Source of the DNA: a virus
Length of the DNA stretch: 26,648 nucleotides
Virus genome (UHGV): UHGV-0191547
Strand: one strand, 5' to 3'
Shown here: piece after piece, positions 1-26,648 of the stretch
Position numbering within the stretch: the first letter of the stretch is position 1
Layout of the letters: each line of letters starts with the position of its first letter
Notes under the pieces: model-generated
Told to the model about the DNA's origin: nothing
Databases searched by the model: none
The model's input: the letters and a program-made list of their open reading frames with translations, nothing else
Program-made: the position numbers and the translations under genes

Positions 1-8
1 CAAACAAA

Positions 9-395
9 ATGGTCACTACAGAACAGGCGCGGGAATATCTTGAAAGCCAGGGTATTGACCTGCCAGACATTATCTTATCTTTGCTGGTGGAACAGGCAAA
101 TAGCGTTAATGAATGCCTTGATGCTAACTATCCGGCCTCCACTGCAACATTAATTCAGCTTTATCTGATCGGGCTATTAGGACTCACACAGGCGAATAAA
201 TACGTTTCCTCACACACAGGTCCGAACGGTGCAAGCCAGTCTTACCGCTATGTTGATTTCAATAAAAAATGGAAGGCGGCTTGCTCGTTGCTACGCTCGA
301 TTGACAGGCATAATTGCACAGCCGAACTGATTCCCGCAGATCCTGAAGCCACCGCACATGCCGGACTATGGATCGGTAAGAGTGGGAGGATGTAA
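9..395 (+). CDS. Head-tail connector/adaptor-like protein (gp6-like); 5' end may lie upstream of the window
   Basis: 128-aa ORF, first gene of a run of small + strand genes preceding the tail genes; the frame stays open to the window start. Family assignment is by position and loose N-terminal resemblance only. Confidence 0.4.
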   Translation: MVTTEQAREYLESQGIDLPDIILSLLVEQANSVNECLDANYPASTATLIQLYLIGLLGLTQANKYVSSHTGPNGASQSYRYVDFNKKWKAACSLLRSIDRHNCTAELIPADPEATAHAGLWIGKSGRM

Positions 396-397
396 CC

Positions 398-583
398 ATG
401 TGGAACGACCTAACGTTACCGGACCCGGTATTACCTAAGCTATTCACCCGCGTATGGGTGAAGACTGACACTGGGCGACAGGTTGCCGCCTATCTCAATG
501 ATGCTGGCGAATGGGTAATTCTTTGCCCGCGCGTGGCGAAAACCCATCCGAAAATTGTTAAATGGAGCTATGGCTATGAGTAA
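398..583 (+). CDS. Small hypothetical phage protein (61 aa)
   Basis: ORF with RBS GGGAGGATG a few nt upstream of the ATG; tightly packed between neighbouring genes. Confidence 0.45.
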   Translation: MWNDLTLPDPVLPKLFTRVWVKTDTGRQVAAYLNDAGEWVILCPRVAKTHPKIVKWSYGYE

Positions 584-944
584 GATCGCGCGATTCAGCT
601 ACAAGGCATTAGCCACCATTTACCCCGTAACGCGTGACGACTGGACAAACTCCGATGTATACGGTGCACCATACCTGATTGATTGCTCATGGGAGCGCAC
701 AGACGGCACTGCAACAGACACAAACGGCAATGAGGTTAGCAATACAATAACTGTATTTACCGAACTGCTTCACAATATGCAGCCAGTGCAGCGCCCGGAA
801 AAAGGCTGGATGATTGCCACTGGCGACACCACTGATATTTCCGACCCGCTGGCGGCAGGTGCGAACGTTATAACCGGAATCGTTGAATGGGATATGAGCA
901 TGTTTAACGACACGCCGGATTATAAGATCGTGACAGGGGGTTAA
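576..944 (+). CDS. Head-tail joining / head completion-like protein (start chosen at MSKIARF)
   Basis: ORF 555-944; the ATG at 576 has a GGAG-containing RBS; positional assignment within the head-tail joining gene run. Confidence 0.4.
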   Translation: MSKIARFSYKALATIYPVTRDDWTNSDVYGAPYLIDCSWERTDGTATDTNGNEVSNTITVFTELLHNMQPVQRPEKGWMIATGDTTDISDPLAAGANVITGIVEWDMSMFNDTPDYKIVTGG

Positions 945-946
945 TC

Positions 947-1411
947 ATGCCTATCAAGGGTGTTAAACGTGTCAGGGAGCGATTAAAGCAGGAGCTAAAG
1001 GAAATCACAGATAAGAAAACTCATGAGGTGTTATGGCGAGTAGGGATGCTGGCTGGTGGCTTCGCGGCGAACATGACCCCCGTTGATACGGGTTTTTTAA
1101 TTAACAGCCAATTTCAGTATATAGGTAGCACGGCGGAGGGTATGCAGTTACGGCTGGGATATACGGCCCGGTATGCTGAATGGGTGCACAATATGCCAGG
1201 CACATTAAAAGGCCAGCCTCGCGAACATTTCGGGAAAACCAATAACCTTTCAGATTTCGGGCCGAAACAGGTAATTGAGTTCGGCGGCGGTACTGGAAAA
1301 GGTAAATATTGGGACCCAAACGCGGAGCCGGAATTTTTGCGCAAGGCATTCGAAGATCCAAACAACGCTGACGATATTTATAAAGAGATTGTAGAAGGTT
1401 ACAAAACATGA
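947..1411 (+). CDS. HK97 gp10-like tail component protein
   Basis: 154 aa; DTGFLINS motif and size fit the HK97 gp10 family; sits upstream of the tail terminator and tube genes. Confidence 0.55.
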   Translation: MPIKGVKRVRERLKQELKEITDKKTHEVLWRVGMLAGGFAANMTPVDTGFLINSQFQYIGSTAEGMQLRLGYTARYAEWVHNMPGTLKGQPREHFGKTNNLSDFGPKQVIEFGGGTGKGKYWDPNAEPEFLRKAFEDPNNADDIYKEIVEGYKT

Positions 1412-1794
1412 AACGCAGCGAAGTATACGACGAAATAAGGGATTGGATTAAATCCCACGGGTACGATGAAGGCTATATTTTGCAGGCCCGTTTCTGGAAT
1501 GAAAAATCCAATTCGAATAACGACCGATACATTGTTATCCAGCAAAACGGCGGCGCGGCTGGTGAGGAAGCAATAACCCGTGATTATTTCCGCATCCTGG
1601 TTATTTCGGCGCGTAATGATGCAAATATCAGTGAAGTGGAAGACCTTGCCGACGCCATCCGTCAAAGTATGTTAACAGAATATAAAACTGATAAAATTAC
1701 ACACATGAAGCCAGTTGGCGCTATTCCTGCAATGCAGACAAGAGAAGGGCGCTTTATTTTCACCGTAGCTTTTCAAACCATCATATCCAGATAA
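1408..1794 (+). CDS. Tail terminator / tail completion-like protein
   Basis: 128 aa; start overlaps the preceding stop (ATGA); position equivalent to lambda U. Confidence 0.45.
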   Translation: MKRSEVYDEIRDWIKSHGYDEGYILQARFWNEKSNSNNDRYIVIQQNGGAAGEEAITRDYFRILVISARNDANISEVEDLADAIRQSMLTEYKTDKITHMKPVGAIPAMQTREGRFIFTVAFQTIISR

Positions 1795-1806
1795 GAGGTA
1801 ATAAAC

Positions 1807-2283
1807 ATGTCTCAGACTTGCGAAAAGGGCGCGTTTTTGGGCCGCGACGTGGCTGTATTCTTCGCTATCGCTTGTCCTAACGCGAAGCCGTTAGATGACG
1901 ACTACAAAGCGTTAGGAATGATGCGCGGCAAAACGCTCTCAGTCGAATGGGAAACCGCAGACGCCACCGCTGATAAATCAGCAGACTACACAAAAGAATC
2001 AATGGTTACTTACAAATCTGTTTCTTTCTCCGGCGATGGTGTATCCCGTACTGAAGCAATCCATAATCAGAAAGAACTGAAGCGTCACGTTATTAACCCT
2101 GGTGAAACAACCGGATCTCAGCCTTATGTGTGGCTTAAACTTGTTTCCCCGGTTGATGTAACTGAAGGTCCATTCCTTTGCACTTCCTTTAAAGAGGAAG
2201 ACCCGAACGATGATGTTTCCACCTGGTCTATTGAGTGTTCAAGCGCTGGTAAGGTGACGGTTGGCGACATCCCAGCAGCATAA
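1807..2283 (+). CDS. Major tail tube protein (putative)
   Basis: 158 aa; position equivalent to lambda V between the terminator-like gene and the chaperone/tape-measure genes. Confidence 0.45.
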   Translation: MSQTCEKGAFLGRDVAVFFAIACPNAKPLDDDYKALGMMRGKTLSVEWETADATADKSADYTKESMVTYKSVSFSGDGVSRTEAIHNQKELKRHVINPGETTGSQPYVWLKLVSPVDVTEGPFLCTSFKEEDPNDDVSTWSIECSSAGKVTVGDIPAA

Positions 2284-2324
2284 TAATCAATATTAATAAT
2301 CGGGGCCGTTGGCCCCTTTCTTTT

Positions 2325-3014
2325 ATGGTGAAAACTATGATTCATGTTCGAACAGGACAATTTGCGGCGGTGGTAGACGGCAGGAGGTATGCGTTTAATC
2401 CCTGCTTCGCTGCAATGGCTAAGATCGGCAGTGACAGCGAACTGGTCGAATACTTCGCAACCATCCACGGTGGCAAATATCCATCACGATTGCCAGCAGA
2501 TCCAGACCTTCGCAATCGCATTCTGGCGCGGTGTTATGGTGAGTTAGTGCAAACGTCAATACACATCCTGAAATGTTGCTCAGACAACGAAATAGGCCCG
2601 TTATTGGGTGAATGTAGGTTTACTCCTTCCGGCAAATTGCGACTAAAACCCGGACTGATGCCGACCAGTGACGTTATCACGCTGGCGCAACATTGCATGT
2701 ACCACGGTTTAATCGGTGACGGGCCAGAAGAAGACGCCGGAGAGATCCGGGAAGGGGAATATAAGCCGACTTTTAACGTGCTGGAATTCGTTTATTCTGC
2801 CGTAGCTCACCTGGGGTTATCAGAATCAGAAGCATGGAATATGACAATGACCGGATATAGAGCCGCCGTACGCGCTAAAACGCCGCCAGACGAAAGAAAC
2901 GAGAGAAGCAAGCCAAACGTTCACATAAATAAACGTGCTTATGACGAGCAAATGGAGGCCGCTAAAAAGGCACTAGAAAGAATGAAAAATCGAGAGCAAG
3001 AAAAAGCCCGGTAG
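2325..3014 (+). CDS. Tail assembly chaperone-like protein (positional, G/GT equivalent)
   Basis: 229 aa ORF immediately upstream of the tape-measure region with a basic/acidic C-terminus; no motif recognised. Confidence 0.3.
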   Translation: MVKTMIHVRTGQFAAVVDGRRYAFNPCFAAMAKIGSDSELVEYFATIHGGKYPSRLPADPDLRNRILARCYGELVQTSIHILKCCSDNEIGPLLGECRFTPSGKLRLKPGLMPTSDVITLAQHCMYHGLIGDGPEEDAGEIREGEYKPTFNVLEFVYSAVAHLGLSESEAWNMTMTGYRAAVRAKTPPDERNERSKPNVHINKRAYDEQMEAAKKALERMKNREQEKAR

Positions 3015-3029
3015 ATCCGGGCGTTTTTG
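3006..3029. terminator. Rho-independent hairpin terminator, probably bidirectional
   Basis: GCCCGG-tagat-CCGGGC stem-loop followed by GTTTTTG, with an A-run on the other side. Confidence 0.6.
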
Positions 3030-3039
3030 TTAAGTTCGC

Positions 3040-3360
3040 TTATGCTATTTTTTCGTAAAGCACATTCATCTGGGTGCGAATCACTGTTAATATATTGATT
3101 GCTGCGTTCTTATCAATGCGTTTATTCGCTACTATTTTTGTTTTCCCATCAATAACAACCAGATCTGCGTGCAATACATGGTTGAAGTTGACAATGTAAT
3201 AATACTGTTTATCGCCAACATGTTGAACATATGCACCATTTAGATTTCCTTTATACCCACAATCACGCTCTGCGACACCGAAGTCAAATTCGCGGTTCAT
3301 CTTGCGATTATATGCTACTTGTTTATGTTCCCATTTTCTCATCCATTCATCGCGCTTCAT
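3040..3360 (-). CDS. Hypothetical protein, antisense cargo cassette A
   Basis: 106 aa ORF 9 nt downstream of the lipoprotein gene on the - strand, RBS AAGGGTGA; AT-rich by eye. Confidence 0.5.
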   Translation of the reverse strand: MKRDEWMRKWEHKQVAYNRKMNREFDFGVAERDCGYKGNLNGAYVQHVGDKQYYYIVNFNHVLHADLVVIDGKTKIVANKRIDKNAAINILTVIRTQMNVLYEKIA

Positions 3361-3369
3361 GTTTCACCC

Positions 3370-4029
3370 TTAATTCCAGTTGCAAGCGTTTTTTACTTTG
3401 TCGATGTGGTTATAAAGACCATCAATGTTAAACACTGCTTTCTCAATGTCGCCAGCTTCCGGCACTACTTCAATGATAAATTGTTTTTCGTTAACCAGAT
3501 TTTTAATCATTGGGATGGCTTTTTTGTCGTTCCATAATCCAAGAGCTTTATAGTTAGTTGACCGCCCCCATTCAGTGGCTACAGCTTTGTGATCGCCGAT
3601 CCGGTAGTTAATATAAGTAGCGTCCCCGGCGTCAGTTACACGGTGTGACCATGCTACGAACATTTTTGTTTTATTACCCTGGCAAGCAATTGTTAATACC
3701 GGTTTATTATTATCCTGTGCCTTCAGTGCCGGGAAGGCATCAAGACTTCCGCTAAAATGATCTGCTTTCACAAAAAGGAACACGTTTTTTGTGTCCTGCA
3801 TATCATCTTTTCTTTCGACCACAAGCCACTGTTTACCAGCTTTTTCTTTTGCTAACTGTGCCTCATATGCGGCTTGTTTTGCTTGTTGTTCCGCAAGCCA
3901 TTTAGCATTTTTCTCAGCCAATGCTTGTTGTTCTTGAGTGGTCACTATAGGCGCTTTTTCATTATCCTCATTGCAACCAACCAGACCCAATACCGCCGCA
4001 ATCATTGCCACTTTTGCTAACTGTTTCAT
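3370..4029 (-). CDS. Lipoprotein, antisense cargo cassette A
   Basis: 219 aa; N-terminus MKQLAKVAMIAAVLGLVGC is a signal peptide with lipobox L-V-G-C; Ala/Gln/Lys-rich predicted coiled segment after the lipidated Cys. Confidence 0.65.
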   Translation of the reverse strand: MKQLAKVAMIAAVLGLVGCNEDNEKAPIVTTQEQQALAEKNAKWLAEQQAKQAAYEAQLAKEKAGKQWLVVERKDDMQDTKNVFLFVKADHFSGSLDAFPALKAQDNNKPVLTIACQGNKTKMFVAWSHRVTDAGDATYINYRIGDHKAVATEWGRSTNYKALGLWNDKKAIPMIKNLVNEKQFIIEVVPEAGDIEKAVFNIDGLYNHIDKVKNACNWN

Positions 4030-4041
4030 AACCCACCACGC

Positions 4042-4131
4042 TTAGTTTTTATTTTTAAGTGATTTTAACATTTCTTCAATGAAATCCGCATAGCGTTCAT
4101 GTTCGTTGGGACGGTAGTTTACGTTTTTCAT
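4042..4131 (-). CDS. Possible micro-ORF (29 aa, MKNVNYRPNEHERYADFIEEMLKSLKNKN) leading cassette A
   Basis: Hand-translated from the - strand; GAGGA-type RBS upstream; not in the ORF track because it is under 60 aa. Confidence 0.2.
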   Translation of the reverse strand: MKNVNYRPNEHERYADFIEEMLKSLKNKN

Positions 4132-4208
4132 TTTCTTGTCCTCTTTTGCTTCCTCCGGTTTATCCGGTCCTTTTAAATCCCTTTACTCTATCCATTTCCT
4201 TTAGCCTC

Positions 4209-4237
4209 TTTATACAAAATGTATTCGTTGAAGTGAA
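4209..4237 (-). promoter_or_regulatory. Candidate sigma70 promoter for cassette A (TTCACT-N17-TATAAA) with upstream CAAAATGG element
   Basis: - strand reads CAAAATGGC-TTCACT-17 nt-TATAAA, nearly identical to the element at 7426-7454. Confidence 0.4.
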
Positions 4238-4289
4238 GCCATTTTGTATAAAATAGAGACATAGATCACATCTTGTATGAGGTTAAATC

Positions 4290-6629
4290 ATGGCTACCAG
4301 TGTAGGTACAATTTATTACGAAGTTGATGCAAAAACTGGTCAACTTCTCGTTGCACAACGACAGGCAGACCAGGCCTTTGACCGTATAGAGCGCGGCGCA
4401 AAACAGGCTGACCGCCAGGTAAACACCCTGAAAACATCCATCAAGGCACTGACCAGGGTTATCCATTTGCTAATTGCTGCCGAGGCTGTGCGCCAATTTA
4501 TGGATATGGCGGAGCAAGCCAAAATGCTTCGCGTAAAAATCAAATTGCTTACAGGTGAAGCGGAGGCAACGGAACGGGTTTTCAACAGACTGAAAGAAAT
4601 ATCAAAAGAAACAGGCCAAAGCCTCAAGGATACTGGTGCCCTGTGGCAAGGTCTTGCTATATCGCTAAAAAACACATCCGCCACAGAAGGCCAGGTGCTC
4701 AACCTGGTCAGCACGCTGCAAAAACTTGGTAACTTGGGCGGCGTGTCTGCGGAACAACTATCAAACTCCATGCTTCAGTTCCGCCAGGCTATTGATGCTG
4801 GCGTGTTGCAGGCGGAAGAGTTCAACTCAATACGTGATAACACCCCAACAATCATACAGGAAATGGCCCGACAGATGGGGTTATCTATGGGGCAGTTCCG
4901 CGCCGAAATGCTGGACGGCAAGATCACGGCTGAAAGGATGCTCAACGCGATCCAGGCGGCTACGCAGGAAACAAACGAGAAGTTTGCACAGTTACCGCGC
5001 ACGTCCGGTATGGCTTTTAATGAGCTTAAAGTCGAGGTGATGGGACTTGTCGAACAACTTGATGATCTTTTCGGCATATCAGATGGCGTTGTGTCAGCTA
5101 TCGACTTAATAACTGGTGGCGTTGAGGGATTAGGTAAAGGCGCAAAATTCGCCGCAACCTGTTTCAATACACTAAAAACGGCTGGCAGTGAGTTTATCGA
5201 CATGTTTGATGATGTTGCTGTTAAAGCTGGTGAGGTGGCGGAAGAGATTATCAGGATGGTAACGCCAATCAAAGCGCTAATGGATGGCTACAAATGGATG
5301 AAGGAGATCATTGATAAACGCAAGAATGAGCTAAACAGCAACAACGAAAAGAAATTCGGCCCTACAGTCGGTAAGGTCATGACGTTTGCAAATGACATCA
5401 AAAATGCGACCGCCGCTTATGATGAGTTTATGCAGAAACAGGGTGAGGCTGATGACGGCAAGATCACCGGATTCGATCAGCCAGTTGGCAAGCCGAAAAA
5501 AGGGAAAAAAGACAAGAAATCTGAAGCTGATCGGCTTGGTGATGAAGGCATAAAAGTATCCGACCAGTACAACAAAGACGCCGCAGCTATGCGCAAAGCG
5601 TTAGAGAACGGCAAGGCCATTGATGCTGCATTCGCCCAGGGTAAAATCACTCTCCTTGAGTACCGCGCCGCGCAAAAAGGGATAGGTAAGGAACTGAAGG
5701 AAGAATTAGCGCAAATTCCGGTAGATGAATTGCGTGATAAATGGGCGCAAATAGTAAGCCCGATGGATCAGCTTAAAGGTGAGGTTGACCCTATCCAGCA
5801 GGTGCAGAATGAATGGGCCGTCCGTAAGCAAATGCTTATCGACCTGGGCGTTACTGAAGCGCAACAGAAACAGGAACTGTTAGCCTATGAGCAACAGATC
5901 CGTGATCTGAAGTGGGAACAGTGGCAGGCACAAAGCGATACAAACGGCCTTATCGGTGATTGCGTTAATGGCCTAAAAGGTGGTATGAGCAATGCACTTG
6001 TTGGCCTGTTAAATGGTACTCAATCATTGAGTGATGTTTTTGCTAACTTAGGCAGCAATATCCTCGGGAATATCGGTAACAGGCTTTCAGACATAGCTGC
6101 AAACTGGATAGCAGATCAGATCATGATGGAAACGCAAAGCAAAGCGACTCAGGCAAGTACCACGGCGGGCGCGGTAGCGGCGCAAGGCCAGATTGCTGCG
6201 GCGGCGGCCCCGGCGGCGGCGGCAACAGCGGCGTCAACTGGCGGCGCATGGGCGGCGGCTGGTTCTGCGGCACTCACTGCGATCATGTCGCTGGCTACGT
6301 CAATTTTCGGCGGCGGTCGCTTTAATGGTGGTAGCGTTATTGGTGGCAATATGTACCGCGTAGGGGAACACAACAGGCCGGAGCTATTCCAGACATCTAA
6401 CGGAAATCAATATATGATCCCAGGCGAGAATGGCAGGGTTATTCCTGGGCGTGATATTGGCGGTGGCGGCGGCATTAGTATGCCTGTCAATATCAACATT
6501 CAGACCACAAACGGATTTAGCGACGAAGACAGTCGCAGACTTGAGCAAACAATGGAACGTGTAGCAATGAAGATGATAACAAGGGAATCACAAAGACCTG
6601 GAGGAATATTGCAACCGCGCCGCAAATAA
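4290..6629 (+). CDS. Tail tape measure protein
   Basis: 779 aa, alpha-helical N-terminal two thirds, Ala/Gly-rich low-complexity tract (AAAAPAAAATAAS), located between chaperone and gpM homologue. Confidence 0.9.
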   Translation: MATSVGTIYYEVDAKTGQLLVAQRQADQAFDRIERGAKQADRQVNTLKTSIKALTRVIHLLIAAEAVRQFMDMAEQAKMLRVKIKLLTGEAEATERVFNRLKEISKETGQSLKDTGALWQGLAISLKNTSATEGQVLNLVSTLQKLGNLGGVSAEQLSNSMLQFRQAIDAGVLQAEEFNSIRDNTPTIIQEMARQMGLSMGQFRAEMLDGKITAERMLNAIQAATQETNEKFAQLPRTSGMAFNELKVEVMGLVEQLDDLFGISDGVVSAIDLITGGVEGLGKGAKFAATCFNTLKTAGSEFIDMFDDVAVKAGEVAEEIIRMVTPIKALMDGYKWMKEIIDKRKNELNSNNEKKFGPTVGKVMTFANDIKNATAAYDEFMQKQGEADDGKITGFDQPVGKPKKGKKDKKSEADRLGDEGIKVSDQYNKDAAAMRKALENGKAIDAAFAQGKITLLEYRAAQKGIGKELKEELAQIPVDELRDKWAQIVSPMDQLKGEVDPIQQVQNEWAVRKQMLIDLGVTEAQQKQELLAYEQQIRDLKWEQWQAQSDTNGLIGDCVNGLKGGMSNALVGLLNGTQSLSDVFANLGSNILGNIGNRLSDIAANWIADQIMMETQSKATQASTTAGAVAAQGQIAAAAAPAAAATAASTGGAWAAAGSAALTAIMSLATSIFGGGRFNGGSVIGGNMYRVGEHNRPELFQTSNGNQYMIPGENGRVIPGRDIGGGGGISMPVNINIQTTNGFSDEDSRRLEQTMERVAMKMITRESQRPGGILQPRRK

Positions 6630-6635
6630 ACGAAA

Positions 6636-6663
6636 CCCCGGTACAATGCCGGGGTTATCTTTT
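6636..6663. terminator. Rho-independent terminator after the tape-measure gene
   Basis: CCCCGG-tacaatg-CCGGGG hairpin followed by TTATCTTTT. Confidence 0.6.
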
Positions 6664-6838
6664 AGTTATTCTCAAAACTTGTATATCCTCTTTCAATTTT
6701 CCCGCCTCTTACACTTCTTGCAAATACTGCATCATTATGTTTGAAAAATGGTTCAGTATATGTGTCTCCTTTACTATCCATCCATTTCACGATCCAGGCT
6801 ATACGTTTTACATTGCTTTTATTTGCCTGGTTTTTCAT
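6662..6838 (-). CDS. Possible small protein (58 aa), third gene of cassette B
   Basis: Hand-translated - strand ORF MKNQANKSNVKRIAWIVKWMDSKGDTYTEPFFKHNDAVFARSVRGGKIERGYTSFENN with RBS GGAGGAAAATAAA before the ATG. Confidence 0.3.
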   Translation of the reverse strand: MKNQANKSNVKRIAWIVKWMDSKGDTYTEPFFKHNDAVFARSVRGGKIERGYTSFENN

Positions 6839-6956
6839 TTTATTTTCCTCCGCAAATTACAATCTTCCGTTTCTGGCTATATAGCTGCGAGAAAACATCA
6901 CCAACCAAATATTCCAGATCTCCCTCCAGGTGAATTTATCGTCCTCCATACCCACC

Positions 6957-7211
6957 TCACTTATGGCAACCGCGAACGCCAGACAATTCATTGAATTTAT
7001 GGTGTTCAACAATCACCCACTCTTTCAGATCCTGGCTATAGACTCGCCAGTCTAAATTGGCGCGGAAGGCGTAGCCGTAACCGTCTTTCAATTTTTTGGG
7101 TGACGCATTCTTGTTTAAAAACGCGTTCAAAAGTTCCTTTGCTTTTTTGACTACATGTCCCGGCGCGTTTTTCTGTGCTTTCAGATTTTTGTCAATCGCT
7201 ACCAGTTTCAT
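6957..7211 (-). CDS. Small protein with RelE/ParE-like toxin signature (candidate mRNA interferase)
   Basis: 84 aa; C-terminal KKLKDGYGYAFRANLDWRVYSQDLKEWVIVEHHKF resembles the RelE/ParE core pattern kLkG..g.yelRvgdyRviY....ilrigHRk recalled from memory. Confidence 0.4.
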   Translation of the reverse strand: MKLVAIDKNLKAQKNAPGHVVKKAKELLNAFLNKNASPKKLKDGYGYAFRANLDWRVYSQDLKEWVIVEHHKFNELSGVRGCHK

Positions 7212-7228
7212 AACTCACCCCATCATCC

Positions 7229-7384
7229 TTAGTTAAGTGCCTTCAGGAAGAAGTCCCGGTATTCATCTTCTTTTGCATTCATCATGAATTGACCGTATTT
7301 GAATGCGTCGTCGAAACCCTTAACGATTGCTATTTCCACTTGTTCGAATGCGTTGTTTAGCATTACCACTACATAGCGTTTCAT
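7229..7384 (-). CDS. Small protein (51 aa) upstream of the RelE/ParE-like gene; possible antitoxin partner
   Basis: Internal start MKRYVVVM chosen over the ORF-track start at 7459 because it has a strong RBS (GAAGGAGG, 6 nt spacing); the 7459 ATG lies inside the conserved promoter element. Confidence 0.4.
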   Translation of the reverse strand: MKRYVVVMLNNAFEQVEIAIVKGFDDAFKYGQFMMNAKEDEYRDFFLKALN

Positions 7385-7425
7385 TTTGGGCCTCCTTCGT
7401 TGGTACTGCTTTTCTTCTTGCTTTC

Positions 7426-7454
7426 TATATACATCTTGATGCGTGATATGTGAA
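7426..7454 (-). promoter_or_regulatory. Candidate sigma70 promoter for cassette B (TTCACA-N17-TATATA) with upstream CAAAATGG element
   Basis: - strand reads CAAAATGGC-TTCACA-17 nt-TATATA; 17 of 18 nt identical to the cassette A element at 4233-4250. Confidence 0.4.
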
Positions 7455-7553
7455 GCCATTTTGTAAACTAGCTATAATCATTGTGATGAAGATCTCATTT
7501 TTTGCGTAGAATCGCGTAAAAGTATATACAAAATGTAAATTATAGGGGGATTT

Positions 7554-7907
7554 ATGCCTGAAGTGTTCCGATGGACACCACAAAGAAGCTACAGCGTAAA
7601 CAGTGAGCCTAACGTGTCTGTCATTAAGCTGGGTGATGGGTATGAACAGCGCCAGACAAAAGGGATTAACCCTTTACTTGATAGCTACAGCCTGGTTTTT
7701 AAAGGCACAAGCGCCGGATGCGGTGACGCCGGAAACGTGGCGCTCCAAGTTGACGCATTTTTAAGGGCGCGTTGCGCGGTCGAGGCGTTTTACTGGACTC
7801 CATCAACTGACGGGGTGCAAAGGCTTTTTGTATGCAGAAAGTGGAGCATGACGAAAGACGGCCCGGTATGCACGCTAAACGCAACTTTTGAGCAAGTTGT
7901 CAATTAA
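7554..7907 (+). CDS. M: Minor tail protein M
   Basis: 117 aa; FRWTP...GDGYEQR and C-terminal ATFEQVVN match the lambda gpM pattern (recalled ...FSAEFEQVVN). Confidence 0.85.
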   Translation: MPEVFRWTPQRSYSVNSEPNVSVIKLGDGYEQRQTKGINPLLDSYSLVFKGTSAGCGDAGNVALQVDAFLRARCAVEAFYWTPSTDGVQRLFVCRKWSMTKDGPVCTLNATFEQVVN

Positions 7908-7920
7908 TGGAGGTGTCAAT

Positions 7921-8106
7921 ATGTATGCTATTTGTGTAGTGGACCGCACGGGCGCTTTTACATTGTTTGACGACTATGAAATCAACGATCTTACTGTAAA
8001 GGCTGATAATGGCGAGATCTGGTATCTTCATGATGTTGGTGACGGGTATGTCGGATGCAGATCGAGAGAGGGTAGGGAAGTTTTATTTTTACTTGATGGC
8101 GTATAA
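7921..8106 (+). CDS. Small hypothetical protein (61 aa) inserted between M and L in sense orientation
   Basis: Start MYAICVV with RBS GGAGGTG; followed directly by a strong hairpin terminator; lambda has no gene here. Confidence 0.4.
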   Translation: MYAICVVDRTGAFTLFDDYEINDLTVKADNGEIWYLHDVGDGYVGCRSREGREVLFLLDGV

Positions 8107-8111
8107 ACACG

Positions 8112-8140
8112 ACCCCGCGCGAAGCGGGGTTATTATTATT
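8112..8140. terminator. Rho-independent terminator (CCCCGC-gcgaa-GCGGGG then TTATTATTATT)
   Basis: Hairpin plus T-rich tail; 8112-8134 is the exact reverse complement of 16307-16329. Confidence 0.6.
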
Positions 8141-8252
8141 CCATTTCCATTAACGCTATATTTTCTGCTATCGTTTTCCAGTCCAGATCTACAGCATGAA
8201 CACCAAATACTATCAATCCCATTGCGATTAGTGCTAAAACTTCGATTTTCAT
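8136..8252 (-). CDS. Possible small hydrophobic peptide (38 aa), last gene of cassette C
   Basis: Hand-translated MKIEVLALIAMGLIVFGVHAVDLDWKTIAENIALMEME with GTGAGG RBS; one predicted hydrophobic helix. Confidence 0.25.
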   Translation of the reverse strand: MKIEVLALIAMGLIVFGVHAVDLDWKTIAENIALMEME

Positions 8253-8343
8253 AATCAACCTCACTTAATTAAGAAAGGCATAAACGATGGCAATCGCGCC
8301 AGCCACTACCAAAACATTTCGATCACTTCGTCTACTTTATTGA

Positions 8344-8547
8344 TTAAGGTAACTCCACTTCGTTAAATGTAACAAGCACCCCTTGATTTTCTTTATTTAT
8401 AATTATGAAGGCATTAATTGAAGGCAGACATCTTTCCACGCGGTAAACGTCACCAATATCTAAACTGTAATATTCTGTTAATTCTCTATTGTTCCCTTTA
8501 GCAAAACCCGTAAACCTAACCATTTTTTGACCGTCGTACTTTAACAT
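8344..8547 (-). CDS. Hypothetical protein (67 aa), cassette C
   Basis: - strand ORF with AGGA RBS, tightly packed with neighbours; AT-rich. Confidence 0.45.
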   Translation of the reverse strand: MLKYDGQKMVRFTGFAKGNNRELTEYYSLDIGDVYRVERCLPSINAFIIINKENQGVLVTFNEVELP

Positions 8548-8555
8548 ATACAGTC

Positions 8556-8804
8556 CTATAGGTTATCACGCAGATAATTAACGCCTTTGTCAGTGACGAA
8601 TGAGTGATTAACCTGGTTTTCATCCGTCATGATGATGAATGACTTTTCCTGTAGGTATTTCGCTTTTGGGTACAGCGTTAAACAGACCTGGTACAGTATC
8701 CCGCGCTCAATCAGCAAATCAATAAATTCGTGCTCATGATAACCGACGAGGCGGGCGGCTTGTTTCAACGTGTACACATAATCGCCGTGATTGCGCCGCC
8801 CCAT
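8556..8804 (-). CDS. Hypothetical protein (82 aa), cassette C; possible helix-turn-helix
   Basis: Segment YTLKQAARLVGYHEHEFIDLLIERGIL has a helix-turn-helix-like pattern; no family recognised. Confidence 0.45.
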   Translation of the reverse strand: MGRRNHGDYVYTLKQAARLVGYHEHEFIDLLIERGILYQVCLTLYPKAKYLQEKSFIIMTDENQVNHSFVTDKGVNYLRDNL

Positions 8805-8813
8805 GTTGCCGCC

Positions 8814-9161
8814 TTATTTATCGAATGCGCCCAGGTTATCTATGCAGAAGTCTTTCGCAGCTTTTTCGTATTCGCGTTTTGCTTGCGGATCGTCTGCCGG
8901 GAAACCTTTTGCGTGTATTTCACCAGGGCAAGACTGATCCATAGAATCAGCAAATTCAACATTGACGTTAAAGTTAATATCTTTCGGATTCATGTTTTCC
9001 ACCTCATCAATTATCTGCACCGGATTAGCGGCATATTTCACTGGATGGCCTAAACTACATTCAAGAATCCTTCCTTCTTCCAAAGCTGCCTCTTCGCTAT
9101 CAAATAATCCGAAACACTCCTTGCAACCACTTAACCACACATCAAGACTATATTTTTGCAT
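8814..9161 (-). CDS. Hypothetical Cys-containing acidic protein (115 aa), cassette C
   Basis: - strand ORF with GAGAGG RBS; CKEC...C...SCPGEIH cysteines suggest possible metal binding. Confidence 0.5.
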   Translation of the reverse strand: MQKYSLDVWLSGCKECFGLFDSEEAALEEGRILECSLGHPVKYAANPVQIIDEVENMNPKDINFNVNVEFADSMDQSCPGEIHAKGFPADDPQAKREYEKAAKDFCIDNLGAFDK

Positions 9162-9173
9162 TTCGTTAACCTC

Positions 9174-9329
9174 TCATTTGACAGGTTCGATTCTGTACCC
9201 CAAAACGCGTTCGTCTTCAGCGAGTAATAGCGCGTCAGTCAGTGCCTCGCCTTCGTCTTTATACAGAGCTACAGTCATTTCCCTGCCACCTGACAGGAAT
9301 ACCTTCAACCTCCACACCTTATCAGCCAT
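9174..9329 (-). CDS. Hypothetical small protein (51 aa from MADKVWRL), first gene of cassette C
   Basis: Internal start preferred (RBS GGAGGTG, 6 nt spacing); the ORF-track start at 9404 overlaps the predicted -35. Confidence 0.4.
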   Translation of the reverse strand: MADKVWRLKVFLSGGREMTVALYKDEGEALTDALLLAEDERVLGYRIEPVK

Positions 9330-9375
9330 CTCACACCTCCGCGCCATTTTGTTAACTGTGCTTCCGTTTGAGTAA

Positions 9376-9404
9376 AATATACATATTGTATAAACCGCGA
9401 TCAA
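9376..9404 (-). promoter_or_regulatory. Candidate sigma70 promoter for cassette C (TTGATC-N17-TATATT) with upstream CCAAAATGG element
   Basis: - strand reads CCAAAATGGA-TTGATC-17 nt-TATATT; same architecture as the cassette A and B elements. Confidence 0.35.
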
Positions 9405-9458
9405 TCCATTTTGGTATGATTTAGCGTGACGCAGATCACAAAATCAGAAGGTGAGAAA

Positions 9459-10163
9459 ATGCGCAATATACCTACAGAGATGATTATTGATTCCGTGGAC
9501 GCTGGTGTGGGCGCGGTGATTGACTTGTTCGAACTGGACTTGTCGCCCCTGGGTGGCGAGGTTATCCGCTTCCATTCCGGCGCGAATGGCTATTACGGCC
9601 CGGTTATCTGGAAGGGATTAACTTACAACAGCTACCCGATCGAGGCTACTGGCTTCGAAATGAAAAACGAGGGCGTTTATTCGCGGCCTCAAATGGTTGT
9701 AGCCAATATCGGCGGGCTAATCACAGGGATGAATAACGACTTCAACGACCTGCGAGGAATGAAGGTTACGCGCCGCCAGGTGGAAGTAAAATACCTGGAC
9801 GCCGTTAACTTCCCAAACGGCAATCCAGACGCAGATCCATCTATTGAGGCTGTATCTTTTTACGTCGTGGAGGCCATGAGCGAGGAAACAGCGGATCAGG
9901 TGCAATATGAGCTGTCAACGCCAATTGATGCTGATAAGGCCGTTATCCCTGGGCGCACCATCCTTGCTGACGTTTGCCAGTGGCAATACAGAGGCGACGG
10001 GTGTATGTACGCTGGCGGACCAGTAGCAAACGATAAAGACGAGCCGACAAGCGATCCTAAAGCCGACAGATGCAGCCACCGTCTAAGCGGTTGTCGTTTG
10101 CGTTTCCCGCGTCCAAATCCGTTACCGATTTCCTGTTTCCCTGGTTCCAGTAAGGTAGGTTAA
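9459..10163 (+). CDS. L: Minor tail protein L
   Basis: Start at MRNIPTEM (RBS AGGTGAG); VTRRQVEVKYLDAVNF and PGRTILADVCQWQYRGDGC match recalled lambda gpL blocks. Confidence 0.85.
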   Translation: MRNIPTEMIIDSVDAGVGAVIDLFELDLSPLGGEVIRFHSGANGYYGPVIWKGLTYNSYPIEATGFEMKNEGVYSRPQMVVANIGGLITGMNNDFNDLRGMKVTRRQVEVKYLDAVNFPNGNPDADPSIEAVSFYVVEAMSEETADQVQYELSTPIDADKAVIPGRTILADVCQWQYRGDGCMYAGGPVANDKDEPTSDPKADRCSHRLSGCRLRFPRPNPLPISCFPGSSKVG

Positions 10164-10165
10164 TC

Positions 10166-10897
10166 ATGGTAATGGAAGACAAAATGTTGCGTTATGCCGC
10201 CGCGCATCCGTTTGAAGAAGTTTGCGGACTGGTAATAGATAACGAATATTTTTACCCGTGCGCTAACGTGTCTGAAACGCCCTACAACAGCTTCAAAATT
10301 TCGCCGGACGATTACATCAAAGCTGACGAATTGGGCGTTATAACCGCCGTTTTTCACTCTCACGTTGATGATATTCCGGTATTGTCGGCACGGGATCGAC
10401 AACAGCAGGTTATTTCAGGACTACCCTGGCTTTTGTATTCAGGCGGAAGGATCAGGAAATTCCGTCCGGTAGCGCACCTGTTAGGCAGAAAATTTGAACA
10501 CGGGAAAACAGACTGCTACGCGCTTTTCCGCGACGCCTATCACCTTTGCGGCGTGGATCTGCCTGACTTCGAGCGCCTTGATGGGTGGTGGTTGCGTGGT
10601 GAAAACCTGTATTTAAAAAACTTGCCTCTAAACGGGTTTTTCCAGGTTGACGCTAAAAGCATACAGCCTGGAGATGTAATTATCCGGCAGCCGTTTAAAG
10701 GCGCGGACCCATGCCACGCGATGATTTACCTGGGCGATAACACTGTTTTGCATCATGACAATGCCGGACTGCTAAGCCGCCGCGAGCAAATGCGGCCCGC
10801 TTATGTTCGACAAACGCATTCAATATGGAGATCTGATAAATGCTCAAATTTAGATTTACGGGCAATCTTCGAAGATATTACAGCAAAGTGTGTTTAA
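10166..10897 (+). CDS. K: Tail tip assembly protein K (NlpC/P60 plus JAB/MPN-like domains)
   Basis: FHSHVDD (JAMM-like) and GKTDCYALFRDAYHL (NlpC/P60 Cys) motifs; collinear with lambda gpK in my recalled alignment. Confidence 0.85.
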   Translation: MVMEDKMLRYAAAHPFEEVCGLVIDNEYFYPCANVSETPYNSFKISPDDYIKADELGVITAVFHSHVDDIPVLSARDRQQQVISGLPWLLYSGGRIRKFRPVAHLLGRKFEHGKTDCYALFRDAYHLCGVDLPDFERLDGWWLRGENLYLKNLPLNGFFQVDAKSIQPGDVIIRQPFKGADPCHAMIYLGDNTVLHHDNAGLLSRREQMRPAYVRQTHSIWRSDKCSNLDLRAIFEDITAKCV

Positions 10898-11370
10898 ACG
10901 TTGAAACGCCAGCGCAAGGACTTCGCTTGTTGACCGCGCAGAATCAGGAATTCAAGAAGGCGTTTTTAAATACACCTTTGCGTTTACGAATTTCCGGGAA
11001 AGATTACGACGAAAAGACCGCGCCCGCTGCGGTTAATAGCAAATATCCAGATGGGACTACGGTAATTATTGCGCCAATAGTGGAAGGTGGTATTGCAGGG
11101 ATCGGTGTGGTCGGTTGGATTATGATCGGAATATCAGTTGTTAGTGTCGCATTTTCTATTTTCATGTCTCGCAACATGAAGGTGAAAACATCATCAGAAA
11201 GCGCACAGGATAACACCATAACAAACAACAGTTACACCAGCATAGAAAACAGGGTGGGCCAGGGTAGACCAGTGCCAATTTTATTGGGTGAAATGAAAGT
11301 AGGTTCAAACGTCGGATCGTTAGGCATAGACACAACAAACAATAAAGACGCCTTAGACGTTGTAAGTTAA
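10840..11370 (+). CDS. I: Tail assembly protein I
   Basis: GEMKVGSNVGS matches recalled lambda gpI GEMRVGSRVVS; Gly-rich hydrophobic central segment; overlaps the K 3' end in another frame. Confidence 0.8.
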   Translation: MLKFRFTGNLRRYYSKVCLNVETPAQGLRLLTAQNQEFKKAFLNTPLRLRISGKDYDEKTAPAAVNSKYPDGTTVIIAPIVEGGIAGIGVVGWIMIGISVVSVAFSIFMSRNMKVKTSSESAQDNTITNNSYTSIENRVGQGRPVPILLGEMKVGSNVGSLGIDTTNNKDALDVVS

Positions 11371-11384
11371 CAGGAGAAATAACC

Positions 11385-14300
11385 ATGAGTAGCGGCGGCG
11401 GCAAAGCAAAAACACCAACTTTAATTAACGATAATCTATATCACAAACAGTTTTATCGTGTACTCGACATTATTTCAGAAGGTCCGATTTATGGTCCTGT
11501 TAATACCAATGCGCCATTAAACAGCGTAATGCTTAATGACACCCCTGTAACTGACGCGAACGGCAATACCAGCATCCCCGGTATTAGCGTAGCGTGGCGC
11601 AATGGTACGATAGATCAATCACCGATTAACGGTTTTAACGCCATTGAATCAACCGTTATTGTTAACGCACAGGTTAAACACGATACACCAATAATCAGGA
11701 CCGTTTCCGATCCTAACGTAAACCGCGTTCGCCTGAATATCGGCGTCGATTCACTTGTACAATCTGACGAGCAAAGCAATCAACATAACACATCGGTTAT
11801 GATGATGATTGACGTGAAGCCTTCGTCTTCTTCTACGTGGACGCTTGTTAAAGACGTTACTATAGGCCCAGGTAAGATCAGCGGAGAATATCTTGAAGCG
11901 CATATTATCAATGCACCAGATGAAAAACCGTTTGATATTCGCGTTCGCCGTGTAACCGCTGATAGCACAAGCGATCTGTTGCAGAATGATACGCGATGGA
12001 GTAGCTACAGCGAAATAATCGACGATAATTTGTCTTATCCTCACACCGCTGTAGCTGGCGCGGTAATTGACCATGATCAGTACGCTGACACGCCTACCCG
12101 CACCTATCACCTTCGCGGGCTGATTGTTGATATTCCTGATAACTACGACCCGGAAAAGCGCACTTATTCCGGTTTGTGGCTTGGCGGCTTCAAACAGGCG
12201 TACACCAATAACCCAGCATGGATCTTCCGCTATCTGGTTAAAAACGAGCGTTTCGGCCTTGCTCGTCACGCTGGCTATATTGACGTTGACGACGGCGCAT
12301 TATATACGCTTTCTCAATACTGCGACCAGTTGGTTGATGATGGCTACGGCGGCCTTGAGCCTCGCATGACGCTTAACGCTTACATCACAGAGCAAATGAG
12401 CGCCCGCGACTTACTGGACAATATCGCCGGGATGTTCAGGGGTATCGCGTTATGGGACGGGCAACGCCTTACCGTGATGATTGATGCACCACAAGACCCG
12501 ATCGCCACCATTACAAATGCAAATGTCGTTGATGGCGCGTTTACTCGTTCAAGTATCGCCCGCGCAGAATGCTACAACGCCGTGATCGTATCATGGACTG
12601 ACCCGGAAAACGGATGGGAGCAATCAAAAGAGTATGTAGCAGACGATGAACTGATCGCCCGTGATGGTTACAACGAAACCACGTTAGAGGCGTTCGGGTG
12701 CACATCACGCGGGCAAGCATACCGCGCGGGCAAGTGGCTGATAGAAACAGCAAAACGCGAGCCGTCAAAATTCACGTTTAAAATGGCGCGTGACGCGATT
12801 CACTTTACGCCAGGGGATATTATCGAGATACTCGACAATAACCGCGCAGGCGCTCGTTTAGGCGGCCGCATCGTTGCGAACAACGGCAAAGTAATAACGG
12901 TAGATAAGGTTGACGCCAATTATATCGCCGCTGGGGATACAATCAGCCTTCTTGATAGCGATGGCAAGTTTAAAAAGCATCAGATCACCGGGGTGAGCGG
13001 AAACAAAATCACACTGGCGGCGGCCCCGTCATGGATTCGAAACGGCACTGTTTTTGCTGTATCCACTGAATCAGCAAAACCCGTTTTGTGCCGGATCACC
13101 AGTGTAGCCGAAACAGAAAATAACAGCGTGTACACCATCGAGGCCGCACAGCACGACCCGAACAAGCAAGCAGTGGTCGATGAAGGCGCAATATTTGAAG
13201 TCAACAATGACACGCTTAACCATTTCCGCGTGCCGAACATTGAAAATCTGAAGGTGGTAAACATTGGATCGGAAACAATTCAATGTCGCGCCACATGGGA
13301 AACGCAGACAACAACGCATCGTATGACATTTGAGATCCGCATATATAATGCAGATGGTGCGGTGGTTAAAAGCTATGAAACAACGAAATACAGTTATGAT
13401 TTTTATGGCATTGACGCTGGCGTGTATTCTTTAGGGGTTCGCGGAAGAAATGACACTGGCATGAAGGGCGCGGAAAGTATTGTGGATCTGGTTATTGGTG
13501 CGCCAGCAGCGCCAATAGGTGTTAACTGGGTACCAGGTGTATTTCAGGCTACCGTATACCCGATAAGTAAGACAACGCTAACCACTGATACAGCGTATGA
13601 ATTCTACTATGCAGGGGAAAACCAGATCACAGATCCGGCAAAAATAACCACGGCGGCACAGTTTACCGGGCGCGGGTATCAGTGGACGTTCGGCGGAATG
13701 AACACGGGCCATACTTATTACGTTTATGTGCGTACACGTAATGCTTTTGGCGTGTCAGACTTCGTTGAAGCATCAGGTAAGCCGACAGAAAATTTTGATG
13801 AAATTAGCGATTACGTCACCAAAGACGTGATGAATTCCGAACAATTTAAAGAAATGGTGGGCGACATTAAGGATCTTGGCGATCGCACTGACATTATCGA
13901 AAGTGCAACTCAAGACCTTAAAACAGCTACTGATACCCTAAGCGGAATAACTGAAGGCTTAAGAACTGATACTGATAATTTAATTACAGAAACAGAATCA
14001 ATTAAAGCTGATACTGATTCCCTTAAAAAAGACACTGAAGACCTTTACAAGAAAGTCGAAGAAAACGCCGATGAAATAGGTAAACATGAGGTAAGAATTG
14101 ACTCATTAGAGGTATCAAGCGAAAACGTAGATAATGAACTGGCACAGACAAAAGCAAGCCTACAAAACGCATCGCTTGCTCTTATTAATAATTCGCTTGC
14201 TCAAACTAATACCAGAAGAACGCTGACAGCTCAGATCAAAAACGTGGATTATGAAACTAAGGCGCAAATAGATCGCATTGATAACGTGATTGTCAGTGAA

Positions 14301-16304
14301 AAAGAAGCAAGAGCGGAGGCAATGGAGACAATTACCGCCGAAATCGACACGATGGATAAAAACATCAAAGGTGAGATTGCGCGCGTAGATACTGCCATTG
14401 CCAATGAGAGCCAGGCAAGGGCTGATGCCATCAGTGAAGTTAGCGCAAACATTGACGCACTTGATAGTAAAACAGATGCCAGTGTTAATCGTCTTGATCA
14501 AGCTATCGCAGATGAGGCCAGCGCACGCGCACAGGCTATCAGCAATGTCAATGCGAGCATGACAAATCTTGATAACAAGGTTACAAGCAACGTTTCTAGA
14601 CTTGATCAGGCAATAGCTGACGAATCAAGCGCAAGAGCAGAAGCCGATGATCAGTTAATAGCAAAAAGCGAAAAACTTGATGGTGATCTCGCTATGGCAA
14701 GGGCAAGCCTACAAAACGCTTCGCTTGCTCTCATCAATAATACATTGTCTCAGACAAAGACAAGGCGCACTCTCACAGCGGAGTTCAAACGCGGACAAAG
14801 TGAAACTAAAGCACAAATTGACCGTATTGATAATGTCATTACTGACGAAAAACAGGCAACAGCGGAAGCGTTTGAAACTATCACAGCAGAAATGAACACG
14901 ATGGACTCAAACATTAAAGGAGAAATATCACGATTAGATAAAGTGATCGCGACTGAAACGCAAGCAAGATCTGAAGCTATAAGTAGTGTTAATGCAAGCA
15001 TAAAGACGCTAGAAAGCGACACTGAAGCCAGCGTTAACCGTCTTGATCAGGCAGTTGCTGACGAGGCCAGCGCCCGCGCACAAGCTATCAGCGGAGTAAA
15101 TGCAAGCATCAGCACGCTTGATAGCAAGGTTACAAGCAATGTGACCCGTATCGACAAAGCTATTGCAGATGAGACGCAGGCCCGCACAGACGCAATAAGC
15201 AACCTTAACTCATCGCTTACCAGTACGATTAATTCTAAAGTATCTGAAGTATCAACAGCACTTTCTACGCATGAAGCATCAAGCGCGGAAAAATTCAGCC
15301 AGATCTCAGCGTCTTTCGAAGCTGTAAACTCAAGCATCACGGAATGGTCGCAGACCATGACAACGGCGGACGAGGCATTATCAACCAAAATTGATCAGTT
15401 AACAGTAACCGTTAATGGGAACACAACAGCGATCGAGACGACATCGAAAGCGTTAACCGACTTCAAAGGTAATGTTGATGCGTCATGGTCAATCAAGATT
15501 GCTACTGATAACAACGGCATGAAATACGCTACAGGTATGTCGCTTGGCCTGACTGGTAGCGGGACTAACGTTCAATCGCAGTGTATTTTCCTCGTTGACC
15601 GCTTCGTGTTAATGACCGCAGCAAACGGCACATATACAACGCCTTTCTATGTGTCTAATGGTGCAATGTATGTGAAAGAAGCGTTTATTAAAAACGCATC
15701 AATAGGTACAGCTAAAATTGCAGATGCAGCCATTACTATGGCTAAAATTGTTAATGAAATAAAATCATCAAACTATGTTGCTGGTTCTAAAGGTTGGAGG
15801 ATAACACAAAGCGGATCATCAGAATTTAACGATGTTGTGGTAAGGGGCGAAATCCATGCTAATAGCGGTAAATTCAAAGGAACTGTAGAAGCTACATCCT
15901 TTGTTGGTGATGTCGCATCTACTAACGTTATACCGCAATCATCATTCCCTGGGACAAGTACAAGCGGATCTCGATCTGTTACGAAGACGTATAAAGATTC
16001 ATCATCAAGCTCGCTTTCGAAAACAGTTTTCGTAATGATTCCTTACCATCTTACTTATTATACTTATTCAGGATCATCAACAATAAAAGTAACAATTGAT
16101 ATTAATGGCAATAGCAAAACATATAACGTAGTAAGGGCGGCATCATCGCCTCAATTCGGATTTACGGTATCACATTGCGTAACTGGGATTACTGCTCAAA
16201 CAGTTACGATAAAAATAACAGAGGAATACACCAACACCGGAACATCAGCAGAAAGAAGGCCAGGTCTTGCACTTGTTACAAGAAGCTCAGGATCATGGTC
16301 ATAA
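11385..16304 (+). CDS. J: Central tail fibre / host specificity protein J with an expanded coiled-coil repeat region
   Basis: 1639 aa; N-terminal ISEGPIYGP, FGCTSRGQAYRAGKWL and the C-terminal KYATGMSLG...FLVDRF block match recalled lambda gpJ; about 500 aa of heptad-like repeats inserted between them. Confidence 0.9.
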   Translation: MSSGGGKAKTPTLINDNLYHKQFYRVLDIISEGPIYGPVNTNAPLNSVMLNDTPVTDANGNTSIPGISVAWRNGTIDQSPINGFNAIESTVIVNAQVKHDTPIIRTVSDPNVNRVRLNIGVDSLVQSDEQSNQHNTSVMMMIDVKPSSSSTWTLVKDVTIGPGKISGEYLEAHIINAPDEKPFDIRVRRVTADSTSDLLQNDTRWSSYSEIIDDNLSYPHTAVAGAVIDHDQYADTPTRTYHLRGLIVDIPDNYDPEKRTYSGLWLGGFKQAYTNNPAWIFRYLVKNERFGLARHAGYIDVDDGALYTLSQYCDQLVDDGYGGLEPRMTLNAYITEQMSARDLLDNIAGMFRGIALWDGQRLTVMIDAPQDPIATITNANVVDGAFTRSSIARAECYNAVIVSWTDPENGWEQSKEYVADDELIARDGYNETTLEAFGCTSRGQAYRAGKWLIETAKREPSKFTFKMARDAIHFTPGDIIEILDNNRAGARLGGRIVANNGKVITVDKVDANYIAAGDTISLLDSDGKFKKHQITGVSGNKITLAAAPSWIRNGTVFAVSTESAKPVLCRITSVAETENNSVYTIEAAQHDPNKQAVVDEGAIFEVNNDTLNHFRVPNIENLKVVNIGSETIQCRATWETQTTTHRMTFEIRIYNADGAVVKSYETTKYSYDFYGIDAGVYSLGVRGRNDTGMKGAESIVDLVIGAPAAPIGVNWVPGVFQATVYPISKTTLTTDTAYEFYYAGENQITDPAKITTAAQFTGRGYQWTFGGMNTGHTYYVYVRTRNAFGVSDFVEASGKPTENFDEISDYVTKDVMNSEQFKEMVGDIKDLGDRTDIIESATQDLKTATDTLSGITEGLRTDTDNLITETESIKADTDSLKKDTEDLYKKVEENADEIGKHEVRIDSLEVSSENVDNELAQTKASLQNASLALINNSLAQTNTRRTLTAQIKNVDYETKAQIDRIDNVIVSEKEARAEAMETITAEIDTMDKNIKGEIARVDTAIANESQARADAISEVSANIDALDSKTDASVNRLDQAIADEASARAQAISNVNASMTNLDNKVTSNVSRLDQAIADESSARAEADDQLIAKSEKLDGDLAMARASLQNASLALINNTLSQTKTRRTLTAEFKRGQSETKAQIDRIDNVITDEKQATAEAFETITAEMNTMDSNIKGEISRLDKVIATETQARSEAISSVNASIKTLESDTEASVNRLDQAVADEASARAQAISGVNASISTLDSKVTSNVTRIDKAIADETQARTDAISNLNSSLTSTINSKVSEVSTALSTHEASSAEKFSQISASFEAVNSSITEWSQTMTTADEALSTKIDQLTVTVNGNTTAIETTSKALTDFKGNVDASWSIKIATDNNGMKYATGMSLGLTGSGTNVQSQCIFLVDRFVLMTAANGTYTTPFYVSNGAMYVKEAFIKNASIGTAKIADAAITMAKIVNEIKSSNYVAGSKGWRITQSGSSEFNDVVVRGEIHANSGKFKGTVEATSFVGDVASTNVIPQSSFPGTSTSGSRSVTKTYKDSSSSSLSKTVFVMIPYHLTYYTYSGSSTIKVTIDINGNSKTYNVVRAASSPQFGFTVSHCVTGITAQTVTIKITEEYTNTGTSAERRPGLALVTRSSGSWS
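14154..15200 (+). repeat. Intragenic tandem duplication in J (two diverged units of about 550 bp, roughly 183 aa each)
   Basis: Both units open with GCAAGCCTACAAAACGC (14154 and 14704) and contain nested VNRLDQA(I/V)ADE(A/S)SARA sub-repeats. Confidence 0.8.
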
Positions 16305-16306
16305 AA

Positions 16307-16335
16307 AATAACCCCGCTTCGCGCGGGGTTTTCTT
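16307..16335. terminator. Rho-independent terminator after J (CCCCGC-ttcgc-GCGGGG then TTTTCTTTT)
   Basis: Hairpin plus T-run; reverse complement of the 8112-8134 element. Confidence 0.6.
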
Positions 16336-16584
16336 TTAGTAGTTAGCTACACAATTCGACGGGCTACCTATGCGGCGCATGTTGTGATCGAGTTCATGAC
16401 ACCATTGACCAGTATATGGCAGTTTTTCAGTGTCATATACAAGATGACCATTAGCATCATAGACGATTTCTTGTGGAATCACTCCGCTATTTGGCAGGTT
16501 ATGCAATGCAGCTTCTTTGTCAACAGCGCAACCAGTAAGAGCAACAGCCGCAGCGAATAAAACCACTTTGAACATGTTTTTCAT
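16336..16584 (-). CDS. Small lipoprotein (82 aa), antisense cassette D between J and the tail fibre
   Basis: MKNMFKVVLFAAAVALTGC signal peptide with lipobox A-L-T-G-C; single gene between two terminators. Confidence 0.6.
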   Translation of the reverse strand: MKNMFKVVLFAAAVALTGCAVDKEAALHNLPNSGVIPQEIVYDANGHLVYDTEKLPYTGQWCHELDHNMRRIGSPSNCVANY

Positions 16585-16761
16585 TTTTTAATCCTCGTTC
16601 TTGTTAGCTCATCCGGTTCATCCGGTGGCTTAAATATCCGACAAAACCACATTTCGTATATTGATATAAATCAATAAATACATTTTGTATAAGTCAAAAA
16701 TGTAACATAGATCACAAAATGGTAGAATTATTCCGTTAATTAACATAATGGAGTCATTGCG

Positions 16762-18552
16762 ATGATTTATACAACGGGAACAATTGCCATTAACGGCAAT
16801 ACTGTTACAGGCACGGGAACAAACTTTTCCGCGCCGCTTTCTCTCATCCGTGTAGGTTGCACGCTCATTGCCATTAGCAATCCTATCCAGATCTTTACCA
16901 TCACAGAAATTAAGAGCGGTACTGAACTGTCAGTGACGCCAGCGGCTAACCCTGCAATTGCTGCCGGGGCAAAATTCAGCATTCTGCTTTCTGACTCTAT
17001 CTCAGTTGATGGGCTTGCCCAGGATGTAGCGGAAACACTTCGTTTTTATCAGGAAAAAGAAGACGAAATATCCAGCGCAATAGATGGCAGCAATATTGGC
17101 TTAGGTCCAGAGCCGCGCGATTGCGTCGATATATCAGGCGATCCGTCTTCTTACGTTGGCTTTTTGCGCATAAAGGAAACGACTAAGGGTTTTCCTTCTG
17201 TAGCGGCTGGTGAATCATTTTTGAGTGGATTTATCTGTCAACGAGACACGACGCCTTCATATACAGGCGTCTTTGTCGGTTGGGCTACGCGATCACTTTA
17301 TACGTATACATGGGTCGCAACATCAGGTCCGAACTGGACACGACACGCAAGAAAAGATGAGGTGGATAGGCTTGTTCAAAGAACAGGAGAAACTCGCGTA
17401 CGCGCTCAAAACGCAAATAAATTCCTTACCGTCTATGATTCAGGATCGTGGGGTTATTATGACTCAGAGGCTAGTAAATGGCTACCGCTTCCAGTTCTTG
17501 CTGGAGGCACTGGTGCGGGAAACGCAGAAGAAGCAAGAAATAATTTAAATCTTGGTGAAAGCAACGCGGTTAAATTCAAAAACCTTACGTTAATAGGGGC
17601 GCTAGATGCAAATTTAGGCATGCTCGTAAAAACTGGAAGAGACTGGAATACTCAGCACACTGACAATATCCAAAAATTTATACCAATGGCAGGAAGCACA
17701 AACGGACCCGCCGGAGCAATGGTACTCGGTGGCTTCCATGTGCAATACAGCACAAATTACGCTGTGCAATTCGGGGGTCGAAATTCCGGTTTTTGGGGTA
17801 GAACAATTGAAAACGGAACAGTTCAGGAATGGCGTCAACTAGCTACGCTTAACACATCCGGTCAAAAATGGACTGCCGGTCAGCATTTTGTGACGACAAA
17901 AATTAACTCTTATGATTTCACAAGACGTTTAACTATCGATGTGATAGAAAACGCAAAAACAAACGCACGGTTACGCTTATGGGGATCAGAAACAAGGCAG
18001 TCCGTTTTAGAATATGGACTCTCGAACGCTGAAACCGATGAGTATAATACATATGGCTTTTATTGCCAGCTTAACCCAGACGGAGTAATTAGTTTTCAGG
18101 TTAACGGCGTAGTAAACTGCACAGCAGTTAATCAGACTTCAGATCGCGATCTGAAGGACAACATTCAGGTTATAGGTGATGCAACTGAAGCAATCCGTAA
18201 AATGAACGGGTACACCTACACCCTCAAGGAAAACGGCCTGCCTTACGCTGGCGTTATCGCTCAAGAGGTAATGGAGGCGCTGCCGGAGGCTGTGGGATCG
18301 TTTACTCATTACGGTAAAGCATTACAAGGCCCGACCACTGACGGCAACGAGCTACGCGAGGAAACGCGTTACCTCAATGTTGACTACGCTGCGGTGACTG
18401 GTTTACTTGTTCAGGTGGCACGCGAAACAGATAACCGCGTCACCGAACTGGAGGAAGAAAACGCCAGCTTACGAGCTAACATTGCCGTCATGGATGAGCG
18501 GATCACAAAACTTGAAGCGCTTGTCAGGCAGTTAACCGGAAGCGAAGAATAA
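16762..18552 (+). CDS. Tail fibre/tailspike protein with C-terminal intramolecular chaperone (peptidase S74-like) domain
   Basis: 596 aa; C-terminal TSDRDLKDNIQVIGDATEAIRKMNGYTY...YAGVIAQEV followed by a coiled coil is the S74 autoproteolytic chaperone signature. Confidence 0.75.
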   Translation: MIYTTGTIAINGNTVTGTGTNFSAPLSLIRVGCTLIAISNPIQIFTITEIKSGTELSVTPAANPAIAAGAKFSILLSDSISVDGLAQDVAETLRFYQEKEDEISSAIDGSNIGLGPEPRDCVDISGDPSSYVGFLRIKETTKGFPSVAAGESFLSGFICQRDTTPSYTGVFVGWATRSLYTYTWVATSGPNWTRHARKDEVDRLVQRTGETRVRAQNANKFLTVYDSGSWGYYDSEASKWLPLPVLAGGTGAGNAEEARNNLNLGESNAVKFKNLTLIGALDANLGMLVKTGRDWNTQHTDNIQKFIPMAGSTNGPAGAMVLGGFHVQYSTNYAVQFGGRNSGFWGRTIENGTVQEWRQLATLNTSGQKWTAGQHFVTTKINSYDFTRRLTIDVIENAKTNARLRLWGSETRQSVLEYGLSNAETDEYNTYGFYCQLNPDGVISFQVNGVVNCTAVNQTSDRDLKDNIQVIGDATEAIRKMNGYTYTLKENGLPYAGVIAQEVMEALPEAVGSFTHYGKALQGPTTDGNELREETRYLNVDYAAVTGLLVQVARETDNRVTELEEENASLRANIAVMDERITKLEALVRQLTGSEE

Positions 18553-18581
18553 GAGGTGATGTGCGAAGAACATCGCCGCGC

Positions 18582-18610
18582 GAAACGAGGCTAACGCCTC
18601 GTTTCTTTTT
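18582..18610 (+). terminator. Rho-independent terminator after the tail fibre gene
   Basis: GAAACGAGGC-taac-GCCTCGTTTC hairpin followed by TTTTT. Confidence 0.65.
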
Positions 18611-18864
18611 GTGTACCAAATAGTGACCAAAATGATAAATCAAAAACAAAAACAAAACATAACACATTGAATACAAATGAATTTTTCATTAAGTTATCCA
18701 TTCAAAAGATAAGTAGGTAACGCCATTTCTATCATTTCATATCGTGTCACATCGTCACCGTTTCACGTTGATTTCAAAAGAAATATTTATTCTATCGTGT
18801 CATATCGTTTTCTATCGTGATACTATCCATGCGTAAAATGTGTGTACCAAATAGTGACCAAATT
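18610..18864. promoter_or_regulatory. attP-like AT-rich region with a 22-bp perfect direct repeat and TATCGTG heptamer repeats
   Basis: TGTGTACCAAATAGTGACCAAA at 18610-18631 and 18841-18862; three or more TATCGTG copies in between; located immediately 5' of int. Confidence 0.4.
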
Positions 18865-20064
18865 ATGCTTACAGATACCAAATTACGAAACATCCACGGC
18901 AAGCCATATGACGGCCCGGAAGAAGTCCCGGACGCGGGCGGATTGTCTGCCAGGATAAGCCCGCGCGGAGTTATATCTTTCCAGTATCGCTACCGATTCA
19001 ACGGCAAGCCTCGACGGATGAAGATCGGCACATACGGAGAAATAACACTCAAAGAAGCGCGGGCGGCGGTGGCGGAGCATAAGGAAGTCTTAAACTCAGG
19101 ACGAGATCCATCGATCGTAAAAAGAATGAAATTGTCACGCGTTACGACACGGGCAACGATTGAGGATATTGTGAGGGAATACATGGAATCACCGCAGGCA
19201 AGAAACATGGTCAACTATAAGCAAGTCGAGGCGATGCTAAGTAAGCACATTGTCAGACCATGCGGTAGCTATATCGTCGATGATATGGACTCCATAATGT
19301 GGGAGGGGATTTTTAGAAAGGTAGCCAATGGTGGCGCGCCCGTTCAGGCCGGGATAGTCTTAAACAGGATGAAGGCGGTGATAAAATATGCCATGCGACG
19401 CCGCCGCGTGGAGCGTGACGACATATCATTACTACGCGTGAAAGACGTAGGCAAAAACCCGGCACAAAGGAAACGCGTCTTATCAATACAAGAGATTCAC
19501 CATCTAATCAGCATTATAGACAGTTCAAAAATGGCGCGGCTAAATCAGATATTGATGAAGCTGATTATATTCACCGGATGCAGAACAAGCGAACTAACAA
19601 ACGCAAGGCGCGAGCATTTCGATCTTGATAACTGTGTGTGGACCGTGCCGGGCGCATTGAGTAAGAACAGAAACGAGTTTAAACGCGGTTTATCCGCCGT
19701 TAGCGTTGATTTATTGCGTGAAGCTATGGATTTGCACGGCTTTAATTTTATCTTCGTTCCCGTGCTTTCTGGAAGGGATGAAGCGGTAGACAGGAGCGTG
19801 CCGAAAACAGCCGCAAGGGATTTGATGCTAAGGATGGGCGGCGAGCCGTGGTCGTGTCACGACTTGCGCCGCACTGTAAGGACAAACCTTTCAGCGCTTG
19901 GCATTGCGCCGCACGTAGCAGAAAAGGTTTTAGGTCATAAACTGGCGGGAATGATGGCTATATATGATCAGTATGATTACGTGAAGGAGCAAATAGAGGC
20001 GATGAATAAACTGGCTGATTACTACATGAAGCCCATTGATTTACAAAATGAAATAACGTCCTGA
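18865..20064 (+). CDS. int: Tyrosine recombinase / integrase, P4 type
   Basis: Start chosen at MLTDTKLRN; N-terminal arm-binding-like segment GGLSARISPRGVISFQYRYRFNGK; C-terminal HDLRRT...LGH...Y catalytic box. Confidence 0.9.
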   Translation: MLTDTKLRNIHGKPYDGPEEVPDAGGLSARISPRGVISFQYRYRFNGKPRRMKIGTYGEITLKEARAAVAEHKEVLNSGRDPSIVKRMKLSRVTTRATIEDIVREYMESPQARNMVNYKQVEAMLSKHIVRPCGSYIVDDMDSIMWEGIFRKVANGGAPVQAGIVLNRMKAVIKYAMRRRRVERDDISLLRVKDVGKNPAQRKRVLSIQEIHHLISIIDSSKMARLNQILMKLIIFTGCRTSELTNARREHFDLDNCVWTVPGALSKNRNEFKRGLSAVSVDLLREAMDLHGFNFIFVPVLSGRDEAVDRSVPKTAARDLMLRMGGEPWSCHDLRRTVRTNLSALGIAPHVAEKVLGHKLAGMMAIYDQYDYVKEQIEAMNKLADYYMKPIDLQNEITS

Positions 20065-20240
20065 TAACGGTAAAGAGATCCGCCGCGCTTTAACGCTGGC
20101 ATCCCCTTAACAGGTTCAGGGAAAGGAGTTCCCGCATCTTTCCATTTTTTAACGAGCTTAAAAAAGGCGGACTTGCTAAGCCCGCCTAACATTTTTTGCA
20201 CTTGCTCGCGATTAATAAGTATTGTCCCGATCTTATCCAT
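20022..20240 (-). CDS. alpA: AlpA-family excisionase / transcriptional regulator
   Basis: 72 aa with LINREQVQKMLGGLSKSAFFKLVKK helix-turn-helix typical of AlpA/Xis-like proteins; convergent with int, 3' ends overlap by 43 bp. Confidence 0.75.
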   Translation of the reverse strand: MDKIGTILINREQVQKMLGGLSKSAFFKLVKKWKDAGTPFPEPVKGMPALKRGGSLYRYQDVISFCKSMGFM

Positions 20241-20890
20241 TACTTATCACCATTGTAATTAGTAAAAGGAATATCGCCATTAATAATGGCTTTTGCCATA
20301 TTGCGATAATCACACGAATAATCGTTTTCAGTTGAAAAATTAATATCGTCGGCGGCATCACTTCCCATCACTTCACCCGCCAGAGCCTTAGCAATTTTCG
20401 CAATAGCCTTATCGATTGGGTTAACGTGCAAAAAATAATTGTAGATACCCCATCTGATCGTGGACTCGACAGATTCAGAGCCTTTCTCAACATAAACACC
20501 GTATTCACTGCCGATGAATTTAAACATGATTGTTCCGTAGTGATAACCATCAGAATAATAACAATCAAGCCACACGCCGCATGGCGGCTTTTCTCCTGGC
20601 TTCCATTCCGTTTTTTCTGGTTGCGTTTCGCAGTCGCAGCGTTCATCTTCGATTAATTCATCAATAACTTCACTTTCTTTATTCATACCGTCATCATCCT
20701 TTTCAGAGAAACGTATAAAGCGCCACGTATTAGCCATCAACGTATAAGATTCGCCGCCAACCTTAGATCCTGCGTAATACTCCGTACCAAAATCGTAATA
20801 GCTCGAAAACGTTGTCACTTCGAAAGGCGGAATATCAACGCGGAACCTGTGAAGCATTGTGCCTATTGCACGAGGTGTTTTATTTGCCAT
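20240..20890 (-). CDS. Hypothetical acidic protein (216 aa) with a CDCE...C cysteine cluster
   Basis: - strand ORF; its stop overlaps the alpA start; no motif recognised. Confidence 0.55.
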   Translation of the reverse strand: MANKTPRAIGTMLHRFRVDIPPFEVTTFSSYYDFGTEYYAGSKVGGESYTLMANTWRFIRFSEKDDDGMNKESEVIDELIEDERCDCETQPEKTEWKPGEKPPCGVWLDCYYSDGYHYGTIMFKFIGSEYGVYVEKGSESVESTIRWGIYNYFLHVNPIDKAIAKIAKALAGEVMGSDAADDINFSTENDYSCDYRNMAKAIINGDIPFTNYNGDK

Positions 20891-20891
20891 A

Positions 20892-21068
20892 TTACGCCAC
20901 CGTTACATTGTCAACTTTGATAAAGTATTCAGGGTGATTTTCTATTTCGTGCTTGAAGTGCGCGTGACACAATCGCCACTCCCGCGCCTGGTTGTGGAGG
21001 TAATAAACATATTCGCCATCAACCTTATACAAAATTCCTGTAGGTTTAGCCATGTAATAACGCACCAT
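20892..21068 (-). CDS. Small hypothetical protein (58 aa; start at MVRYYMAK)
   Basis: Internal start with a GGGGG RBS, two nt after the ninB stop; the longer track ORF 20892-21122 would overlap ninB. Confidence 0.4.
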   Translation of the reverse strand: MVRYYMAKPTGILYKVDGEYVYYLHNQAREWRLCHAHFKHEIENHPEYFIKVDNVTVA

Positions 21069-21070
21069 TA

Positions 21071-21499
21071 TTACCCCCAGCGTTTTATGAATTCCTCGTT
21101 TAATTTCGTATCGCCAGACCATTGAACATCATGTTCAGCGCCGAACGAGTAGATCAGCTCGATTAGTTCACTGAATTCTGATTTACTCATCCGGCTGGTT
21201 GATGTCCCCAATACAACAAAGCCGGATTTATCCAGGTTAGGGACGACGCCATATTTCTTAAGCCCGGCAGTAAATACCGCTTTCCAGTCTTCCGGCGACA
21301 GCTTCTTACCGTACCAATTAACCTGATCGCTAATGTCGGTTAACAGCGCCCAAAGCAACGCGTTTTGGCTTAGCGAGCGGGTTTTCTCCTGAATGGTGAT
21401 TATCAGCGGGCTTTTGCTATCAGGCTGGATCTCTCTTATCTGCCTGATAGCATTTTCTTTCACTGCGTCGTTGACTATCTCAAATCTAATTTGCCTCAT
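21071..21499 (-). CDS. ninB: NinB/Orf recombination protein
   Basis: 142 aa; blocks SLSQNALLWALLTDISDQVNWYGK, EDWKAVFTAGLK and GFVVLGTSTSRMSKSEFSELIELI align with recalled lambda NinB. Confidence 0.85.
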   Translation of the reverse strand: MRQIRFEIVNDAVKENAIRQIREIQPDSKSPLIITIQEKTRSLSQNALLWALLTDISDQVNWYGKKLSPEDWKAVFTAGLKKYGVVPNLDKSGFVVLGTSTSRMSKSEFSELIELIYSFGAEHDVQWSGDTKLNEEFIKRWG

Positions 21500-21693
21500 G
21501 ATACACCGTTACTATTTCGCCATATAGCCCGCGCATACATAATCTCCTGCAAAGAAATTAGCCGCGAGCTTGTCATGTATTTTTCCTTTAATCTTTTCAT
21601 ATCAACCGTGACAGGCTTATCAGGATCATCGCCGCGCATGTATTCCGCGATCGTGCTTAAATCCTCCACGGTCAATTCTAAATCCTTGTCCAT
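21496..21693 (-). CDS. Small hypothetical protein (65 aa)
   Basis: - strand ORF; start/stop overlap with neighbours, so translationally coupled. Confidence 0.45.
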   Translation of the reverse strand: MDKDLELTVEDLSTIAEYMRGDDPDKPVTVDMKRLKEKYMTSSRLISLQEIMYARAIWRNSNGVS

Positions 21694-21702
21694 AATTCCC
21701 CC

Positions 21703-21909
21703 TTACACAATCCGCATTGTGTTTCGCAATTCCCCACGCAGCGCCCGCAATGCATCGTGCATTGGCACAAAAACCCGGTTAAATTTTACGTGTTTATATT
21801 TCCGCATCAGTGGCGGTGTATACACCTTTGCGTCGTATACTTCCCACGGATAATAAACGCGCGTATCGTCGACAAACGTTTCAACTGAATAAAAGATTAC
21901 CCGTCTCAT
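21703..21909 (-). CDS. Small hypothetical protein (68 aa)
   Basis: - strand ORF with a 4-bp overlap with the upstream gene. Confidence 0.45.
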   Translation of the reverse strand: MRRVIFYSVETFVDDTRVYYPWEVYDAKVYTPPLMRKYKHVKFNRVFVPMHDALRALRGELRNTMRIV

Positions 21910-22499
21910 AATTCTAACCCCGTTTCACCGTTAAGTTTTTCGATCTCAAATACTGGTTTATCCGGTAACAGGCCGTTATTTTTCCGGTATTCATTCAGGC
22001 GGCTGTCAAAATCAAACGCGAGATCATTAGCGTGACCAAAGCGACCAGGTTTAAACAGTGAGTAAAAATTAAGGCCGTGTTTATTGGTATCTATGCAAAG
22101 CGTTTCATCCAGCACCATTAAACGCAGCGTGCGCGAAAGGTAATTCCACGGAATGCCAGTTTCCGCGCTAATATCTCTCATTCGCTTTCTAACGTTGTAG
22201 TCAGTAAATAACGCGGCTACACGCTCGCGTCGTTGTTCGTATAAATATTTAATTCGATAGCCCAGCAAGCGGCGGCGCGGGCCAAAATATGTATACACCC
22301 GCTCAACCAGATTAGTGTCGATCAGGTGTTTAACTGTTTCCGGCAAGCATCCGGCTTCGTCGTATTCCGCTGATAATCCTGTTTTCTGGCGTAGCTGGTG
22401 CATTGTTGCGATGCCATCAAGTTCAAGGATATTGATAATTTTTGCTTCAAGTTCAATGCTCATTGTTTTTCGCCTCGTTTTAAGCGCGAAAACAGCCAC
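21906..22499 (-). CDS. Hypothetical protein (197 aa), possible winged-helix N-terminus
   Basis: Follows the helicase gene; N-terminal IINILELDGIATMHQLRQKTGLS looks like a winged helix; the true start may be the internal MSIELEAK. Confidence 0.5.
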   Translation of the reverse strand: MAVFALKTRRKTMSIELEAKIINILELDGIATMHQLRQKTGLSAEYDEAGCLPETVKHLIDTNLVERVYTYFGPRRRLLGYRIKYLYEQRRERVAALFTDYNVRKRMRDISAETGIPWNYLSRTLRLMVLDETLCIDTNKHGLNFYSLFKPGRFGHANDLAFDFDSRLNEYRKNNGLLPDKPVFEIEKLNGETGLEL

Positions 22500-22542
22500 C
22501 AGAAAGCGGTCAACTTTCCGGTAAGCCGTTTGCTCGAGTTAA

Positions 22543-23964
22543 TTAAAAAGATGCGTTATTCTGGTTATTTCGTGGGGAGAATCGGCTTGTCGCCGGACGT
22601 TGTTGCATTGACTGAATGCAAGCGGACGCCGCGCGGGCCTGGTCGCATGGGATGATGTTGCCGTTATCGTCAAACCGCTGGTAAACAGTCCCCGTTTTCC
22701 CGTGACGGTTTTTTGAAACGATGATCTCCATATATTCGCGGGCAACCGATTGTTCGTTGTAGTAGCCGTCGCGGTAGACCATGATGATCCGGTCTGCGTC
22801 CTGTTCAAGATTACCGGAATCACGCAGATCAGAATTGTTCGGGCGCTTGTTCGGTCGTTCCTCAACGCGGCGGGATAATTGCGCCAGCGCCGCCACTGGC
22901 ACGCGCAACTCTTTCGCCATCATTTTCAATGACCACGACAATTGCCCTACGGCGAGATCATGACGTTCGGCCTTAGCCAGCTTCATTAACCCGATGTAGT
23001 CAATCATTACCATCCCCAGGTTAGGATGGTCCTGTTTCATCCGTTCGACGGTGGCGCGTATTTCCTCGACCGTTAACTGCGATGCGTCAACAATCCACAC
23101 ATCGAGATCGGCAAGGGCACTCATTCCCTGGGCGACGTGCGCCCAACCTTCGTCATCCAGTTTTACCGGATTACGTAGGCAATCCGTTGATAAGTTCCCA
23201 GCGCCAGCGATAGCACGTTCAGTCATCTGATCGAGCGACATTTCAAGCGTGAACAGCAAAACGCCGACCCGCTGACCTTCGCCGCCAGGGTATGGACGTT
23301 CAGCCGCCGCGCGGGCAATTGCCAACGCCAACGCCGATTTACCAGACCCCGGGCGTCCGGCGATAAGCACCAGATCAGTAGCGTTAATGCCGCCTAACAT
23401 TTCGTCGAGTGGGTCAATCCCTGTTTTGATGTTGTCAGAGTTCACGCCACACTCCATGCGTTTACTTAGCACTTCCGTGTATTCCTGGACCGCATCGCGC
23501 AACAGCACCGGGATAATTTGATCTTTTGTTACCTTTAATTTTGAATACCGGGAATCAAAATCTTTCATCGTCTCTTTGACGACTTCAAGCGTCCCTGTTT
23601 CCAGCTTGTAGCGAATGTCTTCCATTAGTTCCAGCATTTGCCGCCGCTGGTGTTCTTCCTGTAGTAGTTGAGCATATCCTTTTAGGTTGGCAGCAGAAGG
23701 ACACGATCGCGCCGTTTGCATCAGCGGTACAAAATTTTCGTTGCCAATCTCATCACCAACCAGCAAGGCGTCGATAAGATTTCTGTTTCTGGCTTGCGCC
23801 CGGATAATTTCAAAAGCCCGCTTATATAGCGGAATAGTGAACACTTCAGGATCAAGCGTAGCGAGAACATCCTGCGCGTTAGGAGTAAGCCCACCTAACA
23901 GCAGGCCACCGATAACCGCCGATTCTCTTTCTTGCCGCAATGAGTTTACTTGTTCGGTTATCAT
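22543..23964 (-). CDS. DnaB-family replicative DNA helicase
   Basis: 473 aa; DnaB-like N-terminal domain, Walker A GRPGSGKS, RecA-like core. Confidence 0.85.
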   Translation of the reverse strand: MITEQVNSLRQERESAVIGGLLLGGLTPNAQDVLATLDPEVFTIPLYKRAFEIIRAQARNRNLIDALLVGDEIGNENFVPLMQTARSCPSAANLKGYAQLLQEEHQRRQMLELMEDIRYKLETGTLEVVKETMKDFDSRYSKLKVTKDQIIPVLLRDAVQEYTEVLSKRMECGVNSDNIKTGIDPLDEMLGGINATDLVLIAGRPGSGKSALALAIARAAAERPYPGGEGQRVGVLLFTLEMSLDQMTERAIAGAGNLSTDCLRNPVKLDDEGWAHVAQGMSALADLDVWIVDASQLTVEEIRATVERMKQDHPNLGMVMIDYIGLMKLAKAERHDLAVGQLSWSLKMMAKELRVPVAALAQLSRRVEERPNKRPNNSDLRDSGNLEQDADRIIMVYRDGYYNEQSVAREYMEIIVSKNRHGKTGTVYQRFDDNGNIIPCDQARAASACIQSMQQRPATSRFSPRNNQNNASF

Positions 23965-23982
23965 TATGGCATCGCCTCCGGT

Positions 23983-25101
23983 TTACATAATGGAATATTC
24001 AGGGTAATAAACAAAGCGCCCAATTTCCCCATGATCCGGGCTGTAAATAATCACCGCTGCCAGACGCCGCGACCGCCAACCGCCATTCGTTGAATAAGCG
24101 TCTTTACCCGCTAATGTGCCGTGATACTCAACAACGCCTAACGATGATTCAATCAGCCGTTGATGATGCCAGTGCCCGCAATGAGCGTAAACCGCCGCAG
24201 ACTTGCCGAAATCCTCACGCCAGTCAGCTACGCAAGCAGACAATAAATTTTCCGGCTTTTTGATAGTGTGCCCGTGGTGGTAAGCAAGGAATGTTTTGCC
24301 GTACTGTGTGTGGTGGACGATAGCAGGGGACACATCAACCGTCACGCGCGGTTCATCTTCGTAAAAAGCCGCCAGCGCCGCGCGTAGCCAAATCATGCCT
24401 GACTGATCGTGATTGCCTGATAACACCTTGATTTCAACATCCTTATGATTTAACAACATCTTTCCTACCGCCCGCCGGACAGACCGGATCGCTACATAAA
24501 CAAGTTTTGCGTAGCGACTATCCTGATCAAGAATGTGCCCGCTTGTTGGTGTAACCGGAACCATTCCGTCAGAATGAAGCAGGTCGCCACCGAGAAGCAA
24601 AACAGCCTTTTCAGACATTGGAGCAGCGCCTACAGCGTAGTCGAAGAAGTCATTTAGCACGCGTTCAGCGATCCCGGTGTCGTAGCTCTCACCGCATTCA
24701 GCTTTATGAGCAAGCGCCCCGATATGCAGATCAAACACCGGATAAAGGGCCAGGCTTTTTTGAAAATCAATTTCAGGCACTGGCACGGCCTCCGCGCGTG
24801 GTATCTCTTCCGTGAAAGCATCGCAAGCCGCTTCCATTAGCATTTCCATTTCATCGCGATCACGGGCTGTTTTAATCCAGCGCATGACTGTATTCCCATC
24901 TTTATCAACAAGAACAGATTCACCAGTAACGCCAAAACCAGGGGCGCGTCGCGTTGATAATAAACCGCGTTTCGCCAGTTTTGCGCCTAGCCGCTCGACG
25001 TTGCGTTTTGACATGCCATATTTTTCAGCAATCTGCTTGTACGTTAAACCGTTGTTATATTCAGCGATCAATTGCTCATCGCTGATTTTTCTTTGCGACA
25101 T
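23983..25101 (-). CDS. Fusion protein: N-terminal helix-turn-helix plus calcineurin-like metallophosphoesterase
   Basis: 372 aa; HTH LTYKQIAEKYGMSKRNVERLGAKL; phosphoesterase motifs DLH, GGDLLH, GNHD, HHGH, GHWHH in canonical order. Confidence 0.6.
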   Translation of the reverse strand: MSQRKISDEQLIAEYNNGLTYKQIAEKYGMSKRNVERLGAKLAKRGLLSTRRAPGFGVTGESVLVDKDGNTVMRWIKTARDRDEMEMLMEAACDAFTEEIPRAEAVPVPEIDFQKSLALYPVFDLHIGALAHKAECGESYDTGIAERVLNDFFDYAVGAAPMSEKAVLLLGGDLLHSDGMVPVTPTSGHILDQDSRYAKLVYVAIRSVRRAVGKMLLNHKDVEIKVLSGNHDQSGMIWLRAALAAFYEDEPRVTVDVSPAIVHHTQYGKTFLAYHHGHTIKKPENLLSACVADWREDFGKSAAVYAHCGHWHHQRLIESSLGVVEYHGTLAGKDAYSTNGGWRSRRLAAVIIYSPDHGEIGRFVYYPEYSIM

Positions 25102-25140
25102 AATGTTATTTCCTCCGGTTTACATATTGTATATTCATTG

Positions 25141-26058
25141 TCAGCAAACAATCTCTTTATATGCTTCTTCTACCATGTCGAATACTTCAGACCTGTAATA
25201 AAAAAATTCTTCGCTACCGCTAAATTTTGCAGGAAACTTGATTTTATAATTGCTGAAAGCCTTATGCATTGTGCTTTCTAATTTATACATATTTCCGGTT
25301 GGCCCTTCTAACGTTTTCACGATATGCAAATCAGGAATTCTAATACCTGCTTTATGTGCGCTTTTTAATATATCATTTCTTCGCTTATTCTCCTTAGTGC
25401 TTACACCGATTTTCATTTGTGTAGGTACTTCCAGATCGTCAACCATGATGTAAAGTTTGCCGCGCTCATGTGATAAGAAACCAATTTTTGCACATTTAGG
25501 ACAACCTTTACCCTGTTTTAGGTTGTGAGGTCTAACAGACCATTCATGATCACAAACCTTGCAGCGGCATAATACATTCTTAAAATTACTAGTGATCTCA
25601 CCCAATACTTCAACATCAGGGTTAACCTTTGAGATAGCTAAAACTTGATCTTCATGTGTTAACTTCGTATTTCCAGCGCATTTCGGACAACTGCGCCCGC
25701 GCTTAAGGTGGGCAGGTATAGCAAACCATTCATGATCACAAACCTTGCAGCGGCATAACACATTCTTAATGCTATTAGTGATCTCACCCAATACTTCAAC
25801 ATCAGGGTTAACCTTTGAGATAGCCGTGACTTGTTCTTTGTGTGATAATGTTCTGCTTTGCGCTCGTTTTAGTTTCGCACATTTCGGGCAGCCGCAACCG
25901 TGCTTAAGATTGTTAGGTTTAGCCGACCATTCATGATCACAAACCTTGCAGCGGCATAATACTTTTGTGTCTGTGTTTATTATTTCTCCCAGCACTTCAA
26001 CATCAGGATTAATTTTCGCAATAGCCGCAATTTGTTCTTCGTGTGTTAACTTACGCAT
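25141..26058 (-). CDS. Triple zinc-ribbon repeat protein with C-terminal T5orf172-like domain
   Basis: 305 aa; three copies of VLCRCKVCDHEW...G.GCPKCA about 62 aa apart, then LYIMVDD...KIGVST...FSGSEEFFY resembling the T5orf172 fold. Confidence 0.65.
   Translation of the reverse strand: MRKLTHEEQIAAIAKINPDVEVLGEIINTDTKVLCRCKVCDHEWSAKPNNLKHGCGCPKCAKLKRAQSRTLSHKEQVTAISKVNPDVEVLGEITNSIKNVLCRCKVCDHEWFAIPAHLKRGRSCPKCAGNTKLTHEDQVLAISKVNPDVEVLGEITSNFKNVLCRCKVCDHEWSVRPHNLKQGKGCPKCAKIGFLSHERGKLYIMVDDLEVPTQMKIGVSTKENKRRNDILKSAHKAGIRIPDLHIVKTLEGPTGNMYKLESTMHKAFSNYKIKFPAKFSGSEEFFYYRSEVFDMVEEAYKEIVC
25539..26025 (-). repeat. Three tandem intragenic repeats of 186-201 bp encoding the zinc-ribbon modules
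   Basis: Units start at about 25539, 25725 and 25926; the first two are about 95 percent identical over the first 100 nt. Confidence 0.8.
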
Positions 26059-26198
26059 CGATCCAACTCCTTAAAACGCCTCAGACGCGCTACAACGCAA
26101 AAATCCACCGCGACACCCATTTGCACAGGTTGCAGTGTCTTATTGCGCCAGAGGCGCTATCATGTGGCTAATTTTTGATTTACAGACTGGTAGGTAGG

Positions 26199-26300
26199 TT
26201 ATGGATTGATAAGAAGGAACAAACCGCCGAACAAAGCGACGTTAACAGCGATTGCAGCAGCGATGGCAAAGGCCAGGGCGAAAACGTGTTTACCGTCCAT
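26199..26300 (-). CDS. Possible small hydrophobic peptide (33 aa, MDGKHVFALAFAIAAAIAVNVALFGGLFLLINP)
   Basis: Hand-translated - strand ORF with AGAGAGGA RBS; almost entirely one predicted transmembrane helix. Confidence 0.2.
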   Translation of the reverse strand: MDGKHVFALAFAIAAAIAVNVALFGGLFLLINP

Positions 26301-26433
26301 TTTTAGATCCTCTCTAAAACGCTCTATAACGAGCTAAACCGCTAAAGATATGCAATCGTAGCACAATGCGTGTTTTAGCTCGCTGGTGAGCTTGTTTTGC
26401 GGGTAATTTTGTGTTTTTGCGGATCGTGGTTGG

Positions 26434-26646
26434 TCAAAGAGCGCCACATCGTGTATCACGTAGCGTTTTTGGTTTAAGCAGGAAATCAAGTGTCGCTGTG
26501 AAGCCATTGCCGAAGTAAAAATCTGAAGCCGTGTTTTTGAACGTTTCAAAGTAGGCGACAAAGCCGTTGATGCTTTTGTCTTTCAGGTAGTCAGTGAACG
26601 CATAAATCTTGCGTTCAAGATCCCGATCCAGTTCGGCAGGTGGCAA
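26434..26646 (-). CDS. Partial CDS (3' end only; N-terminus beyond the window)
   Basis: ORF open to the window edge; the competing frame 26334-26561 makes this uncertain. Confidence 0.25.
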   Translation of the reverse strand: MPPAELDRDLERKIYAFTDYLKDKSINGFVAYFETFKNTASDFYFGNGFTATLDFLLKPKTLRDTRCGAL

Positions 26647-26648
26647 CA

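Follow-up and report, generated by a model that had tools for sequence, protein, structure and literature searches.

Antisense gene slots between the lambda-type tail genes of an mEpimmI-group coliphage

Introduction

Genes that run antisense to prophage lytic genes are a recognised class of accessory loci (PMC7067206; PMC3594210). Among the mEpimmI (mEp021-like) temperate coliphages, mEp021 encodes a Q-like protein (gp37) and an N-like protein (gp17), and its virion proteins have been mapped by mass spectrometry (PMC11893012). In the same group, exclusion of LamB-dependent phages by the lipoprotein Lpp010 has been shown experimentally: when expressed from a plasmid, Lpp010 excluded mEp010, mEp044, mEp554 and lambda (PMC11893012). 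The DNA analysed here, a 26,648-nt window (UHGV virus genome UHGV-0191547), comes from an mEpimmI temperate coliphage that is new to the published group. Its lambda-type tail genes are arranged in five plus-strand segments, parted by four slots that each hold at least one minus-strand gene.

Results

All of the minus-strand open reading frames proposed for the slots in the original prediction were found, at 3040–4131 (island 1), 6662–7384 (island 2), 8136–9329 (island 3) and 16336–16584 (island 4), and the plus-strand genes around them are indeed tail genes by Pfam or, for I, by PHROGs; a tube gene is among the Pfam assignments. The last sense gene ahead of island 1 is a DUF6246 gene (2325–3014, plus strand; Pfam PF19759, 6e-55; phrog_791). 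It had been labelled a tail chaperone, a putative role suggested only by its position. Next come the tape measure protein gene, the equivalent of H (4290–6629; Pfam TMP_3, 3.6e-48), and a sense segment (7554–8106) made of M (7554–7907; Pfam Phage_min_tail, 1.5e-29) and the predicted sense gene of 61 aa (7921–8106; phrog_3249), which is found in 59/59 relatives, in all of them 8–15 nt past M. The fourth segment (9459–16304) comprises L (9459–10163; Pfam Phage_tail_L, 1.4e-71), K (10166–10897; Pfam NLPC_P60, NlpC/P60), I (10840–11370; phrog_32, tail assembly protein) and J (11385–16304; five J domains in Pfam). L probably starts at ATG 9459 rather than GTG 9426; the gene is 705 nt long in relatives. 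The fifth segment contains a plus-strand tail fibre gene whose product has an S74 chaperone domain (16762–18552; Pfam Peptidase_S74, 1.5e-14).

The islands are AT-richer than the tail genes, as had been noted (39.7% GC versus 47.0% GC in the sense segments). None of 714–865 sense windows of equal length was as low in GC as islands 1–3, and 21 of 1064 were as low as island 4. Each island also looks like a self-contained unit on the minus strand that ends in a terminator of its own. A single bidirectional hairpin, present at the left edge and not at the right, lies between convergent stop codons and serves as a terminator common to the slot and the preceding sense gene (minimum free energy −13 to −17 kcal/mol; z = −3.5 to −4.6 on the plus and −2.4 to −4.5 on the minus strand). 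T1 (3006–3022; z = −3.8 and −4.5 on the plus and minus strands) combines a 6-bp G+C stem and T-runs on both strands, overlaps the DUF6246 stop codon and is 18 nt away from where the 106-aa antisense gene stops; mEp010, mEp013, mEp044, mEp515 and mEp021 have annotated terminators at this position too. T2 (6634–6656; z = −4.6 and −2.8) has a 10-bp stem and a minimum free energy of −17.2 kcal/mol, and T3 (8111–8131; z = −4.3 and −2.4) and T4 (16310–16330; z = −3.5 and −4.0) share an identical 19-nt sequence in opposite orientations. The idea that hairpins bracket each island on both sides therefore holds for the left edges and fails for the right ones, where hairpin analysis of the four islands found a hairpin-free divergent regulatory region of 130–180 nt. 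This conserved intergenic region starts each slot and lies directly upstream of the next sense gene.

The antisense open reading frames are not chance features because their pairwise dN/dS values are low (0.03–0.21, compared with 0.05–0.10 for tail genes); the exception is a 42-aa frame in island 3 (0.34, from 4 pairs only). PADLOC returned no defence-family match for any island protein. In island 1, all on the minus strand, a 106-aa protein (3040–3360; 37.4% GC; 6/54 relatives) has no Pfam, PHROG, NCBIfam or PADLOC match. Beside it is a 219-aa VasI/TagO-like lipoprotein (3370–4029; phrog_1848) with a signal peptide and the lipobox LVGC, which matches Pfam VasI PF11319 (2.3e-14, 53.9 bits against a cut-off of 26.5) and stays under the cut-off of the NCBIfam VasI equivalog (41.6 bits; cut-off 124.2); its gene occurs in 18/54 relatives (dN/dS 0.20). 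The promoter-proximal 29-aa frame, MKNVNYRPNEHERYADFIEEMLKSLKNKN (4042–4131), read from the sequence, is found in 35/54 relatives irrespective of the downstream cargo (dN/dS 0.03). Across relatives, at least 8 families of signal-peptide, lipoprotein or membrane proteins occur as alternatives in island 1.

Islands 2 and 3, also on the minus strand, have two tiers of content, with lineage-conserved genes toward the promoter end. Island 2 has a variable 58-aa gene at its terminator-proximal end (6662–6838; 30/58 relatives; 33.9% GC; dN/dS 0.10). Its core genes encode an 84-aa ParE-like protein (6957–7211; Pfam ParE_like PF24732, 1.2e-7, 32.1 bits, cut-off 24.4), present in 58/58 relatives as two allele classes of ~63% and >90% identity (dN/dS 0.07), and a promoter-proximal 51-aa protein (7229–7384; phrog_29810, 9e-40; 55/58 relatives; dN/dS 0.04). 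Island 3 has a variable 42-aa hydrophobic peptide (8136–8264; 40/59 relatives; 35.7% GC) and a variable 67-aa protein (8344–8547; 9/59 relatives; 34.3% GC), followed by three core genes. The first encodes an 82-aa KilAC (antirepressor C-terminal) domain protein (8556–8804; Pfam ANT PF03374, 2.3e-6, 28.3 bits, cut-off 25.3) that possibly binds DNA. It is present in 59/59 relatives at a median identity of 96%, a conservation equal to that of L and K (dN/dS 0.10), and falls into only 2 clusters among 1.84 billion representatives. The others encode proteins of 115 aa (8814–9161; phrog_38567; 59/59 relatives; dN/dS 0.16) and 51 aa (9174–9329; phrog_29559; 56/59 relatives; dN/dS 0.21). Exchangeable cargo of lower GC takes up slot 1 and slot 4; in slots 2 and 3 it is found mostly towards the terminator. 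Core-gene GC is 43–49% for the ParE-like, KilAC and island-3 51-aa genes and about 40–41% for the island-2 51-aa and 115-aa genes; rarer cargo genes are at 34–37%, and the VasI-like and Lpp cargo is higher, at 42–43%.

The single gene of island 4 (16336–16584, minus strand) encodes an 82-aa Lpp type-C lipoprotein with the lipobox LTGC (phrog_12984 lipoprotein, 4e-27). Its protein is 94% identical to Lpp010 (mEp010 gp116), and judged by this likeness it is a superinfection-exclusion homologue. The gene occurs in 15/32 informative relatives, and at least one prophage has an empty island 4. At the same place mEp021 carries an antisense gene, gp80, with the annotation 'virion structural protein', which is more in keeping with expression in the lytic phase than with lysogenic conversion; antisense genes are therefore not necessarily lysogen-only. 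One could suppose that the conserved antisense genes are part of lytic growth, as early or middle, assembly or virion genes, and that only Lpp-type genes are lysogenic-conversion cargo. Besides gp80, the conservation of the core antisense genes to tail-gene level, the core status of the KilAC-like protein in a published manual analysis (PMC11893012) and the HNH endonucleases, typical lytic-phase genes, in island 2 of some relatives speak for this. However, mEp021 has homologues of the window's core antisense genes and none of these is flagged as a virion protein. The UMNK88 prophage lacks the island-2 51-aa gene, and the core genes, all absent from the divergent relative L064 although its tail is homologous (L protein 80% and DUF6246 58% identical), are thus not required by this tail type. 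We consider this account decidedly unlikely.

The original prediction held that four separate morons had been inserted into a once-contiguous lambda-type operon, all of them probably accessory cargo expressed in the lysogen. Features of the islands, including their AT-richness and own terminators, agree with the moron definition (PMC3594210), and variable cargo does sit at fixed junctions, with patchy distributions of the VasI-like, Lpp, 106-aa and 67-aa genes; the VasI-like and Lpp lipoproteins and small proteins are exchangeable. In two outgroups (L061 and L062; DUF6246 38–40% identical), moreover, DUF6246 is directly followed by the tape-measure gene, with one strand throughout; these slot-free outgroups are short contigs comparable at junction 1 only, because M and L genes are not recognisable in them. 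Moron cargo is thus an apt description of island 1, island 4 and the distal ends of the other two islands, but not of the five near-universal genes (ParE-like, KilAC-domain, 115-aa and the two 51-aa genes), which are conserved like tail genes; to this extent the antisense genes are, contrary to the prediction, conserved core genes in relatives. Islands 1–3 are occupied wherever both anchor genes can be placed (49, 58 and 59 of 59 relatives), with the smallest measuring 693, 681 and 966 nt, and the same four junctions carry annotated antisense genes in 6 phages and 10 prophages. The slots even outlive full replacement of their contents: L064 has islands at junctions 1–3 without any antisense protein of the window. 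Together with junction DNA that is conserved beyond the cargo, these patterns make four independent insertions very unlikely and indicate that the phage group as a whole has inherited the slots.

The junctions themselves are highly conserved. Junction 1 (4132–4289) is near-invariant in 17 aligned genomes despite differing neighbouring cargo, and includes the near-palindrome TACAAAATGTA (4213–4223), CATTTTGTATAAA words in both directions (4240–4252, plus; 4221 down to 4209, minus) and a GATCACA box (4264–4270); in 53/56 genomes, TTTTGTATAAAAT keeps a fixed distance to the tape-measure ATG. Alignment and motif statistics for junction 2 (7385–7553) mark GTGAAGCCATTTTGTA (7450–7465), a TATAAT (7473–7478) that is 80–82 nt from the M start codon in 59/60 genomes, a small hairpin (around 7504–7520) and TACAAAATGTA again (7527–7537). 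Junction 3 (9330–9458) has a predicted leftward sigma-70-like promoter, TTGATC-N17-TATATT (9404 down to 9376), a perfect 15-nt palindrome, TATACATATTGTATA (9378–9392), and a rightward extended −10, TGGTATGAT (9409–9417); its conserved words are AATATACA (59/60 genomes), TGGTATGAT (49/60) and CCATTTTGTT[AG]AC (59/60). Junction 4 (16585–16761) shares a leader module with junction 1 and holds an inverted repeat, TATTGAT-ATAA-ATCAATA (16660–16677), the near-palindrome TACATTTTGTA (16679–16689) and the extended −10 GATCACAAAATGGTAGAAT (16710–16728); TGGTAGAAT lies 42 nt from the fibre ATG in 27/33 genomes. An antisense near-consensus sigma-70 promoter was found at junction 3 only, junctions 1, 2 and 4 having no good −35 element. 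The 11-nt near-palindrome TACAWWWTGTA has 5 occurrences against 0.06 expected, once per junction, and 131/137 of its copies in 940 kb of relatives are at junctions. Conserved junction DNA and one motif in four slots point to a common, inherited design.

These motifs raise the question of whether the antisense units are mainly regulatory, with convergent transcription that starts at the junction promoters silencing or metering the tail genes, a phage regulator (perhaps the KilAC-domain protein) occupying the near-palindromes, and coding of cargo secondary. The near-palindrome lies at fixed distances from the sense start codons (72, 22, 74 and 78 nt, with L at 9459), has arms of 5–6 bp at three junctions, as expected of a dimeric binding site, and persists as variants in L064 despite the different cargo. 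A related word, CATTTTGTA, has 11 copies in mEp021, of which 9 are intergenic; one copy is in the intergenic stretch after the gp33 methyltransferase gene, the published location of nutR2 (PMC11893012), and one is beside a candidate early promoter, the boxA and promoter assignments at these sites being our own reading. The KilAC gene has an unusually low dS (0.32 versus 0.6–1.0 for tail genes), and in the Salmonella phage BTP1 an antisense RNA from the prophage tail region has a role in exclusion (PMC7067206). However, protein-level purifying selection on every antisense open reading frame implies that coding is more than incidental, many genomes carry a degenerate version of the exact palindrome (junction 1, 26/55; junction 2, 34/59), and DNA binding by the KilAC-like protein is putative, from a low-confidence model. 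The near-palindrome also overlaps plausible −10 elements and may therefore be mere promoter sequence. On balance a mainly regulatory function seems unlikely.

Discussion

We favour, with a probability of roughly 0.6, the reading that the mEpimmI-group tail module consists of lambda-type tail genes with four inherited antisense slots whose contents are two-tiered. Each slot would be transcribed leftward, independently of the others, from a predicted promoter of its own. Rightward late transcription may get across the slots by means of the group's Q-type antiterminator, by starting anew at the conserved −10 or extended −10 elements of each junction, or by a combination of the two. During lytic growth this convergent transcription would switch off the antisense units. 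Recombination inside the conserved junction and terminator sequences would allow cargo to be swapped; in line with this, the best-matching relative changes at or near islands in a mosaic analysis with coarse 500-nt bins, and junctions 1 and 4 have a leader module in common. The cargo, mostly predicted signal-peptide, lipoprotein or membrane proteins, would act at the cell envelope and may protect the lysogen or the infected cell, as the Lpp homologue Lpp010 was shown to do by blocking phages that use the same receptor.

Phage identity and plus-strand tail genes

When the 14.7-kb tail region was compared with phage records, seven phages matched at 84–93% nucleotide identity, all of them from the mEp021 group (MagusPhagus, mEp010, mEp013, mEp021, mEp044, mEp515 and mEp554). 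Five group phages align over 71–85% of the region and another two over about 60%, and ~35 prophages match among the 5,426 complete E. coli genomes searched. Because no record is near-identical (the best has 93% identity over 85% of the region) and the best-matching relative differs from stretch to stretch, we place the window in the mEpimmI group, described in 2025 (PMC11893012), as a new member of mosaic make-up. Its tail proteins are 77–99% identical to those of the group, the gene order and the four antisense islands are shared, the same Lpp lipoprotein types occur 3′ of J, and the integrase and early-left genes follow as in mEp021; the immunity region, to which the group-specific repressor and the N-like Gp17 with its nut sites belong, falls outside the 26.6-kb window. 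The difference lies in the combination of cargo: the 106-amino-acid (aa), VasI-like, 67-aa and type C Lpp proteins occur together in no single relative. In prophages the fibre gene abuts host genes; here it leads into the integrase gene, which argues that the window represents the unintegrated form of the genome.

Pfam and PHROGs identify plus-strand genes for the tail tube (1807–2283), a DUF6246 protein at the chaperone position (2325–3014), the tape measure H (4290–6629), M (7554–7907), L (9459–10163), K (10166–10897), I (10840–11370), J (11385–16304), an S74-type fibre (16762–18552) and the integrase (18817–20064). M, L, K, I and J are homologous to their counterparts in the lambda tail operon (V-G/T-H-M-L-K-I-J) by Pfam and PHROG matches and keep their order and orientation. 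However, H-M-L is split in the window, an extra conserved 61-aa gene follows M, the DUF6246 gene stands where lambda has G/GT, and there are candidate internal promoters ahead of the genes for the tape measure, M, L and the fibre. The gap from H to M (924 nt) and that from the M segment to L (1,352 nt) are both full of minus-strand genes, and the window lacks the contiguous single-strand H-M-L-K-I-J block of a lambda-type tip module.

The chaperone role of the DUF6246 gene is putative, being assigned by its G/GT position. A hairpin at 3006–3022 overlaps its stop codon and antisense genes adjoin it, which leaves no downstream room for a G/GT-type frameshift extension. Another G+C hairpin with T-runs, between the tail tube and DUF6246 genes (2302–2316), carries a terminator annotation in relatives and may serve as a transcriptional attenuator downstream of the major tail protein gene. 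J contains a 300-nt internal repeat (14117–14416 and 14666–14965, 70% identical), in agreement with a published note of variable-length repeats in its C-terminal part. The fibre–integrase spacer (18582–18862) carries a strong terminator at 18582–18605, a perfect 22-nt direct repeat (18610–18631 and 18841–18862, the second copy within the integrase ORF) and three copies of TATCGTGTCAYATCGT at 18730–18808; it probably represents attP, with arm-type sites for the integrase. In a minus-strand gene at 25141–26058, three tandem copies of ~173 nt (25490–26049, 75–83% identical) probably encode repeated zinc-ribbon modules of the kind present in mEp021 gp12 and in the mEp013 island-2 zinc-ribbon protein.

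The islands are genes under selection

The original prediction placed minus-strand gene sets at 3040–4131, 6662–7384, 8136–9329 and 16336–16584 (islands 1–4), and the ORFs are exactly there. Their pairwise dN/dS values of 0.03–0.21, from up to 45 distinct alleles per gene, compare with 0.05–0.10 for the tail genes and rule out chance ORFs; a 42-aa ORF is the exception, with a dN/dS of 0.34 from four pairs only. The predicted AT-richness was also borne out, with a GC content of 39.7% in the islands against 47.0% in the sense segments, and no same-length window of sense DNA has a GC content as low as that of islands 1–3. The rarer cargo genes have the lowest values (34–37%). Among the five near-universal antisense genes, termed core genes here, three (44–49%) come close to the sense genes; values of about 40–41% were obtained for the 115-aa gene and for the 51-aa gene of island 2.

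The islands had been described as bracketed by hairpin terminators, which holds for one edge of each. Strong hairpins with G+C stems and T-runs on each strand lie at 3006–3022, 6634–6656, 8111–8131 and 16310–16330; their shuffle z-scores range from −3.5 to −4.6 (plus strand) and from −2.4 to −4.5 (minus strand). Each is squeezed between two convergent stop codons at the left edge of an island, and in every case a predicted bidirectional hairpin follows 5–18 nt past the last antisense stop codon; the right edge is an intergenic region of 130–180 nt with no hairpin. The third and fourth hairpins consist of the same 19 nt (ACCCCGCGCGAAGCGGGGT) in opposite orientations, and the second shares their AACCCCG...CGGGGTT stem ends, a likeness that suggests a common origin or an exchange of terminator modules between slots.

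Permanent slots with core and exchangeable genes

For the comparison we used 59 relatives, of which 43 were IMG/VR genomes, 10 were prophages and 6 were phages. Islands 1, 2 and 3 are filled wherever both flanking genes could be placed (49, 58 and 59 genomes, respectively), and their shortest versions are 693, 681 and 966 nt in length; at least one prophage, STEC308, has nothing in island 4. The core genes, all on the minus strand, are those for a ParE-like protein (6957–7211; 58 of 58 relatives, in two allele classes) and a 51-aa protein (7229–7384; 55/58) in island 2, and for a KilAC-domain protein (8556–8804; 59/59, with a median identity of 96%, the level of L and K), a 115-aa protein (8814–9161; 59/59) and another 51-aa protein (9174–9329; 56/59) in island 3. 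The 61-aa sense gene after M is likewise universal among the relatives.

The other minus-strand genes are patchy. In island 1, the 106-aa protein is found in 6 of 54 relatives, the VasI-like lipoprotein (3370–4029) in 18 and a 29-aa leader ORF in 35. The 58-aa protein of island 2 occurs in 30 of 58, the 42-aa peptide and the 67-aa protein of island 3 in 40 and 9 of 59, and the type C Lpp of island 4 (16336–16584) in 15 of 32. In islands 2 and 3 it is mostly the end near the terminator that holds the variable genes. Clustering of all island ORFs revealed at least eight alternative proteins in island 1, nearly all with a signal peptide, lipobox or membrane helices, and island 2 of some relatives holds HNH endonucleases or a zinc-ribbon/T5orf172 protein.

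Island 4 of some relatives (mEp021 and the genomes L013 and L014) contains an antisense 311-aa DUF6453 gene, which in mEp021 is gp80 (18450–19385 in L002, our mEp021 entry). Its annotation is that of a structural protein of the virion, and the virion proteins of mEp021 have been mapped by mass spectrometry. By that annotation, part of the virion would be encoded on the strand opposite to the tail genes, which warns against equating antisense with lysogen-only expression.

These distributions bear on the proposal that the cassettes are moron cargo, variably present at the same junctions. A moron in the Hendrix/Juhala definition is an addition absent from close relatives (PMC3594210). The islands have the differing base composition and the own terminator (here predicted hairpins) of morons, and the individual cargo genes, found in between 6/54 and 40/59 relatives, are indeed absent from many of them. 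The proposal therefore fits the cargo tier; it does not extend to islands 1–3, which are never empty, or to the five core genes, present in 55–59 of 58–59 relatives. Island 1 occupies the same chaperone/tape-measure junction as HK97 gene 15, one of the HK97/HK022 morons (PMC3594210), which are also extra genes of different GC content with their own terminator in a late tail operon, and both HK97 gp15 and the Lpp homologue exclude superinfecting phages. In contrast to those morons, the slots described here are permanent, antisense, four in number and linked by a shared junction motif, and two of them hold genes conserved across the group. Antisense loci are also known from Salmonella prophages: STMMW_20121 and the BTP1 antisense RNA STnc6030 are independently transcribed from the strand opposite late or tail genes, are active in lysogens, and in one case mediate exclusion (PMC7067206). 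Those are single loci, one of them non-coding, whereas the window has four putative transcription units, multi-gene and coding, with a conserved junction architecture.

More distant genomes give an indication of age. A divergent relative, L064, is 75% (tube protein), 80% (L), 51% (tape measure) and 58% (DUF6246) identical to the window and has antisense islands at junctions 1–3; none of the antisense proteins of the window was detectable in it, nor was the 61-aa sense gene. In two further contigs, with DUF6246 proteins 38–40% identical, the DUF6246 gene runs straight into the tape-measure gene, on one strand throughout. Given these contigs, the junction-1 slot appears to be derived, having arisen after the slot-free lineages split off; it also appears to be older than its present contents, since L064 has islands that lack the antisense proteins of the window. 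Core status accordingly applies within the mEpimmI group proper only.

Conserved junction DNA and a shared motif

At the right of each island lies a divergent intergenic region (junctions 1–4: 4132–4289, 7385–7553, 9330–9458 and 16585–16761). Immediately 5′ of each gene that follows an island (tape measure, M, L and fibre), 60–110 nt are nearly unchanged from genome to genome, whatever the neighbouring cargo; ungapped junction identity was left out of the analysis because it is deflated by 1-nt indels. Every junction has a conserved −10 or extended −10 word on the sense (plus) strand at a constant distance from the start codon: TTTTGTATAAAAT before the tape-measure gene (53 of 56 genomes), TATAAT before M (59 of 60), TGGTATGAT before L (49 of 60) and TGGTAGAAT before the fibre gene (27 of 33). 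In the leftward direction, junction 3 has a predicted promoter, TTGATC-N17-TATATT, with hexamer words kept in 51–59 of 60 genomes; junctions 1, 2 and 4 have antisense −10-like words only, without a good −35.

A near-palindrome, TACAWWWTGTA, is present in all four junctions (5 copies in the window compared with 0.06 expected). It is centred 72 nt upstream of the start codon for the tape-measure gene, 22 nt for M, 74 nt for L and 78 nt for the fibre gene. The sequences of relatives, 940 kb in all, contain 137 copies, of which 131 lie no more than 200 nt upstream of one of these four genes, at which sense coding restarts. L064 retains variants of the motif. A related word, CATTTTGTA, is also over-represented (6 observed, 0.4 expected). 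Further copies of motif or word lie at 20042 and 25121 in the window and at 2378, 6065, 11927, 12609, 20078 and 20144 in mEp021 (L017/L002). Across the complete mEp021 genome the two are enriched, with 11 copies, of which 9 are intergenic, one is within the portal gene and one is at the stop codon boundary of gp17 (N-like). One copy is in the spacer 3′ of gp33, near nutR2 as placed by PMC11893012, and others adjoin a candidate early promoter or lie between genes of the early-left set; the early-promoter and boxA assignments near the word are our own, putative reading. The junction word may be a promoter or operator word used phage-wide, and the junction motif may be a promoter core sequence, an operator or both. 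We set aside specific readings of the motif as a nut/boxA site or as a CI operator. The intergenic sequence upstream of the mEp021 repressor gene carries a different palindrome, AAGGTATGTACCTT, and the motif copy nearest that gene may fall inside coding sequence.

Junctions 1 and 4 share a leader module, comprising ACCGGATNAACCGGA, a ribosome-binding site and an ORF starting MKN. The leftward leaders at 4123–4170 (island 1) and 16576–16632 (island 4) contain ACCGGAT(A/G)AACCGGA, and the start region of the 58-aa island-2 gene (6830–6853) resembles the module (repeat family D3). Before two early-left genes, at 23962–23992 and 25099–25129, is a 31-nt translation-start module (CAT..TCCTCCGGTTTACATAWTG, plus strand) in which a variant of the junction word lies directly 5′ of the ribosome-binding site. 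Rfam and tRNA scans of the window gave no match.

It is conceivable, at rather long odds, that the four junctions form one regulatory system, in which a dimeric DNA-binding protein of the phage, with the KilAC-domain protein of slot 3 as the candidate regulator, acts at TACA-N3-TGTA to coordinate five separately promoted tail segments with four convergent antisense units. If so, tail-gene dosage or timing, and silencing in the lysogen, would be set for each segment, compared with the single antiterminated late transcript of lambda.

Predicted functions of island genes

Receptor-blocking exclusion lipoproteins such as Llp of T5 and Cor of phi80, N15 and mEp167 are encoded beside the receptor-binding gene, and the small lipoprotein gene of island 4 similarly adjoins the host-specificity gene J. 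Its product, Lpp (MKNMFKVVLFAAAVALTGC), has the lipobox LTGC, with a lipobox signal peptide and sequence of type C, and along its entire length shares 94% identity with mEp010 gp116 (Lpp010). The occupant of island 4 varies between genomes, being Lpp type A, Lpp type C or Cor, the last of these annotated in the UMNK88 prophage. In our searches, however, Lpp type C had no detectable similarity to Cor or Llp and matched phrog_12984 only. Expressed from a plasmid, Lpp010 excluded mEp010, mEp044, mEp554 and lambda (PMC11893012), making Lpp, by homology, the sole island gene with experimental support; from that panel of phages we infer LamB as its receptor target. mEp013 escaped exclusion by Lpp010, although its own Lpp is one signal-peptide residue off Lpp010 (PMC11893012), and sequence similarity between phages is therefore no guarantee of which phages are excluded.

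The VasI-like lipoprotein passes the Pfam VasI threshold (53.9 bits) and falls below that of NCBIfam TIGR03360 (41.6 bits compared with a cut-off of 124.2), the only match, and a sub-threshold one, in the NCBIfam scan of island proteins. We rejected a role as a type VI secretion system (T6SS) component given the score below the equivalog cut-off and the phage tail context with no T6SS genes; the protein has a domain in common with VasI without being part of that system.

The ParE-like protein matches Pfam ParE_like (32.1 bits, cut-off 24.4); its AlphaFold model, from a 12-sequence alignment, is unusable (pLDDT 47.3). With the adjacent 51-aa gene (7229–7384 and 6957–7211), gene order fits a ParE/ParD-type toxin–antitoxin pair. 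We downgraded this reading to a weak one because the two do not co-vary: the 51-aa protein is 100% identical in four genomes (L009, L010, L011 and L014) in which the ParE-like allele is 62–67% identical, and UMNK88 has the ParE-like gene without the 51-aa gene. The latter protein had no antitoxin family match in Pfam or NCBIfam.

The KilAC-domain protein, barely over the Pfam ANT threshold, is plausibly DNA-binding. It is essentially confined to the mEp021-type group: an exhaustive HMMER search returned its own cluster and one weak match, and a scan of one genome per species yielded no relatives. The single-sequence AlphaFold model is too poor for use (pLDDT 58.7). Its gene (8556–8804) has a mean dS of 0.32, compared with 0.6–1.0 in neighbouring tail genes, which hints at recent sweeps, recombination or extra DNA or RNA constraint. 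PADLOC assigned none of ten island proteins to a defence-system family, and a PDB sequence search with the ParE-like, KilAC-like and VasI-like proteins found nothing meaningful.

Implications

The best-supported picture is of four inherited antisense slots. Each would begin in a divergent, conserved control region and end at a terminator common to it and the upstream sense gene, and would carry lineage-conserved genes together with exchangeable, mainly envelope-acting cargo. Late transcription would cross the slots by means of a Q-like antiterminator, by restarting at the junction promoters, or both; the group has a Q-like antiterminator (mEp021; PMC11893012). The phage group, its annotation and the function of Lpp are already published. 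PMC11893012 makes no mention of the antisense organization, morons, tail-region promoters or the junction motif and, as far as can be told, the fixed-slot architecture, the core and variable tiers, the deep turnover of content and the shared junction motif have not been described before.

Lambda-like tail operons are usually described as one contiguous late transcript in which a moron turns up now and then. The gut coliphages described here, an entire and common group, appear to keep four permanent antisense slots within their tail-tip genes. This arrangement offers a natural setting in which to ask how accessory and exclusion genes replace one another at fixed positions, and how convergent transcription is tolerated, or exploited, by a late operon. 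For new envelope-acting phage-exclusion proteins the slots are predictable places to search, slot 1 having at least eight unrelated secreted, lipoprotein or membrane families, and the conserved junction sequences are practical landmarks by which prophages can be screened for cargo of this kind. We see all five core genes as candidates for new phage biology.

Follow-up and report, generated by a model that had tools for sequence, protein, structure and literature searches.

A VasI/TagO-family lipoprotein encoded by a proposed moron in the tail operon of an mEpimmI-type coliphage, with a possible role in protection of the lysogen

Gene content and architecture of the locus

The stretch of DNA analysed here (the window: 26,648 nucleotides, UHGV virus genome UHGV-0191547) belongs to an E. 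coli prophage of the mEp021-like (mEpimmI) type. Between its DUF6246 gene and its tail tape measure gene lies a cassette of three closely packed minus-strand ORFs, coding for proteins of 29, 219 and 106 aa, with a bidirectional terminator on one side and a conserved, promoter-like inverted repeat on the other (Table 1). The 29-aa ORF ends 12 nt ahead of the 219-aa start, and the 106-aa start follows the 219-aa stop by 9 nt. The cassette is an insert of low GC content (0.385-0.435 over positions 3000-4200, with flanks of about 0.48-0.52) and is transcribed divergently from the tape measure gene. The DUF6246 gene is located downstream of the tail tube gene, in the place of the tail assembly chaperone, and we infer from this position alone that its product is the tail chaperone; minor tail genes complete the neighborhood. 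An earlier first-pass annotation, made from the letters of the sequence, had noted the three ORFs, a lipobox and a pair of promoter hexamers, all of which were recovered where it had placed them. It had further identified the site as the chaperone/tape-measure junction that harbors gene 15 in HK97, an assignment borne out both by the positions and matches of the flanking genes and by the literature (PMC3594210).

In the related phage L027 the DUF6246 and tape measure genes are directly adjacent, with no insert, and in mEp021, mEp010, MagusPhagus and L058 the same slot is occupied by other cargos. Three hallmarks of a moron in the Juhala/Hendrix sense are therefore present, namely insertion between genes that are adjacent in relatives, a terminator of its own and an atypical base composition, and we propose that the region is an independently transcribed, horizontally acquired mini-operon lying antisense within the tail operon of an mEpimmI-type temperate coliphage. 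The 219-aa gene occupies this position in E. coli genomes, of which at least 15 have it, and likewise in 17 contigs of IMG/VR.

Table 1. Features of the cassette, its flanking genes and a second lipoprotein gene of the window
Feature	Position	Strand	Description
DUF6246 gene, left flank	2325..3014	+	Pfam PF19759 E 6e-55; phrog_791
Bidirectional intrinsic terminator	3006..3022	.	GCCCGG-TAGAT-CCGGGC, six G-C pairs, flanking A-run and T-run; listed on both strands
106-aa orphan protein gene	3040..3360	-	Neither signal peptide nor TM segment; in cargo slot two or three
219-aa lipoprotein gene	3370..4029	-	N-terminus MKQLAKVAMIAAVLGLVGC|NEDNEK; predicted lipobox L-V-G-C
VasI/DUF3121 (PF11319) beta-sandwich domain, residues 68-219 and stop	3370..3828	-	W68, D79, C116, T121, R143, P190, C216, W218, C-terminal ACNW
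A/Q/E/K-rich long helix, residues 31-63	3841..3939	-	Predicted; AlphaFold2 model m64586cb33018
Lipoprotein signal peptide, residues 1-19	3973..4029	-	Lipobox LVGC; predicted lipidated residue Cys19; Asn at +2
29-aa hydrophilic micro-protein gene	4042..4131	-	MKNVNYRPNEHERYADFIEEMLKSLKNKN; GAGGA Shine-Dalgarno; first operon gene here
Perfect 13-bp inverted repeat	arms 4209-4221, 4240-4252	.	TTTATACAAAATG / CATTTTGTATAAA
Sigma-70-like promoter candidate	4210..4238	-	-35 TTCACT (4238..4233), 17-nt spacer, -10 TATAAA (4215..4210); read from sequence
Tail tape measure gene, right flank	4290..6629	+	Pfam TMP_3 E 3.6e-48; phrog_1538 E 2e-144
82-aa Lpp-type lipoprotein gene, after the J gene	16336..16584		Fills the Lpp exclusion slot of the window phage

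The promoter named in the first-pass annotation is present with both hexamers and its spacer, and matches the consensus at 9 of 12 positions, the T at -7 being missing. A promoter scan of the region, however, yielded three promoter-like sites where 3.1 are expected and left this one unlisted, as its -10 element is without the final T; by themselves the hexamers are no better than chance. Support for a functional promoter element comes instead from their location inside the inverted repeat, which is unchanged in six phages and prophages carrying different cargo. Situated between the cassette and the ATG of the tape measure gene, the repeat may be the core of an operator or promoter, and the hexamers inside it a candidate for the moron's own promoter, which would have to be active in the repressed prophage. 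At the opposite end the terminator closes both the DUF6246 gene and the cassette. A search of the cassette against Rfam returned just one sub-threshold miRNA match, falling on the inverted repeat, which was judged meaningless, and the predicted 5' leader is no more structured than shuffled sequences (z -0.58).

Exchange of cargo at the junction

Comparison of the mEpimmI-type phages revealed that a shared upstream module and a leader beginning MKRLAK precede one of three different cargos in the first slot. These are the VasI-like lipoprotein described below, a 137-138-aa Sec-exported protein (mEp021_63, mEp010_97 and MagusPhagus) and a 160-aa Sec-exported protein (L058), and about 11 leading codons of the lipoprotein gene belong to a block common at the DNA level to the phages with other exported cargo. 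The second slot contains the 106-aa gene, a gene for a 124-aa BamE-like lipoprotein (with an LTGC lipobox and a weak BamE match) or nothing at all. Given that the first slot always codes for an exported protein and that the alternative second gene codes for a lipoprotein, the site appears to be selected for envelope proteins. The 138-aa cargo is common to OmpA-using and LamB-using mEp phages and this, albeit a single data point on cargo versus receptor, argues for that cargo against a simple masking of the carrier's own receptor.

The 106-aa ORF is kept at full length in 3 clusters with 73-98% identity, and is also found downstream of a different, non-VasI first gene. The 106-aa protein had initially been regarded as the partner of the lipoprotein, with the expectation that the same pair might recur in other prophages. 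The pairing turned out not to be fixed: the 106-aa protein is replaced, missing or placed behind another first gene, which rules out an obligate two-protein system.

The 219-aa lipoprotein and its relationship to the VasI/TagO family

The signal peptide of the 219-aa protein consists of an n-region (MKQLAK), a hydrophobic h-region (VAMIAAVLG) and LVGC, with a match to the lipobox pattern [LVI][ASTVI][GAS]C at residues 15-25. From this predicted lipobox and the criteria for Lgt/Lsp substrates the protein can be classified as a putative lipoprotein, and the LVGC motif and the Asn at +2 that had been read earlier are confirmed by the ORF sequence. Across 13 homologues G15, L16, G18 and C19 show no variation, and V17 hardly any. 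The +2 residue varies between N, G, R, E and one D, implying that sorting to the outer membrane would not be strictly conserved. The gene has a dN/dS of 0.20-0.26 against relatives, indicating that it is under purifying selection.

In the AlphaFold2 model of the protein (pLDDT 71.7) residues 1-29 are disordered and are followed by a single helix of about 33 residues (pLDDT about 65-73), 79% of which is A, Q, E or K by a hand count, atop which sits an IalB-like beta-sandwich. The helix is probably a stalk linking the lipid anchor to the globular domain. The first-pass annotation had called the mature N-terminus coiled-coil-like; the model agrees with a long helix, but inspection for heptads disclosed no clear pattern.

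Sequence profile searches placed the protein in a large known family that the first-pass annotation had not foreseen. It matches Pfam PF11319 (VasI/DUF3121, TagO) with 53.9 bits, against a gathering score of 26.5 (E 2.3e-14), residues 55-218 aligning with positions 25-184 of the 184-position profile, and phrog_1848 with E 2e-56; PF11319 is likewise present in 12 of 12 close homologues. The single residues of the domain given in Table 1, from W68 through W218, are invariant in an alignment of 33 sequences at 23-34% identity, and the C-terminus reads NACNWN where canonical members have ACNW. On these sequence grounds the lipoprotein is a member of the PF11319 family. The invariance of the Cys116-Cys216 pair in the family alignment fits a periplasmic disulfide.

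Within the family the protein is nevertheless distinctive. Canonical members display an N-terminal Sec signal followed by a Cys...RLxCYD motif, whereas the protein of the window has the lipobox and the A/Q/E/K-rich helix in their stead, and a loose lipobox-like pattern was found in just 17 of 153 scanned sequences, a set that included three 106-aa homologues and some gene fragments. The closest relatives form an isolated, tight sub-clade, with 6 representatives at E <= 1e-30, after which the scores drop to about 100 bits. Searches of the sequences of solved structures with the 219-aa and 106-aa proteins gave nothing significant, and a Foldseek search of the PDB with the lipoprotein model gave 0 matches at E <= 0.001. 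The likeness to IalB (Bartonella invasion-associated locus B, PDB 3dtd) stems from a model of moderate confidence, at 9% identity and with no Pfam IalB match. No homology to a tail assembly component, a finding that the first-pass annotation had named as one that would refute its reading, appeared in the Pfam and PHROG matches, and a tail-assembly reading is ruled out by this and by the lipobox.

Genomic contexts of PF11319 relatives and the T6SS label

Relatives of the lipoprotein at 23-45% identity are encoded in prophages at sites where genes expressed in the lysogen are typically found. They are found directly 3' of CI-like repressors in a Pontibaca prophage and in Brucella phage BiPBO1 (gp67), within a Labrenzia phage's immunity region, adjoining a hok/mok-like gene at the end of P2-like prophages, after Mor and immediately ahead of the genes for endolysin and holin in a Mu-like prophage, and antisense between Phage_TAC_11 and TMP_3 genes in an Agrobacterium prophage. 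A survey of 36 non-mEpimmI viral contigs with PF11319 genes covered 140 flanking ORFs, among which were 16 matches to HTH_3, 10 to Peptidase_S24 and 6 to tape-measure families. Judging from the flanking domain matches and ORF sizes, the PF11319 gene adjoins a CI-type repressor in about 10 of the 36 contigs, while 6 of the 36 repeat the layout of the window, with a chaperone, an antisense VasI-like gene and a tape measure gene. No T6SS family is found among the 25 commonest neighbors in these contigs, and none of 7 sampled distant relatives (0/7) is surrounded by a T6SS cluster. Four of these seven lie in housekeeping chromosomal contexts, for example in the glyQ-glyS interval, behind a gyrB-like gene or in the vicinity of prfA, which implies that PF11319 has non-phage roles too. 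In both samples, the 7 distant members and the 36 viral contigs, which are skewed towards phage-like sequences, not one gene belongs to a T6SS locus.

The prophage copies in E. coli are named 'type VI secretion system-associated protein TagO' in RefSeq. The sole experimentally studied member of the family, VCA0118 from the T6SS cluster of V. cholerae, is required if E. coli and amoebae are to be killed to the full extent but dispensable for Hcp/VgrG secretion; a role as adhesin or virulence factor required against amoebae has been proposed for it, and its phenotypes are T6SS-linked killing and virulence rather than anti-phage activity (PMC3166118). Like VCA0118 and the PF11319 family at large, the protein of the window is an exported, roughly 200-230-aa protein with a predicted periplasmic beta-sandwich and the shared invariant columns, but unlike VasI of the VCA0118 type it is encoded in a phage tail operon and predicted to be lipidated rather than Sec-cleaved.

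An accessory function in T6SS, whereby the protein would aid effector delivery by the T6SS of the host or shield the periplasm of the lysogen from that of neighboring cells, would agree with the naming of the Pfam family for VasI and the RefSeq label, and with the location of VCA0118 in a T6SS cluster and its contribution to killing (PMC3166118). Moreover, the T6SS injects by means of an apparatus resembling a phage tail, which makes it plausible for one periplasmic anti-injection protein to be effective on phages and T6SS alike. Yet this function appears very unlikely for the protein of the window in light of its score of 41.6 bits on the equivalog TIGR03360 (T6SS VasI), for which the cut-off is 124.2, its lack of the RLxCYD motif in favor of a predicted lipidation, the location of its gene in a phage tail operon and the contexts of the sampled relatives described above, none of which is a T6SS locus; furthermore, a 2026 review gives the function of TagO as unknown (PMC13584744).

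Comparison with known exclusion proteins and phage lipoproteins

Gene 15 of HK97, at the chaperone/tape-measure junction, codes for a protein that brings about superinfection exclusion (Cumby et al. 2012, summarised in PMC3594210). It shares with the cassette the slot, an atypical GC content and, as proposed and predicted for the cassette, an independent transcription unit and an envelope-located product. However, gp15 is a small YebO-like inner-membrane protein encoded co-directionally with the tail genes, whereas the cassette comprises 2-3 antisense genes and its 219-aa lipoprotein has an unrelated fold. The expectation of a protein type different from gp15 is thus upheld and can be extended to Llp and Cor. 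[quoted passage not shown] However, the known proteins are of 60-80 aa and encoded beside the gene for the receptor-binding protein, while the protein of the window is three times larger and encoded 7 kb from J; Pfam and PHROG searches with it gave no match to Cor, Llp or PF24052.

In mEpimmI phages such small lipoproteins (mEp021 gp81 and mEp010 gp116) exclude their own phage group, so that the slot after J is one for which exclusion has been shown experimentally (PMC11893012). In the window this slot is filled by the 82-aa Lpp-type gene, and with that gene already present a second exclusion protein is not required.

The predicted outer-membrane lipoprotein is encoded in the late region, and its relative in the Mu-like prophage is placed just upstream of lysis genes, which might point to a role in the phage cycle itself, either as an o-spanin-like, lysis or assembly accessory or, in the manner of T5 Llp, in stopping the re-adsorption of virions to lysing cells. 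T5 Llp and mEpimmI Lpp exemplify the ability of phage lipoproteins to function in the lytic cycle (PMC11893012). Such a role is nonetheless exceedingly improbable. The cassette is antisense to the late operon and has its own terminator and promoter-like module, the lipoprotein is homologous to neither tail nor lysis components by its Pfam and PHROG matches, and no i-spanin-like partner was found, the 106-aa protein being without an N-terminal TM segment. Moreover, the lipoprotein is missing from most of the phage group (mEp021, mEp010 and MagusPhagus) and is therefore dispensable for the phage cycle. The missing TM partner, the antisense orientation and this dispensability together rule out the spanin/lysis version.

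Functional implications

A possible functional precedent is offered by SDIC4B from Serratia defence islands, for which a VasI-like fold has been reported. It is encoded outside T6SS loci in a two-gene operon and by itself gives 10-200-fold protection against phages (bioRxiv 10.1101/2024.01.28.577318). Its sequence can be read as that of an exported periplasmic protein with a Sec signal peptide, and it matches a family of phage proteins, phrog_3429. Homology to the lipoprotein is ruled out at the levels of sequence and profile, given a non-significant BLASTP match to the 219-aa protein (E 5.9) and hhalign probabilities of 0.1% for SDIC4B against alignment A1 and 0.3% when a VasI profile of 33 sequences was compared with one of 14 SDIC4B sequences. 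A Pfam search with SDIC4B gave no match. The partner SDIC4A, similarly, has no similarity to the 106-aa protein and is ruled out as its homologue. The two systems also differ in that SDIC4 is chromosomal and BrxR-associated, with a different partner and a Sec-cleaved SDIC4B, while the cassette has tail genes for neighbors and a lipobox in its main product. No defence-system model of PADLOC (2023 release, which predates SDIC4) was matched by any cassette protein.

Taken together, the genomic context and the precedent of SDIC4B suggest that the lipoprotein might be a prophage-expressed protective or exclusion factor acting in the periplasm, a reading to which we would give almost, though not quite, even chances. 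Under this model transcription would start at the conserved promoter/inverted-repeat module near the start of the tape measure gene, proceed through the 29-aa, 219-aa and 106-aa genes and end at the bidirectional terminator. The lipoprotein would be exported via Sec, Lgt and Lsp, lipidated on Cys19 and, by virtue of its Asn at +2, delivered by the Lol system to the outer membrane, in whose inner leaflet it would be anchored while a helix of about 5 nm would hold the disulfide-bonded VasI/IalB-like beta-sandwich in the periplasm. Made in the lysogen, this binding module could shield the cell envelope, most probably by blocking a post-adsorption step in the infection by other phages. We infer two possible targets: a host envelope protein needed by incoming phages, which would be bound on its periplasmic face, or the tail-tip/tape-measure apparatus of the incoming phage.

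Alternatively, the protein might be a lysogenic-conversion factor, i.e. one that changes the envelope to the benefit of the lysogen in a manner unrelated to phage defence, for instance in adhesion or invasion, in resistance to serum or stress, or in resistance to colicins or peptidoglycan-targeting toxins. Precedents for envelope-altering lysogenic conversion are Bor and Lom of phage lambda. The anatomy of the moron fits this equally well, the hosts carrying the 219-aa gene are gut and pathogenic E. coli, STEC among them, and many family members are housekeeping-encoded periplasmic proteins, which would suit a general envelope role. Bartonella IalB and V. cholerae VCA0118 suggest comparable roles (for VCA0118, PMC3166118). 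However, the likeness in fold is to proteins that are themselves of unknown biochemical function, such as IalB, and no eukaryote-interaction domain was detected in the lipoprotein. Exclusion genes are no less typically found next to CI repressors and in tail operons, and the fast exchange of unrelated exported cargos resembles an arms-race locus more than a virulence locus. We hold conversion to be rather unlikely.

VasI/TagO proteins have been without an assigned function since 2011 and are annotated throughout as T6SS-associated. The present locus and the sampled relatives suggest that this label is misleading for a part of PF11319, the sampled genes being often cargo of temperate phages at sites where lysogen-active genes are found, namely beside CI repressors and at the chaperone/tape-measure site. 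Should the lipoprotein prove protective, this would provide a function for a family that comprises over 2,000 clusters at 50% identity and extend the prophage-encoded defences known so far by a class that acts in the periplasm, with a link to the SDIC4 observation; should it confer no protection, the locus would be an ordinary uncharacterised moron.

A much broader conjecture, which we consider improbable, is that PF11319 is at its root a periplasmic anti-injection module, a binding domain that intercepts the tips or tape measures of tail-like injectors, both contractile and non-contractile, during their passage through the periplasm, those of phages and by extension the spikes of T6SS. Temperate phages would then spread PF11319 as exclusion cargo beside their repressors and tape measure genes, and in those T6SS clusters that contain it the activity would be no different, e.g. 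in self-protection or control of the injector. The mEpimmI junction would be a dedicated site of exchange, with periplasmic defence domains swapped as exported cargo behind a conserved promoter/operator, a micro-protein and a signal-peptide leader. The junction, with its regulatory module, export leader and interchangeable exported proteins, in any case offers a compact system for studies of the exchange of envelope cargo.

The micro-ORF and the recurring half-site

The first-pass annotation had raised the possibility that a 29-aa micro-ORF leads the cassette. Against mEp021 this ORF has 10 synonymous and 4 non-synonymous changes of codons along with a single in-frame indel of one codon, and against MagusPhagus 5 synonymous versus 2 non-synonymous changes, a pattern indicative of a real gene. 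It is not tied to the lipoprotein, since it accompanies other cargos in mEp021 and MagusPhagus and is missing in the VasI-carrying prophages M1/5 and MS 21-1; from its codon changes and distribution it is best described as a real but separable gene. The half-site of the inverted repeat is likewise encountered away from the cassette, at three other junctions between an antisense block and a forward gene in the window (related sites lie at 7523, 9382 and 16681), where 6 matches with at most 2 mismatches were counted against 1.7 expected, a count of 6 being reached in 0 of 100 shuffles.

A lipoprotein cassette at the DUF6246/tape measure junction

The window represents the late (tail) region of a temperate E. 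coli siphophage in the mEp021/mEpimmI group, the nearest sequenced phages being MagusPhagus and the mEp phages. Between its DUF6246 and tape measure genes lie three antisense ORFs (see table), separated by gaps of 12 and 9 nt, each with a Shine-Dalgarno-like sequence and with a GC content of 0.385-0.435 versus about 0.5 outside. A copy of the lipoprotein with 100% identity is present on a 53.9-kb IMG/VR contig (L006). The promoter candidate read in the first-pass annotation is present, but its match to the consensus is weak and at chance level. It sits within a perfect 13-bp inverted repeat that is unchanged across six phages and prophages with differing cargo, and this invariance, with the ORFs and terminator, confirms what was observed at first pass, an antisense cassette with a promoter-like site. 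The micro-ORF suggested to lead the cassette differs from that of mEp021 by 10 synonymous and 4 non-synonymous codon changes and one codon indel, which indicates a real coding sequence. The deposited MagusPhagus and mEp010 annotations place a small plus-strand ORF across this region; judged by the substitution pattern, a conserved 27-29-aa minus-strand micro-gene is the favoured reading.

The junctions between antisense blocks and forward tail genes have modules in common. The 13-mer TTTATACAAAATG has 6 matches with up to 2 mismatches in the window versus 1.7 expected, and a CATTTTGTATA...ACATAGATCACA pair precedes the tape measure gene as well as the gene at 16762 (local alignment score 31 versus 17.4 +/- 2.7 in shuffles). 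The 29-aa gene and the 82-aa lipoprotein gene each have a CCGGTTnATCCGG hairpin in their 5' leader, and GAAGCCATTTTGTA is common to the junctions, its CAT at 7457-7459 being the start codon of a 76-aa antisense ORF. These modules may be shared moron promoters or operators, or recombination linkers.

Features of the window and of comparison loci (L numbers denote retrieved loci)
Feature	Coordinates	Strand	Remark
Tail tube gene	1807-2283	+	
DUF6246 gene	2325-3014	+	
Bidirectional terminator	3006-3022	both	end of cassette
106-aa ORF	3040-3360	-	
219-aa lipoprotein ORF	3370-4029	-	
29-aa ORF	4042-4131	-	
TTCACT-N17-TATAAA	4238..4210	-	promoter candidate
13-bp inverted repeat	4209-4221 / 4240-4252		encloses promoter candidate
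Tape measure gene	4290-6629	+	
Second antisense cassette	6662-7459	-	ORFs of 58, 84 and 76 aa
Minor tail protein gene	7554-7907	+	
Third antisense block	8344-9161	-	ORFs of 67, 82 and 115 aa
J gene	11385-16304	+	
82-aa lipoprotein gene	16336-16584	-	directly after J
Junction modules	4209-4252, 7452-7535, 9340-9440, 16612-16716		
124-aa lipoprotein gene	L005:3129-3503	-	alternative second gene
124-aa lipoprotein gene	L012-L019 and L021 at 5671-6045; L058:5345-5719		alternative second gene
Alternative first-slot genes	L002:3618-4034; L061:1118-1534; L001:4131-4544; L058:4482-4964		mEp021_63; mEp010_97; MagusPhagus; 160-aa type
Annotated small ORF	L001:4664-4768; L061:1604-1705	+	MagusPhagus; mEp010
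Housekeeping-context PF11319 genes	L029:8001-8642; L030:8001-8627		

The lipoprotein belongs to a lipobox-bearing clade of the PF11319 family

The N-terminus of the 219-aa protein (MKQLAKVAMIAAVLGLVGC, followed by N) is a canonical lipoprotein signal with an invariant Cys19 and Asn at +2, and an outer-membrane anchor is therefore predicted by the established Lol-avoidance rule. Sequence profile searches recovered the Pfam family PF11319 (VasI, formerly DUF3121; 53.9 bits, cut-off 26.5) and phrog_1848 (function unknown; E 2e-56). RefSeq names the same gene 'type VI secretion system-associated protein TagO' in complete E. coli genomes (at least 15 of 5,426), invariably at the DUF6246/tape measure junction. 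The gene was thus already annotated, with an arguably misleading label and a PHROG of unknown function, and these matches rule out an orphan. An exhaustive HMMER search retrieved 2,067 cluster representatives at E <= 1e-3, of which only 6 reached E <= 1e-30, the next scores going down to about 100 bits; this drop marks the phage proteins as a tight and isolated sub-clade within a large family. In an alignment of 33 sequences (23-34% identity) W68, D79, C116, T121, R143, P190, C216 and W218 are invariant, and the family signatures are a Cys pair and a C-terminal ACNW motif. Canonical members start with a Sec signal that is cleaved off and have at least one N-terminal Cys...RLxCYD motif, whereas the phage clade has in their place a lipobox and an A/Q/E/K-rich segment. 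It is new that the protein belongs to a sub-clade of PF11319 with a predicted lipid anchor and stalk. The remote homology check proposed at first pass placed only this protein: the 106-aa protein has just 3 homologous clusters and no family or fold match.

Association with type VI secretion and with prophages

The lipoprotein shows no defining feature of a T6SS accessory protein. It scores 41.6 bits against the TIGR03360 VasI equivalog model, below the 124.2 cut-off, and its gene is located in a tail operon. No T6SS cluster surrounds any of the seven distant relatives with retrieved contigs, a sample biased towards phage-clade relatives. Three of these are in prophages (one after Mor in a Mu-like prophage, one directly 3' of a CI-like repressor of the S24 type, and one in an Agrobacterium prophage, where it is antisense between Phage_TAC_11 and TMP_3) and four in housekeeping neighbourhoods. 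The sole known phenotypes of the family are T6SS-linked, which speaks against phage exclusion: VCA0118 lies in the Vibrio cholerae T6SS cluster and is required for killing, though not for Hcp/VgrG secretion (PMC3166118), and a 2026 review gives TagO function as unknown (PMC13584744). A true T6SS role for the phage protein appears improbable. PF11319 genes (L029 and L030) also occupy conserved-looking housekeeping contexts despite the family's supposed T6SS association: in some, probably alphaproteobacterial, genomes the gene separates those for the alpha and beta subunits of glycyl-tRNA synthetase and has a 4-nt overlap with the upstream gene, and in others it is immediately 3' of a gyrB-like gene with an 8-nt overlap.

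By tblastn, 24 of 50,697 phage records contain PF11319-like genes. Among them are P2-like phages from E. coli, Citrobacter (PhiSM, where PMC6456863 had already reported it) and Klebsiella, phages of Pasteurella, the Brucella phage BiPBO1 and one Labrenzia phage. In BiPBO1 the gene comes immediately after the repressor gene and is co-oriented with it; it is within the immunity region in the Labrenzia phage, and at the prophage end adjoining a hok/mok-like gene in a P2-like prophage. An IMG/VR pattern scan with canonical members yielded 55 contigs, 36 outside the mEpimmI clade. Pfam analysis of the two ORFs on either side of the PF11319 gene (140 flanking ORFs) gave matches to HTH_3 (16), Peptidase_S24 (10), tape-measure families (6) and Phage_TAC_11 (2), with no T6SS family among the 25 commonest. 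At 10 loci, counted separately from the Peptidase_S24 matches, a co-oriented repressor-sized ORF ends <180 nt upstream; at 6 loci an opposite-strand ORF of 630-900 aa abuts the gene, as in the window, and three different tape-measure families are represented. Genes expressed from a prophage classically sit in repressor operons or at the chaperone/tape-measure junction. PF11319 hence emerges as recurrent temperate-phage cargo at lysogen-expressed positions, with no sampled member in a T6SS locus, which is likewise new.

The junction as a modular exchange site

Comparison of 17 IMG/VR loci and several genomes revealed, as a new finding, that exported proteins are exchanged as modules at the junction. 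The first slot holds a VasI-like lipoprotein of 219 or 203 aa, a Sec-exported protein of 137-138 aa (mEp021, mEp010, MagusPhagus) or one of 160 aa (L058/L059), all starting with MKRL(A/I)K; the latter two are unrelated to the lipoprotein and have no family match, and the 138-aa type is common to OmpA-dependent (mEp021) and LamB-dependent (mEp010) phages. Megablast identity with the mEp phages continues through roughly the first 34 nt of the 219-aa ORF. The following slot holds the 106-aa protein (e.g. L006, L008-L011, L020, M1/5), a 124-aa lipoprotein (L012-L019, L021, STEC308, MS 21-1), both (L058), or nothing (L022, L060). Given this variation, the 106-aa protein is an orphan module independent of the lipoprotein it was taken to partner. 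The 124-aa lipoprotein (MKKIIKAVLIGVMALALTGC, followed by ARS; phrog_18614) has weak BamE (PF04355, E 1e-3) and DUF7738 matches. The 29-aa gene is present in the window, L007, L011, STEC308, mEp021 and MagusPhagus, and absent from M1/5 and MS 21-1. Across these arrangements the site keeps its conserved regulatory module and export leader, and an exported protein always comes next.

A possible role in superinfection exclusion

The moron site and phage exclusion lipoproteins are established ideas. In agreement with the first-pass annotation, the same junction in HK97 carries gene 15, the founding moron, whose product is a superinfection exclusion protein (PMC3594210). In the mEpimmI group four lipoprotein sequence types were described in the structural gene cluster in 2025; two small ones were tested, and exclusion by the Lpp lipoproteins was experimentally verified (PMC11893012). 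The protein might be expressed from the prophage, with its lipid anchor and a ~5-nm helix tethering it in the periplasm, where its disulfide-bonded binding domain would protect the lysogen's envelope, most likely by excluding superinfecting phages at or after adsorption. This is a tentative reading, held at somewhat less than even confidence, and is based on the moron anatomy, the envelope-only cargo at the site, the positions of the family in other prophages, purifying selection on the gene (dN/dS 0.20-0.26), and analogy with HK97 gp15, the Lpp lipoproteins and SDIC4B of Serratia. Against it, the phage already has an Lpp-type lipoprotein after J. A conversion factor with no part in defence is unlikely, and a role in the phage cycle very improbable. 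The exclusion hypothesis is open to cheap, decisive testing.

SDIC4B is reported in a preprint to have a VasI-like fold and, alone, to give 10-200-fold phage protection (bioRxiv 10.1101/2024.01.28.577318). No sequence or profile similarity was detected between it and the lipoprotein. SDIC4A and SDIC4B, as derived from the plasmid sequence in its supplement and considered with loci L032-L054, both have at the N-terminus, by inspection, a typical Sec signal peptide that ends in AHA, and the system thus appears to act in the periplasm. SDIC4B also matches phrog_3429 (E 4e-13); neither this match nor the Sec signals were found in the parts of the preprint consulted.

Other antisense blocks

The 82-aa lipoprotein (MKNMFKVVLFAAAVALTGC..., phrog_12984), antisense to J, occupies the slot of the exclusion lipoproteins mEp021 gp81 and mEp010 gp116, and has no sequence relation to mEp021 gp81. 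The second cassette, which separates the tape measure gene from the minor tail gene, encodes a 58-aa ORF, an 84-aa ParE-like toxin-domain protein (PF24732, E 1e-7) and a 76-aa protein (phrog_29810), with no obvious antitoxin; RefSeq labels the block 'ParE family toxin-like protein' in E. coli prophages. The 82-aa protein of the third block matches the KilAC/ANT antirepressor domain (PF03374, E 2e-6), and a 'putative antirepressor' is annotated at the equivalent place in mEp021.

Follow-up and report, generated by a model that had tools for sequence, protein, structure and literature searches.

Putative two-way promoter regions with CRP/FNR-like palindromes at four accessory gene blocks of an mEp021-like coliphage tail module

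Morons and noncontiguous operons have been described in several phages, including lom/bor of lambda, gp15 of HK97 and taiEcA of phi80, the last of which runs counter to the Q-dependent late operon that it interrupts (PMC11364771). A second class of systems with a bearing on this work is that of the CRP-regulated bidirectional sigma-70 promoters, in which a CRP site at position -60.5 leads to activation in one direction and, via polymerase competition, to repression in the other (Warman et al., PMC12825309).

The window analysed here, a single stretch of 26,648 nt, comes from an mEp021-like (mEpimmI) coliphage and represents its tail module, the gene order of which is shared with the mEp021-group phages, as seen from a sequence match across the module. 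The mEpimmI phages, which are common gut coliphages, were put forward as a new family in 2025; in the available part of that description there is no mention of the terms moron, divergent, intergenic, opposite or CRP, and "promoter" appears only for a cloning vector (PMC11893012). We contend that the repeated sequences found between the divergent genes of this module most likely represent a small family of two-way promoter regions with CRP/FNR-like palindromes that would drive four accessory gene blocks. This is an ordinary kind of element that, as far as the available part of the family description extends, was previously undescribed for the mEp021-like group.

Cassettes and divergent intergenic regions

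The plus-strand tail genes are broken up by four minus-strand gene blocks (cassettes 1 to 4), and the four divergent intergenic regions (IG1 to IG4) have a combined length of 633 nt. The terminators at the distal cassette ends form one sequence family.

3006..3022, both strands: distal two-way terminator of cassette 1, where the relatives' homology stops
4132..4289: IG1, bounded on the left by cassette 1 (minus-strand first ORF, ATG 4131) and on the right by the tape measure gene (ATG 4290)
6634-6656, 8111-8131 and 16310-16330: equivalent terminators of cassettes 2, 3 and 4
7385..7553: IG2, bounded on the left by cassette 2 (minus-strand 51-aa ORF, ATG 7384) and on the right by the minor tail gene (ATG 7554)
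9330..9458: IG3, bounded on the left by cassette 3 (minus-strand 51-aa ORF, ATG 9329) and on the right by tail gene L (ATG 9459)
16585..16761: IG4, bounded on the left by cassette 4 (minus-strand lipoprotein gene, ATG 16584) and on the right by the tail fibre gene (ATG 16762)

The cassettes have moron-type parts, i.e., terminators and promoter candidates, placed between conserved genes. Like morons, each has its own candidate promoter and a terminator, lies between conserved late genes and is opposed to the late operon; the content is variable among relatives, and one product is a superinfection-exclusion lipoprotein. Unlike morons, the four units occur at fixed positions in every family member, two of them have core promoter-proximal genes, and the promoter regions are backbone rather than cargo, being related to one another and to an early promoter. 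Among relatives it is cassettes 1 and 4 that vary; the conserved backbone includes all four promoter regions as well as the promoter-proximal genes of cassettes 2 and 3, and in 44 of 49 relatives the conservation of IG1 sets in at about 4200 and extends to the right. According to the available part of the family description, superinfecting phages are excluded by a lipoprotein of the type encoded in cassette 4 (PMC11893012), and expression of this gene from the prophage is therefore expected.

A repeated motif and overlapping promoter candidates

The core unit of the repeats is an oriented 11-12-mer, TATACAAAATGG. An initial annotation made from the sequence had proposed a shared family of regulatory sequences at every cassette boundary, with the reservation that the motif might prove to be common. 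It is rare across the window, where exact CATTTTGTA has 6 copies with 5 of them inside IG1-IG4 (shuffle mean 0.014; none of 3000 dinucleotide shuffles reaches 5), and the related CATTTTGT has 7 copies in these regions against 0.06 expected, while AGATCACA has 4 copies in the window against 0.84 expected. The repeats exceed chance. All of the strings quoted previously are present: GTGAAGCCATTTTGTATA (4233-4250) and GTGAAGCCATTTTGTAAA (7450-7467) are identical at 17 of 18 positions, which is above all shuffles (maximum 15), CCATTTTGG is located at 9406-9414, IG1 has the inverted 11-nt pair (4211-4221 with 4240-4250), and IG2 has the inverted copies CCATTTTGT (7456-7464) and TATACAAAATG (7525-7535). 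Two placements had to be corrected, as AGATCACA does lie at 4263-4270 and 16709-16716 but its third copy is at 9433-9440 instead of 9431-9438, and the reverse complement of the 16-mer at 4210-4225 does exist but occupies 16677-16692 instead of 16678-16694. The family is enriched at cassette boundaries but not exclusive to them, since it also occurs in the early promoter region of mEp021; in the complete mEp021 genome 10 of the 11 CATTTTGTA copies are intergenic, those of the early promoter region included.

The annotation had further placed CAAAATGG immediately 5' of the -35 of three predicted cassette promoters, and this is what we find for the -35-like hexamers of the leftward candidates P1L, P2L and P3L. 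The three fit one template, consisting of ACAAAATGG, one base, TTSAYN, 17 nt ending in TG, and TATAWW, which is kept in about 40 relatives and recurs at an early promoter, so that the proposed common promoter architecture is supported in silico.

P1L: ACAAAATGGC TTCACT, 17 nt, TATAAA
P2L: ACAAAATGGC TTCACA, 17 nt, TATATA
P3L: CCAAAATGGA TTGATC, 17 nt, TATATT
mEp021 early promoter, upstream of nutR1/gp17: ACAAAATGGA TTGACT, 17 nt, TATATT

The 19-mer of the mEp021 early promoter occurs exactly in 39 viral contigs of the phage family. IG4 has the motif, yet its leftward strand does not fit the shared template. The motif copies and the predicted promoters are arranged as follows.

4209..4237, minus strand: predicted P1L, -35 TTCACT 4237-4232, 17-nt spacer, -10 TATAAA 4214-4209, start near 4202
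4211..4222, plus strand: motif copy TATACAAAATGT, on the minus strand CATTTTG/TATA, the spacer end and start of the P1L -10
4228..4254, plus strand: predicted P1R, -35 TTGAAG, 15-nt spacer, -10 TAAAAT 4249-4254, start near 4261, score 9.5
4239..4250, minus strand: motif copy TATACAAAATGG, adjoining the P1L -35 hexamer
7426..7454, minus strand: predicted P2L, -35 TTCACA 7454-7449, 17-nt spacer, -10 TATATA 7431-7426, start near 7419
7456..7467, minus strand: motif copy TTTACAAAATGG, adjoining the P2L -35 hexamer
7473..7478, plus strand: perfect -10 TATAAT of the predicted P2R, with -35 GTGAAG 17 nt upstream
7525..7536, plus strand: additional motif copy TATACAAAATGT, 18 nt upstream of the ATG of the minor tail gene
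9349..9378, plus strand: predicted rightward promoter, -35 TTGTTA inside CCATTTTGTTAAC, 18-nt spacer, -10 TAAAAT
9376..9404, minus strand: predicted P3L, -35 TTGATC 9404-9399, 17-nt spacer, -10 TATATT 9381-9376, start near 9369
9406..9420: CCATTTTGG (minus strand CCAAAATGG, adjoining the P3L -35), then the plus-strand extended -10 TGGTATGAT
16677..16692, minus strand: motif copy TTATACAAAATGTATT, identical to 4210-4225 and inverted relative to the backbone
16720..16728, plus strand: predicted P4R, extended -10 TGGTAGAAT for the fibre gene

The forward motif stands at about -48 to -37 and touches the -35 hexamer, and the reversed motif (CCATTTTG/TATA or CATTTTG/TATA) makes up a T-rich spacer end around -18 together with the first bases of the -10 hexamer; promoters are known to be stimulated by AT-rich sequence near -18 (PMC12825309). 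IG1-IG3 can be aligned without gaps over 51 bp, with 22 columns identical in all three at the best offset (shuffle mean 14.5, maximum 18) and with two motif positions 29 bp apart, a spacing from which overlapping back-to-back promoters are therefore predicted. One of the two would serve the minus-strand accessory cassette and the other the next block of tail genes. The motif copies form a clean inverted (convergent) pair in IG1; the left copy of IG2 and that of IG3 are degenerate, with a similar degree of match to the motif in the two orientations.

Promoter candidates on both strands of every IG rank in the top 1e-5 to 5e-4 of window placements by a hexamer matrix of approximate textbook frequencies, P3L having the second-best score of the whole window and P1L, with a score of 7.0, falling in the top 4e-4 of all placements. 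A sigma-70 promoter is defined by a -35 hexamer placed 17 +/- 1 bp from a -10 that has A at -11 and T at -7, with initiation ~7 nt beyond the -10; in hexamers and spacing, P3L and the rightward candidates (TAAAAT, TATAAT, TGGTATGAT and TGGTAGAAT) conform to it. P1L (TATAAA) and P2L (TATATA) have the 17-bp spacing but are without the highly conserved T at -7, and both fell under the threshold of a simple promoter scan; because of this missing T, P1L is expected to be weak without activation. The perfect P2R -10 is unchanged in 42 of 43 unique relatives, and a strong -10 is found at the P4R position in all relatives, including those without a leftward cassette. Variation is seen at the P1R -10, which reads TAGAAT in two relatives, and at both rightward -10s of IG3, where TAAAAT (9373-9378), which overlaps the opposite-strand P3L -10, reads TACAAT in relatives and TATGAT has lost the A at -11 in some of them.

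The A-tract of the motif at the edge of the -35 resembles the proximal half of an UP element, which is contacted by the alpha subunit of RNA polymerase. The consensus of this proximal subsite is AAAAAARNR at -46 to -38, of which TACAAAATG matches 7 of 9 positions at the same distance, with the A-tract at -43 to -40. Unlike typical UP elements, the motif is far more sequence-specific and conserved, and it also occurs reversed beside -10 hexamers. In IG1, where the plus strand of 4239-4250 (CCATTTTGTATA) runs into the P1R -10 hexamer, the segment 4239-4257 is nearly invariant in 37 unique relatives, the exceptions being a change of the first C to A in five (GACATTTTG) and the reading TATAGAAT in two. 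Such near-invariance exceeds what is expected of a degenerate UP-like element, and a specific protein site is therefore possible.

Compared with the bidirectional promoters of Warman et al. (PMC12825309), the regions are similar in their AT-richness and pseudo-symmetry, in the occurrence of -10-like hexamers on each strand and in a candidate CRP-type site near -60.5. IG3 agrees with the sequence definition of that type, having overlapping -10 hexamers and predicted starts 16 bp apart. IG1 and IG2 are unlike the shared -10 class, in which starts are 10, 18 or 23 bp apart, as their -10s are separated by ~35-42 bp and their predicted starts by ~59-66 bp.

CRP- and FNR-type palindromes

The octamer AGATCACA corresponds to the right-hand half of a palindrome of CRP type (TGTGA-N6-TCACA). 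This palindrome is present in all four IGs and is accompanied in IG4 by a perfect FNR-type box.

4252..4273: CRP-type 22-mer AATAGAGACATAGATCACATCT, core 8/10 (IG1)
7479..7500: CRP-type 22-mer CATTGTGATGAAGATCTCATTT, core 9/10 (IG2)
9422..9443: CRP-type 22-mer TAGCGTGACGCAGATCACAAAA, core 9/10 (IG3)
16661..16674: FNR-type box TTGATATAAATCAA, TTGAT-N4-ATCAA, 10/10 (IG4)
16698..16719: CRP-type 22-mer AAATGTAACATAGATCACAAAA, core 9/10 (IG4)

There are three 9/10 CRP core matches in the 26.6 kb, and all of them lie in IG2, IG3 and IG4; for sequences of the regions' own composition 0.018 are expected, and none of 2000 simulations reaches three. The conserved palindrome half-sites have a single allele in 33-43 unique relatives and the spacer has 2-5 alleles. 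In IG3, GTGA and GATCACA are each a single allele in 37 unique relatives and central spacer positions have 2-3. In IG1 and IG4 the right half alone is fixed, the left halves being weak and poorly conserved, and in IG1 it is ATCACA that is invariant while left half and spacer vary. Judged by sequence, the four palindromes match the core of the 22-bp CRP site and the half-site pattern of conservation. It is plausible that one regulator acts on all of the IGs, as the initial annotation had suggested, and the AGATCACA palindrome would sharpen the candidate to CRP. Dam methylation is unlikely to be the point of these sequences because GATC itself is not conserved.

Measured from the predicted leftward starts, with an uncertainty of +/- 2 nt, the palindrome centres of IG1-IG4 lie at -60.5, -70.5, -63.5 and -82.5, to be compared with activating CRP centres at -41.5, -61.5, -71.5, -82.5 and so on. 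The centre in IG1 (4262.5) is at +1.5 from the predicted P1R start, that in IG2 (7489.5) at +4.5 from the predicted P2R start, and that in IG4 (16708.5) at -26.5 from the rightward start; the one in IG3 (9432.5) deviates by ~2 bp from the phase usual for class I CRP sites.

The box TTGATATAAATCAA is the only 10/10 FNR-type match in the window, and its centre (16667.5) is at -41.5 from a start predicted off the -10-like GATATT (16638-16633), a weak hexamer on which the leftward candidate promoter of IG4 depends. It would thus match an FNR site in both sequence and position. Relatives with a leftward cassette keep the box as TTGAY-N4-ATCAA, and its distance to GATATT/GATACT is the same in two different cassette types. 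Three relatives have no leftward cassette before the fibre gene, and in these the motif and a strong -10 are retained, the FNR-type box is absent, and the CRP region is degenerate and mutually divergent.

The E. coli ansB promoter is co-dependent on FNR and CRP, with FNR at -41.5 and CRP near -91.5. The present regions resemble ansB and CRP class I promoters in having TGTGA-N6-TCACA at about -61, -71 and -82, TTGAT-N4-ATCAA at -41.5 in IG4, and an A-tract between the CRP-type site and the -35, where the alpha C-terminal domain would dock. They differ in that the distances are counted from predicted starts, one site is ~2 bp out of phase and two of the palindromes have one good half.

With moderate confidence we take the repeats to be the core of four conserved two-way sigma-70 promoter regions of the mEp021-like backbone, probably under CRP/FNR control. 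Each palindrome would sit at an activator-type distance from the leftward start and atop or just downstream of the rightward promoter core. Given this placement, leftward transcription of the cassettes in the lysogen would be promoted by cAMP-CRP and, at the exclusion-lipoprotein cassette, also by FNR, and the internal rightward promoters would be restrained both directly and by polymerase competition. Lytic transcription of the tail genes would then come mainly from the Q-modified upstream late transcript. If this model holds, it explains prophage expression of the superinfection-exclusion lipoprotein and the other accessory blocks, predicts their control by cAMP-CRP and, through FNR, by oxygen, and provides a small natural collection of divergent, overlapping promoters suited to the study of the recently proposed polymerase-competition rules. 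The value lies in annotation and testable predictions, and no new principle is involved.

Alternative readings of the repeats

The near-invariance of the motif in IG1 also bears on the idea that the motif and/or the GTGA-N6-TCAC palindromes are dispersed operators for a phage-encoded DNA-binding protein that silences or switches many internal promoters, with Rep021 (the single-immunity repressor), the Cro-like gp14 and a cassette-encoded KilAC or antitoxin protein as candidates. Phage P1 has scattered C1 operators, i.e., dispersed repressor sites, and the likeness lies in a short conserved motif at many promoters of a single-immunity-group phage. All members belong to one immunity group with a 96% identical repressor, motif and palindromes occur together at at least 6 intergenic sites of mEp021, including the immunity region and a place beside nutR2, the conservation of 4239-4257 in the 37 unique relatives is tighter than a generic promoter element needs, and each predicted rightward tail promoter has its core overlapped by a palindrome, as would be expected of a lysogenic silencer. 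We nevertheless consider such operators unlikely. Unlike the P1 sites, the motif drifts at several places, including internal positions among IG2 and IG3 relatives (CCATTTCG, CCATATTG and CCGTTTTG), and the palindromes look like host CRP sites, with a closeness to that consensus and a one-half conservation in IG1 and IG4 that would be unusual for a dedicated dimeric phage repressor. Moreover, the 13-bp palindrome ATACA-N3-TGTAT is lost in IG1 relatives, its right arm becoming TGGAG, and the early promoter spacer differs between phages of the same immunity. It is similarly doubtful that the four IGs act as directional switches in the Q-dependent late operon, with a protein on the palindromes and motif, either CRP/FNR as reporters of gut-like conditions or the immunity repressor at dispersed operators in the P1 C1 manner, setting leftward versus rightward transcription; if true, accessory and perhaps tail-fibre expression in the lysogen would be tied to host physiology or immunity at many sites. 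Far less probable is a function in RNA, either as leader signals shared by the tail transcripts of the plus strand (AGAUCACA close to the 5' end) or as nut-like antitermination sites. AGATCACA would fall within +3 to +14 of the rightward transcripts predicted for IG1-IG3, and IG2 has a small GC hairpin with a purine-rich loop (7504-7515; CGCG-TAGAAG-CGCG in relatives), but neither stem half of the palindromes varies, compensatory changes are absent and the would-be loop is freely variable, the opposite of the boxB-type hairpin of the phage family, in which the A-rich loop is the conserved part. There is no boxA-like sequence beside the palindromes and no Rfam match in the window, and a nut (boxA/boxB) site was rejected in view of the varying loop, the fixed arms and the missing boxA, the nut sites of the family lying elsewhere. 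The IGs are AT-rich and packed with -10-like hexamers, but a chance resemblance of such sequences has a negligible probability, being ruled out by the shuffle tests and by conservation in about 40 relatives.

The initial annotation had also offered that the repeats mark recombination joints at which the cassettes were inserted, and at cassettes 1 and 4 the edge of the motif block (~4195-4200 and ~16650) is indeed where homology between relatives breaks off. A related proposal is that the motif is mainly a conserved flank for homologous cassette swapping between related phages, with promoter activity secondary. Homology among 49 relatives collapses from 3025 to ~4195 at cassette 1 and from ~16300 to 16650 at cassette 4, exactly between the terminator and the left edge of the motif block, the distal terminators are likewise of one sequence family, and in relatives without cassette 4 the backbone restarts at TTTATACA directly after the J terminator. 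Swapping as the main role nevertheless seems improbable to us, and insertion joints account for the arrangement only in part, as the motif is on the backbone side at a single end of each cassette with a terminator at the other, variation in cassettes 2 and 3 is confined to the distal parts while their promoter-proximal genes are core, and early-region promoters with the motif have no cassette. The footprint-like conservation of the palindromes further indicates protein binding beyond shared ancestry. From the motif placement, the core proximal genes and the early-region copies, it follows that the repeats are better seen as promoters doubling as conserved flanks than as dedicated recombination sites. 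No recombinase-type site structure is present at the motif, and att-like or integron attC-like sites at the cassette ends were rejected, given that the motif stands at one end only and that the cassettes carry promoter candidates. The sole integrase (18817-20064) has a separate repeat set at 18610-18862.

Gene layout of the tail module

Bases 3000-17000 match seven mEp021-group coliphages by megablast (MagusPhagus at 93%; mEp010, mEp021 and others at ~85%), the window is also matched by 35 E. coli prophages, and gene order is the same throughout the annotated relatives. The plus-strand tail genes are broken up by four minus-strand blocks, cassettes C1 to C4, each with a two-way terminator at its end and a divergent intergenic region (IG1 to IG4) at its start.

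Tail genes, cassettes, terminators and divergent intergenic regions
4290-6629, plus, tape measure gene
7554-7907, plus, minor tail M gene
9459-10163, plus, L gene, followed by K and I
11385-16304, plus, J gene
16762-18552, plus, fibre gene
4131 to 3040, minus, C1: 29-aa ORF, VasI-domain lipoprotein, 106-aa ORF
7384 to 6662, minus, C2: 51-aa ORF, ParE-like toxin, 58-aa ORF
9329 to 8136, minus, C3: 51-aa and 115-aa ORFs, KilAC-like protein, two small ORFs
16584 to 16336, minus, C4: lipoprotein of a type shown to exclude superinfecting phages
3006-3022, 6634-6656, 8111-8131 and 16310-16330, two-way terminators, one per cassette end
4132-4289 (IG1), 7385-7553 (IG2), 9330-9458 (IG3) and 16585-16761 (IG4), divergent intergenic regions, one per cassette start

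The phage group was described in 2025, and in keyword searches of that paper the terms moron, divergent, intergenic, opposite and CRP were all absent and "promoter" was used once, for a cloning vector (PMC11893012). The elements considered here are most likely a conventional promoter and regulatory module set, undescribed, in a recently defined phage family. The layout resembles the noncontiguous phi80 tai operon, where antisense accessory genes interrupt a Q-dependent late operon (PMC11364771).

The distal terminators at 8111-8131 and 16310-16330, together with that at 6634-6656, belong to one sequence family: GACCCCGCGCGAAGCGGGGTT and AACCCCGCTTCGCGCGGGGTT are reverse complements at 20 of 21 positions, and the third shares AACCCCG...CGGGGTT with the other two. 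C2 starts (6957-7384) with the 51-aa gene and then the ParE-like toxin domain protein (PF24732), which are core to the family and may constitute a toxin-antitoxin pair. The 219-aa lipoprotein of C1 (3370-4029) contains a type VI secretion VasI domain (PF11319, E = 2e-14), which is unexpected in a phage accessory gene. A hairpin, CCGGAT(A/G)AACCGG, following GGAT(A)TTTAA, is common to the 5' leaders of C1 and C4 (4152-4168 and 16613-16625), and given that both cassettes encode a lipoprotein (the second gene of C1 and the sole gene of C4), a common leader module is suggested.

The repeated motif and a shared predicted promoter template

All the strings that the initial annotation had quoted as common to the divergent regions were recovered, although two of the quoted coordinates are slightly off. 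Of the six exact copies of CATTTTGTA in 26.6 kb, five fall within the 633 nt of IG1-IG4, where dinucleotide-shuffled sequence would contain 0.014 on average and never reaches five (0/3000); the match between IG1 and IG2 (17/18) exceeds every shuffle, and a k-mer census places CATTTTGT and CCATTTTG in all four regions. The repeat is real, and chance resemblance is excluded.

The motif unit is an oriented 11-12-mer, TATACAAAATGG, whose complement, CCATTTTG joined to TATA, runs into the start of a -10-like hexamer. An ungapped alignment of IG1, IG2 and IG3 over 51 bp, with the two motif positions spaced by 29 bp, has 19 columns identical in all three in the motif register. At the best offset the count rises to 22, whereas shuffles average 14.5 and do not exceed 18. 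The IG1 copies form a clean inverted pair, each lying upstream of one predicted promoter's -35 and providing the spacer end and -10 for the promoter that faces the other way. IG2 and IG3 have degenerate left-hand copies, and that of IG3 lies inside the palindrome TATACATATTGTATA, so its orientation is ambiguous.

Another candidate unit was the 13-bp palindrome ATACA-N3-TGTAT, found once per region (10/10 in IG1, IG3 and IG4; 9/10 in IG2); because IG1 relatives do not preserve its right arm, the 11-12-mer is preferred. A fifth copy at 9/10 (TTTACATATTGTATATT, 25120-25132) lies in a short gap upstream of a minus-strand 372-aa ORF (23983-25101), beside the replication gene. The motif is not coding: the ATG within CAAAATGG opens MASLQRIHFV* in IG1 and M-D-stop in IG3 and gives an in-frame extension in IG2, all of which lack a ribosome-binding site. 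Nor are C2 and C3 duplicates: the 51-aa proteins with which they begin are unrelated, so that the shared upstream sequence does not stem from a recent duplication of promoter and gene. Compared by eye with the consensus sequences for IHF, Fis, LexA, TyrR, ArcA and OmpR, the motif gave no convincing fit, and a literature search with the motif strings returned nothing relevant.

Read in the direction of cassette transcription and aligned on the -10 hexamer, IG1-IG3 give a single template for the predicted leftward promoters P1L-P3L, in all of which the spacer ends in ATG or TTTTG. This alignment bears out the earlier statement that CAAAATGG lies directly 5' of the -35 in three predicted cassette promoters. 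All placements in the window were ranked with a hexamer matrix built on approximate textbook frequencies, and candidates on both strands of every intergenic region fall in the top 1e-5 to 5e-4.

Predicted leftward (L) and rightward (R) promoters: -35, spacer and -10; matrix score; distance of the CRP-type palindrome centre from the predicted start, set 7 nt below each -10 hexamer
P1L: ACAAAATGGC TTCACT, 17 nt, TATAAA; about 7; -60.5
P2L: ACAAAATGGC TTCACA, 17 nt, TATATA; about 7; -70.5
P3L: CCAAAATGGA TTGATC, 17 nt, TATATT; 11.1 (second in window); -63.5
P1R: TTGAAG, 15 nt, TAAAAT; 9.5; +1.5
P2R: GTGAAG, 17 nt, TATAAT; 9.3; +4.5
IG3 rightward candidate: TTGTTA, 18 nt, TAAAAT; 10.7
P3R: distance +5.5
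P4R: TGGTAGAAT; 8.6; -26.5

P1L and P2L have no T at -7 and, judged by sequence alone, look weak and activator-dependent. Among relatives, -10 hexamers change in ways that promoters tolerate, TAAAAT varying to TAGAAT in IG1 and to TACAAT in IG3, but the extended -10 of IG3, TATGAT, lacks the A at -11 in some. Each intergenic region may be read as a pair of overlapping divergent sigma-70 promoters, in which the A-tract at -43 to -40 would work like a proximal UP subsite and the T-tract at about -18 like a stimulatory AT-rich spacer element of the kind noted in PMC12825309.

The complete mEp021 genome has 11 CATTTTGTA copies, 10 of which lie between genes. One forms part of the early promoter (GTATACAAAATGGA TTGACT, 17 nt, TATATT) that immediately precedes the nutR1/gp17 region, and 39 viral contigs of the family match a 19-mer of this promoter exactly. 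With the same template at the early promoter, the motif is promoter-associated phage-wide and not peculiar to cassette boundaries. The initial proposal of one promoter architecture was largely right, and its sequence family is indeed enriched in IG1-IG4, but the family is not specific to the boundaries.

CRP-type and FNR-type palindromes

AGATCACA is a putative half of a CRP-type palindrome. When TGTGA-N6-TCACA was scored across the whole window, the only three 9/10 matches were in IG2 (TGTGATGAAGATCTCA), IG3 (CGTGACGCAGATCACA) and IG4 (TGTAACATAGATCACA), with 8/10 in IG1 (AGAGACATAGATCACA); simulation with the regions' composition predicts 0.018 sites at 9/10, and 0 of 2000 runs reached three. 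The sole perfect FNR-type box in the window is also in IG4 (TTGATATAAATCAA), centred at -41.5 from the start implied by a -10-like GATATT; relative to this start, the position of the CRP-type site is -82.5. Where relatives carry another kind of cassette 4, the hexamer is GATACT and its spacing from the box is unchanged. IG2 also has a small conserved GC hairpin with a purine-rich loop (7504-7515, GCG-TAGAAT-CGC; CGCG-TAGAAG-CGCG in most relatives), placed between its CRP-type site and its last motif copy.

Across 33-43 unique upstream sequences of relatives, the CRP-type half-sites are fixed, in IG1 and IG4 the right half only, and the six central bases vary freely (CGCAGA, CGTAGA, TGGCGA, TTTAGA and CACAGA between GTGA and TCAC in IG3). 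The regions carry a motif pair that is repeated, conserved and fixed in geometry, and CRP-type and FNR-type dyads whose conservation is footprint-like. Fixed arms around a free centre would be expected of a protein-contacted dyad and not of an RNA hairpin; a boxB/nut reading was rejected on this ground, an RNA-level role of the elements is unlikely, and Rfam gave no family match within the window. Dam methylation is not the point of AGATCACA either, as its GATC is gone in many relatives and TCACA is kept.

In three relatives no leftward gene separates J from the fibre gene. The motif is retained there, directly behind the J terminator, as is a strong -10 hexamer ahead of the fibre gene; the FNR-type box is absent and the CRP region is degenerate, differently in each, which ties both palindromes to the leftward unit. 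These loci suggest that the fibre gene has a promoter of its own. Its leader also contains a perfect 10-bp palindrome, GTTAATTAAC (16735-16744), kept in essentially all relatives, even where the upstream cassette is different or absent. The more distant loci (~71% identity in the L protein; other genera among them) have a different M-L junction, from which the motif is absent, and they added no footprinting depth.

We propose that cAMP-CRP, at class I-type positions, would switch on the leftward promoters, themselves weak, that FNR at -41.5 would act for the exclusion lipoprotein, and that the same binding, with polymerase competition, would damp the internal rightward promoters. Such damping has a likeness in experiments on a two-way promoter, where CRP at -60.5 stimulated one transcript and shut off its divergent partner (PMC12825309). 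The added prediction, CRP and FNR control with direction switching, is testable.

Instead, a regulator encoded by the phage itself, for example the single-immunity repressor, could bind the motif or palindromes, a reading to which we give a low probability. The near-invariance of 4239-4257 and the co-occurrence of motif and palindromes at early-region sites speak for it; a repeat search of the mEp021 immunity region for operators of the repressor Rep021 turned up no clear operator set, the only repeats being direct ones that resemble the motif. The mEp021 early-region intergenic sites at 16519-16570 and 20078-20156 each hold a 9/10 CRP-type palindrome and motif copies. The second includes a plausible promoter (TTGTTC, 16 nt, TATACT) and sits just upstream of a boxA-like GCTCTTTAAAAA, which we take to be nutR2 from its position as published.

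Possible cassette exchange and neighbouring repeats

The alternative proposed initially, that these sequences mark recombination joints, was examined through coverage of the window by 49 relatives. Coverage falls from ~43 to 5-29 in C1 (3025 to ~4195) and from ~40 to 16 in C4 (~16300 to 16650), and in C2 and C3 variation is confined to the distal parts (6650-7000 and 8250-8550); the variable DNA is therefore bounded by the terminator on one side. In C1 and C4 the variable stretch ends, on its other side, where the motif block begins on the left, all but coinciding with the predicted P1L start. The pattern is consistent with cassettes being exchanged between conserved flanks made up of promoters and terminators. 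The motifs themselves are not recombination sites: homology does break at the edge of their block in C1 and C4, but they lie on the backbone side, at one end only, and also occur where no cassette exists. That the sequences serve primarily as recombination flanks is improbable, and such a role could coexist with promoter activity.

TCTATCGTG-type repeats (18727-18818) fill part of the interval from the fibre terminator to the integrase gene (18817-20064), and an exact 22-nt direct repeat, TGTGTACCAAATAGTGACCAAA, occurs at 18610-18631 and 18841-18862, 231 bp apart. These repeats look like attP core or arm-type sites, and the order fibre-att-integrase indicates that the phage genome is continuous here. 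The minus-strand replication-protein ORF (305 aa, 25141-26058) contains three copies of a 173-nt repeat within 25490-26049, 186 and 201 nt apart and 75-83% identical, which appear origin-iteron-like.

Follow-up and report, generated by a model that had tools for sequence, protein, structure and literature searches.

We describe a small cassette of genes in a temperate coliphage that is best read as a moron, i.e., a self-contained leftward operon among rightward late genes, and whose one constant gene encodes a protein of the RelE/ParE superfamily, here called p84. Each of the neighbours of p84 can be lost from related loci, and p84 probably does not belong to a classic toxin-antitoxin pair, because related phages keep p84 intact without the gene for the supposed antidote. 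The interpretation that we favour, giving it somewhat less than an even chance, is that of a prophage moron centred on an effector of the RelE type that acts alone and whose small partners are optional. The DNA analysed, referred to below as the window, is the whole stretch of 26,648 nucleotides from the virus genome UHGV-0191547, and all coordinates refer to it.

The window is the region of the tail genes in a temperate coliphage of the mEp-immI type and shares 94-96% identity with Escherichia phage MagusPhagus and 80-86% identity with phages mEp010, mEp044, mEp554, mEp013, mEp515 and mEp021. The mEp-immI-type group has been described previously (PMC11893012), and the cassette genes are not discussed in that article or its supplements. 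The cassette consists of four minus-strand genes, encoding proteins of 51, 84, 30 and 58 aa, and is located between the tape measure gene (4290-6629, plus strand) and the minor tail gene M (7554-7907, plus strand), in agreement with the location given in an earlier note on this DNA. That note had counted three small minus-strand genes; the 51-, 84- and 58-aa ORFs are indeed present at the coordinates it gave, and the count has to be raised to four by the 30-aa gene that it missed. The cassette has its own promoter and terminator, runs antisense to the tail operon and varies in content among relatives, which display five combinations of the four genes as well as extra cargo, the cargo 3' of p84 differing between them. 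In these respects it resembles the morons of lambdoid and HK97-like phages, which likewise have an independent promoter and terminator, are oriented against the late operon, are inserted between conserved tail genes and differ in gene content among relatives. It differs from them in that the constant gene encodes a toxin fold and not a membrane or exclusion protein. A neighbouring leftward cassette also begins with a 51-aa gene, which was considered as a possible paralogue of the first gene of the present operon and rejected as it is not a paralogue.

The order of the genes from promoter to terminator is p51, p84, p30 and p58. The first gene, p51 (7229-7384, minus strand), encodes an acidic protein of 51 aa with a pI of 5.1 and carries GGAGG six bases before its ATG; the longer ORF, of 76 aa, extends into the promoter. 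The gene for p84 (6957-7211, minus strand; 84 aa, basic, pI 9.9) follows after a gap of 17 nt, and one promoter and one terminator serve both. Judging from this layout, p51 and p84 appear to be two small, adjacent, co-transcribed genes, which is one of the hallmarks of type II toxin-antitoxin modules. The third gene, p30 (6857-6949, minus strand), encodes the tryptophan-rich 30-aa peptide MEDDKFTWREIWNIWLVMFSRSYIARNGRL and starts 7 nt past the stop codon of p84, behind GAGGTGGG, which is a good ribosome-binding site. It is probably translationally coupled to p84 and is annotated as a 93-nt CDS in MagusPhagus and mEp010. The last gene of the operon, p58 (6662-6838, minus strand), encodes a basic protein of 58 aa and is optional cargo. 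Pairwise dN/dS across relatives amounts to 0.047 for p51, 0.088 for p84, 0.047 for p30 (with dS of 1.8) and 0.13 for p58, the tail gene M having a value of 0.076. Ratios of 0.05-0.13 for all four ORFs indicate purifying selection and thus real genes rather than chance ORFs.

A second hallmark of type II modules, namely an antitoxin from a recognisable antitoxin or DNA-binding family together with an operator palindrome at the promoter, was not detected in family searches with p51, p30 and p58 or in a search for inverted repeats over 7380-7560. The p51 protein matches phrog_29810, a family without assigned function, and has no antitoxin, DNA-binding or solved-protein match in Pfam, NCBIfam, PADLOC or the PDB sequences. 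Neither p30 nor p58 matches any family above threshold in Pfam, NCBIfam, PADLOC, PHROG or PDB searches, p58 having only the sub-threshold matches Phage_ORF5 (E 0.004) and phrog_1670 (E 0.007); the searches of NCBIfam and PADLOC gave no match for any of the four proteins. The observation in the earlier note that no neighbour of the 84-aa protein looks like a RelB, Phd or HigA antitoxin thus holds in profile and PDB sequence searches. A search of Rfam over positions 6300-9600 yielded nothing credible, which leaves an RNA antitoxin without support.

The promoter pointed out in the earlier note is a sigma-70-like promoter on the minus strand (7426-7454), composed of TTCACA as the -35 hexamer (7449-7454), a 17-nt spacer and TATATA as the -10 hexamer (7426-7431), and further analysis bears it out. 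The pattern TTCACA-N17-TATATA has a single exact match in the window, where 0.01 would be expected by chance. An alignment of 43 distinct upstream sequences from related phages shows the hexamers and their 17-nt distance preserved and the spacer varying most of all, as would be expected if the promoter works; the hexamers and spacing are also kept in loci that have no p51. The final base of the -10 hexamer is A, which is the reason why the promoter is absent from the list produced by a generic promoter scan and which makes it a weak-consensus promoter. No inverted or direct repeats and no palindromic operator were found around it (7380-7560). The other end of the operon is marked by a bidirectional intrinsic terminator (6634-6656, both strands) with the stem AACCCCGG...CCGGGGTT and T-rich tails on both strands, which is common to the tape measure gene on the plus strand and the cassette on the minus strand; mEp010 and mEp021 likewise have an annotated terminator in this position. 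Given its own weak sigma-70 promoter and its terminator, the cassette is most likely expressed from the prophage.

The losability of the neighbours of p84 was assessed by comparing 50 loci (44 viral contigs, 3 phage records, 2 E. coli chromosomes and the window), to which 15 metagenome loci were added to make ~65. Among the 50 loci, 18 contain all four genes, 15 contain p51 and p84 only, 10 contain p51, p84 and p30, four contain p51, p84 and p58, and three contain p84, p30 and p58. Consequently, p51 is present in 47 of the 50 loci (~94%), p30 is present in 31 and absent from 19 (38%), and p58 is present in 25 and absent from 25 (50%); across the ~65 loci no neighbour is obligatory beside p84. 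The earlier note had proposed either a non-canonical toxin-antitoxin pairing or a three-component module. Neither is supported as an obligate module: p58, the proposed third component, is absent from half of the loci, no neighbour is always present, and p51, which alone among the neighbours occupies the position of a canonical antitoxin, is missing from four loci beside an intact and constrained p84.

These four loci comprise three of the 50 and a fourth from metagenomes (L033, L040/L055, which is E. coli UMNK88, and L120), and they represent at least three sequence backgrounds. In all of them the absence is clean, the promoter being joined straight to the leader of p84. The p84 genes of the p51-less loci differ from each other by 20-24 synonymous vs 3 non-synonymous changes (pN/pS ~0.03-0.1), a level of constraint which indicates that p84 has long been functional without p51. 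E. coli UMNK88 is a cultured strain with a complete genome, and its p84-bearing prophage without p51 is apparently complete, extending from a repressor gene to tail fibre genes with no pseudogenes flagged. A sensitive DNA search found no copy of p51 anywhere in the UMNK88 genome. The same search found p51 in 34 of 5,426 complete E. coli genomes; the cassette itself occurs in 35 genomes. The p51 gene, a usual yet losable partner of p84, has never been seen without p84 (41 of 41 loci). It is thus the supposed toxin gene that can stand alone, contrary to the prediction of addiction logic and to the rule for type II modules that a toxin gene is not kept without its cognate antitoxin gene. The two proteins also do not co-diverge: the p84 alleles that accompany identical p51 proteins share 100%, 67% and 62% identity, and the pairwise distances of p51 and p84 are practically uncorrelated (r = 0.09). 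In E. coli MFDS1019527, p51 is frameshifted (MKRYE, then stop), and this strain was considered as a second natural knockout of p51. It was set aside as ambiguous because an in-frame ATG located just past the stops could restart translation at Met8.

The relationship of p84 to the RelE/ParE superfamily, which the earlier note had derived from a sequence motif, is borne out by both sequence profiles and the predicted structure. The protein matches the Pfam family PF24732 ('ParE-like toxin domain') with 32.1 bits (E 1.2e-7), above the gathering cut-off of 24.4, and each of the 27 family members examined likewise exceeds the threshold for PF24732. The Pfam profiles of classical ParE, RelE, YoeB, HigB and YafQ are not matched by p84. 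None of the 27 members matches a classical ParE, RelE, YoeB or HigB family, and for the classical ParE profile this holds even when E values up to 10 are admitted. The close p84 family is narrow: a word-indexed search collected 13 clusters, and only 12 relatives were found in an exhaustive search of 1.84 billion representative proteins. A scan of one genome per species produced only a partial and doubtful match in a Faecalibacterium assembly. The motif in question, KKLKDG...EHHKF, is present at residues 39-73. It does not end the protein as the earlier note had it, since the chain continues with NELSGVRGCHK.

An AlphaFold2 model of p84 built with the 12 close homologues alone is unusable (pLDDT 47), and an alignment of 27 sequences including distant members, which is too divergent to be used for finding loci, was required for a usable model. 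The model obtained from this alignment has a pLDDT of 85.3 and a pTM of 0.73 and consists, in order, of a beta-hairpin (residues 3-13), a helix (18-32), three strands (47-50, 55-59 and 65-69) and a short helix (70-77). It adopts the compact alpha/beta architecture of the superfamily, in which an antiparallel sheet lies against an N-terminal helix, and can be superposed on solved toxins; its best structural neighbours are solved RelE, YoeB, HigB, YafQ and ParE toxins. The top Foldseek match is S. aureus YoeB with a probability of 0.96 and 26% identity over 79 columns, at an E value of only 0.045. A profile search of the PDB sequences also places YoeB first (E 0.15), whereas a single-sequence search of the PDB with p84 returns only noise (S6 kinase, hyaluronate lyase). 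Structures of ParE score below those of the RNase-type toxins against the model. Among predicted viral structures, the best matches (TM scores of 0.70-0.84) come from the jumbo phages fHe-Yen9-04 and RaK2 and bear the name 'ParE-like toxin domain-containing protein'. We consider the placement of p84 in the RelE/ParE superfamily sound, the structural support being of moderate strength. This identity is already contained in public annotation and is not new: the identification adds nothing because Pfam as well as RefSeq, where many E. coli homologues bear the name 'ParE family toxin-like protein', already label the homologues accordingly.

Conservation within the family points to a candidate active site. 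None of the 27 sequences deviates from arginine at position 56, and Arg56 aligns with the arginine of the YoeB motif HRLVY (YoeB Arg65, the equivalent of RelE Arg61). A profile comparison with single YoeB and RelE sequences was weak and served solely to confirm the register of the Arg motif. The same motif is common in ParE proteins too, and Arg56 therefore does not separate the RNase class from the ParE class. Lys39 and Lys40 are conserved, Lys40 being nearly invariant, and the last strand is followed by a conserved motif His70-x-x-Tyr/Phe73-Asn74, the form of which in the family is His-x-x-Tyr/Phe-Asn/Asp. Known catalytic residues of the superfamily are K52, K54, R61, R81 and Y87 in RelE (PMC2807027), H54, R73, D90, Y91 and H92 in HigB, E46 and H83 in YoeB, and H50 and H87 in YafQ (PMC5027501). 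Of these, RelE R81 and Y87, HigB H54, Y91 and H92 and the residues named for YoeB and YafQ are those of the general base and general acid. RelE R61, YoeB R65 and HigB R73 represent the basic residue of strand 3 that contributes to stabilisation of the transition state (PMC2807027, PMC5027501), and Arg56 occupies the position of this conserved residue. We infer that the active site of p84 would comprise Arg56, Lys39/Lys40 and His70-x-x-Tyr/Phe73-Asn74, and that the His70 and Tyr/Phe73 motif may be the catalytic equivalent of the C-terminal residues of the reference toxins. In the sequence alignment Lys39 is found at the position of Glu46, the general base of YoeB, so that the base is not conserved, and p84 is at most a putative RNase.

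Compared with the ribosome-dependent mRNA interferases RelE, YoeB, YafQ and HigB, p84 is similar in its size (84-95 aa for the whole group), its basic character, its alpha/beta fold with a three- to four-stranded sheet, the arginine kept in the third strand and the presence of a His/aromatic motif near the C-terminal end of the sheet. It is different in that the model has a beta-hairpin in place of the first helix, that lysine replaces the glutamate of YoeB, that the classical Pfam profiles are not matched, and that p84 has no partner of the RelB, YefM, DinJ or HigA type and occurs without its upstream neighbour.

Distant relatives of p84 provide a wider view of the family. Genes matching PF24732 occur in lytic jumbo phages, fHe-Yen9-04 among them. 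In RaK2, 121Q, G17 and related phages (74 phage records) they belong to extended series of small early genes; an addiction module would be of little use to a lytic jumbo phage. In temperate phages they are found in early operons, twice as the gene next to a ParB-like one on its downstream side. Members located in genomic islands have an adjacent downstream gene for a protein of ~90 aa; these genes are unrelated between subfamilies, and the arrangements may be toxin-antitoxin pairs in reverse order. The distant members have no common partner gene, and the genes 3' of them show no homology across subfamilies nor to p51, p30 or p58. The p84 subgroup from the mEp-like phages is related to the rest by membership in PF24732 and by the superposition of the RaK2 and fHe-Yen9-04 models on p84, and is distinguished by its own conserved N-terminal hairpin, by a C-terminal tail GV(R/K)G(C/A)HK, and by location in a leftward moron among tail genes instead of an early operon. 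Annotators have labelled distant members 'HigB-like', as in the Serratia phages OS31 and BZS1, or 'mRNA interferase' (for this type of labelling, see PMC7556043). A literature search found no paper naming PF24732 or 'ParE family toxin-like', and no experimentally characterised member was found in a search of the literature and databases.

Several observations count against the stand-alone reading, and some of them speak for a canonical type II pair, in which a labile acidic p51 would bind and neutralise the p84 toxin, the pair would serve prophage stabilisation or abortive infection, and p30 and p58 would be passengers. An acidic upstream protein and a basic downstream one, with fitting sizes and gene order, a 17-nt gap and a common promoter and terminator, look like the classic type II arrangement; p84 does belong to the RelE/ParE superfamily; and p51 adjoins p84 in ~94% of loci and never occurs without it. 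Some antitoxins are small and have no DNA-binding domain, an example being PaaA2 from the prophage module paaR2-paaA2-parE2, and a structure from the PaaA2 system is among the structural matches of p84. Moreover, an RNase of the RelE type that is made constitutively and not neutralised should be harmful to the lysogen, unless its selectivity is high or its expression weak. We nonetheless regard the canonical pair as unlikely. Four loci from at least three backgrounds retain the promoter and a constrained p84 without p51, the UMNK88 genome has no p51 at all, and the orphan gene is the supposed toxin, in reverse of addiction logic. In addition, p51 lacks an antitoxin or DNA-binding family match, the promoter has no palindromic operator, and p51 and p84 do not co-diverge. 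A modified version, close to what the earlier note had suggested, is a loose three-component module in which a toxic p84 needs either p51 or p30 for neutralisation. It draws on the finding that all four p51-less loci keep p30 and all p30-less loci keep p51, no locus among the ~65 being without both, on the tight constraint on p30 and its start just past the p84 stop, and on the island PF24732 genes followed by a ~90-aa gene in the manner of reverse-order toxin-antitoxin pairs. If the losses were independent, ~1 locus without both genes would be expected by chance, and its absence is not significant and neither supports nor excludes redundant neutralisation. The p51-less loci share one ancestral junction and are thus not independent samples, a toxin with two unrelated antidotes would have no precedent, and the downstream partners of distant members are unrelated to each other and to p30. 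We consider redundant neutralisation quite unlikely.

Two further alternatives concern the activity of p84 itself. As the Pfam name suggests, p84 could be a poison of DNA gyrase of the ParE type and not an RNase. Features shared with ParDE and with paaR2-paaA2-parE2 of E. coli O157:H7 are the superfamily fold, the prophage location and the 'ParE-like' labels in Pfam and RefSeq, and the three genes of the latter module offer a parallel to the three-component idea. A gyrase poison of this type would match the profile of the classical ParE family and have a ribbon-helix-helix antitoxin of the ParD type encoded upstream, neither of which was found in the profile and PDB sequence searches; ParE structures score lower than RNase-type toxins, p51 matches no ParD or PaaA2, the cassette has no regulator gene, and its partners can be missing. 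We consider this alternative very unlikely. The other alternative is that p84 has the RelE fold, has lost its toxic activity and plays another role, for example that of a regulator which binds RNA or the ribosome non-catalytically, or of a decoy for the toxin-antitoxin defences of the host. In favour of this, p84 is tolerated without a dedicated neutraliser, relatives are found in strictly lytic jumbo phages and early operons, and the general base of YoeB has no conserved counterpart. On the other hand, the Arg, Lys and His/aromatic positions conserved throughout the family resemble an active site more than a scaffold, and no positive evidence points to any specific alternative role, leaving only a slight probability for a loss of toxicity.

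The stand-alone reading, which we put a little short of even, brings together the fold of p84, its conserved residues, its independence of neighbours, the wider family, the precedent of T4 RegB and the anatomy of the moron. According to this reading, p84 would act as a stand-alone effector of the RelE/YoeB/HigB type, docking on RNA, most likely ribosome-bound mRNA, by the basic face of its beta-sheet and cleaving or blocking selected messages. The lysogen or the phage would benefit, for example because competing phages are excluded or expression is tuned. The acidic p51 and the downstream p30 would modulate p84 as dispensable partners and would not be an obligate antidote, and p58 would be unrelated cargo in a hotspot of variable genes. 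RegB of phage T4 is a phage-encoded RNase of the RelE superfamily that has no known antitoxin and serves the programme of the phage itself (PMC3014915, PMC2807027). By analogy, it appears to be the best functional counterpart for a stand-alone p84 and for the PF24732 genes of jumbo phages. RegB differs from p84 in being a 153-aa protein with an extra helix, encoded by an early gene of a virulent phage; it has no sequence relationship to p84 and is not among its structural matches.

Extending the analogy to the whole family, PF24732 proteins might be phage-borne, antitoxin-free effectors with the RelE fold which, like T4 RegB, cleave or silence selected mRNAs for takeover of the host or exclusion of competitors, and in the mEp phages p51 and p30 might be new small modulators of such an effector and not antidotes; this generalisation seems to us somewhat unlikely. 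Prophage morons, early operons and lytic jumbo phages would all be sources of the effectors so conceived.

The present case cautions that a match to a toxin fold together with a small neighbouring gene is insufficient to call a toxin-antitoxin pair, and natural variants without the neighbouring gene provided a cheap test of the pairing here. If p84 acts without an antidote, the cassette and the PF24732 family at large would be examples of phages employing the RelE fold by itself as an everyday tool, and not solely in addiction modules. If true, this would bear on the annotation of the many 'toxin-like' prophage genes and on whether they are tallied as toxin-antitoxin or defence systems.

The cassette between the tape measure gene and gene M contains a fourth gene, p30, a tryptophan-rich 30-aa reading frame (MEDDKFTWREIWNIWLVMFSRSYIARNGRL; 6857-6949, minus strand) located directly 3' of p84, the 84-aa gene of the RelE/ParE-superfamily protein, and close enough to it to permit translational coupling. 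The gene is found in 31 of the 50 related loci, where it is under very strong constraint (dN/dS 0.047 with dS of about 1.8), and searches of Pfam, NCBIfam and PADLOC returned no family match for its product. All related loci keep a direct repeat of the form TACGCG-N4-TACGC(G/A) with a 10-bp period (window 7503-7518), some 50 bp in front of the -35 element of the cassette promoter; the repeat could be a regulator-binding site.

The interval from the 84-aa gene to the tape measure terminator is a hotspot for cargo, as seen in mEp021, in the match in mEp515 and in loci L063 and L040; the cargo in relatives can be an HNH endonuclease, a zinc-ribbon protein accompanied by one of 157 aa, or a 95-aa membrane protein together with an acidic protein of 61 aa. 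A second leftward cassette (8111-9404, minus strand) lies between M, together with a small gene downstream of M, and tail gene L (9426, plus strand), with a separate bidirectional terminator at 8111-8131. Among its products are several orphan proteins and one of 82 aa that carries a KilAC/ANT antirepressor domain (8556-8804; PF03374, E = 2.3e-6). The leading gene of this cassette (9174-9329) also specifies 51 aa and was considered as a relative of p51, the upstream neighbour of p84; the two are unrelated despite their equal length.

In E. coli MFDS1019527 (NZ_CP169309.1, about 1374-1526) p51 is frameshifted and lacks an annotation, its reading frame meeting a stop after MKRYE; p84 is intact. 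Right behind the stop codons there is an ATG that corresponds, in the original frame, to Met8. Because translation could restart there, the status of this locus as a second natural p51 knockout is ambiguous.

Genes of the p84 family, PF24732, overlap the 3' end of a ParB-like gene in two unrelated elements, from Enterobacter asburiae (L004, 1897-2713) and Serratia phage OS31 (L101, 668-1701), which suggests a recurrent functional link between the two kinds of gene.

The M, p51, p84, p30 and p58 proteins encoded on a metagenomic contig (ERZ773186, NODE-1841, 16.9 kb), and likewise the C-terminal end of its tape measure protein, are 100% identical to those of the window. Comparison of the related loci L011-L054 gives p84 and p30 (window 6857-7211) synonymous divergences (dS) of 1.47 and 1.79, 2-3 times those of the flanking p51, p58 and M (0.62, 0.57 and 0.73). 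This excess points to p84 and p30 being old allelic lineages that have been shuffled among phage backbones by recombination.

Follow-up and report, generated by a model that had tools for sequence, protein, structure and literature searches.

An antisense gene cassette with a stand-alone KilAC-domain protein between the tail genes M and L of mEp021-group coliphages

Introduction

In phage lambda the tail genes M and L are adjacent on the map, no genes of the kind described here lie between them, and lambda-type tails assemble regardless. The secondary immunity regions immI of P22 (arc-mnt-ant) and of P1 (c4-icd-ant) are located within late genes, and the KilAC domain is carried by P1 Ant and KilA. 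The KilAC domains tested so far act as effectors (PMC9043618; bioRxiv 10.1101/2024.01.05.574328). That of AriS blocks the SOS response on its own (PMC9043618), stand-alone CreP has a bacteriostatic effect and makes cells filamentous (bioRxiv 10.1101/2024.01.05.574328), and growth is inhibited by the KilA domain of Phi11 Gp07 (PMC5944126); with CreP and Phi11 Gp07 the outcome is arrested cell division. A precedent for antisense nesting of genes as an on/off device is the "noncontiguous operon" (PMC11087260).

The phages closest to the one analysed here are temperate coliphages of the mEp021 group (mEpimmI), which reportedly equal the lambdoid phages in frequency among E. coli isolates from the human gut (PMC11893012). 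A KilAC-like protein is among the manually defined core genes of these phages, and UV induction fails in most of them (PMC11893012).

Location and gene content of the cassette

The window, i.e. the whole analysed stretch of 26,648 nucleotides of virus genome UHGV-0191547, is the tail module of an mEp021-group temperate coliphage and shows 83-94% identity to MagusPhagus, mEp010/013/044/515/554 and mEp021. A putative late gene regulator Q is annotated in the mEp021 record. The cassette is flanked by genes for the tail proteins M and L (Pfam E 1.5e-29 and 1.4e-71, respectively). The five minus-strand open reading frames (A to E) which a first-pass annotation had placed between them were confirmed and, together with a sense gene (F), are located as follows:

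9174-9329, minus strand: gene A, 51-aa acidic soluble protein (phrog_29559), ATG preceded by GGAGG
8814-9161, minus strand: gene B, 115-aa two-module protein (phrog_38567), very acidic (net charge about -12)
8556-8804, minus strand: gene C, 82-aa stand-alone KilAC/ANT ("antirepressor") domain protein (phrog_5689)
8344-8547, minus strand: gene D, 67-aa optional cargo with a weak phrog_14327 match, in 11 of 47 cassette versions
8136-8252, minus strand: gene E, 38-aa predicted single-pass membrane peptide, optional, with the conserved motif GVHAxDxDW
7921-8106, plus strand: sense gene F, 61 aa (phrog_3249), downstream of M, sharing a terminator with the cassette

The gaps A-B, B-C, C-D and D-E measure 12, 9, 8 and 91 nt, and each of the five minus-strand frames is preceded by a Shine-Dalgarno-like sequence. 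All five are under purifying selection (dN/dS 0.21-0.24 for A, 0.23 for B, 0.11 for C, and 0.19 for both D and E, compared to 0.08 for tail protein M).

Conservation was assessed in 47 cassette versions, comprising the window and 46 related loci. The gene order M> F> hairpin C< B< A< L> is found across practically all of them, with D, E and a further gene (f33) as optional members, and no version with an empty M-L junction was encountered within the family. A, B and C are kept in all or nearly all 47 versions, while D is found in about 11 and E in 25 to 35 of them. The conserved self-contained unit thus consists of the three genes A-B-C, with D and E as optional 3' cargo; the five-gene operon proposed earlier holds for the co-occurrence of A-B-C but not for D and E.

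The block has been annotated before in published genomes, as gp71-74 of mEp021. The same cassette, at the same M-L position and with the same orientation and promoter, is present in mEp021 (gp71-gp74), mEp010/013/044/515/554 and MagusPhagus (PMC11893012). Compared to its equivalents in this group, C is 91-99% and A 84-92% identical, whereas B shares just 66-74% identity, since the N-domain of B in the window belongs to a different allele. In mEp021 itself a different gene is located between C and B, and D is absent from most isolates.

With a GC content of 36-45% the cassette differs from its flanks (48-56%), and the GC skew is inverted within it. Neither Pfam nor PHROGs revealed similarity of the cassette proteins to families of tail proteins or chaperones. 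A, B, C and D as well as the sense gene F belong to PHROG families of unknown function, scans against Pfam, NCBIfam and PADLOC returned nothing for A, B, D and E, and none of the six proteins A to F matched a PADLOC-DB v2 defence model at E up to 1. The proposal of a non-structural unit inside the tail module is borne out by a conserved promoter and terminator of its own, by the low GC content and by the lack of tail-protein similarity, and the block is, as judged from these sequence features, a non-structural unit with transcription of its own that lies antisense within the tail operon.

In several respects the cassette resembles morons (PMC3594210). In silico it has its own promoter (invariant and sigma-70-like) and terminator (a conserved hairpin), its GC content is low and deviant, and it sits between two genes, M and L, which are neighbours in lambda. 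In contrast to typical morons, only D and E are sporadic, yet the A-B-C core occurs in nearly all 47 versions and hence in essentially every family member. Presence in nearly every member is atypical of a classical moron. The antisense nesting is like that of noncontiguous operons (PMC11087260), and would make expression of the cassette and of the late operon mutually exclusive.

The immI regions of P22 and P1 offer an analogy only: in each case a temperate phage has small regulators and an "antirepressor"-type protein encoded among its structural genes. Unlike these regions, the cassette contains neither an RHH (Arc/Mnt-like) protein nor an identified antisense RNA gene, and C lacks the rest of Ant.

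Promoter, palindrome and terminator

Three putative control elements were assigned:

9376-9404, minus strand: predicted sigma-70-type promoter (-35 TTGATC at 9404-9399, 17-nt spacer, -10 TATATT at 9381-9376)
9373-9390, no strand assigned: quasi-palindrome TACAATATGTATATT(T/G)TA, overlapping the -10
8111-8131, no strand assigned: bidirectional intrinsic-terminator hairpin CCCCGC-loop-GCGGGG (-19.5 kcal/mol, fold z -3.5)

The promoter TTGATC-N17-TATATT named in the first-pass annotation was recovered upstream of A on the minus strand (9404-9376), by a promoter scan and by its conservation in relatives. By itself such a match is not above chance, since 6 sites were found where 6.3 were expected. 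Among 36 distinct sequences from upstream of the cassette in related phages, however, nearly all keep both hexamers unchanged, and the promoter stretch is better conserved than the downstream coding DNA.

In mEp021-type alleles the quasi-palindrome is perfect (8+2+8). It can be read either as a candidate operator or as the trace of two -10 boxes placed back to back; the first 40 kb of mEp021, immunity region included, contain no copy of it. Control of the promoter by LexA or CI was considered and rejected, as the palindrome is not CTGT-N8-ACAG and is not repeated in those 40 kb. No repressor-type operator is common to the promoter and the mEp021 immunity region, which is compatible with expression in the repressed prophage but is no proof of it. 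A 15/18 copy of the palindrome is located upstream of M (7527-7544); when this copy was considered as the promoter of a TMP-M cassette, no conserved minus-strand -10 was seen across loci.

A terminator score was obtained on both strands for the G+C hairpin (8111-8131), in line with the suggestion that the cassette and the sense gene at 7921-8106 share one. Of the 46 cassette versions in which F was called, 42 have the hairpin directly behind the F stop codon; the stem is constant and the loop variable. The hairpin is predicted to end both the cassette transcript and the sense M-F transcript, unless the latter is antiterminated.

The KilAC-domain protein C

In the first-pass annotation none of the proteins matched a recognised family. 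This does not apply to C, which scores 28.3 bits against the Pfam ANT/KilAC profile PF03374 (cut-off 25.3, E 2.3e-6, profile positions 23-105 of 108). C was also annotated as a KilAC antirepressor by PGAP and in mEp021 (gp71), and in tblastn searches it matched the C-terminal KilAC domains of antirepressors of Cronobacter, Hafnia and Stx phages with 30-35% identity. By these matches C is the only recognisable protein of the cassette, a stand-alone KilAC/ANT domain. It is also the most conserved cassette gene, with 88-99% identity in all related loci and 7 clusters at 90% identity.

A KilAC domain as in C is found in CreP of A. baylyi, AriS of Listeria phi10403S, Phi11 Gp07 and P1 KilA/Ant. C is phage-borne and, like CreP, a single-domain protein; its segments AARLVG and TDKG correspond to the AKxLxL-like and TxKG motifs that CreP is reported to have. 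With 82 aa, C is shorter than the characterised KilAC proteins (103 aa or more), has no N-terminal Bro-N, AntA or KilA-N partner domain and shows low similarity to the characterised members. Unlike these, it is predicted to be co-transcribed with two orphan proteins. The roles of KilAC domains are known from Listeria, Acinetobacter and Staphylococcus proteins with little sequence likeness to C.

AlphaFold2 modelled C with low confidence (mean pLDDT 62). A Foldseek search of the PDB returned MerR/RacA/Xis-like winged helix-turn-helix proteins as best hits, none of them significant (E 0.18-2), while a sequence search of the PDB with C gave no match, hence no solved structure of a KilAC domain. 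The helix-turn-helix-like segment that had been noticed in one of the proteins is present in C. The accompanying assignment of a regulator needs correction: C is a stand-alone KilAC/ANT domain, which is effector-like where it has been tested elsewhere, rather than a classical operator-binding regulator. By analogy with those proteins, C is likely the effector of the cassette. It could instead be a DNA-binding autoregulator, because the KilAC match is just 3 bits over the threshold, the structural model is of low confidence and the MerR/Xis-like folds are non-significant.

Genes A and B

B is a two-module protein, the parts of which are encoded as follows:

9012-9161, minus strand: N-domain of B (aa 1-50), hypervariable, a beta-hairpin/helix/strand mini-domain
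8814-8993, minus strand: C-module of B (aa 57-115), nearly invariant, with the motifs DSMDQxCPGE and FCIDNLGAFDK and the invariant residues C78 and C106

B is present in all 47 cassette versions and belongs to an orphan family, with 14 matches among 1.84 billion representative proteins in an exhaustive profile search. Three long repeat proteins (P0071, P0074 and P0076) were dismissed as B homologs, the matches being to low-complexity regions or short motifs. The dN/dS value is 0.09 for aa 70-115 and about 0.22 for the variable parts, which are diversified without overall positive selection. An SD-like AGGTGGA lies 6 nt ahead of the ATG of Met57 (8993-8991) in 45 of 47 versions, and translation may possibly also start at this internal position. 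The C-module is found in addition as a stand-alone gene in unrelated viral contigs of about 120 kb, in three of which (L049, L051 and L052) a gene for an E-like peptide follows it. The neighbours in these contigs belong only to PHROGs of unknown function, and megablast gave no match to the phage collection.

The cysteine cluster described earlier for one of the proteins lies in B and is not conserved: most homologs have other residues in the places of C13, C16 and C35. A Zn-binding cluster was ruled out on the same grounds, as the candidate N-terminal ligands are not conserved. The conserved Cys and His residues (C78 and C106, which are invariant, and the nearly invariant H83) are all located in the C-module.

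A was detected in 46 of 47 related loci by tblastn and in 45 of 47 cassette versions as an ORF family. It occurs in three allele types with identities of 41-100%. Its GenBank label "transporter" is unsupported; A has no hydrophobic segment. Aligned with hhalign, A and the N-domain of B gave a probability of 74.7% (E 2.6e-5, 44 columns), and by this profile alignment A is a paralog of the hypervariable N-domain of B. This was the sole exception in an all-pair test, in which a relation of A to X3, X1, f18 and other small proteins (the two cassettes as paralogs) was rejected with at most 3.5% for each pair. The association between the alleles of A and of the B N-domain is weak (r = 0.29) and resembles the background association with M. 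The alleles thus assort almost freely, which lends no support to a tight A-B or A-C specificity pair.

The N-domain of B was modelled by AlphaFold2 with a pLDDT of about 90. It resembles the predicted beta-beta-alpha-beta mini-domain of approximately 50 residues in small DUF7336-type proteins of, for example, Salmonella phage Jersey, Bacillus phage Spock and Escherichia phage 2725-N35. This likeness is at fold level only (E about 1e-2), with no Pfam sequence match, and A can be likened to DUF7336 by its paralogy with the N-domain of B. No literature on DUF7336 was found.

Genes E and F and the neighbouring cassette

E had been described as a predicted membrane peptide, which is in line with a hydrophobic stretch of 17 residues with a mean Kyte-Doolittle hydropathy of 2.55. 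It was found in 25 cassette versions as an ORF family and in about 35 loci by tblastn. The sense gene F lies outside the cassette and is present in 46 of 47 versions (all but L036) with a dN/dS of 0.14. An adjacent antisense cassette contains a 51-aa gene followed by a ParE-like toxin gene (X3/ParE-like pair).

Possible function of the cassette

The explanation that we favour, tentatively, is an autonomous moron-type antisense operon with a KilAC effector and with A and B as its modulators, silenced by late transcription. For the timing of expression, the target of C and the roles of A and B we infer the following. The conserved sigma-70 promoter would drive A-B-C(-D-E) as long as the late genes are not transcribed, which would be the case in the lysogen and possibly in early infection. 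The KilAC protein C would then bind a host or phage regulatory protein; going by KilAC proteins elsewhere, candidate targets are the RecA/SOS pathway, the cell-division machinery or a phage repressor. A and B would tune or restrain C, with the invariant module of B providing a constant interface, and A and the N-domain of B, which vary, an adaptable one. In lytic growth, convergent late transcription, presumed to be Q-antiterminated, would read through the common hairpin and silence the operon. The poor UV inducibility of most mEpimmI phages (PMC11893012) is compatible with a KilAC effector.

The operon is present in essentially every mEpimmI member examined, and the group is common in gut E. 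coli. If C damps SOS or arrests division, it could help to explain why most of these prophages are not induced by UV, and how prophages influence the physiology of carrier strains. The combination of hypervariable and invariant modules in B and the conserved antisense nesting of both this cassette and the ParE-like one in the tail operon would represent a compact, testable form of gene switching coupled to the life cycle. If a phenotype is absent, the cassette is one more uncharacterised moron.

A defence or anti-defence function is a possible, live rival, but not the best-supported reading. The first-pass annotation had proposed a superinfection-exclusion, defence or anti-defence system, to which nothing specific ties the cassette. 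As a prophage defence or exclusion system, a lysogen would make A to E, the variable domains of A and B would sense an incoming phage, and C and/or E would block or abort the infection; this we regard as unlikely. As with many prophage defence morons (PMC11087260), the cassette has a promoter of its own and runs antisense to late genes, the N-domains of A and B are hypervariable, and CreP, a stand-alone KilAC protein, arrests growth as a toxin with a part in immunity. The membrane peptide E also speaks for this reading, but it is absent from 12 to 22 of the 47 relatives. The ParE-like toxin in the neighbouring cassette also fits, whereas no cassette protein has a PADLOC match, A-B-C is near-universal rather than swapped like defence cargo, and with a dN/dS of about 0.22 the variable parts are not positively selected overall. 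Moreover, superinfection exclusion in the mEpimmI group has been assigned experimentally to Lpp lipoproteins encoded elsewhere in the genome, downstream of J (PMC11893012), and the window contains a homolog of this gene (16336-16584).

Quite unlikely is an anti-defence or host-takeover function early in infection or upon induction, with A and B as small acidic inhibitors of host proteins such as restriction, CRISPR, RecBCD or proteases. In its favour are the strong negative charge of B (-12), the presence of the B C-module and an E-like peptide in the unrelated phages of about 120 kb, and the shuffling of alleles, which would suit an arms race. The fold is generic, however, and its matches are non-significant; none of the proteins is linked to a known anti-defence family, the cassette and the immunity region have no repressor-type operator in common, and a place and orientation inside the late operon would be odd for early genes.

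Toxin-antitoxin-like stabilisation of the prophage, in which B and/or A would neutralise C as a KilAC growth inhibitor in parallel to the X3/ParE-like pair, is improbable. The order of small upstream genes followed by the most conserved gene is reminiscent of an antitoxin followed by its toxin, as in the sister cassette with its 51-aa gene and ParE-like toxin, and KilAC-only proteins can be toxic (bioRxiv 10.1101/2024.01.05.574328; PMC5944126). Against this, the putative antitoxins vary widely and do not co-vary with the nearly invariant C, A shows no similarity to X3 or any antitoxin family (hhalign, Pfam), and no TA family was found for A to E in Pfam, NCBIfam and PADLOC.

We likewise give little credence to A-B-C as a three-part sensor-effector, in which the invariant C would arrest growth or the SOS response unless restrained by the invariant C-module of B, and with DUF7336-like receptors or decoys. 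The hypervariable DUF7336-like domains of A and B would be interchangeable and face proteins of competing phages or host defences, and through the antisense placement in the late operon the phage's lytic programme would disarm the system. The stand-alone C-module and E-like peptide of the phages of about 120 kb would then be an ancestral two-gene kernel.

That the genes encode tail-assembly or structural accessory proteins placed on the other strand by chance is barely credible: nothing but the location between M and L and the family-wide presence speaks for it, while the cassette lies on the opposite strand with its own promoter and terminator, has no tail or chaperone family similarity and is missing between the adjacent M and L of lambda, and in mEp021 virion or tail structural labels, which probably mark MS-detected proteins, are attached to gp69 and gp75 but not to gp70-74.

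Occurrence in prophages

Prophage copies of the cassette were found in 35 of 5,426 complete E. coli genomes. An aEPEC-named strain is listed among the hosts of mEpimmI prophages (PMC11893012), and the carriers of the cassette encountered in our searches include an O157:H7 strain and STEC-named strains.

Genomic context and distribution

A lambda-like siphovirus tail module is encoded on the + strand of the 26.6-kb window, and five - strand genes (A to E) are located between its genes M and L; K, I and J of the module are also on the + strand. Nucleotides 6600-9500 matched seven phages by megablast, namely MagusPhagus (94.5% identity to the window) and six E. coli phages from Mexico, mEp010, 013, 044, 515, 554 and 021 (83-87%). 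All seven are members of the "mEpimmI" group, temperate coliphages that are Nus-dependent and non-lambdoid; the manually defined core genes of this group include a "phage antirepressor protein KilAC-like" (PMC11893012). The same - strand block is present at the M-L junction of all seven records, where its products are annotated as hypothetical proteins, with a "putative antirepressor" in addition in mEp021 (gp71-74). The cassette is carried by prophages in 35 of 5,426 complete E. coli genomes. Its genes have already appeared, uncharacterised, in GenBank and in a 2025 paper, and morons with a KilAC protein are an element type known before.

For comparison, 47 cassette versions were used: besides the window itself, 43 come from IMG/VR contigs and three from phage or E. 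coli records. A further contig, L049, was treated separately.

Features of the M-L region, with presence among the cassette versions and identity to the window copy
4290-6629, + strand, tape-measure protein
7554-7907, + strand, M (Pfam Phage_min_tail, E 1.5e-29)
7921-8106, + strand, gene F (61 aa, phrog_3249, pI 4.2)
8111-8131, both strands, terminator hairpin
8136-8252, - strand, gene E; 25 versions (ORF family), about 35 loci (tblastn)
8344-8547, - strand, gene D; 11/47
8556-8804, - strand, gene C; 47/47, 88-99%
8814-9161, - strand, gene B; 47/47, 58-99%
9174-9329, - strand, gene A; 46/47 related loci (tblastn), 45/47 versions (ORF family), 41-100%
9404-9376, - strand, promoter TTGATC-N17-TATATT
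9426-10163, + strand, L (Pfam Phage_tail_L, E 1.4e-71)

All five open reading frames described in the first-pass annotation were recovered at the coordinates given there, preceded by Shine-Dalgarno-like sequences and separated by 12, 9, 8 and 91 nt. Pairwise Nei-Gojobori estimates of dN/dS over the relatives (A 0.21-0.24, B 0.23, C 0.11, D 0.19 and E 0.19; M 0.08) identify all of them as genuine coding genes. The GC content is 36-45% in the block versus 48-56% in the tape-measure, L and K genes, and the GC skew changes sign in the block, as expected for - strand genes of different origin. The proposed promoter was located as well and is supported by conservation: a promoter scan was overall at chance level (6 sites versus 6.3 expected), but both hexamers, together with some 60 nt of surrounding sequence, are nearly invariant across 36 distinct upstream regions of relatives and better conserved than the downstream coding DNA. 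The terminator described as common to the cassette and F was called on both strands (-19.5 kcal/mol, z = -3.5 in RNA folding). An F reading frame was called in 46 versions, and 42 of these have the hairpin after the F stop codon, its stem invariant and its loops variable. F itself is under purifying selection (dN/dS 0.14) and lies directly 3' of M in 46/47 versions; we know of no equivalent between M and L in lambda.

The conserved unit is A-B-C, not all five genes. Conserved co-occurrence of the genes, a point that the first-pass annotation put up for checking, holds for A-B-C (45-47/47) and fails for D (11/47) and E (25-35), as judged from the presence counts and the commonest architecture (M> F> hairpin C< B< A< L>). 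A further gene between B and C (f33), absent from the window, is found in 5/47 versions. D has only a weak PHROG match, to a function-unknown family.

Proteins encoded in the cassette

The first-pass annotation recognised no family for any of the products. C (82 aa), however, matches Pfam ANT/KilAC PF03374 (28.3 bits, cut-off 25.3, profile positions 23-105 of 108). By tblastn it is also related, at 30-35% identity, to larger antirepressors encoded by Cronobacter, Hafnia and Stx phages, in each case to their C-terminal domains. Its AlphaFold2 model is weak (pLDDT 62) and begins with a strand-helix-turn-helix; the best PDB matches, MerR/RacA/excisionase-type winged helices, are non-significant. 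The helix-turn-helix-like segment noticed earlier is therefore real, a predicted element of C with at most putative DNA binding.

B (115 aa, net charge about -12) is an orphan: a search of 5.8 billion proteins gave 60 clusters, each of them from E. coli or from ~53-kb phage contigs, and only 14 matches emerged when 1.84 billion representatives were searched exhaustively with a profile. In the alignment, residues 1-56 are hypervariable (seven allele types, pN 0.27), while residues 70-115 are almost invariant (dN/dS 0.09). For the N-domain, AlphaFold2 confidently predicts a beta-hairpin, a helix and a strand (pLDDT about 90); beyond it come a disordered linker and then a C-terminal helix. A cysteine cluster did not hold up, since the N-terminal cysteines vary among homologs; C78 and C106 are conserved. 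Met57 is invariant and, in 45/47 homologs of otherwise divergent alleles, AGGTGGA stands 6 nt before its codon (8991-9005, - strand). Furthermore, synonymous sites are unusually conserved in codons 53-100. This pattern suggests an internal translation start producing the 59-aa C-terminal part of B (C-module) alone, or another embedded signal.

Consistent with such a start, the C-module occurs as a stand-alone gene of 60-64 aa in three unrelated ~120-kb viral contigs, directly followed by an E-like membrane peptide of 45-47 aa (…LEVLAL…GVHAxDxDW…). These pairs are located at 3962-4292 in L049, 6001-6349 in L051 and 5401-5749 in L052, with a spacing of 10 nt in the latter two. Their neighbours are solely PHROGs of unknown function, and no DNA match to these contigs was found in the phage collection. 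E of the window is, as described before, a predicted single-pass membrane peptide. The arrangement points to a mobile two-gene kernel of C-module and E-like peptide.

A (51 aa), confined to these phages, aligns with the B N-domain over 44 columns (hhalign probability 74.7%, E 2.6e-5), while no other pair of small proteins from both antisense cassettes exceeded 3.5% probability. From its two modules and the stand-alone pair, B has the appearance of an A-type domain fused to the mobile kernel. Alleles of A and the B N-domain recombine almost freely (r = 0.29, equal to the value with unrelated M). A is acidic and soluble. RefSeq E. coli homologs of A are named "transporter" by NCBI; lacking both a hydrophobic segment and a domain match, the 51-aa protein does not support this name, which appears to be a propagated annotation error.

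Control of expression

A quasi-palindrome, TACAATATGTATATT(G/T)TA, encloses the -10 box of the cassette promoter. Perfect in mEp021-type alleles, it may be an operator bound by a cassette protein or simply the result of two -10 boxes that overlap. It was not found again in the first 40 kb of mEp021, repressor region included, so there is no sign of CI control. A promoter-like site (TTGTTA-N18-TAAAAT; 9349-9378, + strand) lies back-to-back with the cassette promoter and points toward L, and a 15/18 copy of the palindrome (0.04 expected by chance) is found at 7527-7544, just upstream of the M ribosome-binding site. The tail genes 3' of each antisense cassette may use these sites as restart promoters or for shared control.

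An upstream ATG is conserved in the motif AACAAAATGGC (9330-9347, - strand). In most alleles it adds six in-frame codons (MARRCE) to A, while in L005, L021, L022, L029 and L048 it appears to open an upstream reading frame of about seven codons, whose stop overlaps the A start (ATGA), a hint of coupled translation. At 7455-7469, ahead of the first gene in the other antisense cassette, stands a 15-mer that agrees with this motif at 14/15 positions.

Since a putative late gene regulator Q is annotated in the mEp021 record, late transcripts would be expected to pass the shared hairpin and continue through the cassette in antisense orientation. If the nested antisense "noncontiguous operons" of staphylococcal phages (PMC11087260) are a guide, cassette and late expression would be mutually exclusive, and late transcription of the phage itself would turn the cassette off.

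Possible functions

The best-supported interpretation is an autonomous accessory operon with a stand-alone KilAC protein as its constant payload, alongside two paralogous orphan proteins. Among the database records and papers covered here, we found no earlier description of the three-gene core versus optional cargo, the A/B paralogy, the hypervariable and invariant modules of B with their probable internal start, the stand-alone C-module and E pair in unrelated phages, or the highly conserved promoter.

With regard to function, a KilAC effector acting on SOS, cell division or the repressor, with A and B as modulators, is put at slightly below even chances. Published work on other KilAC proteins shows the domain in an effector role. 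In Listeria, that of AriS suppresses the SOS response by itself, probably via RecA (PMC9043618), while CreP, which consists of a single KilAC domain, is bacteriostatic and leads to filamentation (bioRxiv 10.1101/2024.01.05.574328); TDKG and AARLVG in C resemble the TxKG and AKxLxL motifs of CreP. The CreP preprint further refers to reports of cell-division inhibition by P1 KilA and Phi11 Gp07 (bioRxiv 10.1101/2024.01.05.574328; PMC5944126). Most mEpimmI phages are not UV-inducible (PMC11893012), as a constitutive KilAC SOS inhibitor would bring about, a connection that is suggestive but unproven.

Defence or superinfection exclusion, favoured in the first-pass annotation, is unlikely: no cassette protein has a PADLOC match, A-B-C is found in nearly every member, and exclusion in this phage group was assigned experimentally to Lpp lipoproteins (PMC11893012). 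Anti-defence or host takeover is rated somewhat lower still, and stabilisation of the toxin-antitoxin kind is doubtful at about one chance in ten. A structural role is very improbable.

Other antisense units

A second antisense cassette (6662-7459, - strand) is located between the tape-measure gene and M, and a single lipoprotein gene just after J.

7229-7384, - strand, 51-aa gene, first of the second cassette (phrog_29810)
6957-7211, - strand, ParE-like toxin (Pfam PF24732, 32.1 bits, cut-off 24.4)
6662-6838, - strand, optional gene of the second cassette
16336-16584, - strand, 82-aa predicted lipoprotein with LTGC lipobox

The first two genes of the second cassette are present in 45-46/47 versions and look like a toxin-antitoxin pair; a homolog of the 6957-7211 product is named 'ParE family toxin-like protein' by PGAP. 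In a third antisense unit (3040-4029, - strand), upstream of the tape-measure gene, the gene for a predicted lipoprotein of 219 aa precedes a 106-aa reading frame without family match; the lipoprotein has an LVGC lipobox and a VasI domain of type VI secretion (PF11319, E 2.3e-14). Lpp-type superinfection exclusion was shown experimentally for mEp021 and mEp010 (PMC11893012), and, by its position, the gene at 16336-16584 is probably the corresponding exclusion gene.

Follow-up and report, generated by a model that had tools for sequence, protein, structure and literature searches.

Why should one 23-bp hairpin sequence stand in opposite orientations at two gene borders of the same phage genome? 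The window analysed here, a stretch of 26,648 nucleotides, derives from a mEp021-type (mEpimmI) temperate coliphage. Its nucleotide identity is 92.5% to MagusPhagus and 84–87% to mEp010, mEp013, mEp021, mEp044, mEp515 and mEp554, and gene order is colinear in all relatives compared (Magus and these six mEp phages). The sequence ACCCCGCGCGAAGCGGGGTTATT is located at 8112–8134 on the + strand, with its exact reverse complement at 16307–16329 (− strand). Exactly two matches to this 23-mer were found in the window with up to three mismatches allowed, and none of 100 dinucleotide-preserving shuffles of the window contained one, which bears out the pair of exact reverse complements reported in the original prediction.

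Copy A (8111–8131, both strands) has arms at 8113–8118 and 8124–8129 around a loop at 8119–8123 (GCGAA on the + strand), giving the core CCCCGC/GCGAA/GCGGGG at 8113–8129, extended by G8111/A8112 with T8130/T8131. Copy B (16310–16330, both strands) has arms at 16312–16317 and 16323–16328, a loop at 16318–16322 (TTCGC on the + strand), the core CCCCGC/TTCGC/GCGGGG at 16312–16328 and an AA/TT extension; it is flanked by an A-tract at 16303–16311 and a T-tract at 16329–16337. The match had been said to cover the loop and a flank as well as the stem. It is indeed exact, but the flank is weaker as evidence than it seems. Among the six flank bases of the 23-mer, A...TT match in reverse complement automatically, because they prolong the stem palindrome (AACCCCGC..GCGGGGTT). 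The remaining ATT lies within tandem TAA stops at A and within the A-tract after the J stop at B, and is probably shared by coincidence.

Both hairpins fill gaps of 29–31 bp between a rightward gene and the final gene of a cassette of leftward accessory genes, and the same stem is formed on both strands between the converging stops (8104–8106 on + and 8136–8138 on − at A; 16302–16304 on + and 16336–16338 on − at B). At A, the rightward gene is a 61-aa ORF of unknown function (7921–8106, +; phrog_3249), kept in all relatives. It follows a gene for an M-like minor tail protein (7554–7907) and is a putative tail gene at most. The leftward gene (8136–8252, −) is the last of leftward cassette 2 (8136–9404) and encodes a small hydrophobic protein of 38 aa (MKIEVLALIAMGLIVFGVHA...). 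This protein is 79% identical over 33 aa to the mEp021-type protein (BLASTP), and its C-terminus is replaced relative to that 45-aa homologue, which ends in ..INY*. At B, the rightward gene encodes a J-like central tail fibre or host specificity protein, as annotated in relatives (11385–16304, +), with its stop 5 nt before the extended stem and 7 nt before the core. The leftward gene ending at hairpin B encodes a lipoprotein (16336–16584, −; lipobox LTGC, phrog_12984) that appears similar in sequence context to the type-C Lpp of mEpimmI phages; Lpp010, of type C, excludes LamB-using phages (PMC11893012). Of the predicted meeting of a + tail gene with a − cargo gene, the convergence is seen at both sites; for the 61-aa ORF at A the tail-gene label is only putative.

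The predicted RNA folds of copy A have energies of −16.1 (+ strand) and −16.3 kcal/mol (− strand) and those of copy B −16.0 (+) and −19.5 kcal/mol (−), with z scores of −2.9 to −5.0 against shuffles at both sites and on both strands. Downstream of hairpin A for rightward transcripts, a terminator scan identified the T-rich tract TTATTATTATT (8130–8140, +), which includes three tandem TAA stops (8130–8138, − strand) of the small leftward gene. The U-tract at A is moderate on the + strand (UUAUUAUUAUU) and weak for leftward transcripts (UCGUGUUUAUA, the complement of 8102–8112), and B has strong U-tracts on both strands (UUUUCUUUU; UUAUUUUUU). Rho-independent terminators are annotated at the same junctions in the GenBank records of mEp010, mEp013, mEp021, mEp044, mEp515 and mEp554: site A carries TERM_11/TERM_12 on both strands in mEp021 and T15, T17, T18 and others in other mEp phages, and site B is annotated in mEp010, mEp013, mEp044 and mEp554. 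When the entire window was compared with Rfam at gathering thresholds, no family was matched. The bidirectional terminator that had been proposed is recovered in its sequence features, a hairpin with a T-tract on both strands (a weak one for leftward transcripts at A), and in the annotation of relatives, and A and B are presumed to function as such. In the literature found, the terminators assayed in mEpimmI phages are those of the early region (PMC11893012).

Compared with the bidirectional intrinsic terminators known from convergent gene pairs of E. coli and coliphages, A and B are alike in the perfect G+C-rich stem, the short loop, the A-tract/T-tract and the placement in about 30 bp between converging stops. 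They differ in the poor leftward U-tract of copy A, and in that several of them sit inside what is expected to be a single late tail operon, an arrangement that implies antiterminated read-through. The transcript of either strand would fold into a G+C stem of 6–8 bp followed by a U-rich tract. The hairpins would end leftward cargo transcripts before these run antisense into the tail genes, and would stop rightward transcripts that lack antitermination. Late transcription would read through them, presumably via N-/Q-like, Nus-dependent antitermination; antitermination has been attributed to the mEpimmI group (PMC11893012).

The relation between the two copies becomes visible in relatives. In mEp013 and in one viral contig (L066), A and B form a direct repeat of about 44 bp that runs from the A-tract through the hairpin and T-tract into the final codons (..NY*) of the leftward gene. 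In mEp013 the two copies agree in all 17 nt that follow the hairpin (TTTTCTTTTAGTAGTTA), as they do in L066, and in mEp013 the similarity drops to a random level (14/60) past +37. In mEp021 and mEp515 the direct repeat is present in a slightly diverged form. Judged from these alignments, hairpins A and B are true paralogues, homologous and not convergent, in agreement with the idea of a reused module. The homology is limited to the 44-bp module, since the small A protein and Lpp gave a BLASTP E value of 5.5 with only the last residues similar; a decayed Lpp paralogue at junction A was rejected on the same result.

How, then, did the orientations come to differ? Among 38 junction-A sequences, the loop on the tail strand reads GCGAA in 29, including the window, and TTCGC in nine. 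Contig L018 (TTCGC) and mEp044, mEp010 and L057 (GCGAA) have the same TAAAAACAA / TTTTTCTTGT flanks and differ in the 5-nt loop alone; stem and flanks are the same and the loop is the exact reverse complement, as in a loop inversion. The loop of copy B is TTCGC in every copy seen (12 viral contigs, six phages and CSP1C), with no flip in about 19 copies, and TTCGC is therefore taken as ancestral. An origin from modules inserted in opposite directions is not supported, and the opposite orientation is better described as an in-situ flip of five nucleotides within unchanged flanks. A cassette inserted backwards was discarded because same-flank relatives carry either loop state, as was inversion of the 8.2-kb segment between the copies, since the relatives are all colinear. 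An assembly artefact would not be expected either, since stems of 6–9 bp fall well below the k-mer lengths used by assemblers and independent isolates and metagenomes repeatedly show both states. In a homoplasy test on the upstream 380 nt at A, loop orientation went with the adjacent spacer, and even the closest pairs of opposite orientation differed by 6–7%, so only one flip can be claimed there; its direction and the number of flips at junction A rest on parsimony.

The most probable explanation, and one that we hold with considerable confidence, is that A and B are paralogous copies of one bidirectional Rho-independent terminator and that the loop of A was later inverted in place. The copied unit would be the module of about 44 bp, with the 3' end of lpp as its original home, copied in direct orientation. 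In a sublineage including the window, the loop of copy A would then have changed from TTCGC to GCGAA in place, with stem and flanks constant; copy A reads as the reverse complement of copy B because the flipped loop sits in a palindromic stem. The most likely cause would be a short inter-strand template switch across this stem during replication. The flip, which barely alters the predicted stability, is probably neutral. Template switching at perfect stems is a documented source of inverted loops in RNA hairpins (PMC8794818), and recurrent inversions are reported in the palindrome of the chloroplast trnH-psbA spacer (PMC2903610). The present case is like these hairpin-loop ('minute') inversions in that the stem is kept, the loop is reverse-complemented and the flanks stay constant, and in its recurrence at one site on different backgrounds; it differs by its occurrence in phage transcription terminators. 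In a literature search of incomplete coverage, nothing specific was found on terminator loop inversion in phages or bacteria.

Other hairpins of this phage group flip as well. A third bidirectional terminator-like hairpin (6634–6656, both strands; AACCCCGG-TACAATG-CCGGGGTT) lies between the tape-measure gene (4290–6629, +) and leftward cassette 1 (6662–7459, −). Its stem ends are as in A/B, though it is not a copy of them, and relatives carry a variant with the loop flipped. At the same junction, the hairpin GGCCGC-TTATA/TATAA-GCGGCC shows its two loop states in four versus three sequences and on two flank backgrounds (L146 vs L136; L029 vs L048/L135), L146 and L136 having identical flank haplotypes. 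The other of the two hairpins that flip at the tape-measure junction reads CCCCGGCACAATGCCGGGG in L169 and CCCCGGCATTGTGCCGGGG in L034 and L134. Terminators 3006–3022 and 18582–18605 had no loop flips in 15 and 11 copies, respectively. In total, at least four flip events were found at three of the six hairpin types examined, one of them between contigs otherwise nearly identical over about 750 bp.

The cassettes bordered by these hairpins consist of leftward accessory genes for a ParE-like protein, a KilAC-like protein, a small membrane protein and an Lpp exclusion lipoprotein. Their content varies among Magus and the mEp phages with synteny otherwise kept. In related phages, too, the hairpins stand at cargo junctions; B is tied to lpp and A to the backbone. 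Five different cargo 3' ends abut hairpin A, which stays with the conserved rightward backbone, and alignments between relatives end at its edge (window 8131–8135). Hairpin B co-occurs with type-C lpp, and a different hairpin is present where lpp is of type A. The suggestion that the terminator was carried in with the cassettes is accordingly supported for B and not for A. Hairpin B together with the J-3'/lpp-3' sequence is also found in CSP1/CSP1C phages (CSP1C examined), a segment of about 540 bp (J 3' end, hairpin, lpp 3' end) being shared with phage CSP1C at 82–86%. In the window, J ends in a 3' sequence of a different type, and similarity to the CSP1C/mEp554 type sets in exactly at the hairpin (16304).

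Morons, in descriptions of the Juhala and Hendrix type, are promoter–gene–terminator units inserted between late genes of lambdoid and other temperate phages. The present cassettes are alike in having leftward accessory genes of variable content between conserved tail genes, with a terminator ending each cassette, and they differ at junction A, where the terminator is fixed to the backbone instead of the variable cargo. As to a promoter of their own, a promoter-like TTGATC-17-TATATT occurs at 9404–9376 (− strand), and the scan overall gave no enrichment of sigma-70-like sites over shuffles (15 versus 24.7 expected). Cor/Llp-type systems are modules of a receptor-binding protein plus a cognate exclusion lipoprotein. 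As in the modules with Lpp of mEpimmI phages (PMC11893012), lpp in the window lies tail-to-tail with J; the difference is again the other type of J 3' end.

Other histories of the pair were weighed against loop inversion in place. The orientation of A could also stem from ectopic short-patch conversion or recombination with the antiparallel copy B, or with a B-type copy in a co-infecting phage. Most genomes of the group carry both copies, window A matches the reverse complement of B at three non-palindromic flank bases, and mosaicism is high in these phages, with breakpoints at the hairpins. However, mEp044, mEp010 and L057 differ from L018 in nothing beyond the loop, and the palindromic arms available for pairing are just 6–8 bp. 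Moreover, the tape-measure-junction hairpins also flip with one match per mEp-type contig in an IMG/VR scan and no donor copy seen, which favours a mechanism that needs no donor. Conversion is regarded as unlikely, although sequence alone does not separate template switching from conversion by antiparallel copy B at A.

An independent origin, in which selection for a strong G+C hairpin gave the same sequence twice, was considered very unlikely. Convergence does occur, as the bare 17-mer is found in about 30 unrelated viral contigs, mostly of high G+C content, and a scan of GTDB species representatives returned the 19-mer in 51 bacterial genomes, all unrelated and none from the Enterobacteriaceae. 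Yet the identity in relatives runs 17 nt past the hairpin into the stop and last codons with a similar A-tract, the loops are identical save for orientation, and the extended direct repeat, present in mEp013 and L066 and slightly diverged in mEp021/mEp515, argues strongly against it. It is highly improbable, in our view, that the hairpins serve recombination or mobility instead of termination, as attC-like, REP/MITE-like or invertase targets that capture cassettes or invert the 8.2-kb L-K-I-J segment. Breaks in homology between genomes often coincide with hairpin edges, as at 8131–8135 and, with CSP1C, from 16304, and the window copies are inverted repeats, but the intervening segment is never inverted in the colinear relatives. 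Among the proteins scanned, one recombinase was found, a tyrosine integrase (18817–20064) that has an arm-binding domain and adjoins the likely attP. With that sole enzyme and a short perfect palindrome with T-tracts, an integron attC-like site was rejected; such a stem with A/T tracts is typical of a terminator, belongs to no Rfam family and is not dispersed in host chromosomes. Of the 5426 complete E. coli genomes scanned, 39 contain the motif, at no more than two places each; the features annotated under most matches are phage tail genes, and the two feature-less matches inspected both lie within mEp-type prophages. The motif is thus neither a host terminator of wide occurrence, which would have spoken against the original prediction, nor a REP/BIME-like repeat dispersed in the host.

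The kind of element is already known and the evolutionary twist is modest, leaving the current view of terminators and morons unchanged. Annotators and comparative genomicists should note that a short 'inverted' repeat at a palindromic terminator can look like an inverted insertion when the loop alone has flipped, and the recurrent flips in phage terminators might offer a modest natural measure of template switching at hairpins. As a tentative and rather doubtful generalization, loop flips may be unusually frequent at the terminator hairpins of this phage family, and these hairpins may be preferred breakpoints in the exchange of cassettes and receptor modules. If both were true, loop flip-flop and mosaic recombination would share one driver, the formation of hairpins or cruciforms at terminators while the phage replicates; alternatively, breakpoints may fall at gene borders through selective tolerance. 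As for this gut coliphage family itself, two-way terminators appear to divide the tail operon into segments and to insulate the leftward accessory genes, and late expression must then depend on antitermination. One of these terminators would have been copied along with the last codons of an exclusion-lipoprotein gene, and the block of J end, terminator and lpp end would move between unrelated phages of the mEpimmI and CSP1 types.

The region shares 92.5% identity with Escherichia phage MagusPhagus and 84-87% with mEp010, mEp013, mEp021, mEp044, mEp515 and mEp554, which are described as Nus-dependent, non-lambdoid 'mEpimmI' temperate coliphages (PMC11893012). Rightward genes encode the tape measure (4290-6629), an M-like minor tail protein (7554-7907) followed by a 61-aa ORF (7921-8106), L, K, I and J (9426-16304), a tail fibre (16762-18552) and, after it, a tyrosine integrase with an arm-binding domain (18817-20064). 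Leftward are cassette 1 (6662-7459), holding a ParE-like toxin domain protein, cassette 2 (8136-9404; a small membrane protein, a KilAC-like protein and others) and a lipoprotein gene (16336-16584). The 61-aa ORF and cassette 2 are separated by 29 bp, where hairpin A lies; hairpin B lies in the 31 bp that separate J from the lipoprotein gene.

In cassette 1, flanked by the tape-measure gene and the M-like tail gene, an 84-aa protein (6957-7211, - strand) with the ParE-like domain (Pfam PF24732, E 1.2e-7) adjoins a 76-aa protein (7229-7459, - strand; phrog_29810, function unknown), and the two may form a toxin-antitoxin pair. A 219-aa leftward gene (3370-4029, - strand) that matches the Pfam family VasI (type VI secretion; E 2.3e-14) is flanked by a DUF6246 gene (2325-3014, + strand) and the tape-measure gene, and its cassette ends in another bidirectional hairpin (3006-3022, GCCCGG-TAGAT-CCGGGC). 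The 82-aa KilAC/ANT-domain protein of cassette 2 (8556-8804, - strand; Pfam PF03374, E 2.3e-6) is conserved in every relative's junction-A cassette; labelled 'antirepressor' in prophages, it is far shorter than typical antirepressors. The tail fibre has a Peptidase_S74 intramolecular chaperone domain at its C-terminus and varies widely among relatives, both in sequence and in length (1350 to 3483 nt). Since the GenBank records of mEp010, mEp013 and mEp044 stop at window position ~18678, attP is probably located at 18680-18816, before the integrase gene, so that the window would represent a non-integrated (circular or permuted) form. Repeats of the motifs TATCGTGTCA/TATCGT at about 18730-18830 are possible arm sites for the integrase.

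The 23-mer ACCCCGCGCGAAGCGGGGTTATT on the + strand at 8112-8134 recurs as its exact reverse complement at 16307-16329. No further match with up to three mismatches was found in the window, and none of 100 dinucleotide-preserving shuffles contained it, confirming the match on which the original prediction was built. Both sites share a 17-nt core, CCCCGC-loop-GCGGGG, with loop GCGAA at A (8119-8123) and TTCGC at B (16318-16322). The prediction that the identity extends beyond the palindromic stem holds for this loop, and the match of the flank is weaker evidence. Of the six flank bases, A...TT extend the stem (AACCCCGC..GCGGGGTT) and, being part of the palindrome, match automatically; the other three (ATT) belong to a series of tandem TAA stops at A but to the A-tract that follows the J stop at B, and their match is regarded as a coincidence. 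A third hairpin (6634-6656) shares the ACCCCG/CGGGGT stem ends with A and B and has a different interior.

Based on a consensus scan, a terminator is called at both sites on both strands. RNA fold energies lie well below those of shuffled controls: at A they are -16.1 and -16.3 kcal/mol, and at B -16.0 and -19.5 kcal/mol. The U-tracts of B are good both ways; those of A are moderate rightward and weak leftward. All six mEp relatives (6/6) have Rho-independent terminators annotated in GenBank at exactly these junctions, and in mEp021 junction A has one on each strand, TERM_11 and TERM_12. An Rfam scan of the window gave no match, and the terminators tested in PMC11893012 belong to the early region only. 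Together with the paralogy of the two copies discussed below, the annotations, folds and two-strand calls agree with the proposed reused bidirectional terminator, and we infer this function for A and B. As N-like (Gp17, experimental) and Q-like antitermination with host Nus factors is attributed to the mEpimmI group (PMC11893012), the late tail operon might still be expressed through antitermination despite several internal terminators.

A widespread host-genome terminator, which would have undone the original prediction, was rejected as the source. Of 185,579 GTDB species-representative genomes scanned, 51 contain the 19-mer core; these belong to unrelated taxa, with no Enterobacteriaceae among them. 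Among 5426 complete E. coli genomes, 39 matched a 50-nt query around B. Most of these matches fall on annotated phage tail genes, and two inspected matches without features are at junction A of mEp-type prophages. The bare 17-mer also occurs in about 30 unrelated viral contigs, mostly of high G+C, so the hairpin alone is no proof of homology; the flanks are. In mEp013, A and B have the same orientation and identity runs on for 17 nt past the hairpin (TTTTCTTTTAGTAGTTA), covering a T-tract and the end of the leftward gene, with its final codons (..NY*) and stop. The 10-nt A-tract upstream is similar at both sites, with few positions different, and beyond +37 nt identity drops to the random level (14/60). 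This extended repeat is also present in IMG/VR contig L066 and, slightly diverged, in mEp021 and mEp515. Because the ~44-bp repeated unit includes coding sequence, convergent origin is ruled out, and the comparison indicates that A and B are paralogues. Past those last residues, protein comparison found nothing significant in common between the junction-A small protein and the lipoprotein Lpp. Two further IMG/VR contigs, L058 (~6796) and L076 (~12934), have the same 17-mer followed by GTTTCTTTTAGAATAGTTGCC, resembling the T-tract and gene end of the lpp module, with the other flank unrelated to mEp phages; they may represent another lineage with a related terminator and gene-end module.

The opposite orientations could have arisen by opposite insertion of two modules, a reading rejected because relatives show an in-situ flip of the 5-nt loop between the same flanks. 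Junction A was compared in 38 sequences, of which 8 are phages (the window among them), 28 are IMG/VR contigs and 2 are E. coli prophages; the loop on the tail-gene strand is GCGAA in 29 and TTCGC in 9. Sequence L018 (TTCGC) shares both of its flanks (TAAAAACAA and TTTTTCTTGT...AGTAGTG.ATATACAGCAA) with mEp044, mEp010 and L057 (GCGAA), and across hairpin and immediate flanks it differs from them only in the five loop bases, an inversion of the loop in place. Copy B is TTCGC-oriented in all copies examined (12 contigs, 6 phages and CSP1C; mEp044 has an ATCGC variant) and the extended repeat is seen with this orientation; TTCGC is therefore taken as the probable ancestral state at A and GCGAA as derived. 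The nearest junction-A pairs of opposite orientation are 6-7% apart over the upstream 380 nt, and a single flip is enough for this junction. Flips also occur at the tape-measure junction, where one hairpin reads GGCCGC-TTATA-GCGGCC in four contigs and GGCCGC-TATAA-GCGGCC in three. L146 and L136 differ by the flip although their variable sites agree throughout upstream and, of the first 150 downstream variable sites shown, differ at one; a second flank haplotype also carries the flip (L029/L051 vs L048/L135), pointing to at least two flip events or recombination exactly at the hairpin. Another hairpin type at this junction reads CCCCGGCACAATGCCGGGG (L169) or, flipped between homologous flanks, CCCCGGCATTGTGCCGGGG (L034, L134). 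No flips were seen at copy B, in 15 related copies of the 3006-3022 hairpin or in 11 copies of the 18582-18605 hairpin. Conversion from the second copy might also have changed the loop of A, but single-copy hairpins flip as well, which favours inter-strand template switching at the stem as the likely route. Loop inversion at perfect stems by such switching is a described mutation class (PMC8794818), and recurrent palindrome-associated inversions are mentioned for the chloroplast trnH-psbA spacer (PMC2903610).

The suggestion that the terminator was carried in with the cassettes fits B, which travels with the type-C lipoprotein gene, but not A. Neither hairpin A nor the 61-aa ORF upstream of it varies, and the 3' ends of the first leftward gene that abut the hairpin are of five kinds; the 38-aa protein of the window and the 45-aa mEp021-type protein are 79% identical over 33 residues and then diverge. 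Megablast alignments of about a dozen E. coli prophages with the window end at its positions 8131-8135, where the hairpin has its 3' edge. At the B position, mEp021 and mEp515 have a different lipoprotein cassette and a different hairpin (TTGCCCCGCC..GGTTGGGGCAA). A ~540-bp block of 82-86% identity is common to mEpimmI phages and the otherwise different Escherichia phage CSP1C (3621-4156, vs 12856-13393 in mEp554). It takes in the terminal ~380 nt of J, the hairpin and ~125 nt from the 3' end of lpp, although overall identity of the Lpp proteins is no more than 57%. The same 42-nt match was obtained in Cronobacter phage CSP1. Homology between the window and CSP1C starts exactly at 16304. B thus lies in a mobile block joining the J 3' end, which we infer to be receptor-binding, to that of the exclusion lipoprotein, and can be a recombination breakpoint too. 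Lpp010 (type C) experimentally excludes LamB-using phages (PMC11893012).

The element is known in kind, as an annotated terminator in relatives, and so is the mutation, a hairpin-loop inversion. Modestly new are the duplication of an lpp-end terminator module, the recurrence of loop flips in phage terminators, and the J-end/terminator/lpp-end block common to mEpimmI phages and CSP1C.

Follow-up and report, generated by a model that had tools for sequence, protein, structure and literature searches.

In the J protein of phage lambda (gpJ; PDB 8XCI/8XCK), the FNIII-2 domains are separated from the beta-prism fibre by the alpha-helical shaft (AHS), a bundle of three helices 53 residues long, whose residues 841-861 change from helix to beta-strand upon LamB binding (PMC11101478). 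In the central fibre of the F7-pyocin, a three-stranded coil becomes a beta-prism on firing, and the motif SxSxxMxxLxS was described for this switch (PMC12874032). The same study predicted switching with a multimer model, by which 24 phages were predicted to switch, whereas lambda and T5 bend without an extensive fold switch; the mechanism is thus not universal among J-type fibres. The repeat region of the J-like T1 gp33 (PDB 9L9P) was too flexible to resolve and was modelled with AF3 as an alpha/beta-helical fibre of ~37 nm (PMC11945409). [quoted passage not shown] The mEp021 J protein has been found in virions by mass spectrometry, and mEp010 and mEp013 are LamB users while mEp021 and mEp515 are OmpA users (PMC11893012).

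Here we analyse gene J in a 26,648-nucleotide stretch of DNA from an E. coli phage (UHGV virus genome UHGV-0191547; hereafter, the window). We consider it likely that a long repetitive region of its product is a repeat-built expansion of the AHS, in which a modular trimeric shaft lets the J fibre reach further (~77 nm) and is probably retracted through a fold switch. From the homologies and models presented below, we infer the trimeric state in the window phage, the actual length of the shaft and the switch mechanism.

Domain order and repeat anatomy of gene J

The gene for the central tail fibre, or tip attachment protein, occupies positions 11385-16304 of the window on the plus strand, as do all parts of it described below. 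An earlier sequence-only reading had taken this open reading frame for a J protein of 1639 amino acids, and the identification holds. Five Pfam GpJ domains score above their cut-offs, with the hub, FNIII/Ig and Phage_Tail_Tip domains in canonical order, the first 850 residues are 38% identical to lambda J, and the protein matches the lambda gpJ structure 8iyk with an E-value of 3e-184. The gene lies in a tail module downstream of homologs of the tape measure, L, K and I proteins, recognized by PHROG matches: the tape measure protein (TMP; 4290-6629), two minor tail proteins (9426-10163 and 10166-10897) and a tail assembly protein (10840-11370).

The hub and FNIII/Ig domains (aa 1-811; 11385-13817) are closest to those of MagusPhagus at the nucleotide level and contain FNIII-A_GpJ (aa 88-214), Phage-tail_3 (aa 335-492), Ig_J (aa 609-707) and Ig_J_second (aa 709-811). 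At the other end of the protein lie the central straight fibre (CSF), a beta-prism that matches Phage_Tail_Tip (aa 1349-1496; 15429-15872; E 4e-36) and aligns to the lambda CSF, and a C-terminal receptor-binding region (RBD; aa 1497-1639; 15873-16301), which belongs to RBD cluster 2 and is beta-rich in AF2 models (pLDDT 70-90). No Pfam domain was detected between Ig_J_second and Phage_Tail_Tip, and the insert searched alone gave only sub-threshold coiled-coil noise.

Alignment with lambda J explains where this intervening region belongs. Window residues 1-850 align to lambda 1-857 and residues 1346-1535 to lambda 841-1025; at the edges, window 781-850 corresponds to lambda 788-857, with no gaps in the proximal shaft, and window 1346-1418 to lambda 841-913. 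Because both flanks are colinear with lambda J, the extra segment amounts to one clean insertion of ~512 amino acids at a single point. Judged by this alignment, the insert lies within the AHS of lambda gpJ and enlarges it about ten-fold, such that the AHS-equivalent segment of the window protein spans approximately aa 802-1366 (~550-565 residues). The alignment, together with the Pfam assignments, agrees with the earlier proposal that lambda J, at 1132 amino acids, lacks this region and that the insert separates a conserved N-terminal part (hub/FNIII) from a conserved C-terminal block. What had been overlooked is that the insert enlarges an existing functional element, the AHS that serves as the trigger element of lambda.

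Within the insert is a tandem direct repeat with a period of 549 nucleotides (183 amino acids). By blastn, 14117-14593 matches 14666-15142 with 72% identity (E 3e-70), and in protein self-alignment residues 913-1091 match 1096-1274 without gaps (69% identity over 179 amino acids; E 5e-83). Two 549-nucleotide copies can be delimited, at 14117-14665 and at 14666-15214; the second, 68-72% identical in DNA and 69% identical in protein to the first, is full length, with its end near 15206-15214. The 550-bp tandem duplication proposed earlier is therefore real, although its period is 549 rather than 550 nucleotides, and the proposed boundaries at 14154 and 14703 agree in period but are out of phase by 37 nucleotides.

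Each copy consists of a leader of ~39 amino acids followed by four units of 36 amino acids (108 nucleotides). The units start at aa 960, 996, 1032 and 1068 in the first block and at aa 1143, 1179, 1215 and 1251 in the second, and every one of the eight is matched by the unit HMM with an E-value between 1e-18 and 1e-21. The nested VNRLDQAIADE sub-repeats previously noticed are genuine and correspond to these units, four to a block; VNRLDQA itself occurs at aa 1034 and 1217.

The shaft can accordingly be read from hub to tip. Its proximal part (aa 812-924; 13818-14156) begins with the equivalent of the lambda AHS helix, which starts at aa 819 in the AF2 model, and continues from about aa 834 as a heptad zone of xTDxLxx rows; we regard this proximal shaft as a candidate non-switching 'spine'. 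Leader 1 (aa 925-959; 14157-14261; SLQNASLALINNSLAQTNTRRTLTAQIKNVDYETK) is followed by array 1 (aa 960-1103; 14262-14693), and leader 2, a second copy recognized by self-alignment and conservation (aa 1104-1142; 14694-14810), is followed by array 2 (aa 1143-1286; 14811-15242). A post-array helix (aa 1287-1366; 15243-15482), whose distal end is equivalent to lambda 841-861, leads into the beta-prism. This grammar is fixed: heptad zone, leader of ~40 amino acids, four units, leader, four units, terminal helix, beta-prism and RBD. Among 42 J proteins compared, a leader precedes every array in all 42, and none has more than two arrays.

A helical shaft and its possible fold switch

Several observations indicate that the shaft is helical. 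There is no proline in aa 812-1348, which fall in a proline-free stretch of 619 residues, and hydrophobic residues recur every 3.61 positions in the arrays and every 3.54 in the heptad zone; the hub, used as a control, has no comparable peak. The leader shows irregular hydrophobic spacing, and no clean register could be assigned to it when Asn layers or a register shift were considered. An AF2 model of the single chain (aa 709-1639) is helical over 819-1337, and a run with 48 sequences gave one continuous helix over 1180-1338 (pLDDT 91-97). Within the shaft the monomer model breaks only at aa 902-914, just before leader 1, and at a low-confidence segment inside leader 2 (1124-1131, TKTRRTLT). 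The low pTM of the aa 709-1639 model (0.26) makes its topology unusable, and only its secondary structure was taken.

Profile searches point to the likely oligomeric form. With a profile of the shaft plus CSF, the F2-pyocin fibre (25vf_A) was matched colinearly over 914-1191 (E 5e-35). With the shaft alone, the best PDB match was T1 gp33 (E 1.5e-8), the F2-pyocin fibre gave a modest match over 914-1081 (E 2e-4; 24.6 bits), and no other PDB coiled coil scored below E 0.3. Approximately the last 2.5 units of array 2 align to the F2-pyocin AHS, and the post-array helix is the stretch best aligned to the pyocin coil (1011-1081). The helix and the flanking FNIII and prism domains are found in the window itself, and the three-stranded state is suggested by homology to 25VF. 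On this analysis, J is expected to trimerize into a parallel three-stranded coiled coil ~77 nm long. The prediction that the insert is coiled-coil material and should lengthen the central fibre thus gains support, given that the insert sits in the AHS and that its distal part is homologous to the solved F2-pyocin coil. To our knowledge, the stoichiometry of J-type fibres is established only for lambda, T1 and the pyocins. The only TEM report, which gives heads of ~60 nm and tails of ~130 nm, makes no mention of a long tip fibre, a point against the long shaft.

The R-h-x-x-h-E trimerization motif of Kammerer was also considered and does not fit the 36-amino-acid unit. An exhaustive search of representatives returned 111 families; among those scanned were other J-type proteins, one of 1922 amino acids, and a YadA-anchor adhesin stalk that gives only a hint of a trimer-type coil.

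The arrays also carry the sequence signature described for the pyocin switch. The motif SxSxxMxxLxS is matched 26 times in the shaft compared with 6.9 +/- 2.6 in shuffled sequences (z = 7.3; none of 2000 shuffles reached 26), although residue shuffling removes periodicity and is therefore a lenient control for such an excess. Array 1 has nine matches where 1.7 are expected, and the motif density in the hub, tape measure and side fibre is 0.2-0.5 per 100 amino acids; no match was found in the heptad zone or in the lambda AHS. In each unit the motif occurs twice in alternating orientation, in reverse at unit positions 1-11 (131 of 156 distinct units) and forward at positions 16-26 (152 of 156). 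However, the motif is degenerate and was made for coiled coils, and an Ala-rich coil with an 18-residue periodicity could match it without switching. Glu13 is invariant in the 156 distinct units and its partner Arg17 is present in 129 (83%), both at core positions of the coil; this pair falls outside both assigned motif instances, so the published acid-Arg feature is only loosely matched. Conservation is stronger at small-residue positions outside the core (0.74 bits) than in the core (1.10) or at the other non-core positions (1.73).

These features can be joined in a mechanism in which the shaft would keep the receptor-binding tip a long way beneath the tail tube and would be metastable before receptor binding. 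Binding would cause each unit to refold into a beta-hairpin, with the existing prism as the seed. As the fibre shortened several-fold, the FNIII clamp would be released and the opened tube drawn to the membrane, and unit number would set both reach and stroke. We put forward tentatively, at somewhat less than an even chance, that the shaft is a naturally expandable fold-switch spring whose unit is a helix-to-hairpin module, with reach and stroke or energy tuned by unit number independently of the receptor. The proposed switch of 442 residues is 2.7 times the largest demonstrated. Both single-chain AF2 runs, including that with the deeper alignment, gave only helix with no shift towards beta, but we do not hold this against a switch, since the prism cannot arise from one chain alone.

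It is also conceivable, if rather unlikely, that the shaft is a passive spacer: a stable three-stranded coil that undergoes no refolding and fixes how far the RBD lies from the tail tip, for instance so that outer-membrane proteins can be contacted across O-antigen or capsule. Bending at hinges, of which the leaders are candidates, would then bring the tube to the membrane. The evidence for helicity and the homologies suit a spacer equally well, as do the purely helical AF2 runs, the bending of lambda and T5 (PMC12874032) and the placement of the only internal breaks of the monomer model just before leader 1 and inside leader 2. Among the J proteins compared, moreover, shaft length is coupled neither to RBD type nor to side-fibre length, and a simple length parameter would be expected to be free of RBD type in this way. 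However, a spacer leaves unexplained why small residues outside the core are conserved above the hydrophobic core, why the motif alternates twice per unit, and why the distal shaft is homologous to a demonstrated switching segment. With a stiff rod of ~77 nm separating the trigger (prism and RBD) from the FNIII clamp, signal transmission and contact between tube and membrane would likewise be difficult to account for.

A docking role for the leaders, compatible with either a switch or a spacer, seems to us improbable. Leaders would then be kinks or attachment sites for side fibres or accessory proteins, and leader number would give the number of tiers. PyoF13 side fibres do attach at a kink in the F2-pyocin AHS, where they form six-helix bundles (PMC13455828). 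No element of the shaft is as conserved as the leader, which always stands ahead of an array and has irregular hydrophobic spacing, and the 596-amino-acid side fibre of the window has no detectable similarity to the N-terminal collar domain of lambda Stf. Yet leader 1 is predicted by AF2 as a continuous helix, leader number does not correlate with the downstream fibre genes, and the pyocin kink relies on glycine, which the leaders lack.

We see very little prospect that the two blocks pair by folding back, whether into an antiparallel helical hairpin or into a six-helix bundle, in which case the duplication would thicken rather than lengthen the fibre. The AF2 monomer does break the helix between the blocks, and six-chain coiled coils of this kind occur in lambda Stf (PMC12617516), but at a pTM this low the AF2 topology carries no weight. 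Relatives with single arrays (4, 5, 6 or 8 units) or unequal pairs (9+3, 8+3, 5+2 and 4+1) could not pair in this manner, and folding back would return the prism and RBD to the tail tip on the three-fold axis.

Variation, age and authenticity of the repeats

A comparison of copy number among related phages had been suggested by the sequence-only reading, and unit number does vary widely. The 42 J proteins range from 1318 to 1813 amino acids, carry 1-13 units and represent 18 architectures, with broad variation within each RBD type (for example, five units in mEp515 and 13 in mEp021). Two of the relatives, L021 and L015, have J genes that are identical save for one 108-nucleotide unit, the heptad zone varies in length by whole heptads, and a mosaic recombination junction between hub and shaft falls at approximately 14084-14234, in the region of leader 1. 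To judge from these comparisons, the J gene evolves by indels of whole heptads, indels of single units and exchange of whole arrays at conserved leaders.

Over its first 25 kb, the window is 94.5% identical to MagusPhagus across 86% of the sequence and 84-86% identical to the mEp phages, with coverage of 44-86% across the group. Its RBD clusters with those of MagusPhagus and of the IMG/VR contig IMGVR_UViG_2617270943_000003 (L007), apart from the mEp010/mEp013 cluster and from the mEp021/mEp515 cluster. Neither the complete E. coli genomes nor the GenBank phages contain the exact J protein of the window (best match 88%), and a scan of genome contigs revealed no relative. A word-indexed homolog search with the insert gave at least 26 matches, mostly fragments, and was saturated by low-complexity candidates.

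The two blocks of the window are a real and old duplication, and both copies are under purifying selection. Third-position identity between them is 40%, synonymous sites are saturated and dN/dS is ~0.06. The longest exact run common to both is 17 nucleotides, and no exact repeat of 18 or more nucleotides occurs anywhere in the insert. The suggestion that the region is prone to slippage or recombination consequently fails for the window allele, with its diverged copies and short shared runs, and succeeds for the family, in which unit number ranges from 1 to 13, one pair differs by a single unit and some relatives contain near-identical copies (exact repeats of 151 nucleotides in L021 and 95 in L024). 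The chance that the blocks are an assembly artefact, which the earlier reading had allowed for, or a very recent slippage duplication is negligible: many database homologs are labelled 'partial' and begin inside this region, which indicates that short-read assemblies often break there, but the copies are ~30% diverged in DNA and saturated at synonymous sites, the reading frame is intact under purifying selection in both, and the independent contig L007 has the identical 4+4 layout with 98-100% amino acid identity across both blocks.

Significance and comparison with known systems

Work continues on how non-contractile tails reach their receptors through surface polysaccharide and then come close enough, and gain enough force, for opening at the membrane. 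The coil-to-prism switch was first described in 2026, and for one pyocin only; the mEpimmI group offers that element in modular form, in which unit number differs between near-identical, cultivable phages with known receptors. This natural variation means that length, trigger transmission and stored energy are open to study through existing alleles or the deletion of units. If the shaft is indeed a spring, mEp515 and mEp021, which have a common receptor, would be a ready allelic series relating switch length to adsorption, triggering and host range. The fixed grammar and the recombination joint at the leader are also a guide, in annotation and engineering, to the points at which hub and receptor-binding modules can be exchanged.

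For the window considered alone, the J repeat is an ordinary and previously noted property of its phage group. Variable J repeats in mEpimmI phages were already known (PMC11893012), a point that the sequence-only reading missed. The mEpimmI proteins (mEp021, mEp010, mEp013, mEp515, mEp044 and mEp554, together with MagusPhagus) have their J architecture and repeat units in common with the window, although PMC11893012 gives no unit definition, helical nature, AHS link or function for the repeats. The 4+4 arrangement is found in no named phage and otherwise only in L007.

The AHS of lambda gpJ occupies the same position, between FNIII-2 and the beta-prism, and both edges of the insert align to it; it has 53 residues with no repeat units and no motif, in contrast with ~565 residues in the window equivalent. 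T1 gp33 carries four units with an IAxETxAR core at 891-1009, as in the window, and two of the four are exact tandem copies. Its units are 33 rather than 36 amino acids long, and it has only these four, with no leader, no heptad zone and a much shorter shaft.

The central fibre of F-type pyocins (F7, PMC12874032; F2 PyoF10, PMC13455828, PDB 25VF) is a J homolog with an 'exceptionally long' AHS. [quoted passage not shown] The pyocin switch has been demonstrated, whereas that of the window phage is a candidate proposed from sequence, and the pyocin central fibre protein lacks the C-terminal RBD that the window J protein possesses. SxSxxMxxLxS is common to the F-pyocin and window shafts, the pairing of an acidic residue with arginine at +4 is loosely matched, and the motif-free proximal ~100 residues of the window correspond in size and location to the pyocin 'spine' (818-921). 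Regular repeats have not been described in the 163-residue pyocin switch region, whereas the window candidate of ~442 residues is built from near-identical units of 36 amino acids and two leaders.

A duplicated helical block in the central tail fibre

The J gene (11385-16304, plus strand; 1639 aa) encodes the complete GpJ domain set, with FNIII-A_GpJ at aa 88-214, Phage-tail_3 at 335-492, Ig_J at 609-707, Ig_J_second at 709-811 and Phage_Tail_Tip at 1349-1496, and a Pfam scan of J found no domain within aa 812-1348. As the sequence-only reading had proposed, J carries a tandem duplication with nested sub-repeats: blastn detects direct repeats spaced 549 nt apart (14117-14593 against 14666-15142; 72% identity, E 3e-70), and residues 913-1091 align gap-free with 1096-1274 (69% identity over 179 residues, E 5e-83). 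The period originally proposed stands but the phase differs, and the second copy of the block is complete. Each 183-aa block consists of a leader of ~39 aa (ASLQNASLALINN..TRRTLTA..) and, after it, four units of 36 aa, whose starts a unit HMM places at aa 960, 996, 1032 and 1068 in the first block and at 1143, 1179, 1215 and 1251 in the second (E 1e-18 to 1e-21 each). The consensus of 156 distinct units is hydrophobic at positions 3, 6, 10, 21, 24, 28 and 31, with an invariant Glu13 and an Arg17 present in 83% filling the other core-like positions. Each unit contains the spacing 3-4-3-4-4 twice and so divides into two 18-residue (7+11) halves. Upstream of these arrays lies a heptad zone (13818-14156; J aa 812-924) of xTDxLxx rows, in which seven consecutive heptads have Thr as the second residue and Leu/Ile as the fifth. 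Three antisense ORFs of 90-113 aa inside the repeat region (14160-14501, 14750-15022 and 15047-15388, minus strand) are most likely by-products of repetitive coding sequence that is stop-poor on the opposite strand.

Alignment also upholds the earlier statement that lambda J, at 1132 aa, lacks this insert. Window residues 1-850 align to lambda J 1-857 (781-850 gap-free to 788-857) and residues 1346-1535 to lambda 841-1025 (1346-1418 gap-free to 841-913). Both edges of the insert thus match lambda 841-857, because both flanking alignments cover these residues. In lambda, the alpha-helical shaft (AHS) comprises residues ~809-861. It is a three-helix bundle that sits below FNIII-2 and keeps the FNIII trimer clamped; LamB binding flips the AHS, residues 841-861 become beta-strands atop the beta-prism fibre, and the tube opens (PMC11101478). 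With both edges matching lambda AHS residues, the insert is thus an enlargement of the AHS, which has 53 residues in lambda gpJ and about 565 in the window.

Several lines of evidence indicate that this shaft is helical. Proline is absent from J aa 812-1348, and the proline-free stretch spans 619 residues; the corresponding figures are 125 for lambda and 247 for T1. Hydrophobic residues recur with a period of 3.61 in each of the two arrays (equivalent to 36 residues per 10 turns) and of 3.54 in the heptad zone, with no such peak in the N-terminal hub used as a control. Single-chain AF2 prediction of aa 709-1639 returned helix at 819-1337, interrupted at 902-914 and 1124-1131 by breaks of low confidence; the model's pTM of 0.26 makes the topology unusable. 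When 48 aligned homologs were supplied, aa 1180-1338 formed one continuous helix (pLDDT 91-97) followed by a beta-rich prism. A profile built from the final three units together with the post-array helix and prism hits 25vf_A, the F2-pyocin central fibre, colinearly over 914-1191 (E 5e-35), and a shaft-only profile matches pyocin 914-1081 (E 2e-4) and T1 gp33 (E 1.5e-8), with no other PDB coiled coil below E 0.3. By homology, the shaft would be three-stranded. T1 gp33 carries four units of 33 aa that share the IAxETxAR core of the window's units; they lie in a region too flexible to resolve and predicted by AF3 to form a ~37 nm fibre (PMC11945409). We estimate ~77 nm for the window's shaft if fully extended (519 helical residues x 0.148 nm); TEM of mEpimmI phages gave tails of ~130 nm, and the tip fibre is not mentioned (PMC11893012). 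The proposed lengthening of the central fibre is therefore likely, given an insert that lies inside the AHS, is helical and has a distal part homologous to a long coil.

Age of the duplication

In register, the blocks share 68% DNA identity; by codon position, the values are 78% (first), 87% (second) and 40% (third). Synonymous sites between them are saturated (pS 0.74), with dN of 0.23 and dN/dS of about 0.06. Their longest common exact run is 17 nt, and no exact repeat of at least 18 nt occurs anywhere in the insert. An independent contig, IMGVR_UViG_2617270943_000003 (L007), has the identical layout of two arrays of leader plus four units (4+4), with blocks 98-100% identical in protein to those of the window and a single heptad as the sole length difference. 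These observations argue that the duplication is old rather than recent and that selection has kept both copies. An assembly artefact is ruled out by the 68% identity, the saturated synonymous sites and the shared 4+4 layout. The suggestion that the repeat is prone to slippage or recombination does not hold for the window's allele, whose exact runs of at most 17 nt offer little substrate.

Elsewhere in the family, the J genes of two loci (L021 and L015) are 100% identical in DNA apart from one 108-nt unit, and L021 carries a 151-nt exact repeat at the offset of that difference, which indicates that single-unit gain or loss does occur recently. Many database J homologs are 'partial' and start inside or just after the repeat region (P0004-P0009, P0136-P0166). 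Because these make up a large share, J evidently breaks short-read assemblies commonly, and J lengths or unit counts from draft assemblies are not to be trusted.

Variation among relatives and genomic setting

The window is a member of the mEpimmI group of temperate coliphages: 86% of it aligns to MagusPhagus at 94.5% identity, and identity to mEp010, mEp021 and their relatives is 84-86%. Copy number among relatives, a comparison suggested by the first reading, was followed across 42 complete J proteins of 1318-1813 aa (the window's own, those of five GenBank phages and those of 36 IMG/VR loci), and ranges from 1 to 13 units, where '1 unit' for L046 and L048 counts the 36-aa type only. The 18 architectures are 1, 3+1, 4, 4+1, 5, 6, 8, 4+3, 5+2, 4+4, 5+3, 5+4, 5+5, 8+3, 8+4, 7+5, 8+5 and 9+3, with a leader before every array and at most two arrays per protein. 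L046 and L048, among the shortest J proteins, build aa about 960-1200 from another repeat type (e.g. ..LESKVNDEISANVTELQQTIATLESSTSQSIEK..), so the shaft can evidently be made from more than one unit family. The start of the first unit falls at aa 939, 946, 953, 960, 967 or 981 in most J proteins, exact steps of 7, and pairwise alignments reveal 7-aa indels in the heptad zone, whose length changes in exact multiples of 7 aa; this zone is a second, independent length-variable module.

Unit number spans 1-12 in the window's receptor-binding-domain cluster, 5-12 in the mEp010/mEp013 cluster (LamB users) and 4-13 in the mEp021/mEp515 cluster (OmpA users; PMC11893012), and shows no link with side-fibre length. 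J in the window is a mosaic, with a hub closest to MagusPhagus and 96-100% DNA identity to L007 from aa ~950 to the stop, switching at nt ~14084-14234 in the heptad zone or first leader. The conserved leader may serve as a joint for exchanging hub and receptor-binding modules. The 183-aa block also has matches in the stalk region of an adhesin, a YadA-anchor trimeric autotransporter (P0042, 1834 aa; E 1e-14), and in a 1922-aa GpJ-family protein (P0028) whose gap between FNIII-A and Phage_Tail_Tip exceeds the window's. J fragments P0003, P0004 and P0006 have a precomputed PF28217 hit upstream of Phage_Tail_Tip, which may be a newly curated model for the shaft region.

J is preceded by the tape measure and then L, K and I homologs, and is followed by a small lipoprotein gene, a side fibre and an integrase. 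The 82-aa lipoprotein gene (phrog_12984; 16336-16584, minus strand) lies directly 3' of J, the position held in mEp021 and mEp010 by the genes for Lpp superinfection-exclusion lipoproteins, which have been tested in both phages (PMC11893012). The 596-aa side fibre (16762-18552, plus strand) includes, at aa 460-511, an intramolecular chaperone domain of the Peptidase_S74 family, which makes self-cleavage of the fibre's C-terminus probable; similarity of its N-terminus to the lambda Stf collar domain was not detectable. A 567-nt gene between I and J in mEp021 and mEp515 (loci L005/L004, 2442-3008), annotated as a putative HNH endonuclease and as hypothetical, respectively, is absent from the window (gap 11371-11384), MagusPhagus, mEp010 and mEp013.

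The shaft and known fold-switching fibres

In F-type pyocins, when the central-fibre coil converts to a beta-prism, the tip opens and the tape measure is ejected; Gln substituted at small-residue positions blocks the conversion (PMC12874032). Each strand bears the pattern SxSxxMxxLxS, whose direction follows that of the strand; Asp/Glu occurs at M positions with an Arg partner at +/-4, and the proximal 'spine' (818-921) is free of the motif (PMC12874032). The window's shaft has 26 motif matches; shuffling its residues gives 6.9 +/- 2.6, and none of 2000 shuffles reaches 26. Density is 6.2 per 100 aa in the arrays and 0.2-0.5 in the hub, tape measure and side fibre, with none in the heptad zone. 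Within distinct units, the reverse form occupies positions 1-11 in 131 of 156 and the forward form positions 16-26 in 152 of 156. Small-residue positions are the most conserved (0.74 bits, versus 1.10 for the coil core and 1.73 for other non-core positions; lower values denote stronger conservation). A plain coiled coil does not explain conserved small residues outside the core, whereas a dual-fold requirement does. For this reason, we think that each 36-aa unit would turn into one beta-hairpin and that the shaft would retract several-fold after receptor binding. Single-chain AF2, the only mode run, returned helix for the shaft.

Overall, the original observation is confirmed and its interpretation is partly right: a longer fibre is likely, and the window's allele is not prone to slippage. 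Size differences among mEpimmI J proteins, and the presence in them of 'repeats of different length (positions 950-1475)', had already been reported (PMC11893012, 2025), and long AHS coils and the fold switch have been published for pyocins and predicted for phages (PMC12874032). What we add is a definition of the unit and its grammar, the location of the insert within the AHS, the duplication's age and the selection acting on it, the series of copy numbers, the recombination joint and a connection to the fold-switch signature. The switch was predicted in 21 of 24 siphophage central fibres, with lambda and T5 lacking an extensive one (PMC12874032); we find no motif match in the lambda AHS, and the matches in T1 cluster within its repeats. 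The J repeats are ordinary for the mEpimmI group, yet they supply a series of naturally occurring alleles in which a newly discovered mechanism could be studied.

Follow-up and report, generated by a model that had tools for sequence, protein, structure and literature searches.

The closest described counterpart of the protein discussed here is the product of gene gp116 of coliphage mEp010 (Lpp010), named a "type-C lipoprotein" in the mEpimmI paper (Front Microbiol 2025; PMC11893012). According to that paper, plasmid-expressed Lpp010 excludes mEp010, mEp044, mEp554, and, unexpectedly, lambda, while mEp013 escapes the exclusion; all four of the mEp phages (mEp010, mEp013, mEp044, and mEp554) require lamB. 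The assay, as described there, was a spot test of plaque formation on cells overexpressing Lpp010 from a plasmid with Ptac, and the authors leave two options, namely, that the lipoprotein may "interfere with DNA ejection or block the host receptor." The same paper reports that Lpp021 excludes the OmpA-dependent phages mEp021 and mEp515. For Bas23 and other phages that target LamB, Van den Berg et al. remark that they "likely do have SE lipoproteins" downstream of gpJ (PMC9586334), and the BASEL paper describes receptor-specific loci that are paired with cognate exclusion genes at the post-gpJ position (PMC8594841). Structures of Llp and Rtp45 have been deposited in the PDB according to their respective papers (PMC9586334 and PMC12685063), the latter as entry 9RPS. 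Rtp45 disables LptDE from the periplasm: it inserts a hairpin into the lumen of the barrel and thereby displaces the extracellular loops (PMC12685063). The exclusion-lipoprotein family examined below is already known, having been described and tested in near-identical phages, and is not new here.

The window, i.e., the whole stretch of 26,648 nucleotides from the UHGV virus genome UHGV-0191547, carries a gene of this kind between the genes for the tail tip protein J and the tail fibre. The features of the locus are as follows:

11385-16304, plus strand: J gene, 1639 aa.
15852-16304, plus strand: receptor-binding tip formed by the last ~150 aa of J, with homology to the corresponding tips of LamB phages.
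16310-16330, both strands: bidirectional intrinsic terminator found by the terminator scan, common to the convergent J and lipoprotein genes.
16336-16584, minus strand: lipoprotein gene, an open reading frame of 82 aa plus stop, PHROG 12984, orthologue of mEp010 gp116.
16339-16527, minus strand: mature domain, residues 20-82, with motifs conserved in the family alignment.
16528-16584, minus strand: type II signal peptide (residues 1-18) and lipobox Cys19, from the translation.
16585-16761, no strand: intergenic region from which the lipoprotein and tail fibre genes diverge, near-invariant in six phages.
16592-16596, minus strand: Shine-Dalgarno sequence GAGGA, 7 nt upstream of the ATG, kept in all 6 of the 6 aligned phages.
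16607-16629, minus strand: tandem 9-mer repeat, two copies of TCATCCGGT (two copies of ACCGGATGA on the minus strand), forming a weak hairpin.
16762-18552, plus strand: tail fibre gene, 596 aa, with a C-terminal S74 intramolecular chaperone domain (Pfam PF13884, E=1.5e-14).

The open reading frame at 16336-16584 (minus strand) did not arise by chance but is a real gene. Fifteen pairwise comparisons among six phages revealed strong purifying selection (dN/dS of 0.03-0.14 at dS of 0.17-0.43). Its 82-aa product reads, signal peptide followed by the mature part, MKNMFKVVLFAAAVALTGC|AVDKEAALHNLPNSGVIPQEIVYDANGHLVYDTEKLPYTGQWCHELDHNMRRIGSPSNCVANY. The N-terminal signal peptide (MKNMFKVVLFAAAVA) has a basic, Lys-rich n-region followed by a hydrophobic core and ends in a lipobox, L16-T17-G18-C19, that fits the type II pattern [LVI][ASTVI][GAS]C and has Cys19 as the lipidation site; this Cys is invariant in the alignment of 25 family members. 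In E. coli, the residue at position +2 after the lipidated Cys directs the sorting of lipoproteins to the inner or the outer membrane. That residue is Ala here, so the protein lacks the Asp inner-membrane retention signal, and it is Gly or Ser elsewhere in the family alignment; by the E. coli sorting rule, all three predict outer-membrane localisation. The mature domain is characterised by the conserved motifs PNSGV.P, DTEKLP.TGQWC, and RRIGSPSNC, a terminal Tyr residue, and two cysteines, Cys62 and Cys78, that probably form a disulfide in the periplasm. AlphaFold2 models of the full-length and mature proteins, built with 23-25 homologues, reached mean pLDDT values of 58.3 and 59.8, respectively, which is low confidence, too poor to inform on the mechanism. 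The stretch VYDANGHLVYDTEKLP had been considered as a possible YD/Rhs repeat; this idea was dropped because no Pfam RHS repeat matched it at E<=10.

The gene and its slot had both been proposed in an earlier note made from the nucleotide sequence of the window, and both parts of that proposal held: the predicted 82-aa lipoprotein gene is present at 16336-16584 (minus strand), with an LTGC lipobox, a Shine-Dalgarno sequence, and dN/dS of 0.03-0.14, and it does lie as an antisense moron between J (11385-16304) and the fibre gene (16762-18552). The note's further statement that the gene sits between two terminators was half right. The terminator at 16310-16330 is strong and bidirectional, with an 8-bp stem that contains 6 G-C pairs, T-runs on both strands, fold energies of -16.0 and -19.7 kcal/mol, and z-scores of -3.9 and -5.3. 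The supposed second one, at 16607-16629, proved to be only a weak hairpin formed via two CCGG palindromes (z-scores of -1.8 and -2.2) and was rejected as a terminator, since it has a weak fold and no T-run and the terminator scan found no second terminator at about 16600-16640. In those relatives that have been annotated with ARNold, a terminator is marked at the J end only, in the same place as 16310-16330. The 9-mer repeat is located in the 5' leader of the lipoprotein gene and is conserved among the relatives apart from a few substitutions.

The intergenic region at 16585-16761 is more conserved in the alignment of six phages than the synonymous sites of the flanking genes. Both divergent promoters are presumably located within it, and the region may also contain a binding site for a regulator, for which the palindrome TATTGAT-ATAA-ATCAATA (TATTGATATAAATCAATA, 16659-16676) can be noted. 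A strict sigma-70 scan across 15800-17200 found no promoter; an extended -10-like motif, TGGTAGAAT at 16720-16728 (plus strand), was spotted by eye only. A 38-aa ORF upstream of the lipoprotein gene (16630-16746, minus strand) overlaps this conserved AT-rich intergenic DNA and was judged spurious. It is an annotated CDS in MagusPhagus, mEp010, and mEp554, and another frame is annotated in mEp013 and mEp044; the ORF is probably a gene-calling artefact on conserved AT-rich regulatory DNA.

By every criterion testable here, the window protein belongs to the type-C Lpp (PHROG 12984) family. It matches PHROG 12984, labelled only "lipoprotein," with E=4e-27 over residues 7-82 and has all the invariant columns of the family alignment, whereas scans against Pfam (E<=10), NCBIfam, and PADLOC returned nothing meaningful, the few matches being confined to the signal peptide. 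The identity to Lpp010 is 94% over 82 aa. Among the five substitutions, one (M4V) is in the signal peptide and four (E39D, I40V, A44G, and N45S) are in the mature domain, where they cluster at residues 39-45, the most variable patch of the family. The earlier note had suggested a receptor-blocking exclusion lipoprotein, and this suggestion gains support from the near identity to Lpp010, a protein that, in the mEpimmI paper, excludes LamB phages (PMC11893012).

Homologues were detected by tblastn in 44 phage records. Full-length copies with 92-98% identity are encoded by MagusPhagus (98%), mEp010 (94%), mEp013, mEp044, and mEp554. Homologues that are about 59-77% identical over residues 31-82 (most of them about 73%) are found in lytic Seuratvirus/Nonagvirus members (including CAjan, Seurat, slur01, 9g, and Bas21-24) and in dhillonviruses (EP23, PNS1, Maverick, and HH3). 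In every case inspected (mEp010, mEp013, mEp044, mEp554, MagusPhagus, CAjan, KurtStettler, WildeMaa, GottfriedDienst, SeppeHuegi, and EP23), the gene stands alone and in antisense orientation, with J on one side and the fibre gene on the other; the same antisense slot is thus occupied in three unrelated phage lineages, mEpimmI, Seuratvirus, and Dhillonvirus. The family is tiny: clustering at 90% identity gives 27 clusters, and at 50% identity just three representatives are left. An exhaustive search with the family profile across 1.84 billion representative proteins recovered only the three family clusters and one adhesin, a 4467-aa protein with CshA and SdrD repeats (P0030) that matches family profile positions 34-62 in nine repeats with E=2e-5. 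This match is probably a fortuitous short motif, repeated in the adhesin, and the distant relationship was judged spurious. Most records, among them those of the mEp genomes and the RefSeq prophages, either call the gene product a "hypothetical protein" or carry no annotation for it; the gene is present yet unannotated, for example, in the RefSeq/GenBank records of EP23 (at ~5920-6160 of locus L003) and PNS1.

Megablast groups the window with the mEp021-like (mEpimmI) temperate, non-lambdoid coliphages. The nearest cultured relative is MagusPhagus (94.5% identity across 86% of the window), and mEp010, mEp013, mEp044, mEp554, mEp021, and mEp515 show 84-86% identity across 44-61%. The fibre gene of the window is followed by an integrase gene and, farther on, by genes for NinB and DnaB. 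Prophage copies of the lipoprotein module adjoin genes for M20 peptidases, taken to be abgA/abgB, in E. coli assemblies. The module is found in about 10-25 of 5426 complete E. coli genomes, and the exact 82-aa protein is present in 141 blocks of public assemblies. In integrated prophages (loci L015 and L017-L020), it is the fibre-gene end that abuts the M20 peptidase genes, with an ABG_transport-domain gene at one locus; these host neighbours are taken to be abgA, abgB, and abgT. In a metagenome scaffold (L016) and in the window, the integrase gene directly follows the fibre gene, which indicates that the window has the unintegrated gene order; attP is probably located between 18552 and 18817. 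An additional antisense gene pair (3040-4029, minus strand) is inserted in the tail module of the window, between a tail gene (2325-3014, plus strand) and the tape-measure gene (4290-6629), and looks like another moron. One gene of the pair encodes a 219-aa protein with the VasI domain (type VI secretion, PF11319, E=2.3e-14) and the other a 106-aa protein with no Pfam match.

The carriers of the lipoprotein gene that have been typed all use one receptor. All eight carriers with an experimentally typed receptor among the 44 (Bas21-24, as listed in BASEL S5 Table, and mEp010, mEp013, mEp044, and mEp554, as reported in PMC11893012) use LamB, and the 44 carriers include neither the LptD users Bas20 and Bas25 nor the OmpA users mEp021 and mEp515. 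The carriers also have a common C-terminal J tip, which the J protein of the OmpA-dependent mEp021 lacks. The tip exists in two diverged subtypes, one found in the window, MagusPhagus, CAjan, Bas21, Bas23, Bas24, and EP23, the other in KurtStettler (Bas22), mEp010, mEp013, mEp044, and mEp554, so that phages with proven LamB dependence are present in both. Over its last 150 aa, the window tip is 84% identical to that of MagusPhagus, 50-52% identical to those of CAjan and Bas21/23/24, and 30-34% identical to those of the second subtype (KurtStettler/Bas22 and mEp010/013/044/554), and it aligns to the very end with the tips of LamB-dependent phages. The nearest receptor-tested tip is only 50-52% identical, so that the use of LamB by the window phage is probable rather than certain. 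As a separate observation, J contains a long internal repeat region, across which blastp against relatives yields overlapping, offset alignments, and its length varies from 1393 to 1639 aa among prophages that encode the same lipoprotein as the window; in our reading, the repeats expand and contract rapidly.

The lipoprotein is much more strongly conserved than the tips. In CAjan and KurtStettler, the mature lipoproteins are near-identical and the J tips just 29% identical. The J tip of lambda has no significant BLAST match to the carrier tips over the last ~100 residues, and lambda is nevertheless excluded by Lpp010. A lipoprotein that tracks the conserved host receptor rather than the phage tip would behave in this way.

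Taken together, these data suggest that the gene encodes a small outer-membrane superinfection-exclusion lipoprotein directed against phages that use LamB as the terminal receptor, a reading to which we assign a probability of roughly 0.8. After export and lipidation at Cys19, the precursor would be placed in the inner leaflet of the outer membrane, as its +2 Ala predicts. The mature domain of ~63 residues, probably stabilised by its disulfide, would then engage LamB from the periplasmic side and alter or occlude a surface needed by incoming J tips, so that adsorption or DNA delivery would fail for phages of its own kind and for other LamB phages, including lambda. Such exclusion would prevent superinfection and the loss of progeny on infected cells or debris. 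The engagement of LamB by the mature domain and the ensuing exclusion step are proposed by analogy with the Llp-FhuA and Rtp45-LptDE pairs. We infer that LamB is the direct target and that it is bound from the periplasm from the receptor-defined exclusion spectrum, the strict co-occurrence of the gene with LamB-specific J tips, and the sorting signal.

Exclusion of LamB phages might instead occur after adsorption, through a block in channel formation or in the transit of DNA across the periplasm or inner membrane. The published assay reads plaque formation only and does not separate adsorption from a later step, DNA-ejection interference is one of the two options that the mEpimmI authors allow, and the escape of mEp013 means that LamB is still usable by some tips. 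We nevertheless consider this unlikely: the spectrum of exclusion follows the receptor and extends to lambda, a phage of another group with an unmatched J tip, the +2 residue predicts location in the outer rather than the inner membrane, and both structurally solved analogues from the same slot act on the receptor.

A host-directed function would be a considerably poorer explanation. The protein could be a lysogenic-conversion moron of the Bor/Lom kind, involved in serum resistance or adhesion, or a modulator of maltodextrin uptake, its exclusion activity being a side effect of overexpression. This would fit the position, which corresponds to that of lom in lambda, the stand-alone organisation of the antisense gene, which has a terminator of its own, and an exclusion phenotype known only from plasmid Ptac expression. 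However, seuratviruses and dhillonviruses, which are strictly lytic and lack a lysogenic state, conserve the gene equally well, and it occurs in correlation with LamB-specific J tips; in addition, the Pfam (E<=10), NCBIfam, and PADLOC scans, which cover the Bor and Lom families, gave no match. Such a role appears very improbable. A lysis function, whether as an Rz1-like o-spanin (the outer-membrane spanin subunit) or as a different accessory lipoprotein of lysis, agrees with the size and the lipoprotein nature of the product and with little else, given that J and the tail fibre gene flank the gene and no lysis gene or i-spanin partner adjoins it, the mature part has just 4 Pro in 64 residues, there is no match to a spanin PHROG, and the orthologous Lpp010 has a demonstrated exclusion phenotype. 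Genomic context and composition effectively refute the o-spanin role.

For a LamB-directed exclusion lipoprotein, the way in which the receptor is disabled could be constrained by what is known of the family. The escape of the LamB-dependent mEp013 argues that LamB is not simply absent, removed, or fully plugged in the excluding cells. LamB has no plug domain or known allostery, as stated in the Llp paper (PMC9586334), and the allosteric route through the plug that operates in the Llp-FhuA pair is thus inapplicable. By analogy, Rtp45-LptDE is the most plausible mechanistic template. It is conceivable, albeit doubtful, that the lipoprotein disables a plug-less, non-allosteric trimeric porin by a hitherto undescribed mode; one possibility is that the conserved C-terminal part of the domain is threaded up the maltoporin channel from the periplasm, and another is that the lipoprotein is flipped to the cell surface. 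Channel threading, if true, should also lower maltodextrin uptake. An undescribed mode, if true, would provide a third structural solution to receptor masking after Llp-FhuA and Rtp45-LptDE, with the escape of mEp013 as a means to map the footprint. Any such mechanistic novelty would be a property of the described family and not of the window; how a small lipoprotein disables a passive porin is a family-wide question that merits structural study and to which the window adds one more allele only.

The practical value of the assignment lies in annotation, as the gene can be given the name of a LamB-phage superinfection-exclusion lipoprotein. The lipoprotein and the J tip could together serve as a compact genomic marker of LamB use by a siphophage or prophage, and lysogens are predicted to resist lambda and other LamB phages, a point of relevance for the cocktails used in phage therapy and for the resistance that prophages confer on E. 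coli in the gut.

Comparison with the known systems places Llp (T5) and Cor (T1, phi80, N15, and HK022) close in logic and apart in sequence. Like the window protein, these are small lipoproteins with two cysteines in the mature domain and a gene beside the receptor-binding module, T1 cor also being antisense and abutting a terminator, and they, too, disable the receptor of the phage that encodes them and so protect the cell that it has infected or lysogenised. However, Llp and Cor target FhuA, a TonB-dependent transporter, whereas the typed carriers of the window-type lipoprotein all use LamB, and the Cor-type lead of the earlier note was not borne out. The note had put forward alignment with Cor and Llp as a check, and no similarity of the mature domain to either emerged from alignment with Cor or from searches of the PDB. 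The Cor profile (PHROG 1119) matches the window protein at residues 4-25 only (E=0.078), hhalign of the family profile with T1 Cor covers residues 1-24 only, and BLASTP against T1 Cor aligns residues 7-34 with 36% identity; the last two alignments reach a few residues past the signal peptide and lipobox. Membership in the Cor family was rejected, since the signal peptide region alone aligns and the mature domain does not. In searches of the PDB, phmmer with the single sequence found no chain at E<=10 and the family profile matched only two unrelated chains (E=0.46 and 0.78), so that homology to Llp or Rtp45 was likewise rejected. Rtp45 of phage Rtp resembles the window protein in being a small lipoprotein encoded downstream of gpJ and disables a receptor, LptDE, that is not TonB dependent; it differs in having no detectable sequence similarity and in accompanying a separate RBP gene, whereas here the J tip itself is the RBP.

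Within the same phage group, Lpp021 (mEp021 gp81, the "type-A lipoprotein") shares with the window protein the post-J slot and the kind of function. It differs in being co-transcribed with a 311-aa virion structural protein and in accompanying a J protein that has no C-terminal tip. Kinship between the two lipoproteins was rejected: a MAFFT alignment with 32% identity and common cysteines was judged to be forced, and hhalign gave a probability of 19.5% over the signal peptide only. In mEp021 (L001, 3686-4839) and mEp515, the slot contains the gene for the 311-aa "virion structural protein," for which the mEp021 record mentions an FlgL-like protein, together with the type-A lipoprotein gene; the 311-aa protein is a possible separate RBP, and the J proteins of both phages are devoid of the C-terminal tip. 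Given these different contents in mEp021 and mEp515, the slot is a swappable cassette that combines a receptor-recognition element with an exclusion gene.

The lipoproteins of the LamB-targeting Seuratvirus phages (Bas21-24, CAjan, and Seurat), the nonagvirus 9g, and the dhillonviruses EP23 and PNS1 are nearer still, with a homologous mature domain, the same position and orientation of the gene, and the same association with LamB; they differ in having other signal peptides and a linker after the lipid-anchor Cys that is 3 residues shorter and in being encoded by strictly lytic phages. The closest of all, Lpp010, is also 82 aa long and is identical or nearly identical in the signal peptide and lipobox and over its last 37 residues; its gene likewise lies antisense between J and the tail fibre gene, with the common terminator and a near-identical upstream region. 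The J tip of mEp010 departs from that of the window, being of the other subtype and 32% identical over the last 150 aa, with the window closer to the CAjan/Bas21 type. The window lipoprotein works like Cor, Llp, and Rtp45 and belongs to none of them.
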